A stretch of DNA of 45,583 nt from assembly GCF_004010195.1 (NCBI RefSeq), contig NC_057718.1:80101919-80147501 (forward strand), written 5' to 3'. Positions within the stretch are counted from its first letter, which is position 1. Each line of letters begins with the position of its first letter. Below are positions 1 to 45,583 of this stretch, one piece after another. Origin of the DNA: Chiloscyllium plagiosum. Its lineage: Eukaryota. Below the pieces are notes generated by a model that had not been told where the DNA came from, made no database searches, and saw nothing but the letters and a program-made list of their open reading frames with translations. Made by a program: the position numbers and the translations under genes.

Positions 1-874
1 CCAGTATATTAGTCCCCTTCCAATTTAGGTGCAATCTGTCCTTCTTGTACAGGTTACTTCTACCCCAAAAGAGATTCCAATGATCCAAAAATGTGAATCC
101 TTCTCCCAGCTCCTCAGCCATGCATTCATCTGCTCTATCCTTCTATTCCTGCCCTCACTACCTCGTAGCACTGGGAGTAATCCAGATATTACTACCCTTG
201 AGGACCTCCTCTTTAAATTTCTGCCTAACTCTCTGTAATCTCTCTTCAGAGTCTCAAGCTTTTCCCTTCCAATGTCGTTGGTTCCAATGTGGACAATGAC
301 CTCCTGCTGGCCCCTCTCCCCTGTGAGAACATTCTGCACCCTCTCTGAGACATCCTTGATCCTGGCACCAGGGAAACAACACACCATTCTGCTTTTTCTC
401 TGCTGGCCACAGAAACGTCTGTCTGTACCTCTGACTACAGAATCCCCTAACACAATTGATCTCTTGGAAGTCGACGTACCTCTCGTTGCATTAGAGCCAG
501 TCTCAATACCAGAAACTTGGCTGTTCGTGCTACGTTCCTCTGAGAATCCATCACCCCCTACATTTTCCAAAACAGCATACCTGTTTGAAATGGGTATATC
601 CACAAAAGATTCCCACCCTAGGTGCCGACCTCTCTCACCCTTCCTGGAGTTAACCCATCTATGTGGCTGTATCTGAGACTTCCCCCCTTCCTATAACTGC
701 CATCCATCACATAGTGTTGCTGTTGCAAATTCCTCATCGCTTCTATCTGTCTCTCCAACCGATCCGATAAGATTTGCATCCAACAGCATTTATGCAGATA
801 TAATCCACAGTAACCCTTAAACTCTCTTTCAACTCCCACATCTGACAAGAAGTACATACCACTGCAAAGGCCAT
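1..874 (-). pseudogene. CR1 ORF1: zinc-finger/leucine-zipper plus SGNH/GDSL esterase domain, frameshifted
   Basis: ATG at 874 gives MAFAVVCTSCQMWE...DYIC, then a frameshift to HKCC...DRLERQIEAMRNL. ORF 25-603 has the esterase blocks IVLGDSVVRG, CFPGARIKDV, VIVHIGTNDIG and VVISGLLP. Confidence 0.9.
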
Positions 875-1472
875 TTTTGCTCCTTCACAATCTACAGACC
901 CAGAAAATAACACCATTTAATTCCTCTACAAACACTGCCCCAGGTAAAATTAATAGCTATGGCTTATATTTTAAGTTTAATCAAGAGACTAATCTTCAAA
1001 AACATATAATCAAGAAAGAATCCACTGTACCCAGTACTGCAGCCTTTCTCTTGGACAGACTTAAAACAACAATTAAGTTATCTGATTCTGTGCTGTGAAC
1101 TTTGTCCAACAGTTCCTCCAAGATTAGTTGTGAATTTCACTATTTGTTAATTTTCCCAGATGCACTCCGATGTCCAGCGATACACGAATTCAAACTACAA
1201 AGGCGGTAACTGTGCAGGTTTTTTTTTCTCTCTCTCTCTTCCCTGCACTGTCCTCACCATGTGCTTCCTTTGTCTGCTCTTCTCCCTTTTAAACTGCTGT
1301 TGTTTTGACTTTTTTTTCCCAAAGTTCCAAAACAATGCAACAGCATATAAAATAGTAATTGCTGCTCCTGGAATTCAAGGAAATCACCTCCAAAACTTAA
1401 AATACATCAAAAAAAGAGCAGCTCTTACAGCCAGAAATTTTTCCCGTCCTCCATCTTGGATTACCCAGAATC
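1..1472 (-). mobile_element. CR1-clade LINE, 5' portion (putative 5' UTR plus ORF1), running off the left edge of the window
   Basis: ORF1 homology at 1-874. The upstream segment ends sharply at ~1472 (minus strand GGATTCTGGGTAATCCAAGATGGAGG) beside a T-run. UTR extent is inferred. Confidence 0.75.
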
Positions 1473-2079
1473 CTTTTTTTTTAACACTCTCACTATCTTT
1501 GAAGTAATGCTGAATGCATTGAACCTTCATTGTACCATTTCAATCATCCTCACAGACAATGTTATCAATACTATGAATGACAAAGTGTGGCTCAGTTTTC
1601 CTTCCATTTGGCCCCACACTCATGTCAAATTGACATGTGATTTGGTTATTGTCCATTGCATATGCTTAAATATGATAGTGTAACTTTGAGAATACAGACA
1701 TGGGACATAACTTCCCCTTCTGTAACCTGTAAATACATGACAGATTCTGCCATTATTCCAGTAAGGTACGTGGTATGAAATCCATCAATTGGACATCCAA
1801 GACCTTGATCTTTCCCTTAGACCTAATTGTTACCCTCAGTGTCCCTGAGATTAATTTGTAATGCCTTGACTGCAAACTCAATTTACAGAAGTGTGGTTCC
1901 TTCATGAACCCACCTTGCAGATTATGAAGAAGTTTTCCAGATGTACATTCGAAATACAGCACATCATTTTGCTGGTTGAAGCTCCACAACTTTGGAAAAT
2001 CTAGCCTGGAGAGACCCAGGTTGCTGAGAGGGTCCTGCATTGGTGTGTACACACCATCTCCTTAGCTCCTGAAGGTAAT

Positions 2080-2830
2080 GAGGTAAATGGGAAAGAGGGA
2101 GAACCAGAACACCTCTGGAGTGCCCTGAGAAGTCACAGTCATGATGCCCTTCTGCTGCTCTTCTTCCCTCAGGCTGCTTCCTCAACAAGAACAGATGTCT
2201 GGAGAGAGGTGCCTCCACTCCCTTATTGCTTTGTTCTTGATGCTGACCACTCACAACTAGAGCAATGACAAACAAATGATCAGCAGTTTTGAGGTTGTGG
2301 TGTGTGCTCTGGAAACAAATCCCTGACTAAAACAGTATACGACAGGATTCTTTCTGACCAGCATTTTAACTTCAGGTATTTAGCAACTGGCTTTATTTTG
2401 CAATTTTGATAAAGAGAAAGATTGTGTGATTGGAATGAATGCAGGAGTAGTTTGTAAGCGTGTATATCCATGCAAAGTAATGGGCCATATCGTGAGTAGG
2501 AAGCGCAGTGGGTAGGAGGATGGGAAAGTCTTAAAGAGCATGTCATGAGATGCCTGTGCACTGGCAGATTTAGACCGAGTCATGTCCCTGTCAATGTGAG
2601 ATCACAGAGAGGAGATAGTGCCACTTACCTTTGTAAAGGTGTTAATTTCCTTGCAGTATTGCTATCTCTCCCTTTTGTATGGACCAGTTTACTGATCTAC
2701 ACTGCAAACTGCTCCCTTGTTGAATACGTTTGATGGGATGGCCTTCTGGTACCTTTCCCTAGGAACAGGAATGATTGTGCTTTCGGTGATCCTGCAAGGC
2801 AGCATCAGTAAACCAGGGACACATCTTAGA
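2080..2830 (-). pseudogene. Degenerate PIF/Harbinger Myb/SANT-like ORF relic
   Basis: Frameshifted minus-strand translation PWFTDAALQ...FLFLGKGTRRPSHQT...REQFAV*IS...YCKEINTFTK, followed directly by GTAAGT (plus-strand ACTTAC 2623-2628). Resembles the Harbinger Myb/SANT pattern PRFSD..L..RR.LFP..RRP..W..VA..QCRKKFNDL. Confidence 0.6.
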
Positions 2831-4324
2831 GTTTGTGCCCAGTAGGTCTTTAAATTTGGTTCTAGGTCTTCCTTTTGATGCTGGACAGTCCTGCCAGTAT
2901 GGCAAGAACTTTCAGCTCCTCCATCATTTGATTTACCAAATAACATGTGTGACATCTTGCTTGCAAACATAATGGGGAGAAAAGTACATGATCATTTGAA
3001 ATAACTTGTCCCTGGCATTGACAGATCTGACATAATGTAAGATACTCAACACCATACTTTAACAGCAAAATGGCTGTTGAAGTTGTTTACCAATTTGTCA
3101 ATATTTAATTGCTTCCTTGCCTGTTTGGAAGAAGGTTTGCACCTTAGGTGTAATCTTGTCTGCTTCTTCTCATTGGTTAACTGAACTGCTATGCATTTCC
3201 ACCACTTCTTGCTTTAGTTTAAAAATCAAATAATTTCATCAAAGCTTTTTTGTGTCAGTAATGAAATAAGCAGACATTGGAACACTTGCTCAACTATAAT
3301 TTATTTTTCATTAAAATACAGCAACAGTACAAATGACTTAGGAAGAATGTGATTGCCATCACTGAATTATAAGTTTATTTTCTTTGATCTCCAGGTTAAC
3401 ACAATTATTAACTTATCTTATTAAGTTTGCATTAATATCTTTTGGTGAGCATTAAAACGCTTGATAAATATTTTATCAAAAGCAGTTGAGTTTTAATGCT
3501 GTCATTGGTACTTTTTTGATGGTGAATATTCAAAGAATATTATTTTACACACTATAGTACAGCTGCAGCTGCATCGATCAGATGCATTGGGATTATGGAA
3601 GGTATGCTCTGACTCTGAAGAACCACAAACTAGAAAAACACATGTAATTATCCCACAGTGCCTGTTACTGTGACAAATTTGAAGTGATAGCCAGAGACAT
3701 TTCTGTCATAACGGTATGAAAAGTTGAAATAAGAGAACGTGTGTTTGATCAATTCACTCAGTTTCCTGTTCTATCAGTGTCTGCCAAACATTTCACTGTA
3801 TGAAGTATATCCCTTGCTGTGTTGCAGTATTTCTTCACTCATTGTGTTACACAGTTACACATTTTCAGATGACTGAAACAAGTGCAGTTGCTGCTGCTGC
3901 TGCTGGTAGCCACTCTTGCCAGAAAAACTGCTATCATAGAATGACATGCTCGTCTGTCTTGGGCAATCTTTATACATCCACTATAGATCATCTGCAACCA
4001 CTCTGTGACATCTAATATCTAACTACACCTAAATCAACTCCTGTTTCTGTGTCCTCCACTTTGCCCTCTAAAATAAATCTCTGTAGATTTTCAGCTCTGA
4101 TCAAATGTTGAAATGTTGGCATTTTATTTTCTGGATGTCATTTTTCTTAGTTCTTTTTGCCCTTACATTTTTAAATATCTTTTCATTGTTTTATGGCCAA
4201 AATAACAATTTTTTAGCATCCACACTTCTAAAGATTCAATTTTCTTTCATAGATTATTATTTATTGTCCAGGTTTCTGACACACACAGGATATTGGATAG
4301 AATGCAACATCTTGAGTTTTTCCT

Positions 4325-5200
4325 TGTTACAAGTGTTAGGACGATCACTGATTGTTTGTTTGGAGCTGTGACCTGTGATCTGAGAGTTGGACATGACCTT
4401 TGGAATGTGCTTGGCAGCTTTTTTTTAAGAAAAGAGACCAAGCAAACTCATATTTATTCGTGAGACCAGGCCTGCAAGTTAATTACAGGTTGATTCCTGT
4501 TAAAGTACTTGAGAGACGCTTTGGAAGGCATTATGCTCAGATGACAGATGTCTGAATAGTCACAGGGGACTCATATGGAGGCAACCAGTCTGACAAAGAA
4601 AAACCAGAGTTTCAACTGGTTTTTGAACTGTGTATAGGTCAGAAAGATTTTAGCCAACACAACTGCAGGATGGAGGTCTAATTGCTCCCTGGTTGTCCTC
4701 TCATTAACAATGTATTGAAAGTTCAAGGAATAGGATTTCAGATTTAAGAATTAAATGAATATTCCCTGACCCTACTGGAAGTTATCTGCATGCATCAGTG
4801 TTTTCAGAAATTAATTAAGATACAATCCATGTAGCCTGTGATGTTACAGATTACAGAGTCTGCTTAAGTGAATTGGTCAGTTGCATCTCATTAACATTTT
4901 GCATTTTTGATTAATCCCTAAACTGTGTTGATTTGTCTGTCTGTCTTTTTGAGAGTGGAGGACTATAATCAAAGAAGATTGGGCTTAAATCAGAGACATT
5001 AAGTAGATTACCTTGTCATTTAAGTTTGCATCTCCTGTGTTATTAATAAGTTGTTAAATCTTTTGCTTAAACTAGAAACCTGGTGCCTGCTATCGATTAT
5101 TCATGAAGTCTGGTAGTGGTTATTCAAAATATCTGGTTAGGAACCATTGGGGCCAATTTTGAGGATCTTTGAATGTTTTAATTTGGAGCTTGATTTGAAT
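4325..5200 (+). mobile_element. Solo-LTR-like sequence, 3' end disrupted
   Basis: Begins TGTTACA; non-coding, with a poly(A)-signal-like TTAATAAG followed by a T-rich tract (~5044). Organised like the LTR at 17587-18208. Confidence 0.35.
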
Positions 5201-5204
5201 TGGC

Positions 5205-5400
5205 CATCTGCCTCTGTGTCTTGACATAAGATTGATTTTTTTTTGTTAACATATCTTTCATTTTCACAAAATTATTTCTGGCTATCTCTATCCTAATTCT
5301 AATTTTGGCACTACATTTACCATCTACTGTTATAATTTGTCCTAAACTGACAAACTTACCTATTTGCTCCATTGTTAAATGTAAATATTCTTGTTTATTT
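5205..5400 (-). mobile_element. RTE-clade LINE fragment (C-terminal part of RT)
   Basis: ORF 5178-5372 EQIGKFVSLGQIITVDGKCSAKIRIRIEIARNNFVKMKDMLT matches the RTE motif EQV..F.YLG..IT.DG.C..EI..RI..A...F..M...L. Confidence 0.8.
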
Positions 5401-6127
5401 CTGGCTATTTATCAAAAATAGTTCTTAGGTTAAATAATCTCCCTTTTATTCCTACTCCAGGTCTAAGTTCGGACTGGGAGTTCCAATGTAGGGTGAAATA
5501 AAAACCATAAACCTTTCTTTCCCTTTCAGATTCAGCCTGAGATATGTAAATGCTTCAGATTTCCAACATAAGACACTTTGTGTGAATCTTAACTTCTCTG
5601 AACATTGAAATTGGTGTTAAATACTGTACATTATAAACTAGTTCACACCAACCTCTCATACAGTAATTACAGACCATCTTCCAAAGGTGCGTCAGGAAGT
5701 AATGGAACCAGATATCAGGTTCAAGTTGATTGACGCAGCAGGCTCACATTACCATTTGGCCTAATGCCGCTCCCATTTCTTATGCTCTCATTAAATACTT
5801 TTATAAAAGTTTGTGTCAGCCAGTTGACCTACTGTTCCTCAAAACTAAGTGAGGAGACAAGATCAATATTTTTACTATATTTTTCTAATAAATGTAACAT
5901 GAGATGGAGTTCATTGTATTTAAGTCAGAGGAATCCAACATAAGATAATGTGGAGCTGCTTATACCTCATTTCTCATCGCAGTGTGTTAACAGTGAAACT
6001 TACTTTTCACAATATGCTGCTTTGTATCAGTGCATTGTTTAACTTTGACCATGAGTAGGAATAAGATGGCACCGTGGGATAGAACCTTCACCTTTTGTGA
6101 GCACACATTGGATTTAGTTCAAACTAA

Positions 6128-6473
6128 GAGGAGAAAGTGAAGGCTGCAGATGCTGGAGATCAGAGCTGAAAATGTGTTGCTGGAAAAGCGCAGCAGGTCA
6201 GGCAGCATCCAAGGAACAGGAGAATCGATGTTTCGGGCATAAGCCCTTCTTCAGGAATGAGGAAAGTGTGTCCAGCAGGCTAAGATAAAAGGTAGGGAGG
6301 AGGGACTTGGGGGAGGAGCTTTGGAAATACTATAGGTGGAGGGAGGTCAAGGTGAGGGTGATAGGCTGGAGTGGGGTGGGGGCGGAGAGGTCAGTAAGAA
6401 GATTGCAAGTTAGGAAGGCGGTACTGAGCTCGAACTCAGCACTGCCTTCCTAACCTGCAATCTTCTTCCTGAC
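6128..6473 (-). mobile_element. Penelope-like element terminus with inverted 5' end
   Basis: Near-identical to 12017-12166. Hammerhead-like core at 6227-6255; ends in a ~39 bp-arm hairpin at 6390-6473. Confidence 0.8.
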
Positions 6474-6589
6474 TTCATTTTGGAAATGAAACAGAAAGGA
6501 AATGAAAGAACTATAGGAACACATACTTACACAAGGTATCAATTGCCTCACACATTTTGTTCGTAGACCCAAATTTACATACTAAGGTA

Positions 6590-6770
6590 CAGTTAATTGT
6601 GAATGTATTTAAATGCAGGCAAACACAACAGCCAATTTGCACGCAACGACTTAAGGCAACCAACAGTTTAAATAAAATGAACCATATAATCTGTCTCTTG
6701 GCAATGTTGGTTGAGAAGCATTGGCCAGGACACGTAAAAAAATCTTTTCTTCAAATACAGGTTCTGAATT
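6590..6770 (-). mobile_element. Old Deu-domain (SacSINE1-like) SINE fragment
   Basis: CAGCCAATTTGCAC...TGTTGGTTGAG...TTGGCCAGGACAC, similar to 17360-17540. Family assignment from recall. Confidence 0.4.
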
Positions 6771-6805
6771 TCACAGGTTTTATTGATCAACACAGTGGTA
6801 GTGGT

Positions 6806-7007
6806 CAAGATTAAAGTGGTGCTGGAAAAGCACAGCAGGTCAGGCAGCATCTGAGGAGCAGGAAAATCGACGTTTCGGGCAAGAGCCCTTCATCATGAAG
6901 GGCTGAAATATCAATATTCCTGCTTCTCGGATGCTGCCTGATGCTTTTCCAGCACCACTCTAATCTTGACTCTGACCTCCAGCATCTACAGTCCTCACTT
7001 TCACTAA
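6806..7007. mobile_element. Fold-back mini-element made of two inverted PLE termini
   Basis: Arms are reverse complements centred on AGCCCTTCAT-C-ATGAAGGGCT (6884-6904). Flanked by the direct repeat AGTGGTAGTGGT (6794-6805 and 7008-7019). Confidence 0.85.
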
Positions 7008-7260
7008 AGTGGTAGTGGTAGTGATCTTTATGTTAGGAGACCTGGCTTCAAGTCCCACCTATTCCAGAGCTCTGTCATAATATCTGTCAACATATTGTAA
7101 AGGAAAATTGTGACAAGTTAATGGGGAAAGAAAGAAGGCATATTAGGTCGCTTGTGGTGAGTGGCAATATTCCAACTTTGAGCCAGGAGACCTGGGTTCA
7201 AGTCCCACCTGCTTCAGAGGTGTATAATATCATCTTTGAGCAGATTGATTGGAAAGCACA
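7008..7260 (+). mobile_element. Two short tRNA-head SINE copies (~7008-7095 and ~7145-7260)
   Basis: Both carry GGAGACCTGG(C/G)TTCAAGTCCCACCT (Pol III B-box-like GTTCAAGTCC). A reversed relative lies at ~9060-9165. Confidence 0.6.
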
Positions 7261-8104
7261 TTAAAAAAAAGCAAATTGCACTTGCTTAGTTTGAACATAC
7301 TTGATTGACTACATGGCTGTTTGGAATTGGTAGTTAGTAATTGACAAAAAAAAGTCACAGTGATTTTGGTGGTGAGAAAGTTGCTGAATTGGATGTGATA
7401 ACACTTCTGGGTTAAAAGTAAAACAAAAATGCATATTATTGGGGTGTCCTTGGAGAGGGGCAATGCTCATGATGCCTTTAGATAGAGGTGGACACTGCGG
7501 GAGATACAGAGCTTTATCTCCCCCTCCAGCTCTATTTTGTTTTAGCCCTTTTCTATTCTCCCTACCTCCCCCTGCCCTCACTTTTGATGGTTCACATTGC
7601 CGATAATCGGCTTTGTATGTAAACATCTAATTGGCTGTATGGGTGATGGTTAATAGTTAAAAAGTAGTTAAATTTTATTTTAAATCCCAGTCATTTGGTG
7701 GTTGGAAAGTTGTTTGGTTATGTGAGATAACACTTCTGGATATAAAAAAAAGAAGGCAAACAAGAAGTAGGCTGCTGTGGCTAACATTCAATTGAGGATG
7801 GTGGTCCAAGCCCTTTGCTGTCAGCACCCTCAAGCATTGCTTGTCCAGAGGACAGGTAACTCAACAGAACCACCACTGGGGAGGGCACCTCAACTGCTAG
7901 GCACCCTTTCAGACAAGCAAGTTGGGTTTGGAAACGGTAGGGCCAGGCAAGTGCAAATCCTGGTGAATAGGGGTTGGGGGACAAGAGATACAGTGAAGCC
8001 ATTGCTGTATATGCAATGGGCACTTAAAAGGTACAACTGAATTCTTGGCAGGTGTTGAACTACCAAAGTATCTTACTTAAATGGCGGTAGTAAAAAGACA
8101 TCAA

Positions 8105-8458
8105 ACCTCCCTCCTAAACACCATCCGGTGGTTGGCACTGCTGCCTCACAGTGCCAGGGAATGGGTTCAATTCCAGCCTTGGACAACTGTCTGTGTGAAG
8201 TTTGCATGTTCTCTCCCTGTCTGCATGAGCTTTCTCCAGGTACTGAAGTTTCTACTCACAGTCCAAAGATGGGTGGATTGTATATGCAAAATTGTCTGGA
8301 GTAACTAGGAATGTGTAGGCTAGGTGGATTGGCTATAGCAAATATGGGTTTACGGGGTTAGGTGGGGGAGTGGGATTGGGTGAGATGTTCTTTGGAGGGT
8401 CAGTGTAAATTTAATTGGCCATATGGCCTCTACCTGCACTGCTGGGATTCTATGATTC
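8105..8458 (+). mobile_element. HE1-type V-SINE, diverged
   Basis: GTGGTTGGCACTGCTGCCTCACAG, B box GGTTCAATTCC, V-domain-like TGTGTGAAGTTTGCATGTTCTC, and a GATTCTATGATTC tail. Alignable to 36701-37011. Confidence 0.85.
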
Positions 8459-8964
8459 ACTGCCATTTTGACTGATGTACTACCTCCAATCTGTATCTAA
8501 TGGATCCAGCCTGAGACCTTTAAATCTTCCAGAACAGCTAGGGTTTCAATTTCATTTCAACCAACCAAGATAAGGCACTACTGACAGTGCAACACTTTCT
8601 CAGTGCAGAGAAGAAGTATGTACTTAAGCCCTGGAGTAGGGTTTGAACTTCGTACCTTCTAAATCAGAAGAAAGGTTGTCATCAATGAGCAAAGCTGATA
8701 AAATAGCTTGATCATGCCACAATGAGTGAAATTAGCTGAATACATATAGTCCTGTAGCACTTATAGTGAAGTGTTTTCAGCTATCATGGGAGAAGACAGT
8801 GAAAAATTCAAAAATCTTTAATGATTATATAATGTAATATTTTCAAATTGAACACATTAGCTTTCTTAGGTTGTTGGCTTTGCTAGGCATTTTTAATCTT
8901 TAACAATTTCAGATTATTTAAAGTAACAAATAATGTAAATTGGTGTTGGACCTGTAGCAGCTAT

Positions 8965-9640
8965 TCAGAAACATAAGAAAAGAAGACCACCACACACATC
9001 CCTGATGGCTACTTAACCATTTAACTATGTCATTATTGAGCTGTGTCACAACACAATAAATATTTTTAATCAACCTGCTCAGACTCACATTCTGGAGCAG
9101 TACAATTGGAACCTGAGCCTTCTGGTCCAGAGTAAAGACACTATCACTGCACTACAGAACTCCTCCTACAGAAAACATTTTGAACTTAACCTCAACACCA
9201 TATGACCACCTTAATTCCATATTGATTGTTATCCTTATTTAACCTACTGATTAAAATGTATTGATTAAAGTCTTGATGGCTCAATTTGTACCAGCAGCCA
9301 CAAACTTCTGGGATTTTAAGATTTCTGCTACTCTCTCGGAGAAAAGGAACTTCCTGATTTCCTTTCAAAGTAGCCTAATTCTGATTTTATATCCCTTCCT
9401 GTTTAATTCCTCCATGAGAAAGTGATTTCTTAGCTTTTATCCTATTGTAACATTTAAATGCCTTGCACCACAAACCTGACAATCTATAAATGTGAACACA
9501 AACCAAGTTTATAAAATCTGTCCTCTTAAAATTAGTTATTTGAGCTGAATTTGTTTTGTATTCACTCCAAGGCTAATGTACAATTTCCTGAGGTATTGCA
9601 TCCAAAACTAAATGCTTTGCTCCAGATTGGGTCTGAATCC
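8965..9640 (-). mobile_element. Old CR1 3' fragment interrupted by a short SINE (~9060-9165)
   Basis: Degenerate similarity to the 3' ends of the other CR1 copies in the window. Confidence 0.5.
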
Positions 9641-10804
9641 CAGCTAATTTGACTTCGATCTCACTGATAGTACCGTATGTGATATTTAATTGAAAGCAAG
9701 TTGCTTTATTCAGATATTTTTAAATGAGAAAATAAGCTAATAGATTCTGACTTTTCAAGTGCAAGCTCACCTTAGTTTGAGCCTCATTGAAAGCTAGCTC
9801 CTTAGTGGAGTAAAATGCTGGCTTTTTTTTCCTTGAGAAACCACATTACTGTAAATTTAGAACAAACAGAAAATGGACAATTCTGTTGTCTCACAGTAAT
9901 TCTGCTGAACCTGTATCACTGAATTACCTTTAGCAACCTGTGAACCCTATCAGTCTTAGCCTTGATATTTTGATTTTGTTTCTCTGCCACTGACATTGAA
10001 ACGTGAGTAGTGACGGTTCATGTTAATTTTCCACTACAGCTGGAAATGTGTAATGTTTCCATCTTAGTGCTGAACAATCAGTTAGTTCTTTCTCTGTCAG
10101 GTTTTGTCAATTTTAACTGGACGTGGGTTGCCAAGTTTAGTGATTTGGGCTGCAGGTGCCAACACGCCACAGCTTTGATGTACATTAGTGCAGGGTCATT
10201 TGTCGATGGTATGAGCAAAAAATTGCTTCAAGATGCATACTGATTAAATGCAAATGGACTGAGCCAGATATTCCAATGACCAAACGTGTTTCCCATTGGG
10301 ACCATGTGGAATCCCTGATGCAGCAACTCTATTGAAATTGGCTGAAAAATTGAAATTTCTTACGAGCAGTTTGTCCGCATCTGAAATGCTCCAAAAGAGA
10401 ATTCAAAGGATTGTGATTCACTGAAGCTTAATAGCCAGAAAAAGTAGTGCATTAAATACTGATTGCAGCTTGTAGGTAACTATTAGCTCTATGCCTGACT
10501 CAGCACTGATTTCCTTCTCTCCCCACTACCAAAATACATTCCTCCCAAAAAAGATTCCCTGTCTGGTTTTCTCAACAGTTCATTCATATTACAGGTTTTT
10601 CAATTTTGCATTCTATGGTAACTTAGACTGTTAACAAGGTATTTAAGAAGCAAAGTTAAGCTTCAAATGGGAACCTGCCACTGTCTGGCGAGAATCATGT
10701 CCTACCACTTGAGAAAAGCGTACAAGATGCTGAAGATAATCTTGCCCGATTCCATCATTCATCCGCCAGAGCCCATGTTGCTCAGCGCCTGACAAGATCC
10801 TGTC

Positions 10805-11841
10805 CAGAGAGTTGAGATAAGTGGACATATTCAGGACAGCAATCTTAACTAGAGGCGTACCAAAGGGATCGATGATGGGCCACAAACATTTACAATACAC
10901 ATTGATGATTTGGATGCAGGAAGTAAATGTTCTATTGTTAAGTTTGTAAATGACAAGATAAAGGTTGGAAAGCAAGCAAGGAGGATGGCATCAAGAATTT
11001 GCAGAGGGAGATAGACAGGATAAACAATTTGGCAAAAACTTGCTAGACGGAGTATATTATAACAAAATGTGACGTTATGCACTTTGGCATGAAGAACAGA
11101 GCAATTGAGAGAGAGAAATTGAAGAAAGCAACAGTACAGGAGGATTTGGGAGTCCTTGTGCATGAATCACAAAAAGTGATCATACAATTTTAGCAGGTAA
11201 TGAAGATGGCAAATAGAATGTTGGCTTTTTATTTCAAAGGCAATGAAATATAAAAGTTAGGAAGTCTTGCTAAAACTAAACAATGCACTCGTTGGACTAC
11301 ACCTAGATAACTGGCATTAGCTTTGGTCTTCTTACCTAAAAAACATTACTGGCATTAGGGCAGTCCAGAGGAGATTCACTAGGTTGATTGTGGGCATGAA
11401 GGAATTTTCCTTTTAAGGGAAGTTGAATAGGTTGGGCCTGTAATCATTTGAACTTAGAAGAATGAGAGACAACCTTATTGAAACTCATAAGAATCTTAAG
11501 CGATTAACAATGTAGATATGGAAAGATTGCTTTTCCTTGTGGGAGAGTCGAGGATAAGGACATAATTTCAGAATAGTGGATCATCCATTTAAGACACAGA
11601 TGAGGAGGAATTTTTTCTGTCAGAGGGTAATAAACCTGTGGAATTCTTTACCACAATCTGTGGAGGTTGGGTTGTGAAGTATATTTAAGGTTAAAATAGT
11701 CAGGTATTTTAGTCGATAAGGGAATTAAGGGTACTTGGGATTTGTGGATTATCAGATCACCTTTGACCATGTTGAATGGTGGAACAGAGACTCAATAGGC
11801 TGAATGGCTTTCTTCTACTCCTGCATGTTATGATTTTATGG
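10805..11841 (+). mobile_element. 5'-truncated CR1 LINE (RT C-terminus plus 3' UTR)
   Basis: Decayed TRGVPKGS, YIDDLD, KFVNDK (for KFADDTK), QEDLGVLVHESQK and RRNFFCQRV motifs; ends in a TTATGATTTTATG microsatellite-like tail. Confidence 0.9.
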
Positions 11842-12080
11842 ATAATTTTAATGAGGATTATCATCCATTAAATCTGTTCAAACAGTTATCAGAATATGTG
11901 GGCTATAAACTGTTGTTGCAAGCTTAAACTTTAACTGGTGCTGTCTGAAAGGAAATGCAATGATCTTCACAGAGACATTACAATGAAGTGTGATAAATTG
12001 CAATGTATTTAAGATACTGAGCTGAAAATGTGTTGCTGGAAAAGCGCAGCAGGTCAGGCAGCATCCAAGGAGCAGGAGAA

Positions 12081-12111
12081 TCGACGTTTCGGGCATGAGC
12101 CCTTCTTCAGG
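12081..12111 (-). ncRNA. Minimal type-I hammerhead-ribozyme-like motif (best-preserved copy)
   Basis: Minus strand reads CUGAAGA-A-GGGC-UCAU-GCCC-GAAA-CG-UC, with all core nucleotides present and a palindromic ACGU at stem III. Stem I pairing is weak. Confidence 0.7.
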
Positions 12112-12166
12112 AATGAAGAAAGTGTGTCCAGCAGGCTAAGATAAAAGGTAGAGAGGAGGGACTTGG

Positions 12167-12522
12167 NNNNNNNNNNNNNNNNNNNNNNNNNNNNNNNNNN
12201 NNNNNNNNNNNNNNNNNNNNNNNNNNNNNNNNNNNNNNNNNNNNNNNNNNNNNNNNNNNNNNNNNNNNNNNNNNNNNNNNNNNNNNNNNNNNNNNNNNNN
12301 NNNNNNNNNNNNNNNNNNNNNNNNNNNNNNNNNNNNNNNNNNNNNNNNNNNNNNNNNNNNNNNNNNNNNNNNNNNNNNNNNNNNNNNNNNNNNNNNNNNN
12401 NNNNNNNNNNNNNNNNNNNNNNNNNNNNNNNNNNNNNNNNNNNNNNNNNNNNNNNNNNNNNNNNNNNNNNNNNNNNNNNNNNNNNNNNNNNNNNNNNNNN
12501 NNNNNNNNNNNNNNNNNNNNNN
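12167..12522. other. Assembly gap (N run)
   Basis: Run of n. Further gaps at 33041-33133 and 43310-43335. Confidence 1.
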
Positions 12523-13499
12523 GACCTGACAAGGGAGTCACGGAGGGAGTGGTCTTTTCGGAACGCTGATAGGGGAGGGGAGGGAAATATATCCCTGGTG
12601 GTGGGGTCTGTTTGGAGGTGGCGGAAATGACGACGGATGATACAATCTATATGGAGTTTGGTGGGGTGGTAGGTGAGGACCAGTGGGGTTCTGTCCTGAT
12701 GGCGATGGGCTCATGCCCAAAACGTCGATTCTCCTGCTCCTTGGATGCTGCCTGACCTGCTGCGCTTTTCCAGCAACACATTTTCAGCTCTGATCTCCAG
12801 CATCTGCTGTCCTCACTTTCCCCTCATGTATTTAAGATAGCAAAACAAAACAACTGTACAATAGAAATCATGGAAATAATAGCTCATTTGAAAAGTAAAT
12901 TCCAAATAGTGTGTCCAAATTGAGGCTTCTCTTCTTGGGCAGTTTTACTGGGATTGAACAGCAAATTGAGAGCGCTACATGCAGTTAATTGCCAACAACA
13001 TTGAGAGATGCACCAAAAAACATTGATTACTCATTCAGTTGCTATGTTGTTCAGAAACAATCAATAAGGTACTGAAAACATTGGGTGATACCAAAGTAGC
13101 TTATCAATAACTCTGCAATTTATTGAAGGATAACTAGAATAGAAAAGTGGTAAGGTTATGGAGAGAAGAAAGATGGACAAGAGAAGAGAATGAGAAAAAG
13201 GCTAAAAACATTAGATGTTAGAGTGGGAATTTTGTCTTTTGGCACTGCCAAAGAGGAATCTGGTTCAGTTCTCACAATCGTGCTTTTATTATTCTGGAAA
13301 ACCACAGGAGGAGAATTCTGATTACAGGCAGGGGAGAACTGATGCTTCTGATCCATCACCAAGAGTCAATAGTAATTCATGGAGCATCATTAATTATTCT
13401 CCCTATTCCATTTTAATGTCCAAGACAATTACAGTCACAGACTTTTATACTTATCAATTATGGACCTCTGTGGCATCTCACCAATAGCTGCACACAGAT

Positions 13500-13910
13500 G
13501 CATCATTCAGGTGATGCTGGTCAACTCATCATGAGCACAACTTACAGAACACCGCTAGCTCAGACAGCACTGGGTCCAGACCTTGATGTGGTCAGGTTGT
13601 GCTCTGCAACACGATCCTGCAAAGGCCTCAGTCATTGGTGTGGTCTCTGCGGTATGCATGGCCCCAAAATAGGGATAAAGCTTAGAAGGTCCTAAAAGGG
13701 GAAAACACATCGCGGAGAATAAGAGGTAAGAGTGATGCAATAACTGGAAGCAGATGGAGGTGATATTGAGCACTAAGGTATTGCTGCTGCAGCATGATGA
13801 GGTGGCCTCCTCTTGCCACCATCTGGAAAGCAGATCTCCCTCCACACCCTCTTGGGTACCAGCTTCCCTGTGCCATCTTGAGCCGATATTGTAGAGGCAG
13901 ACTTTGGCCC
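13500..13910 (-). pseudogene. Degenerate Harbinger Myb/SANT-like ORF relic(s)
   Basis: VWREICFPDGGKRRPPHH (~13795-13845) and RPHQ*LRPLQDRVAEHNLTTSR/WTQC (~13567-13650). Confidence 0.5.
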
Positions 13911-15409
13911 AAATCCCTTCCTCAGGCCATCAGTTATCTCAATGATGGTTGTGCTATTTTTCATTCTTTCTGCGACTAGTTTTAATTGGAAAAGTAACAC
14001 ATCTTCATATCATCCTGGGAAAATTCACAACTCAGTCAGTTCAGTTAGTGAGTTCCTGACAGTCGAAACTTTCTGCACATTAAGTTAGCTTCTTTAGTAC
14101 TCTAGTCATCCTTATTTTGATTTTTTTGAAATAACTATTTGTGGAAATAAAGAATGGATGGTTATTCTCATACAGTTAGATAAATTAAGGTGGAAGAAGG
14201 CTGCTTTGGAGCATAAACACAGACAATGAAAATTATGGGTAGATGGCCGAAATTCTCTGTCATGTAAATGACATCAAAATCCTTGCAACAAGAAACACAT
14301 TCCAACTCAAGGGTTTCTTCTTTCCTCAAGGAGATTTTAAAATTAAGATATGAAAATATTTACTTGTAAGTAATATATGACCTAGTGGTGCTTAATTCTG
14401 TCACCATCAGCAGAAATGGTATTGTATTTGTTACTAAAGGTTAAGTGGTTCACTTTCAGTTGTAAGGCTGTTTAATTTGCATTATTAGACCTAATGTTCC
14501 ATTTTATGCCATAATGTACTTCTAGCAGTAAATTAAGGTGTGACATTATAGTAAATTGCACAAGCGATTGCTTATATGTAATAAATGTCATTAATGGCAC
14601 ATATTTTCTGTCCAAAGTGCTTTACAGCTACAGAAAAGATAATTTCAAATCAGTTTTGGACAGCAACCTAAAACTTCTGAAAATAGAATGAAAATGGATT
14701 GCTTTTATCAAATTGAGGACATGCTAAAAGATCATTCAAACTGACTAATTTTATGACTTCACATTGTTCTGCATGGTCTAGCCATGTGTGAATGCGAGGA
14801 AAATTCAGATGTATGTTATTTATCTTTGTCCAATCAATAAACTTATGGTCATAATCATGTGTTGTGCATATCCAATTTTCTGGTGTGTTCCACTGATGAG
14901 TGAGATTTCTTACTGGAATTGTGAAGTCAGAAAATGATCCCTTTATCCCTGAACTCGGGTCATAAATATAAGATGGATACAAATAAATTCAATTGGAACT
15001 TTATAAGAATTTTTATTCCTCATAGTGAAGACAATGTGCAACTTGCTATCAAACAGAGTGGTTGAATTGTGCAGATGTATTTAAAGGGAAAACTTGATAG
15101 AAACATGAAGAATAGAAGATTATGCTGATATAGTTAGATAAAGTAAGATGGTGCATAAATACTGACATTGAAAATGATGGTCAGGTGGCCTGAAGTTTTT
15201 ATAATCTCAGCATACATCAGGTGCATTTTTGCGCAGTTTGACAAGATTGTATTCAGGACCATATATGCAAGATCTGTCTCATGGAAGAGCTGTGTAAATG
15301 TGCTTGATCTTGGTAGAGATAAGATTTCAAATTGACTTGGCACACCTGGTGTGCTACACAGAAGCAAAAACATCAAGTCCATGTTTATCTTATGTGGTTG
15401 ATCTTAAAT

Positions 15410-16730
15410 GGAGTGACACAGCATGAAAACAGACCTTTCAGTCCAACTCATCTGTGCTGACCAGACATCCTAATCTGACCTAGTCCCATTTGCCAGCATT
15501 TGGCCCAGATCCCTTTAAACCCTTTCAATTCATATATCCATCCAAATGCTTTTTAAATGTTATAATTGTACCTGCCTCCACCACTTCCTCTGGCAGCTTG
15601 ATCCATAAATGCATCACCATCTGCATAAATAAGTTACCCCTCAGGTCCTTTTTAAATCTTACCTCCTCTTGCCTGAAACATATGCCCTCTCATTTTGGAC
15701 TCTCCAACACAAAGAAACAGACCTTGACTATTCACCCTGTCCATGCCCTCATAATTTTATAAACCTGCATAAGGTCACCCCTCAGCCTCCATGCTTCAGG
15801 GAAAATAGCCTGAGCCTATTCACCCACTCCCCATAGCTCAAACCCTCCAACTCTGCAACACCTTTGTAATTTTTTTCCGAACCCTCTCAATTTTAACAAC
15901 ATCCTTCCTATAGAAGGGAGACCAGAATTATATGCATTATTCCAAAACTGGCCTCACTAATGTCCTGCACAGCCACAACATAACAATCCAACTCCTGTAC
16001 TCAATGTTTTGATCAATGAAAGCAAACATGCCAAACACCTTCTCTACCACTCTGTCTACCTGCGACTTCATTTTCAAGGAACTATAAACTTGCACCCCTT
16101 GGTCTCTATGTTATATTACTTGGGACCCTCCCATTAACTGCATAAGTCTGGCCCTGGTTTGCCCTACCAAAATGCAATAGCTCACATTTAACTAAATTAA
16201 ACTCCATCTTGCCATTCGTCCATCTGATTAAGGTCTATTGTGCTCTGAGATAATCTTCTTCACTGTTTACTACACCACCTATTTTGGTGTCATCTGCAAA
16301 ATTACTAACCATATCACCTATATTCACATCCAAATAATTTATAAACAACAAATAGCAGTTGATCCAGCACCAATCCAGTGGCATACCACTGGTCCAGCCG
16401 AAAAACAATCCTCCACCACCACTCCCTGTCTCGTACCTTCAAGCCAATTTTCTGTCCAACTGGCAAGCTCCCCCTGGATTCCATATGATCTAATATTACT
16501 AACCAGTCTAGCATGCGGAGCCTTCTTGAATGTTTTGCTGAAGTTCATACAGACAATGTATACTGCCTCGCCTTCATCAATCTTCTTTGTCACCAAAGAA
16601 CACAATCAAGTTAGTGAGACACGATTTCCCATGCACAAAGCCATGCTGACTATCCCCAATCAGTCCTTGCCTTTCCAAACGACTGTAAATTCTGTCCATC
16701 AGAATCTCCTCCAACAACTTACCCACAGGA
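15410..16730 (-). mobile_element. 5'-truncated CR1 LINE
   Basis: ORF 16339-16605 VTKKIDEGEAVYIVCMNFSKTFKKAPHARLVSNIRSYGIQGELASWTENWLEG.RQGVVVEDCFS is CR1 RT; the 3' UTR is at ~15410-15520. Confidence 0.92.
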
Positions 16731-17244
16731 TGTATAATTAAGTCCGCATATCAAACTTTATGGTAAGCAGCAAAACTATTTTCAAAAAATAATTTCCAAT
16801 TTGTGTTCCCTTTCTCTTCTGAAAGCAGAAACGCAAACAAGTGTGCAATTCTATGTGCCTTATTTATTGTCTGGGCACACCATGTTCATTTTTCATGTCT
16901 GACTAATTATTCTTTACCTATTATCTTCAAGTGTGAGAAACACCAAACCCCATGCAAAACTCAATGGACAGTCATCTATGTGCGAGTCACAAATACCGGT
17001 CCTAAAATTTCACATAATAAATATTGGGAATTTTTAATTATATCTTCACACTTGAAACCAGAGCATAGGGATTTGGATCTCAAAAATCCAGTTCACAAAA
17101 AGAAAACGTTAATTAAACAGGACAATCTTTTTCAATCACTTCAAGTTGTCCAAAACACTCATGACGTAGCTATGAAGTTAACATGTCTATTCGACAAATC
17201 AACACTGGTATAGTGAAAAACAAACTGTTGTAGTATAGACCAAT

Positions 17245-17335
17245 CCTGATGAAAGGCTATCAATTTAAAACATTAACACTGCCTCTCTCTCCATCTGCTG
17301 CCTCACTTGCTGGGTATTGCCAGCAATTTATATTT
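17245..17335 (+). mobile_element. Very old PLE terminus with decayed hammerhead-like core
   Basis: CCTGATGAAAGG...AAACATTAAC...TCTCTCCA..TGCTGCCTCACTTGCTG..TATTGCCAGCA, the same layout as 36600-36700 reversed. Confidence 0.6.
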
Positions 17336-17354
17336 TAAATATACTATAGTAGAA

Positions 17355-18260
17355 TCTTCTATGACTTCAGGACATCTCAAAGAATTTTACAGCCACGAGG
17401 CGTAGTCATCATTGTAATCTATGAAACACAGCCGCTAACTTCTGCACAGTCAAGAGATAGTCAATAACTAGTCTCTTTTTGGGAATGTTGACTGTGGCAT
17501 TAATATCAGCTTTTACTCAAAAGCTGCCATGGGAGAATTTGCAACCAACGAGAAAAGGTTCAACTCTCTGAATTGGGACTCACTTCTGTGACGATGCTGC
17601 TCCTTTAACAAGGTTAAGTTGTCCTTGTTTATTTTTTCAGAGAGGTCGTAAAAGACACAGACTCTGAAAGTGTGGGTTTAGATGGGCCAGTTTGATTATA
17701 GCTAACAGATTCTGCCTCAAGCAAAAGGTTTTCAAGTTTAAAAAAAAATTTGTACAATGAAAGGGGAATGGCCAGTGCTCTCAGCTCAGCTTTTCTCTGG
17801 TTTGGTTTTAGCACAGTAGTGTTGTAAAAGCTGCTGGACGCAAAAAGGCAGGTCCAGGCTGTCCTCTACTCTCTCTGACTTCTCTCCTATAAGACCCTGT
17901 GTTCGCTTTTTCCTTTTGTGCCAAGGGGTGTTCAAGGGGACTGTTGCAGGTATTGGGAACAGCACCATTAAGTTGGTATAATCTGTTGGATTTTTGGATA
18001 GGTTAAGTTCTTCTGTATTCTGTTCTCTTCTGTTTGTGTTTCATTCGGTAATCTTGTAAATAAATTCTGTTTTGTTTAAAACAAAGTGGCTTGACCAGCT
18101 GCATCCCTTCTGGAATATCGCATTACATCTGCTTAAAACTACTAGCAAAGTTAGGGTCTGGGCTACTTTCTTGAAATGTTTTGAAGGTGTCTAACCTGGT
18201 CCATAACACACCCTTTTGATTCAGAGGAAGATTTTCTATTGCCAAATCATAGCTGACACT
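17355..18260 (-). mobile_element. Deu-domain (SacSINE1-like) SINE split by an LTR
   Basis: Body at 17355-17586; the tRNA-like head continues after the LTR (CCTTTTGATTCAGAGG...AGCTGACA) and resembles 8570-8700. Confidence 0.45.
17587..18208 (+). mobile_element. Solo LTR
   Basis: TGTGAC...CATAACA termini, AATAAA at ~18059 followed by a T-rich tract, ~620 bp, non-coding. No clean TSD seen. Confidence 0.7.
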
Positions 18261-19924
18261 AAATACATAGAAAAAGTTGCAATTCCATGGAAATCTGCAG
18301 CAATTCTCCCAGTTGCATAGGTTTCTGATATTAAAAAGCTAAGATACAGTAAATGGTGGCCTAGATGTTCCAATGGCCAAAGAGTCATTGGAGCAGCACA
18401 GACAGTTGTGCACTGGAACCATGCAGAATCTCTTACACAGCGGACTCCTTGGGAAATTGAAACACTTAATAGGCAACTCCCTAATGACTAGAAACATCTG
18501 GAAAATTTCTTTAAGATCAGAAACTTTAGAGGGTTCCAAATCACTTAAGCTCTATAATTTCCCAGGGCAAGTTAGAGGATTAAATGCCAATTCATAACTC
18601 CTGGGTAACAGGTAAACTGAAATAATACCTTAATATTGACTCGCTGCTCAAGATATCCCTCACACCTCCTATCAACTACATGTCAAATAGATCATTCAAC
18701 TGACCCCAACCCAACCCTGCCAGACCGAATAGCCATGCTTAACCTGACATTGTACCAATACTCCTGCTAGTCTGAGCACCAATCCTCACCCAGAACAGTC
18801 CATCCTCATCTTTACTACTGGCCTTACTCCCCAGACTTAGTAGCCCCTTCTAGCTGTCTGATCCAATTCTCCTCACCCCACCTAAACCCAAGCCTGAGCC
18901 GACTTTCCCCACCCAAGCCTACGTGACACCTCAGACCCAAGATTCCTCTCCCATCTGCTGAACCTGATGCCCATCTCACTTCAGGCCCCTCAACTAAATC
19001 CACGCAAACCAGACCAGGTATCCCTTTTTCCCTGTGGACCACAACCCTCAAACTCCAATGTACGTAAGAACTCATTCACTTATCTGGCATCTTGGCATGA
19101 AATCCACCTGTCATCCTTCCCATCTCACCCATGTGGCATCCTTTCCACCCATCCACCTGGTACACTACTACCCACTTCTCCCACAAGGCACCCCGAAACC
19201 TTGCTCACTTGGTACCCTAACCCTTCGACCAACTGCCACCCTAGCCCATACTTATCTTACATACTTACCCTTCACGGAAACTGTCTTTTCTATGCTATTG
19301 GTCATTTAAATCATAGAACATGGTAAATTGCTGAAAAAGGGGAATTGGACTTTTCAACAAGCTCATAAAGGGAAGCCCCTGTCCAAGAATCCCCAGCGCA
19401 GAAGTCATCAAAAGGTTAGTGGTAATTTTTAATCCAATCAGAGTTTCCAGTCCTGTTTGGAATATCTAGGCCAGTATACCTGTGCAATACATCCCTGTAG
19501 AAACAGATATCCTTTTTTATTATCAAGTACATATGTTTTGGCTTGCAAATCTAGTTCACAAGATTAGCCCTCATGTAAATTATTCCAGTTATCCATTCCA
19601 AGGATCAGTAAGCTTCACACAGTCAGGAAGGAGAGATCACATCCAGAGTGAGTATATAGTTCGGGGTATATCGAGAAGATTTAAAGACAAAGGACAACTG
19701 TAAGGATGAATGGAATGATATTGGTTGGCATTTTCCCGGCACAAAGAATGGGTGAATTGTGAGGGATGATGGCCAAAGGCCAAAGTGAACTTTTTAAACA
19801 GCTTGCCTTGTCAGCAGATTCTGTGACACTTTCCACTGGCGTCCAAAGCAGCAGCTCCAACTCCACTCAGCATCCATGAAATGAAGATCTTACCATTCAT
19901 GGCATTTTTTTCCCTGCAGGAAGC

Positions 19925-20090
19925 CAGGAGTGAAACTCCAAGTGAATCAACTGTGTTGGTGTGCGACTGGGGCTATCAACCAGATTGGTTAAGGAAAGCA
20001 CCTTTCCTTCCCTAAGGAACATTAATAAATCAGTTTGCTCTTAAGGATAATCTTTTAGCCTTATGACCATTTTCACCTATCATTATTAAT
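19925..20090 (-). mobile_element. Diverged SINE fragment (same family as 44940-45233)
   Basis: TTTCCTTCCCTAAGGAACATTAATAAATCAG aligns with TTTCCGCCCCTGAAGTACTTTAGTAAACCAG at ~45021. Confidence 0.5.
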
Positions 20091-20249
20091 TGAAAAATAG
20101 AATAATGCTGAAAAATAGAAATAGAGTCATAGACATGTACAGCATGGAAAGAGATCCTTCGGTCCAAACCAAAAATAGAAAATGCTGGAAATGCATAATA
20201 AGTCAGGCAGCATCTGTGGAAAGGGAAATAAAGTTAACAAGCAAAATTT

Positions 20250-20666
20250 TTACCTAGTGGGGAGGTTGTTGGTATTTGTAGTGATTGGAACCAGGTTGAC
20301 CTTGTTGACTACGAGGTCATTGTTTGGGGTTGTTAACCTGGGTCAGTCAGGAACAACTTGGCTAATCAATATGACCCGGAGAGGCTGGCCACAGCCAATG
20401 TCCTGTGTACAAGGAAATAAAGGGTGATTTGGTGACAGGATATTAGGCTTTGTGTAGTTATTAAAAAAAAATAACCCAGAGATTAGAATCTCCTCAGCTC
20501 AGGACTGACTCCAAGCTGGCTGGCCATAGTTGCTAAAGAAAACCCAAGAGATTAGAATCTCCTCAGTTCAAGCAATTGATTCAAAGCCAGCTGGCCACAA
20601 CCAGTGTTCTGTACACATGGAAATAAAGGGGGACTTGGTGACAGGATATTTGGTGCAATTATTTCA
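20250..20666 (+). mobile_element. LTR-like element with internal duplications
   Basis: Two copies of GGAAATAAAGGG..A.TTGGTGACAGGATATT (~20413, ~20619) and two of AGAGATTAGAATCTCCTCAG (~20478, ~20547); ends TTATTTCA. Confidence 0.55.
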
Positions 20667-20779
20667 GTATTGGAAGTGAGCGATATTCCTGTTCAGTGGC
20701 AGGACACTGGGGATGCATGATTCAGTAGCAGCCAGCCAATAGGGTATGCACATACAATGAATGCAGCGATTCACATGGA

Positions 20780-21330
20780 GGATTTGATTAGATATATTAC
20801 TGTCATGTGTGCCAAGGTACAGGCAGATCACACTATACAATTGCATCAGGGTTACAGAACAGAGTGCAGGATACAATGGTATAGCTGCAGAGAAGGTGCA
20901 GAGAGAGAGAGAGATCAACTTTAACATTAAAAAGATCCATTCATAAGTCTGATAACAATGGGGAAGAAACTGTTCATGAATCTGTTTAAGCATACATATA
21001 AACTTTTATATCTTCTGCCCAATGGAAGAGCGTGGACGAAATATAACTGGTTGGTGCTTTAATTATGTTGGTAGAAGGATGGGTCTTTGATTATGTTAGT
21101 TGCTATCCCGATGCAGCAGGAAGCATAGATGAAGTTAATGGATGGGAGGCTGGTTTGCATGATTTCAAACCCCACTTCAGGAATGAAAATCCAAGTGAGT
21201 CAACTATGTTGGTGTGCAACTGGATTTATCAACCAGACTGGGCTGTGCTCACAACCCTCTGTAGGTTCTCTTATTTTTGGAAAGAACAGTTGCCATACTA
21301 CGCTGTGATGCATCCAGATAAGATGCTTTC
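20780..21330 (-). mobile_element. Rex1/Babar-like LINE 3' fragment
   Basis: The reverse complement parallels the 3' half of 21331-22815 (ESILSGCITA*YGNCS, LPLGRRYK, NSFFP and an AATCAAAT tail). Confidence 0.75.
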
Positions 21331-22815
21331 TGAGATCCTGTGTGGACCAGCTGGCAGTGGCATTCACTGACATCTTCAACCTCTCTTTGCTACAATCCGA
21401 AGTCCCAAACTTCTTCATGAAGGCCACCACCATCCCAGTACCAAAGAAAACATGTGCAACGTGCCTTAACAACTACCACCTATTGCCATCAACCTCCATA
21501 ATCATGAAGTGCCTCGAGAGGCTGGTCATGGCCCACATCAACTCTAGCCTCCCAGCCTGCCTTTATCCCCCTATGATTTGCTTACTGTCATAATAACATT
21601 TCCATTCGCAGTCGGTATTTCTCTAGCCCTACACTCATCCCTGTAAATATCTGGATAACACAGACACCTGTATCAGGTTCCTACCATATCTTATCAAATG
21701 CAGCTCCATCTTTAACACCATCATCCCTACCAGACTAATCTTAAAACTCCAAGATCTAGGTCTCAGCTTGATGTGATGTGCAACTGGATCCTCAGCTTCC
21801 TGAATTACAGACCACAATCAGTGAAGACAGACAACAGCACCTCCTCAATGATAACCCTCAACACTGGCACCTCACAATGATGCATTCCCAGCCCCCTACT
21901 GTACTCCTTGTACACCCATGTCTGTGTAGCCAAATTCTATATGAGCTTCATCGATAAGTTTGCTGACAACACCACCACAGCAGTACAGATATTAAACAAT
22001 GAGTCAGAATATAAGGAGAGTGTTTGATGTCATAGTGCAATGATAACAACCTTTCTCAATGTCAACAAAACAAAAGAACTGATCACTGACTTCAGGAAGA
22101 AAAGAGGAGGACACCCCTAGCTACATCAATGGAGCTGGGGTGGAGAGGTTTGAGAGCGTCAAGTTCCTGGGAGTGATGATAACCAACAATCTGTCCTGGA
22201 GCTCCCACGTAGATGTGACCTTCAAGATGGCACAACAATACCTCGTCTTCCTCAAGCAGCTTATGAAATTCAGCATGTCCATAAAGATCCTGACCCTCAC
22301 CAACTTCTGCAGATGCACCATAGAAAGCATTTTTTTCCAGCTGCATAACAGCCTGGTACAGCAACATGCTCTGCCCAGGACCATAAGAAACTACAGAAAG
22401 TTATGTGCACAGCTCAGACCATTATGAAAGCTAATCTCCTATCCGTGGACTCAGTTTACACTTCTCGCTGCTACAGAAAAGCAGCCAACATCAAAGACCC
22501 ATCCCTCCAAGTAATGCCCTCTTGTAATCTCTTCCATTAGACAGAAGGTGCATGTATTCAAGTCTCTGTATCAACCAGTTCAAGAACAGCTTCTTCCTTG
22601 CCGTTATTATATTGCTGAATAGATCTTCTAACTTCAAATAATATTAAGCTTGCTTGGTGCACCTCCTGTGCAGCCGTAACCTTGTTTGCCTTGCTCTGTC
22701 TCAGCACTCTATCATTTGCAAGTCCTTGTTTGCTATGATCTGCATGCACGGCTTGCAAAATGAAGCTTTTCACTATACTTAGATACATGTGACTACAACA
22801 GATCCAATCAAATCT
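21331..22815 (+). mobile_element. Rex1/Babar-clade LINE, 5'-truncated, decayed RT
   Basis: DQLAVAFTDIFNLSLLQSEVP..FMKATTIPVPKK..CLNNY...TSIIMKCLERLV, KFADNTT, VERFESVKFLGVMITNNLSWSSH; CAATCAAATC tail. Confidence 0.92.
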
Positions 22816-22859
22816 TTTCCCACGGCGATATCTCACAGCAAACAATAAGTAGCTCCATA

Positions 22860-23720
22860 TTGTGGGAAAGGCATGAACTCCTGTTTCCTAGGATGCTAGC
22901 AGGAGGCCTCCCACATCACATCAAGGCAGCCTGGACAGATGTGGCTGTGCAGGCTGGCACCAGAGCCCCACTACAGATCCAGTACTGACAAAGGATTAGC
23001 ACATGCTGTGTTCCTCAAGAGTAAGTGGATCTGTATAGTCACTGTAAAGTGACAGGCATAAGGTCATCATACAGAGTAAAAGGTAAGTGTAGATGGCTGT
23101 CAAAACAGGAGTTTGGATTGGAGGCCTCAGCATCAGCTGAAGTTTGTAGACAGAATACGTGGCAGCAACTTTTTTACTGTTAACGTTGTCTGAGTTGCAG
23201 GACACTTGTAAGGAACGATGCAGGAGATGTCATATGCTTGTATGTTTCTAAAGTGTTTATGCACTCATTGGAGTGACACTCAAATGTTCTATCTGGCTGC
23301 AAAAGAAAATAATTCATAATTGGAGGAAATCCAATACCACTGGAGAAGGGACAGCTTTTAGGAGACTGCCAAATTTGTGGGGAAAACTGGGACTAAACAC
23401 GTGCCGTGGAGAGACTGGGTTTCACAGCAATCCAATCTGGATGTCTTCAGTTTGCTGATGACAAATGGACAGACAAGACTAACACTCAAGTACTGAGAAA
23501 AGGAGTTGTGGTCAACATCAGTACATTCCTTCTGTTCTTAACTGCAGGTTCTTCGCAAGTCTAAGAAAGGGTGACAGTATCCCTAGTTTCACGTCCAGCT
23601 CCCCCTTGAGAACTAGCTCTGAGGACAAGACTCAGAATCTTCAATGAATGTACCATCAGAGCTTTCACCTTTACATTCCTCAGTGCTGATACAGTCACTC
23701 TGGTGGATGCACATTCTACT
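22860..23720 (+). pseudogene. Harbinger Myb/SANT-like ORF relic with splice signals
   Basis: WERHELLFPR...HHIKAAWTDVAVQAGTRAP..IQY*QRI then GTAAGT (23021-23026); pyrimidine tract plus CAG at 23545-23547 followed by a Ser/Thr/Pro-rich stretch. Confidence 0.65.
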
Positions 23721-24299
23721 GCTATTAGACACAGAGACATACTATAGTAAAGCATATTACTGACACTTGTCTACAGTTGGAGAATGTGGCAGTCAAGGTC
23801 TGTGACAGTGGAATACTGCAGTTCAGGCTTTTTGTCACAGTTGTATATTAGATGTGTCATCAGAGTGCTCCATGAACTAAAAATTTACATAAGCTTGTAT
23901 GTTATTCCTTTTAGTTTCTGATTTAGTAAAAATAATCATGGCTTAATTTTGGATTAAACAAGATAAAAGATTTGCCCATTCCACAACTATTGCAGAGAGT
24001 TATTAAAGTAAGAAAGATATTAGTCAAAATTAAACACAAAGATTTAAAGTAAGTAGGGATAAAAGCTGCATGTGAACATGAAAATGAAATGAGGCTCACT
24101 TGCATTGCTTGTTTGAAAGTTCTGGCTTCTTTGAAGATTCTCTTTATGACGCCAATGGGATGAAACTTGAAGTCAGATTTATAAGCTGAAATGGGTTTTG
24201 TAGTTGAATAGTCAGAGTTTTCCTTTGTAAATGGACAGAGTAGATTAAAGGAGCAAGCAAAAGCCCCTGAGTCTGGTGGCACAGCACTCACTGATAGTA

Positions 24300-24800
24300 G
24301 CATGCTGCTGAAAGATTTGTTTCCTGTGATTGCAGACCAACTATACATTTATGGACTGAAAACTCTTTCTGTTTGCCAATGGTGCTGGCTGATCCCAGGA
24401 AGCTCTCAGTGCCTTATGTGGGAAAACTTGCCCTTTGTCCTTATGGAAAATCTGCAATGGCAACAAATCCCACAGCTCTCGCTGCCTGGCTCTTGGGGCT
24501 GGCAATGAATTTTGCAAAATCATGAGCATTCCTAACTGGAAGTGTTAGGTGTGGCAGATTGGGATATTCCATACAGGTTCACAATAGTCCCAGACAGATC
24601 CACCGGTGAAGACGTTCAATGCTTGTGCAAATGCAAGAAGTGAATTTCAACACTGCTAATGGATTGCCTCACAGTTCTTGCACATACATGTTTTCTTGAA
24701 GCACCTGGGCTATGGAAATGATGGCAACTTGTGACATCTAAAATTGCCTCAAGTACTGCTTCGCAGCCATTTTCAGGTAGCTCTTGGGGTATATTTGATT
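24300..24800 (-). pseudogene. PIF/Harbinger (HARBI1-like DDE) transposase relic, N-terminal half
   Basis: Ordered motifs across frameshifts: SYLKMAAKQYLRQF*MS, ALNVFTGGS/GTIVNLYGISQSAT, QAARAVGFVAIADFP*GQ, HKALRASWDQPAPLANRKSFQSINV*LVCNHRKQI. These match Harbinger ALNFFASGSFQ..GISQS, GFP.V.G.IDCTH and NRKGFHS.NVQ.VCD. Confidence 0.85.
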
Positions 24801-27800
24801 ATGCTTTAATGCTTTCCATCACACACTGGCCCCTGACTATCTGTGTCTGTACTGCCTTGACCTTCTGTAGCCTTTCCTTGTAATATGTTTTGGCCATTCA
24901 TTCACAGGGCTCTGGGGAACTTCCCACCAGGCCCTTTGAAGCAACACCTGAGCTCTCAGAAGTGTTAAAGTAACTTGGTTATTGTATCTGCCTGGGGTTA
25001 TTGTGAACAAATTTCAGGAAATGATTTGGTCAACATATTCTTTAAGTTCCTCCTTCTGAGCTGAGTAACTCTGCCCAGTAGGAAACTCTATTCTCAATAT
25101 TAGGCACATCCATCCACTCCACTCCATGTTCAATACCATGTGAAGGTTGATATCACTTCTTGTTAATGCAGCAAAGTGCGTTGCCACTACAGCAGTGACC
25201 TTGGAAATATAATGCATGACTGTGCAGGCTCTCTCAAACATTACTGAGCTACCTCAATCACCCTCAGCCTTCAATCTCACACCTTTGCATCACATCACTC
25301 CGTCAACCCCATTCTGAGCCATGACCTCCTGTCAGGGAACCTCAAGCTTTGTCCAGCATAGTGGTACATATAATACTATCCCCATACCTGTAAATTACAA
25401 TCTATCAAGTTTTCCTGGGAACTAACCTTTTGCAGTTTTCCTTGAGTCTCAGGGATTTTGAATAATCTTCCTTGCATGAGTTTTGCGTTGACCAGAATCA
25501 TGATCTTCCAGCTTTGAAACTCCCCGGTTGGTGCAGTATCCCCACCCTCCCAACCTCCAGCTCCCCTTCACCAGATACACACAAACATACACTCAATCCT
25601 GCACAAGGAATCATTGACCATAATATTCCCTCCTATAATTAGGAGAAGCTGTCGTGCAACATATCATTTTCTGAACTTTCTGGGATGTCAGCTGATTTAG
25701 ACTAGCAATGTTAATGCTTTCCAAAGGTGACCATATAAATGAGAACACATCTGATCATTTTATCCATCTATTTGTTTGATAGTCAGGCAATTGTGTTTAT
25801 CATTAAACTCTAAACTCTAACCAAAACAAACCATAGTCCCACTACAAGGTATCAAACATTTGGAGCTCCTGCGGTTCCAGGACTAGCTGCAGAAAATGGT
25901 GTGAGTCACTTTTGAAATTCATTTTACTGTCTTCTGTACTCTGCCAGGGATCCGCCAAATCCCCGAATACCTTTAACCCACCCAATATAACCATTCTTCT
26001 TCTCTCCATTACCCTTTATTACCCCCATTTCCTTGATCTAATAAACATCAACCTGTACATGCCTTCTCGCCCCTCTGCCCTACGCCTGTTGCTGCCCACC
26101 CTGAATCCTCGGTTAACCATGCTATCTGTGCTGTTTGATTTAGTGACACCTCCTTTCAATCTAGTATCTGATCATGACCTTGGAAATTACACCTTACTGT
26201 GTCCCATACATGCCCTGACTATGGCCACTCCCTCTGCTGCTTAGTACCTTCTGTTCAACCATAAGGACTCATTGTTGACAGCACCTGCCCTACCCATCAT
26301 GAATCACTATTCTTGCCCAGTAAGCCCTCATCATCCAACATGATAACCACACTCATAACTGTGTGGCCATCCCTTGTCCTCATGTTCTTGCTGCACTTTC
26401 CTTTTCCTTCCCTGCGTCAGACAGCCCTGACATGATATCTTTTGTTTGTTGCCAACCAATTCCAATTATGGCCTGTCTCACTCAGGATCAACACTCCCCA
26501 AAGACAGAAAAGCAATGACTACTCATCACAACTCCAGAAAATACACTAACTTGCACACTATTTGAAGGCACATGTCTCTCACTCATGTAAAACTTAATTT
26601 GAAAGTTGCATTCCATCCTGGCGAGATTGCCTTTTAATGAGCATATATGAAATGGAAGTGCATGCAGGAAGGGTTCCTGGTGATCAATTCACCACCAAAC
26701 TTCCACGAATTTAATTTAGCTTTATTCTGCCAACAGGAAGCTGACTTTTGGCATCCAATACAATTAATTTTCCCCTACATCCACCAATTTCCTCCTCTTG
26801 GGGCAGTACAATATTTTGCTCAACATTTCAAGTGCACGACACAATCAGAACCTTAATTACTCTATAAGACTAGACAGCTCAATTCTCAATAACCAGAAAT
26901 AGCAGCCAACAAAGAAAAGGGCTTAACATTTGCTTAGAAACAAACAAACATCATTTAATTATCATTGCAAGCTTTGTAGAAAATTCCAAATTTATTAATA
27001 CCTTTGTAAATTACAATCACTATAACTTAGGTCTATTAAATCCCACTTGTAAGAAATAGAATATATTCGCTGTTAGCGAATGAAGCATCACCTGCTAAGC
27101 AGTAATGAGCAATTTTCCATTTGCTATTGCTTTAATAGGAGGGTAATTCACAGTGGTATCAAAATGATGCTGATCAGAACATTTCAAAGTATTAAAGGCT
27201 ACAAAAAAATGTTTGGTGACCAATTCTTATTGTTCATAAGTGACCATTCACTTTCTCTGGTTTGAAAGCAAATACTGTTTTCTACAATAGTAAGCTGGTA
27301 AATGAATCAACTGGAATGTGCAAATTTCTTAGGACTGGAACAATGGCATAAATATTCAACAAGTGAGTTGACATTCACAGTTCACTTGTGACTTTGTCAG
27401 TTTTGGGTTGTTTGCTCAGCTTACTATTTGAATATTTACTGAATTCAACCAGTCAAAGATGATTATCCAATACAAATTCTTAATTGAATAACTCACCCTG
27501 ATATCTGTACCCAATAACTTGAGTTTTAGCAGATATGACAAGGTTATCTTTTATTTAAATCTCTACTTTTCCACATTTAATCAATGCAAGGAAAGGAATT
27601 CTCTTGACAATATAATTAATTCTGTGATACTTGCCTGGCATTTTTATCTGAATATGAAATTTGAACTTCATTTATTCTGCTTTATACCTAGCAGCTTTTT
27701 CAATTAATATATCCCAGACAACAACAGGTGATATTTGATTTAACTAACTAGAGAGGCTCATAGAAGGGGCTCTCTTGCAACATGGCATTTCAAATGTAAC

Positions 27801-29018
27801 CATTAAAACTAAAAAGCCACATGATATGAAACTAACTTGAGACAATAAGCTATCTCACTTAATCTATTGCTGGAGATAAAACAGTAAAGACATTTTTTAT
27901 TTCTAATAAACCTATCAGTGATTATAAATTCAAATATTTTAGTATTTGAATTGTATGCAGAGAAGCTACATTTATGCAATTCAGCTACAAATTAAACTCT
28001 CAGATATTTCTTACCATTTAATATGATTTATCTATAGAATATCTGTTGAAATTCCTACACTGGACTGGGAAATATATTCTGTGTATAGGTAAGGAAGTAA
28101 AGCTGGCAAAGTTTGATCAGTCTATTAGTAGCCAGTGCCTTCTCAAGTCCTTTCATTCCATAATAAAACATCCTTGTTATGTCTATTTTTTGTAACAAAG
28201 CCACCTAATAAACAGCAAACATGCTATTAGAAGAAAGACACAAATGAACACAAATCCTCCTTTCTGACAGCTGGTGTCAGAAAGCTGTCTCGCAGACTAG
28301 TCAACACTAATATAATCATATCTTACAGACAATGTCCCAGGCACCATTACCACCAGAGTGGCTGCACAGTGATATACAGTCAGGAGGGAGTTGCCCTGGG
28401 AGTCCTCAACATTGACTCCAGACCCTGTGAAGTCTCATGGCATCAGGCCAAACATGGGCAAGGAAACCTCCTACTGATTAACATGTCCTGACCTTCCTCA
28501 GTACTGCAGAAGGAGAATATTATCGAGGAATACCTACAAAGATGACCTGAAACTAAGATGCCTTATCTTTAACAACCACAACTCAATATTGGACATCCAT
28601 CAAAAACCTGCTCAATGATACCCAGCATGGATTCCACTAGGAACACACAGATCCTGACCTCATTTGGTTCAAACATGGACATGGTCTCAATTCAAGAGGC
28701 GAGGTAAGAGTGATTGCCCTCAACAACAAGGCTACATTTGCCTGAGTGTGGCATCAAGGAGTTCTAGCAAATCTGGAGTCAATTGGAATCAGGAAAAATC
28801 TCTGCTGGTTGGACAAAGTTAAAAATCACACAACACACATTATAGTCCAACAGGTTTATTTGAAAATACAAGCTTACAACTGATGCAATGTTTTAGACAA
28901 ACCTAGTTTGCTGTTTAGTCTTTAATCACTTAAAATGGGGATACAGGTTTTGATTGATTAATATGTAAATCCCAGAATTTCTTTCAAATCACAGCCCTGA
29001 GATAACTTTATCGGTATA

Positions 29019-30022
29019 CAGAACAACTTTGGCTTTCCAAACATCAATTATCTGAATTTCAGATTATCTGAACCAAATTCAAGGTCCCGTAAACATGTTA
29101 CATCAAAGAGGTGTTACCAAGACTGGTGTATTGATCACGATTGGGAAATCTGAGTGTATCAGCAAGGAGGCGATGAGTTGACTGCAACAGCATATGAGAT
29201 TTTAAATGATTTAATATTTATGGGTTGGGGCAGAGTGGGGATGTGGTTGGAAGGATGGTCAGAAGAGCATTTCAGTAATCAAACAATATTGCAAATGAAT
29301 GGATAGGATTTCACTGGTCTGAAATGGTGAGAGTATTGTCAGAATTGCGATGAGAATTTTGAATGATCTGTTTCAATTTGAAAGCTGGTGAATGAAATGA
29401 AATCAGGATGAGTGAGGAGTTTGTATTGGGTGATGAAAAGGCTGGTTTTGGTATTTGCAGGAAATTGTGATCAAACAAAATTGTCAAAAATGTCCATGTT
29501 TATTCAGTTGTAGCTAATTTTAAAATTAAAAATTACTTCGTTAGATATAATTATTTTGACTCTTATGCCTGCTGTGAGGCAAAATGTTCCGTCTAAAGTT
29601 ATATTCGTCCAAGATTGATAAAATTGACACCAACAATATACATTTAATAGATGTCTCATTTGAAGTATGCACGAAGCTGTGATTGGAGCAGTGCAACAAA
29701 GAAATACAAGCACTTCAAGCAACAGCAACTGGATATTTTCTTTGAAAAATAATAGCCAACATCCACCTCAATGAATTTTATTTACACAAAAAAGTGATTT
29801 TATTTGTAAAATATCATAAATTTTTAAGCTATATCCAGTGTTTGTACACGTTTTATCGACTGAATGAAATAAAAATTCTGTAAACATGATTTTTAATGTA
29901 ATTATGTTCAGTATGGCTTCCTTTGTTTACGACCAGATCAGACCAGATCAGTTATCTGAACAATCAGTTATCTGAACAAAATACTCCCCACCCATCTCGT
30001 TCAGATAATCAAGGTTGTTCTG
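29019..30022. mobile_element. Non-autonomous Tc1/mariner (Tigger/pogo-like) DNA transposon
   Basis: Terminal inverted repeat CAGAACAAC (29019) / GTTGTTCTG (30014-30022), TA on the left flank, repeated TTATCTGAA subterminal motifs at both ends. Confidence 0.75.
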
Positions 30023-30133
30023 TCTATAAAAAAAAGTGACATTTTAGCTCAGACAATGCATTAAAGGTGTGATGTTAGAGTCTGTATCCCAACCTGGAGT
30101 CAGACTGTTTTCAAAATAGAAATTTATAAAATG

Positions 30134-30365
30134 CAAGGATGCCTGCCTTGAAGAAGTTTTATTCTATGCTACTTTCTCCCCACCCCCCACCCTCCTTTCA
30201 CTTATCTCTCCACCCTTCAGGCTCTCTGCCTGTATTCCTGATGAAGGGCTTTTGCCAGAAACGTCGATTTTACTGCTCCTCGGATGCTGCCTGAACTGCT
30301 GTGCTTTTCCAGCACCACTCTAATCTAGACTCTAGTTTCCAGCATCTGCAGTCATTGTTTTTACC
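30134..30365 (+). mobile_element. Short PLE 3' terminus with hammerhead-like core
   Basis: CTGATGA-AGGGC-TTTT-GCCA-GAAACGTC at 30238-30265; flanking direct repeat TAAAATG at 30127-30133 and 30366-30372. Confidence 0.85.
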
Positions 30366-30472
30366 TAAAATGTCACATGGACTGACTGCCTACAGATTGT
30401 ATGCTTTTTGAACAAAATAGAATGTATCTGCAAATACAAATCTGCAAATGCAAATTGCCCCATAGACCTAGA

Positions 30473-30635
30473 TATGTGTGTGTCTGCATGCATGTGCGTG
30501 TGAGGGAGAGGGAAAGAATGTGCGCATGTGTGTGCGCGCGCATGCACGCATGTGTGCCTGCATGCATGCAAGAGTGTTTGTGTGCACCTCTGTGTGCTTG
30601 ATAGAGTCTGTGCGCGAATGTGACCGAGTGTACGC
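30473..30635. repeat. Degenerate (TG)n/(CG)n/(CA)n microsatellite
   Basis: Includes 40 nt of perfect purine-pyrimidine alternation at 30518-30557. Confidence 0.9.
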
Positions 30636-31704
30636 CTTGGAGTCATACTTGGCACAAAGGAAGATGTTTGTGATTGTTGGAGGTTAGTCATCTCAGTTCC
30701 ATGACATCTCTGCAGGAGTTCCTCAGGGTAGTGTTCTAGGCCTGACCACCTTCAGTTCCTTCATCAATGAACCTTCCCTCCATCATAAGATCAGAAGTTG
30801 AAAACTTCACTGGTGATTGCACCATGCTCAGCACCATTTATGACTCTTCAGATACTAAGGCAGTCCACGTTCAAATGTAATAAGACCTGGACAATACACA
30901 GGCATGGGCTGACAAGTAGCAAGTAACATTTGCACCACAATAATGCCAATTAGCATCTCCAACAAGAGAGTTGAACCATCATACCTTGACTTCAATGGCA
31001 TTACCATCACTGAATTACCCACTGCTGATATGGGGGGGGGGATGGTTACCATTGTCCAGGAACTGAATTGGATTAGCCTTATAAACACTGTGGTTACATG
31101 AGCAAGTCAGAGGTGAGGAAAAATGCAGCAAGTACCTCACCTCCTGACTTTCCAAGGCACAAGTCAGGAGTATGATGGAATACTCCCCACTTCTCTGGAT
31201 TAGTTCAAGACTAACAATACTCAAAAAGCTTGACACAATCCAGGACAAAACAGTCCACTTGATTGGCACCACATCCACAAGTACTCACTCACTCCAGCAT
31301 TGAGACTCTGTCGCAGCGGTGTGTACTATCTACAAGATGCACTGCAGGAATTCATCAAACATCTTAGAATGCACATTCCAAACCCACGACTCACTTCCAC
31401 CTCAAAGGCAGATACATGAGAACACCACCATCTGCAACTTTCCCTCCAAGCCACTCATCATCCTAACTTGGAAATTTATCATCATTCCTTCGGTGTCATT
31501 GGTCAAAAACCTGAGTTCCGTTCCGAAATACATTATGGGTGTACTGATAGCACATGGACTGCAGCGATATGAGAACACACCTCACAACTCTCTTCCCAAG
31601 GCAACTAGGGATGGGCAATAAATGCTGGTCCAACCAGCAACAGCCACACACCTTGAATAAATAAAAAATAATCCTCTCAAAAACTGTCCAATTTACACAA
31701 TGAA

Positions 31705-32172
31705 GTAGAGTTAAAGAGATGTATGTGTAGCATGGAAACAGGACCTTTGATCCAACTTAGCCATGCCAGCCAGATATCCTAAATTAATGTATCCCTTTTG
31801 CCAGCATTTGGCCCATATACCTGTAACCCTTCCTATTCAAATACCTATCCAGATGCTTTTTAAATGTTGTAATTGCATCAGCCTCCACCATTTCCTCTGG
31901 CGTTCATTCCATACGCCTTCTGCATGAAAAGATTGCCCCTTAGGTCTCTTCTAATTATTTCCACTCTCAGCTTAAACCTATGCCCTATAGTTTTTGACTC
32001 TCCCACCTAGGGGAAAAGACAATATCTACTTACCCTTTCCATATTCATCATGATTTTATAAACCTCTACATAAAGCCACCCCTCAACCGCCAACGCTCCA
32101 GGGAACTTAGCCCCAGCCTATTCACTCTGTCCCTGCAGCTCAAATCCTCCATCCCTGGCAACATCCTTACAA
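31705..32172 (-). mobile_element. CR1 3' fragment
   Basis: Alignable to 15410-15860 and to the reverse complement of 35930-36390. Confidence 0.88.
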
Positions 32173-32175
32173 GTA

Positions 32176-33860
32176 CAGTCATAGAGTCGTCGAGCTGTAC
32201 AGCACAGAAACAGACCCTTTGGTCCAAGTCGTCCATACTGACCAAATATTCCAAGCTAATCTAGTCCCATTTGCCAGCATTTAGCGTATATCCCCCTAAC
32301 CCCTTCCATATACCCATCCAGATGCCTTCTAAATTCTATAATTGTAACAGCCTCAGCTATTTCCTCTGGCAGCTCATTCCATACATGCACCACCCTCTGC
32401 GTGAAAAAGTTGTCCCTTGGGTCCCTTTGAAACTTTTCCCCTCTCACCCTAAACCTATGTCCTCTAGTTTTGGGTACCTCATTCCCCCATCTATTTACCC
32501 TATTCAGGCCCCTCATGATTTTAGAAAGCTCTCCATAAAGTCACAGCTCAGCTTCCGATGCTCCAGGGAAAACAGCCCCAACCTATTCAGCCTATCCTTA
32601 TAGCCCACACCGTCCAACCTTGGCAATATCCTTGTAATTCTTTTCTGAACCCTTTCAAGTTTCACAACATTGTTCCAACAGGAAGAAGACCAGAATTAAA
32701 CACAATCTTCCAAAAGTGGCCTCACCAATGTCCTGTACAGCCTCAACATGATATCCCAACTCCTATACTCAAAGCACTGACCAATAAAGTGAAGCATATC
32801 AAATGCTTTCTTCACCATCCTATCTACCTGAGACTCTACTTTTAAGGAACTATGAACCTGCACTCCAAGGTTTCTTTGTTCAACAACACTGCCCAGAACC
32901 TTACCATTAACTGGATTAATGAAGCTCCGGACTTGTCCTACCTGCCAATCTCCTTTTCCACCTATCCACTCCACCCTCTCCTCCCTGACGTATCACCTTC
33001 ATCCCCTCCCCCACTCACCTGTTGTACTCTATGCTACTTTNNNNNNNNNNNNNNNNNNNNNNNNNNNNNNNNNNNNNNNNNNNNNNNNNNNNNNNNNNNN
33101 NNNNNNNNNNNNNNNNNNNNNNNNNNNNNNNNNGCCTATCTCCTTTTCCACCTATCCACTCCACCCTCTCCTCCCTGACCAATCACCTTCATCATCTCCC
33201 CCACTTCACCTATTGACTCTATGCTACTTTCTCCCCACCCTCACCTTCCTCTAGCTTATCTCTCCACGCTTCAGGCTCTCTGCCTTTATTCCTGAAGAAG
33301 GGCTTTTGCCCAAAACGTTGATTTCGCTGCTCCTTGGATGCTGCCTGAACTGTTGTGCTCTTCCAGCACCACTAATCCAGAATCTGGTTTCCAGCATCTG
33401 CAGTCATTGTTTTTACCTTACCATTAACTGTATAAGTCCTGCCCTTATTTGCCTTTCCAAAATGCAGCACCTCACATTTATCTAAATTAAACTCCATCTG
33501 TCACTCCTCAGCCCATTGCCCCATCTGATTAAGATTGTGTTGTATTCTGAGGTAACCTTCTTCACTGACCACTATACTTCCAATTTTTGTGTCATCTGCA
33601 AACTTATTAACTGTACCTCCTATGTTTACACCAAATCATTTGCATAAATGATGAAAAGCAGCAGCACCTATCCTTGTGGCACACTGCTAGTCAGAGACCT
33701 CCAGTATAAAGGCAGCCCTTCACCACCACCCTCTGTCTTCTATCTTTGAGCCAGTTCTGTATCCAAATGATTAGTTATCCCTGTATTCCAACCTTGCTAT
33801 TTTGTCTACCATGAGGAACCTCAATATCTTTTCTGAAACCTTTCAAGTTTCACAACATCC
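32176..33860 (-). mobile_element. CR1 LINE 3' half, interrupted by a PLE
   Basis: ORFs give KTRGHRFRVRGEKFQRDPRDNFFTQRVVHVWNELP and EQRNLGVQVHSSLKVESQVDR...LYRTLVRPLLE. Confidence 0.92.
32914..33418 (+). mobile_element. Young PLE 3' terminus with hammerhead-like core
   Basis: CTGAAGA-AGGGC-TTTT-GCCC-AAAACGTT at 33292-33319; direct repeat ACCTTACCATTAACTG at 32898-32913 and 33415-33430. Confidence 0.85.
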
Positions 33861-34433
33861 TTCCTTCTTTTCGAGCTATCAATGCCAATTTGATTTTATC
33901 AATCTACATGAAGATTAAATCCACCATTATTAATACTGTACTTTTTTACATGCCCTCATTATCTCCTCATTTCTCAAGTGTTTTACAGGATAGTTATTGT
34001 TAGGGGACCTATTGATTGCTCTAACTGGTATCTCCTTCCTTTGTTATTTCTTCTGTTTAACCTGCATTTTCTGATTCTGCATCTTCCAATTCAAAATCAT
34101 AATTATTCAATTTGGTACTTACTCCGCCACCCTTCCCATCCTGCTGCCCTTCTGAAAAGTCACGTACCCCTGACAAATTAGTTCCAGGCTTTGATTTCTT
34201 CATAATCATGTCCCAGAAATTATGATAAGATCATACCCATTAACCTCTATTTGTACCTCATTAGTTCATCTGCTTTGTCCTGAATACTATGCACATTTAA
34301 GTGCTATTAACTTTGCCTATTTCCATTTCTCCCCCTTGGCCATATTTGCTCCTATTTCTTATATTTATCCATTCTGTCCCTTCTGTCCCACTCTAGGTAT
34401 TATTGCCCTGCAATGTCACTATATATTTTTACA

Positions 34434-34561
34434 CTTAAAAATCACACATCAGGTTATAGTCCAACAGGTTTATTTGGAAGTACAAGCTTGTTGGACTATA
34501 TCTTGGTGTTGTGTGATTTTTAACTTTGTCCACCCCAGTCCAACACTGGCACCTCCACATC
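34434..34561. mobile_element. Fold-back mini-element of the second PLE-related family
   Basis: TTAAAAATCACAC..CAGGTTATAGTCCAACA followed by its reverse complement TGTTGGACTATA...GTGTGATTTTTAA. Confidence 0.75.
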
Positions 34562-34621
34562 CTTTTATAGAGTTCTTGAGAAGATTTGTGGCTTGGGTTG
34601 TGGATGAAGTTGTGAATTCCC

Positions 34622-35316
34622 ATCTGCATGCAATCAGGTCCCGGACCTTCCTGTGGCTTGCCACTTCAACACACAATCCTGCTCCCATGCCCACATGTCT
34701 GTCCTTGGCCTGCTGCAAAGTTCCAGTGAAGCTCAACGCAAACTGGAGGAATAGCATCTCATCTTCCGACTAGGCACATTACAGCCTGCCGGTCTCAACA
34801 CTGAATTCAACAACTTCAGATGATTATCATAGCATGACCCCTCTGTTTTCATTCTGTTCCATAATTTTATTTTATTTATCCTTTTTTTAAAATATTTTTT
34901 TCACTGTTCTGTACCTCTTATTTCTTGATTGTCTCTCTTTCTCTCGCTCCCCACACTCTCATCACCTTTTTCCTCTCCTCTTCCCCCTTTGCTACTCTTC
35001 TCCCCTGTTTTCCATTTTGCCTCTGCTTCACCCATCTCCCCCATCCCTCACATATTTTGTCACATAGCACCGGCTTCCGCCTTGGTCATTCACAGCTCCT
35101 AATCTCCCCATAATCTCTCTATGCACTGTCATTATCACCTCTTTATTGCTACCTTTGCTTCTGGAGCCATGACTCACCTTCTCTCAGCCTAGTATAAATA
35201 CCTCCCTATTTCTCTAGCTTTGACAAAGGGTCAGTTAGACTCGAAATGTCAGCTCTTTTCTCTCCTTACAGATGTTGCCAGATCTGCTGAGATTTTCCAG
35301 CATTTTCTCTCTTTGG
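34622..35316 (+). mobile_element. Penelope-like element 3' end: GIY-YIG C-terminus, UTR and hammerhead-like terminus
   Basis: PDLPVACHFNTQSCSHAHMSVLGLLQSSSEAQRKLEE*HLIFRLGTLQPAGLNTEFNNFR* ending at ~34823, then TATAAATA at 35193 and the core at 35220-35250. Confidence 0.9.
35216..35254 (+). ncRNA. Hammerhead-like motif with U3-A8 variant core
   Basis: AGCU-[UUGACAA]-A-GGGUC-AGUUA-GACUC-[GAAA]-UG-UC-AGCU: 4 bp stem I and 5 bp stem II. Confidence 0.6.
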
Positions 35317-35465
35317 GTTCTTGAATTCATTTGATGAGCCGGTGTGTTCTTCTGTGAACATTTCGCTGTTTCACTAGGTGATATCATCACTGCATCTTTG
35401 GTAAGGTGTTGGTCATTTGTCCTGCCTAGAATTTATATGTCTCTGTTGGTACTTCATTTTTTGTA

Positions 35466-35555
35466 TGTGAGTGGCTTGCATACGGGATCCAGTTCAATGT
35501 GTCTATTGACTGTGAGTGGCTTGTATATGGGATCCAGTTCAATGTGTCTATTGAC
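35466..35555. repeat. 45 bp tandem duplication
   Basis: TGTGAGTGGCTTG(C/T)ATA(C/T)GGGATCCAGTTCAATGTGTCTATTGAC twice, with 2 mismatches. Confidence 0.95.
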
Positions 35556-35929
35556 TGAGTTCTGTTGGAGTGCCAGGCTTCAAGGAATTCTCTGGCGTGT
35601 CTCTGTTTTGTCTGTGTTAGAATGATTACATTGTCCCAATTGAATTTGTGTCCTTCATTGTCTGTGTGGTTGGAAATGAGAGTGTTGGTCCTTTCTGGCA
35701 GTGACGGGTTGGTGCTCGTGCACTCATATGGTCAGTTTTTTTCCAGTTTGTCCTGAGTAATATCTTTGTATGCTACCTTGTAGATAACATTCATCCTATT
35801 GAATGTGAGTCTTTAACCTAAGTGAGGAGCTGGTGGAAGGTGTTTACTGGTTTGTGGGCCACTAAGCTTCCCAGTGGTCTGAGTAGTCAGGTTGTTATCT
35901 CTGATATTTCTTTGTACAACTCTATGACT

Positions 35930-36390
35930 CTATTTACAAGGAAGTTGCCAGGGACAAAGGGTTTGAACTATGGGGACAGAATGAATAGGCTCGGTGTACT
36001 TTCCCTGTAGTGTTGGTGACTGAGGGGTGAATTTATATAGAGGTTTATAAAATCATGACGGGTATGGAAAGGGTAAACAGATAGGTCTTTTCCCCTAGCT
36101 GGGAGAGTCAAAAACTATAGGGCATAGGATAAACGTGAGAGGGGAAAAATTTAAAACGGACCCAAGGGGCAACCTTTTCATGCAGAAGGTGTCTGGAATG
36201 AGCTGCCAGAGGAAATAGTGGAGGCTGGTACAACATTTAAAAGACATCTGGATAGGTATGTGAATGAGAAGGGTTTAGAAGGATATGGGCTCAGTGCTGA
36301 CAAACAGGACTAGGTTTATTTAGAATGTCTGGTTGGCATAGATGAGTTGGACCAAAGGGTCCGTTTTCCTGCTGTCCATTCTTATGACTA
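35930..36390 (+). mobile_element. CR1 3' fragment
   Basis: FTRKLPGTKGLNYGDRMNRLG, KTIGHR..VRGEKFK, WNELPEEIVEAG and the 3' UTR. Confidence 0.9.
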
Positions 36391-36597
36391 CATAATCATC
36401 CAGCCTCTGTCTCATTTGGGAACAGACTCCTCCACACTGATTGTGCACCCTTACTGACCTCATCAGTTATGCTTCTCGTGAATGGTGATCTCTGAGATGA
36501 ACAAGTTGGGAAAATCAGTAATGATGATGTGTCTGGTTGATGATCATTAGGAGACAGCTAAGATTTCTCTTGTTCAGGATGATCAATATCTGATTGT

Positions 36598-38090
36598 GAA
36601 ATAAAAACATAAATTGCTGGAAAAGCTCAGCAGGTCTGACAGCATTTGCAGAGAGAAATGAGAGTTAATGTTTAGGGTCAAGTGACCCTTCCTCAGAACT
36701 AATTAGATTAGATTACAGTGTGGAAACAGGCCCTTCGGCCCAACAAGTCCACACCGACCCGCCGAAGCGAAACCCACCCATAACCCTACATTTACCCCTT
36801 ACCTAACACTACGGACAATTTAGTATGGCCAATTCACCTGACCCTGCACATCTTTGGACTGTGGGAGGAAACCGGAGCACCCGGAGGAAACCCACGCAGA
36901 CACGGGGAGAACGTGCAAACTCCACACAGTCAGTCGCCTGAGGCGGGAATTGAACCCGGGTCTCTGGCGCTGTGAGGCAGCAGTGCTAACCACTGTGCCA
37001 CCGTGCCGCCCACTATGGTAGCTAGGAAAACGTCAGTTTCTGTGCAGAAGATAGGGTGGAGGGCAGGGAGTAAGATGGAAACGATAGGTGGGGATAGAGC
37101 CCAAAGACAGAGAAGAACAGTTGTACAGATAAAGGAGTGGATAATGATCTGGCTAGAAGGGTGAATAGCTATTAATGGGGACTGTTAGTGGCTAACAATG
37201 AGTTGTGTGTAATAGCTGACCGTGTATTAACAAGACCTGATGAGTGGGGGTTAGAATAAGGACATGGGAGTGCTCAAGTCCTCAAGTTATTGAACTCAAT
37301 ATTGCCTCCCAGAGGCCTGCAAGGTCCCCAAGTGGGAAATTAGGTGTTGTTGTTCCAGCTTGTGCTGAGCTTCGCTGGCGCACCGCAGCAAGCCAGAGAC
37401 AGAGATGTTGGCCAGGGATCAGGGTGGTGTGTAGAAGTGGCAGGCAACGGGAAACTCAGAGTCTTTTTTGCAGACAGAACATAGGTGTTCTGCGAAGTAG
37501 TCATTTAGTCTCTGCTTTACTTCCCCCACTTTTGCTGCTTCATCTGGAAAGTATATTTGTGTCCTTGGATACTGAGGACTAAGGAAATAAATGGATAGGT
37601 GTTACAAGTTCTGCGGTTGCAGGGGAAGGTGCCATGAGGCTGTGGGAGTGTGTTGGAAATGAAGGAAGAGTGGACAAGGTTGGCCAGAGGGAACAGTCTC
37701 TGTTGAAGGCTAATGAGGAAGGGGAGAGGAGTATGTGTCTGATGGTGGCATCTTGCTGGAGGTGGCAGAAATGGAAACTAATGGTCCTCTGGATGTGTAT
37801 GTGGTGAGATGGTAGGTGACAATAAATGAGACCCTATTGCGGTTGCAGAAGGGAAGTGAGGGGGTAAGGGCTGAAATGCAGCAACGATGCTGGGGAGTCC
37901 TCAGTTGAGGAAGAAGATGGACATTTCGGAGACTCCCTCTTCAGTTGGCTTCATCGAAACAAATGCGAATGAGACGGAGGAACTGGGAGAATGGAATGGT
38001 GTCTCTACTAGAAACAGGGAATGAGGATGTTAGTCAAGGTAGTTAGTGAATATATAAACGCACTGACTCTCACAGTTACCTCAACTACAC
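36598..38090 (-). mobile_element. Penelope-like element (RT thumb-linker-GIY-YIG plus terminus) with SINE insertion and inverted 5' tip
   Basis: Minus strand DTIPFSQFLRLIRIC and GEVKQRLNDYFAEHLCSVCKKDSEFPVACHF...EAQHKLEQQHLISHLGTLQ; core CTGAGGA-AGGGTC-ACTT-GACCC at ~36672-36697; plus-strand YKRTDSHSYLNYT at ~38052-38092. Confidence 0.9.
36701..37011 (-). mobile_element. HE1-type V-SINE, young full-length copy
   Basis: 5' GGGCGGCACGGTGGCACAGTGGTTAGC (A box), GGTTCAATTCC (B box), V-domain GGGTTTCCTCCGGGTGCTCCGGTTTCCTCCCAC and (TAATC)n tail; CpGs retained. Confidence 0.95.
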
Positions 38091-38854
38091 ATTTTATGTG
38101 TATATTACCTCTACCGCTGCTGTAAGTGCTATTACAGGCAAGCTGTGTGAGACATTAAACATGTCACTTATCACAGATCTAACTGACCATGTATGCAGTC
38201 TTTGTGGAGCTAAGAATATTCTACTTGACTCAATATGCAGGGAGGTCTGCAGATGTTTATGGGACAGGCCAACTCGCAGATTCCATGAACTCTTCTCACC
38301 TAGGGAGTTGGAGAAGCCAAAATTAAAATTCCTGTTTTAAAACATAACAAGTTGCTGCTTAACGAAAATCTGCATCTTATCTCTGCTTCATTTGTCAGTC
38401 GCCTTAGATCTGTGTACCCTGGTTACTGACACTTCTGCTGCTGGAAACAGTCTCTCCTTATTTACTTGATTAAAATTTTTCTTGAATTTGAACATGATAA
38501 TTATGCTCTATGGAGAACAAGCCCAACTTTCAAATCTCTGCTTACAAATGAAGTTTTAGTTTTGATCCCAATTTGATAAATCTTTTCTGTGCCTCTGGAA
38601 AGTCCTGGTGCATATTGAGGAAGGTGGCATCATAGTGGTACTGTCCCTGGATTTGTAATCGAGCAGGCCCAGGCTAATGCTCTAAGCACATTGGTTCAAA
38701 TCCTATCATGACAGCTGGTGGAATTTCAGTTCAATTAACAAAATGTAAAACAATCTCAGTTATGGGGATTTTTTTCCCTTGGAGTGTTAGAGGCTGAGGG
38801 ATGACCTTATAGAGGTTTATAAAGTCACACCTGATGGTCATTGTATCTCTGCTA

Positions 38855-39535
38855 CAGCTTGAAAACATCAGATCCGAGATTATGGTTTACAGCGCTGTGG
38901 TGGCTCCTGACCTCCTATATGGCTCTGAAGCATTCACTGTCTATAGCAGACACCTCAAGGCGCTGGAGAAGTACCACCAACATTTCCTGTGTGAGCTCCT
39001 GTGAGATTTACTGGGAAGAAAGATGCACCAATACCAGCATCCTCAACTAGGCCAACATTTCCAGCATCGAGGCACTGACCACCATTGGTTGGCTACAATG
39101 AGCTGAGCACACTGTCCACATGACCACTACAAGATTTCCCCAAGCAGATGTTCTACTCCTAGCTCTGAGCCCAAGGTGGACAAAGGAAATGCTTCAGTGA
39201 TACCCTCAAGACCTTACTGGCAAGGTGCAGCATTCCCATGAACACCTGGGAATCACTTGCCCAAGACCGTCCAAAGTAGAGGAGGAGCATCCGAGAAGGC
39301 GTTGAGCACCTTGAGACTTGCCGTTGGGAAAAAGCAGAAGCAAGGCGAAAACAGCACAAGGAGCAGGCTACTATACAAACACCCCACCCATCCTATCCCA
39401 CAACCACCTTCTGTCCCAAATGTAACAGAGCTTACAGAAACCACAACGGTCTATACAGCCACCTACAGATTCACGCTGAGAGTGGAAGGGAGCTTTCTTT
39501 GTCTGCGAGGGACTACCAATAATGATGATGATGAT
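38855..39535 (+). mobile_element. RTE-BovB-like LINE 3' portion
   Basis: LLYGSEAFTVYSRHLKALEKYHQHFL, WEERCTNTSILN*ANISSIEAL, GGQRKCFSDTLK, TWESLAQDRPK*RRSIREG; (GAT)n tail at ~39522-39535. Confidence 0.9.
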
Positions 39536-39619
39536 ACTGCACTCTGAACACGTTAGAATTTCAGCGTAGTCCTTTTTGATGTCAGTAAATGAATTATGTA
39601 CTTGACTTTAGGCATCTTC

Positions 39620-41050
39620 AATTGCACTTTTGCATGCTTGGCGTCAGGTTTATCTGGAAAACTTTCTCCAGTAGTCACAAACAATTCTGATCATGATCTG
39701 TGATGGCTTCTTTCATTGTGCCTCCATATTGACAGACTAGCAAATCATCAATAATAGCCTCCATTCCAAGAAGGCTACTGACTATTTTTCTGTCAGTGTT
39801 GATGTGCTTTCATAGCATGAAAATGCCTAATGGCATGCACATGCACCTTTATCTTCCATGTGACACTGAGAATGTAGTTTAAAGAAATAAACTGCTGTTT
39901 TCATGCAATTTCACTTGCCATCAACTATCTTTTGCATCAAGTCATAAAGACCTTTGCCTTGGCAACTTGTAGCTGAAGCTCTTCAATAATTTACGTTGGT
40001 TAGTGGGTTCTTTTCAAAACTACATTGAGATATTTTAGATCTATGTACACTTGCAGTTTCCCAATTTTAACTGGTATTGTGATGCTTATCCAGTCTGTAG
40101 GAAGTGCCAATTTCTCAATTACGCCCCTCTTTTGCAGCTCTAGCATATTTTGTTTCAGAATGGATTGAAGGGCAGCAAAACCTTGCCCTTGGTGGATGCT
40201 GGAATGATTTTACACCAGCATCCATTTTGATATGCTCCTTACCAGAAATACATCCTATGAAAACATCTGTGTAATATTTTAGGATTTTTTCAGTGCTCAG
40301 TGGTTTGGGAGCCTGCAAAAAGCCTGAAAATCCTCTTCTGTCACATTGAGGGTTGCTAGCCCAGGTTTATCCTTCTTTAAGCTGAGATGAGCAGGTTTTA
40401 TTGACATCTACTATCTGGAACACCAGATCTTCATTATTCTCAATGTATTTGGCTCACAGCCTAATTTGCCCTTTTGGCAAGAGTATCTTTCCATTACATA
40501 GATACAACCTTATTTTTTGAAGATTCCAGTTTTGGGTCACCATCTTGTGGCACTTTGCCCAGGTTTGTGAAGATCATGATGATGAACACAACATTGGAGT
40601 TTATGTATCATTTTATGCTCTCCTCTGCAGTCACCATTCTCATAGTCACAAACCATTTATCACTTAATGAAATGATTAAACCATCCAGTGTATGGTGTAG
40701 AGTTGCAGACATGTCTCCAGCGGCCATCTTTACTGGCTTGGTTTGCTTTTTCCTGGCAAAGCACTTGTGTGCAGAGTGATTCAGCTTGTTACAATTACAG
40801 CACTGCTTTCCCCATGTTGAACATGCTTTCTTTTCTTTTATGTGATGTCTTTTGGAATGTTTACATCCTGCCCTCGGGCCTCAATCTTTCTGCTGTGTTT
40901 TACTGCAAGTATTTCTTTCTTTTTCCCTATCTGTTATTTTATTTAGTCAGAAATATTTCTCAGTGTAATGAAAAACTTTGTATGCTCTTCCATTAATACA
41001 AATTCAAGTTGATGATTAATAATCTGAGAGCTTCTGCATGTGTCAATAAC
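39620..41050 (-). mobile_element. Ty3/Gypsy internal region relic (gag knuckle, protease region, RT)
   Basis: WGKQCCNCNKLNHSAHKC (CCHC knuckle, ~40760-40815); PTDWIS...GKLQVYIDLKYLNVVLKRTH...IEEL...AKAKVF/TLDAKDS*WQVKL...TTF...GR*RCMCMPLG (~39825-40085). Confidence 0.88.
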
Positions 41051-41056
41051 TTTTTT

Positions 41057-41610
41057 GAGAAAGTTAAAAATCGCACAACACCAGGTTACAGGTTTATTTG
41101 TCAGCACTAGCTTTCAAAGTGCTGCTTCTTCATCGTGTGTTGTGAAACAGGACCATAAGACACAGAATTTATAGCAAAGGATTACAGTGTCATGTAGCTG
41201 AAATGGTGTACTGAACAAACCGAGATTAAGTCTTTCATCGTTTAGAATGGTTTTGTTAGTTTCGGTTCTTTAATATGTAAATCCTAGAACTTCTTTTAAA
41301 TCACATTATCAAGATAGCTTAAGGTTTTATAATGAAAGATGCCATCTCAGTTTAAACAATGCATTAAAGGTTTGAGGTTAAAGTTTGTATCCCAATCTTG
41401 AGTCAGACTGGTTCTATTTCTAAAGTGGAATTTACACAATATTACATGGATTTGACTGCCTGTAGGCTATGTATTTTTTGAGCAAAATAGAATGTATATG
41501 TAAATATAATTCTTCAACTATAAATTCACCCCTTAAACTTATGTATGCATGCAAGAGAGAGAGAAACAGACTGAGTGTGTGCGTGTGAGTGTGAGTGGAT
41601 GTGAGAGTTT
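41057..41610 (-). mobile_element. PLE-related terminal repeat, second family
   Basis: Collinear with 28811-30636; decayed core GATGA-AGAAGC-AGC-ACTTT-GAAAGCTA on the minus strand at ~41107-41136. Confidence 0.7.
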
Positions 41611-41651
41611 GTAAATAACTCACAGAAACCCAGAATTTATTGGCCCAGTAA

Positions 41652-41992
41652 GGACAGTATGATGGCTCTGTGGTTAGCACTGCTGCCTCACAGTGCCATG
41701 GGCCCAGGTTTGATTCTGACCTCTGGTGACTGCCTATGTGGAGTTTGCACATTTCCCCTGTGTCTGTGTGGGTTTCACTGTGCTCTGGTTTCCTCCCACA
41801 GTTCAAAGATGTGCAGGTTAGGTAGCTTGGCCATGCTAAATGGACAACAATGTTCAGGGATGTGCATACTAGACGGATTAGCCATTGGAAATGCAGGGTT
41901 ACAGGGATAGGGCAGTGAGGTGGGTCTGAGTTGGATTCTCTTTTGAAGGTCGGTATTGACTCAATAAGACAAATGGCCTGCTTCCATGCTAT
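41652..41992 (+). mobile_element. HE1-type V-SINE, diverged
   Basis: GTGGTTAGCACTGCTGCCTCACAG, TGTGGAGTTTGCAC and GGTTTCCTCCCACAG; alignable to 36701-37011. Confidence 0.9.
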
Positions 41993-43529
41993 ATTTTTAA
42001 CATTACACCTGGAATCTATCTGGGATTTGCACTTGTAAAGGGTATAGGCATCAAAATAATATAAATTCTATTATTTTCCTTTAATTTAAAGTGATCCATT
42101 AACATGAATTTGACTAAATAGATTTTCTATGAATCATAAATCAAACACTTCATGCATAAAAATACATTATAAGAATAAAAGTCACTAATGAACTGGAAGT
42201 TATAAATAACTCCTTGTGAACAAGCGGAATTTAAAACACACAAAACAATGAGCAATGAGCAAACTGAGAGGCATAAACCATTTTAATGCTAAGTCATGTG
42301 AATACGAGTAAGATTATAAGCATGCATTCTGAGGCCTGTCAATATTGTTACCTCTTAAAACTTACACAAAGTAAACAAATGGAGTCTACATGAAGACAAC
42401 TACAATCCATGAATATCTCTACCAATTAAATATTATGCTTGATCTATAAAACAGTAATCAAGCATCAAATTTTGTATTTGGATATGTCAGAAATCATGAG
42501 CTACTACTCTAGAGTAGAGAATGATTTTTGACATTTTCAATATGAATGTCAATTTTTACATGCATAGGTCAATCTTCATCCAAATAAGATCAATGTTATT
42601 AATCTCTCGCATAGTCTGAGGTTCACTAGACCTCTTCCCTCTTAGTTGTTACTGCTCACCTTGACCACTTTCAATTGCCCCTGGCCATTCTGTTTGTTCT
42701 GTTGCAAATTACTGCAGTCTATCCATAGATTCGAGTATCATACTTTGTTTAACAGTGACTATTAGCAATAAATCAGAACGGCAATGCAGCAAAGGGTTAT
42801 ACTTCATTGGTGAAAGCCTTTTATATTAACTTGATTTATTAGATCAAATAGTTTCACCTTTTTTTAATATATTTGAAGTCTGAATATCTTATAATGGCTT
42901 AACTCTTTTAATTAGAAGTAGAATCCCTATTTCTAATGCAGATCTAAGAAAATGTTGCCTACTTATGTTTTCCAGCTGATCTTCTGAGACTGGAGCCATC
43001 TAACCTGAAGCAGTGCAGTCCAGACTAGCCATCCAACCAGGCTGCAGTTAATGGATTGACGCTTACACCATTCCTCTCTTTTCTGGCAGTACCAGCCATG
43101 TACCATGGTTAAATGCTCCTAAAGCCATTTTAACAGTTATTGACAGAAGTTAAGTGCAGAACATAAGTGAAGGAATAGGGTACATGGGTAAGGGATAGGG
43201 TGGCAGGTGTGTAAAAGACAAAGTATCAGGTTTGTATCAGACAAAGTAAGAGGGTATGGTGCAGGTGGGTGAGGTTTAGTTTGCAAGATGAATTGGAAGG
43301 ATTGGCTGCNNNNNNNNNNNNNNNNNNNNNNNNNNGAGGGAAGAAATTTGGGGTTTAGGTCAGGTACAGTTTTGGGGAGTGCAACATAATAGGATGTACA
43401 AATCAGCTTGTAGAGTGTTTGTGAGGCCAGATGGAAGGTTAGATCCAAAGAAAGAGTCTACTGTTCATGTGGCATGTTATCTAGGACGTAGCTTCAAAGT
43501 CAACATTAATTGAATCTCTGCCCTTGGCA

Positions 43530-44263
43530 TCAATGGCCTAAAAATCTAAACAGCAAGTTCAGAAGCTAGTATCTGCAAAGTATTTGCGGAATCATGTGTC
43601 GTCTCCTGTGGCAGGTTTGCTAGATTTTAATCAGATGGGAGAGCAGAAGGTGGGGGCCCACACCTTGCTGACTGTACCCCAATTAAGTCTTCGGTAGGAA
43701 GGCCCTGCTACTAAAAGAGGCCTTAGATGAGCAATTCATGTCACACTTAAAGGCCTCAGCCCACAACTATTGTCATTAAGGCAATGGCAGGTGGAGGCTC
43801 ACATGTAGCAGCATAACAAATAAAATCAATGCAGACCCCTCTTTCATAGGTACTCATTACAAGCCCAATTTCAGGAAATGGAGCCAGCAGGTTATCTTGC
43901 TGTCTTTGCTGCCAACCCTTTTCTTGTGCTCCCCATTTCCCAACATCACTCACCTGTTCCTGGGCCTGACAATAATCAGAGGCCTCTTGGTAAACATAGA
44001 ACAGGCAGCTGCCACCATCCTTCTGGTGGCACTGTTGAAAATAGAATAACTGCCGACTTCTGATTGGCTGGCAGCTTTCGACAAGTGATACCTCCATCTG
44101 CAGTCTCCTTGAATGTAGGGGAAGGCCCACTATTGGCCTGTCAAGTGCCTGAGTGGAGTGGCAAAGATGTATCAAGTATTGCCTAAAGGAAGCAAGATGA
44201 AGGTATTGCCATCTCTCCAGCCAGTGGCTGAGATGCCATTGCCTCTACCCTAAGATTCTGCCC
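43530..44263. mobile_element. Putative non-autonomous Harbinger-derived element
   Basis: Right end AAGATTCTGCCC followed by TAA (44252-44266); internal palindrome GAGGCCTT...AAGGCCTC at 43717-43757. Left end not resolved. Confidence 0.4.
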
Positions 44264-44939
44264 TAAATTGGAATTTGCTGACTGTAGACACCGCTCAAAC
44301 TTGCTGAATCTGAAAATTAAATTCTAAATCTAAACAAACTGCATATTAATTGCTGGGCTTTATTGGCCAGAATCTTCTGTGGAGCAGCAGTCAATGTTGG
44401 ATTTTTTTGAATTTTTATTAAGTTTTTCCCCACCCTGACACTACTCCACATTTCTTGTCAGGTCTTCAGATATCAGCTTCATCATAAGTGTGGAGTGTAA
44501 CATCCATTGTAGAACTTGACTACAACGTTAAAGAGGCAAGATAGTCCCCTTTCTACTGTATAGTAAATTTCTTGAGAATATTAGTCAATGGATAATGAGA
44601 GGGATAGGTAGGGTGAGTGAATGAAGTAGGTAGGGAAGTGGGTGAGATTGTGGGTGGTGGGATGGCTGGTGGGGAGGTAGCAGATGGTTGAATGGTAGGT
44701 GGGTTAAGATACTGCCTTTTGAGTGGTTATTCAAGTTGCGGAATAGTCATGACAGGTCAGGATGAGGTGATTGAGTACCATTGGGGAGACATTTCTTTTC
44801 ATGGGTAGTGTTGTTGGGAGGGGGAGACTGGTCAGGTCAGAGGAGTAGTTGCAGGTGGGGAATCCAGGGGGAGTAGTCTGGGGATTAGAGAGGTTGGTGG
44901 GAAAGTTGAGATTTCTAGCCATTGATCCAAGTGTGTGGT

Positions 44940-45233
44940 CTGCTCAGTCATTTCAGAGGGCAGTTGAGAGTCAACCACATTGCCGCGGCTCATGTAGGCT
45001 AAACCAGGTAATTTGGCAGATTTCCGCCCCTGAAGTACTTTAGTAAACCAGATAGGATTTTCTCTGATAATCAACAGAAGTTTCATAGTCATCTTTAGAT
45101 TCCTAATTCCAGACATTTATTGGATTCAAATTCTACCAACTACCATGGTGGGATTTGAATCTGGATCCCTGGGACATTAGCTGAATTTCAGGGTTAATGG
45201 TCTAGTTTTAATAGCACTCAGCCATTGCTTCCC
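44940..45233 (-). mobile_element. tRNA-derived SINE
   Basis: Minus strand GGAAGCAATGGCTGAGTGCTA (A-box-like) ... GATTCAAATCCCACC (B-box-like); the head is similar to the plus-strand fragment at ~38618-38740. Confidence 0.7.
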
Positions 45234-45298
45234 CAATTTCTCAGATTATCCCTTCAGAGTCTGCTATGATGGGTTTCCACAGGGTCCCAATCTACTCC

Positions 45299-45583
45299 CA
45301 TTGGAAGGGAAAAGGTTGAGACTCTGAAGGGAGGTTACAGAGAGTTAGGTAGAATTTTAAAAAGGAGGTACTCAAGGGTAGTAATATCTGTATTACTGTA
45401 TTACTCCCGGTGCTACGAGCTAGTGAGGGCAGGAGTAGGAAGATAGAGCAGATGAATGCAAGGGAGGTTACAGAGAGTTAGGTAGAATTTTAAAAAGGAG
45501 GTACTCAAGGGTAGTAATATCTGTATTACTGTATTACTCCCGGTGCTACGAGCTAGTGAGGGCAGGAGTAGGAAGATAGAGCA
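45299..45583 (+). mobile_element. CR1 ORF1 esterase fragment with a 133 bp tandem duplication
   Basis: IGREKVETLKGGYRELGRILKRRYSRVVIS, homologous to the reverse complement of ~121-274; units start at 45327 and 45460. Confidence 0.92.

What the first reader, a model, noticed from the sequence alone, without database searches (positions are those of the whole stretch)
6227..41136. Hammerhead-ribozyme cores in the termini of several distinct Penelope-like families
Seen: about ten intact-to-decayed copies of CTGANGA-A-[stem II]-GAAA-NN-TH, at 6227(-), 6869(-), 12081(-), 12706(+, partial), 17247, 30238, 33292, 35220, ~35360(-), ~36672(-) and ~41110(-). Stem II changes sequence but stays paired in the better-preserved copies: GGGC/GCCC with loops UCAU, UUAU, UCUU, UUUU; GGGUC/GACCC; GGGUC/GACUC. 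Three copies lie downstream of GIY-YIG coding remnants. Established: PLEs carry minimal hammerheads with a palindromic, near-absent stem III that cleave as dimers. Inference: this genome carries a very high density of (ex-)self-cleaving motifs that could cut host pre-mRNA. An extra A before stem II and a weak stem I make monomer activity doubtful.
Basis: partly seen in the sequence, partly recalled or inferred. Interest (0 to 1): 0.7.

Follow-up and report, generated by a model that had tools for sequence, protein, structure and literature searches.

The report
Shark Penelope ends carry decayed hammerheads
These are the end-pieces of Penelope-type jumping genes in shark-like DNA, carrying an already described tiny self-cutting RNA motif that is intact in only one of eleven copies here and is likely left uncut in most host RNA, so the finding is ordinary apart from a hint about where the element's RNA starts.

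Summary
The motifs are real. They are the published minimal type-I hammerheads of Penelope-like element (PLE) ends; the 'extra A' is part of the published consensus. Neptune-type and Poseidon-type RT/GIY-YIG remnants lie upstream of four copies. Four inserts have target-site duplications, and copy ends differ by the known 30-40 bp tail. Stems I and II covary between families. All 11 copies span the cut site, so they were copied from uncut or religated RNA. In public data, junctions pile up 3-4 nt before the motif at an initiator-like site, not at the cut; poly(A) reads show no step at the cut on either strand. Host pre-mRNA cutting is not supported. Cleavage was not tested. The scan has reported this often on other DNA (323 notes, at least 28 genomes). 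Verdict: new member of a known kind, low interest.

The parts
6128..6467 (-). Family A1 PLE end: mirror-image 5' end (6396-6467), 3' UTR, hammerhead, long tail
   Evidence: 96.6% identical to 12019-12166 over 148 nt; hairpin seen
6227..6254 (-). min-HHR, 11 of 11 core bases, stem III palindrome broken by CpG-type change
6806..7007 (.). Mirror pair of family A3 stubs joined at the hammerhead; 12-nt low-complexity direct repeat at 6794-6805 and 7008-7019
6869..6896 (-). min-HHR with C3>A; its + strand partner (6889-7004) lacks the first box and half of stem II
12017..12825 (-). One Neptune-type insertion: inverted stub + ORF remnant + N gap + UTR + hammerhead + short tail; 14-nt target-site duplication at 12003-12016 and 12826-12839
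12083..12110 (-). The only fully intact min-HHR; predicted cut between 12083 and 12082; initiator-like site with A at 12114
   Evidence: junction pile-up at 12113-12114
12522..12710 (-). PLE ORF remnant just before the Cys linker
   Evidence: 91% identical over 55 aa to P0001, E 1e-23
12704..12825 (+). Inverted stub starting in stem II, G12>A, long tail
17246..17340 (+). Decayed family D hammerhead and tail
20169..20236 (-). Tail-only stub that begins within about 3 nt of the predicted cut
28810..30476 (-). Old family B element with nested insertions; an internal deletion removed the first box and stem II
   Evidence: four blastn pieces against 41040-41600
30134..30365 (+). Family A2 end, hammerhead 30238-30265 with G10.1-C11.1 lost; 7-nt direct repeat on both sides
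32914..33416 (+). Family A2 end, hammerhead 33292-33319 with G12>A; 14-nt target-site duplication at 32900-32913 and 33417-33430
   Evidence: its upstream part matches the C-terminal extension of PLE protein P0002 at 13 of 16 residues
34434..34532 (.). Family B mirror stubs centred on the stem III palindrome (34484-34489)
34623..35320 (+). Neptune-like endonuclease C-terminus (34623-34820), 400-nt spacer, hammerhead 35220-35250 with U3-A8, tail
   Evidence: tblastn E 8e-18
35357..35765 (-). Poseidon-like endonuclease remnant (35514-35765) and hammerhead relic 35357-35390, 124 nt downstream
36601..38030 (-). Neptune-type RT end, linker and endonuclease remnant (37212-38030), UTR with a SINE-like insert (about 36700-37010), hammerhead 36667-36696 with G12>U
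   Evidence: tblastn E 6e-28
41055..41560 (-). Family B end: about 420-nt upstream segment, hammerhead relic 41108-41136, AATAAA-bearing tail; no coding remnant found
3128..3214 (+). Very decayed relic of the family A hammerhead-tail unit
   Evidence: nhmmer E 1.3e-4

Best explanation
These motifs are mostly decayed copies of the minimal type-I hammerhead at the ends of Neptune- and Poseidon-type Penelope-like retrotransposons, likely able to cut only inside the element's own RNA-protein complex and likely left uncut in most host transcripts. Steps: (1) shown: the motifs sit in PLE ends, downstream of GIY-YIG remnants, in inserts with target-site duplications and mirror-image 5' ends. (2) Inferred from the Anolis PAc work: reverse transcription starts inside the RNA at one of two sites downstream of the ribozyme; this fits copy ends at 63-66 nt (2 copies) or 97-100 nt (4 copies) past the cut. 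(3) Follows from anatomy: all 11 copies run through the cut site, so their templates were uncut or religated. (4) Inferred: copying stops either in the UTR/ORF (8 of 11 copies here) or at the RNA 5' end, which the junction pile-up at 12113-12114 likely marks as a transcription start 3-4 nt before the first box. (5) Shown in part: selection kept the fold in the active lineages (compensatory changes between families), while inserted copies decay at CpG sites (about 10% at each of G12, C11.1, 15.2 and 16.2 among young copies). (6) Untested here: cleavage needs a partner motif (the 4-nt palindrome) and probably the PLE protein.
For: PLE identity: (RVT_1 and GIY-YIG in relatives; the Cys linker is visible in P0002, P0004 and P0012 and absent in P0015; the linker marks Neptune/Nematis). 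Match to the published consensus including the bulged base and the U3-A8 variant. Covariation: 83.3% of 72 cells paired against 15-50% in slid controls, 7 cells with both sides changed, 0 of 500 shuffles as high. Variation among 40,765 laid contigs: loop II, N7 and tail positions vary; of 11 core positions only G12 is listed, as a CpG-type change. No monomer hammerhead fold predicted. RNA depth 1307, 1230, 1112 in the bins before, across and after the cut, strand ratio 1.16, 1.17, 1.10, no place where many molecules begin or end. Published: min-HHR monomer inactive and dimers weak; the PAc ribozyme cuts only with protein, is dispensable for insertion in vitro, and no RNA-seq ends were found at its cut.
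Against: No cleavage assay. Covariation rests on 8 related rows, the double changes come from 2-3 of them, and one measure (further pair types, 7 vs 9.2) fell below every shuffle. U3-A8 at 35220 could be two decay events (G8 follows C7, a CpG), not a family trait. The drop in depth at 12115 is partly due to subfamilies with different UTRs. 14 difference rows and 176 loose-end rows were not shown. Some junctions do fall on the cut: 40 RNA reads of one junction at 30266 and one contig at 12082. Poly(A) libraries under-sample 5'-OH products, and only about 2% of run X21 was read. Families B and D have no coding remnant in the window.
Confidence: 0.83

Rival explanations
1. The dispersed motifs cut host pre-mRNA at a meaningful rate (as dimers between neighbouring copies or in trans with element RNA) and so shape host expression or insertion orientation.
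For: Very high abundance: 40,765 contigs laid on 122 nt and 11 sites plus relics in 45.6 kb. About 59% of young DNA copies and 64% of RNA reads would keep five CpG-prone positions if changes are independent. Tandem retrozymes are depleted from Xenopus introns.
Against: 10 of 11 copies here are changed; dimer duplex of the 4-nt palindrome is only -1.7 kcal/mol; RNA reads cross the cut on both strands with no step; no host gene shown here.
Confidence: 0.07
2. The short hammerhead-plus-tail units are a self-propagating non-autonomous (retrozyme-like) family that is cut to unit length by the ribozyme.
For: Mirror stubs with their own target-site duplication; retrozymes are reported as PLE derivatives, including in one chondrichthyan.
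Against: No tandem arrays here; unit ends do not coincide with the cut; 8 of 11 copies carry UTR or ORF sequence upstream.
Confidence: 0.06
3. The motif is kept for a non-catalytic job (internal promoter or protein-binding element), and cleavage is vestigial.
For: The motif starts 3-4 nt after the junction pile-up; Drosophila Penelope has an internal promoter; cleavage is dispensable in vitro for PAc; Naiads thrive without it.
Against: Both catalytic boxes, stems I and II and the palindrome are kept across unrelated families; C3/G8 swap rescue was shown for PAc.
Confidence: 0.12

Closest known systems
Minimal hammerheads (min-HHR) in pLTRs of metazoan PLEs (Cervera and De la Pena 2014, PMC4209133; parts 1-2 of 4 and supplement part 2 of 3 read)
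   Same: Type I topology, CUGANGAH, G10.1-C11.1, GAAA-NN-UH palindrome, 2-5 bp stem I, thousands of solo copies, opposite-strand pairs, U3-A8 variant.
   Different: No shark is named in the parts read or in the searched supplement file (file 1 not searched). Stem II here is 4-5 bp, at the short end.
Poseidon element PAc of Anolis (Frangieh et al. 2024, PMC11167929; parts 1-2 of 4 read)
   Same: Copies end at two sites downstream of the ribozyme, about 33-36 nt apart here; RNA reads cross the cut.
   Different: Most families here are Neptune-type; no ORF start inside the motif was shown here; nothing here was assayed.
EN+ PLE clades Neptune/Nematis and Penelope/Poseidon (Craig et al. 2021, PMC8557442; passages read)
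   Same: C-terminal GIY-YIG, Cys linker in the Neptune-type relatives, inverted 5'-truncated copies, 30-40 bp tail.
   Different: No tree was built, so Neptune versus Nematis was not separated; no full-length copy lies in the window.
Non-LTR retrozymes (Li et al. 2026, 10.64898/2026.07.22.740005; part 1 of 5 and passages read; supplements closed)
   Same: PLE-derived type I hammerheads in vertebrates, one chondrichthyan sampled.
   Different: Those are tandem arrays with a ribozyme in each unit; these are dispersed single or mirror copies.

Membership tests
PLE min-HHR | CUGANGA and GAAA boxes with UH cut triplet | tested here: met
   11 of 11 core bases in 3 of 11 copies; U3-A8 in 1; 1-3 changes in the other 7
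PLE min-HHR | Unpaired base between 9 and 10.1, and G10.1-C11.1 | tested here: met
   Bulged base in all; G-C in 6 of 8 aligned copies
PLE min-HHR | Palindromic 15.2-16.2 with no stem III | tested here: met
   CG or GC in 6 of 11; CA or TG (CpG-type change) in the other 5
PLE min-HHR | Short stem I with compensatory changes | tested here: met
   4 bp in 35220 and 36696, 2+1 bp in family A; two pairs change on both sides; few rows
PLE min-HHR | Location in a PLE terminal repeat | tested here: met
   Downstream of PLE coding remnants for 12110, 35220, 35390, 36696; not shown for families B and D
PLE min-HHR | Self-cleavage as dimer or with protein | not testable with these tools
   Only indirect read data
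EN+ PLE | RT followed by C-terminal GIY-YIG | tested here: met
   Pfam RVT_1 plus GIY-YIG in P0004 and P0015, which match the window remnants; the remnants alone had no Pfam hit
EN+ PLE | Inverted 5'-truncated copy and optional 30-40 bp tail | tested here: met
   12704-12825, 6889-7004, 34434-34532; ends 63-66 versus 97-100 nt past the cut
Neptune clade | Cys linker between RT and EN | tested here: met
   Present in P0002, P0004, P0012 and partly at 37535-37693
Neptune clade | RT phylogeny separating Neptune from Nematis | not tested
   No tree built
Non-LTR retrozyme | Tandem units each with a hammerhead | tested here: not met
   Nearest same-strand neighbours are 642-5214 nt apart, with no array
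Rfam hammerhead families | Match to a curated covariance model | tested here: not met
   No hammerhead among 7 matches at E<=10

The most novel reading that the evidence does not exclude
The ribozyme sits at the very front of the element's capped mRNA (start at 12114, cut 32 nt later) and is switched on by the element's own protein, so cleavage removes the cap and silences that mRNA: a self-limiting switch. Uncut RNA makes nearly all DNA copies, and the rare junctions exactly at the cut record cleavage in living cells.
Probability: 0.25. Interest if true: 0.65.

Novelty: new member of a known kind. Interest (0 to 1): 0.24.

Why it matters
As it stands it extends a known PLE feature to shark families; six literature searches listed no paper on shark PLE hammerheads, but subscription journals are mostly not held and one preprint sampled a chondrichthyan. 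What the PLE hammerhead does is still open. The huge copy number makes copy ends a record of the RNA template, and 12083-12110 and the 35220 family give ready constructs for testing protein-assisted cleavage in a Neptune-type element.

Tried and rejected
No whole genome is held, so no genome-wide count. Rfam found no hammerhead. Pfam on 290 of 343 stop-to-stop frames of 48 aa or more found only LINE-type or weak hits and no host gene; short exons are not excluded. A tail pattern gave 0 loci in metagenome contigs and one unrelated chance match in viral contigs, L001. No RNA holder was listed for 17400-27300. Run X22 laid 0 reads, so it is no test. Only 13000-32999 was laid for host transcription; unique bins had about 0 depth in X21, which was read to about 2%. 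Summed contig depth was not used as a copy number. The first offsets for four copies were wrong and were corrected. The 10-row alignment A1 misplaced the B and Poseidon rows, so pairs were counted on 8 rows. The 28875 copy first looked cut-site-truncated but is an internal deletion. The first box at 12696 is borrowed from the inverted ORF and was rejected. Lunse et al. 2016 is not held; it is cited only through a review passage. Whether U3-A8 is the 35220 family consensus stayed open (searches found no notes).
Full report
Setting. The window is 40% G+C, has three N gaps and is dense in repeats. The nearest named proteins to its PLE remnant are from Chiloscyllium punctatum (91%), Rhincodon typus and Hypanus sabinus, so it is likely shark DNA. 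No whole genome is held. No host gene was found: Pfam on 290 of 343 frames gave only an esterase-like LINE ORF1-type hit, ALKBH8_N, a weak zinc finger and noise, and unique parts of 13000-32999 had about zero RNA depth in run X21 (306 reads laid, about 2% of the run read).

Observation. All 11 named sites exist. After fixing registers, one is fully intact (12083-12110, minus strand). 6254 has every core base but a broken palindrome. 35220 has U3-A8, a 5-bp stem II and a 4-bp stem I. The other eight lack C3, G12, the G10.1-C11.1 pair or a paired stem II. A strict descriptor finds 3 sites against 0.105 expected, with 0 of 200 shuffles reaching 3. Profile searches add five relics or stubs. Rfam has no matching model.

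What they belong to. tblastn with 15 relatives places PLE coding remnants at 12522-12710(-), 34623-34820(+), 37212-38030(-) and 35514-35765(-). Relatives carry RVT_1 and GIY-YIG. The first three match proteins with a Cys linker, which marks Neptune/Nematis; the fourth matches P0015, which lacks it (Poseidon-like). The motifs lie 400 nt (35220), 124 nt (35390) and about 600 nt including a SINE-like insert (36696) downstream of the endonuclease remnants. Target-site duplications of 14, 14, 12 and 7 nt flank four inserts. Mirror-image 5' ends occur at 6396-6467, 6806-7007, 12704-12825 and 34434-34532. Copies end 63-66 nt (two) or 97-100 nt (four) past the predicted cut, a gap that fits the 30-40 bp optional tail. 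Families B and D have no coding remnant here, so their PLE status is inferred from motif and mirror structure.

Is the fold under selection? Between six family representatives, core bases are 81% identical (134 of 165) against 31% upstream and 29% downstream; two representatives were found through the motif, which biases this. On 8 Neptune-like rows, 83.3% of 72 cells pair, 5 of 9 pairs change on both sides, and slid controls give 15-50%. Against this, the rows are related, few carry the changes, and further pair types were below all 500 shuffles. In 40,765 contigs of DNA run X1 laid on 12045-12166, listed differences fall on loop II (86% at one base), N7, the tail and the UTR; the only core base listed is G12 (10%), and C11.1, 15.2, 16.2, 17 and 1.1 change by 5-12%, all at CpG (14 rows hidden). 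This fits selection in active lineages and neutral decay after insertion.

Does it cut? Folding predicts stem II firmly but stem I at 0.2 or less except for 35220, and the palindrome duplex is worth -1.7 kcal/mol. Published min-HHRs are inactive as monomers and weak as dimers; the Anolis one needs the PLE protein and is dispensable for insertion in vitro. All 11 copies span the cut, so their templates were uncut or religated. Of 1,236 partly laid X1 contigs, the largest junctions to unrelated DNA are at 12113 (90) and 12114 (105), with agreement 0.33 and long flanks; the cut site is not among the six rows shown, the smallest of which has 24 (176 rows hidden). X21 shows 79 reads loose at 12114 and depth falling from 426 to 168 across 12114/12115, partly because subfamilies differ upstream. 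Position 12114 is the A of a TCATTC, which resembles an initiator (consensus recalled, not from a call); Drosophila Penelope has an internal promoter. In the window itself only 2 of 11 copies (6896, 17246) start near that point. RNA depth shows no step at the cut on either strand and no pile-up of ends (1,409 reads). Results pointing the other way: 40 X21 reads of one junction start exactly at 30266, the first base after the predicted cut, and an X23 contig starts there too; one X1 contig turns at 12082; the 20236 stub starts within 3 nt of the cut. These few events could be chance among many junction positions.

Comparison. They are not tandem retrozymes. Papers seen: PMC4209133 parts 1-2 of 4, supplement file 2 searched and part 2 of 3 read, file 1 not searched; PMC11167929 parts 1-2 of 4; 10.64898/2026.07.22.740005 part 1 of 5 and passages, supplements closed and possibly listing shark families; passages of PMC8557442, PMC6155905, PMC6765202 and PMC2377424; Lunse et al. 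2016 not seen. Earlier scan notes report the same family type and the same 5' pile-up many times; I saw the pile-up before reading, and their U6-fusion claim was not tested here.

Verdict. Real, known and mostly decayed. PLE min-HHR membership is met on every feature that could be tested; cleavage was not testable. Host pre-mRNA cutting is unlikely (about 0.07). Interest 0.24.

Noticed in passing
window 28810-28875(-), run X21: Family B tail holds an AATAAA; 17 and 13 reads carry poly(T) loose ends at 28840 and 28843, so this family can supply a poly(A) site to transcripts (at some locus, not necessarily this one). 24 reads run on through a family B hammerhead with a shortened stem II.
   Followed up: partly
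window 30266, runs X21 and X23: One expressed junction (40 reads, agreement 1) joins unrelated sequence to the family A2 tail exactly at the predicted cut; genomic or RNA-level origin unknown.
   Followed up: partly
window 34484-34489 and 28870-28875: A mirror junction and an internal deletion both end at the same base of the family B stem III palindrome, 6 nt before the cut.
   Followed up: no
window 35220-35226: U3-A8 core variant, as published for Schistosoma; family consensus not checked.
   Followed up: partly
window 35250-35390: A Neptune-type end (+) and a Poseidon-type end (-) abut tail to tail.
   Followed up: no
window 8128-8429, 36700-37010, 41652-41979: Three copies of a tRNA-SINE-like repeat (recalled as the shark HE1 SINE; not tested); one is inserted just before the 36696 hammerhead.
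   Followed up: no
window 28-690(-), 15418-16750, 31729-33865, 35916-36378, 22083-22424, 39280-39519: LINE-type remnants: esterase-like ORF (Pfam OSK/GDSL_2), repeated 3' pieces, ALKBH8_N and C2H2 hits.
   Followed up: no
window 30134-30163: About 30 nt of other sequence precede the A2 UTR inside the 7-nt direct repeat; possibly a template switch.
   Followed up: partly
window 45327-45583: A 124-nt stretch repeated with 100% identity at the window end; possibly an assembly artefact.
   Followed up: no
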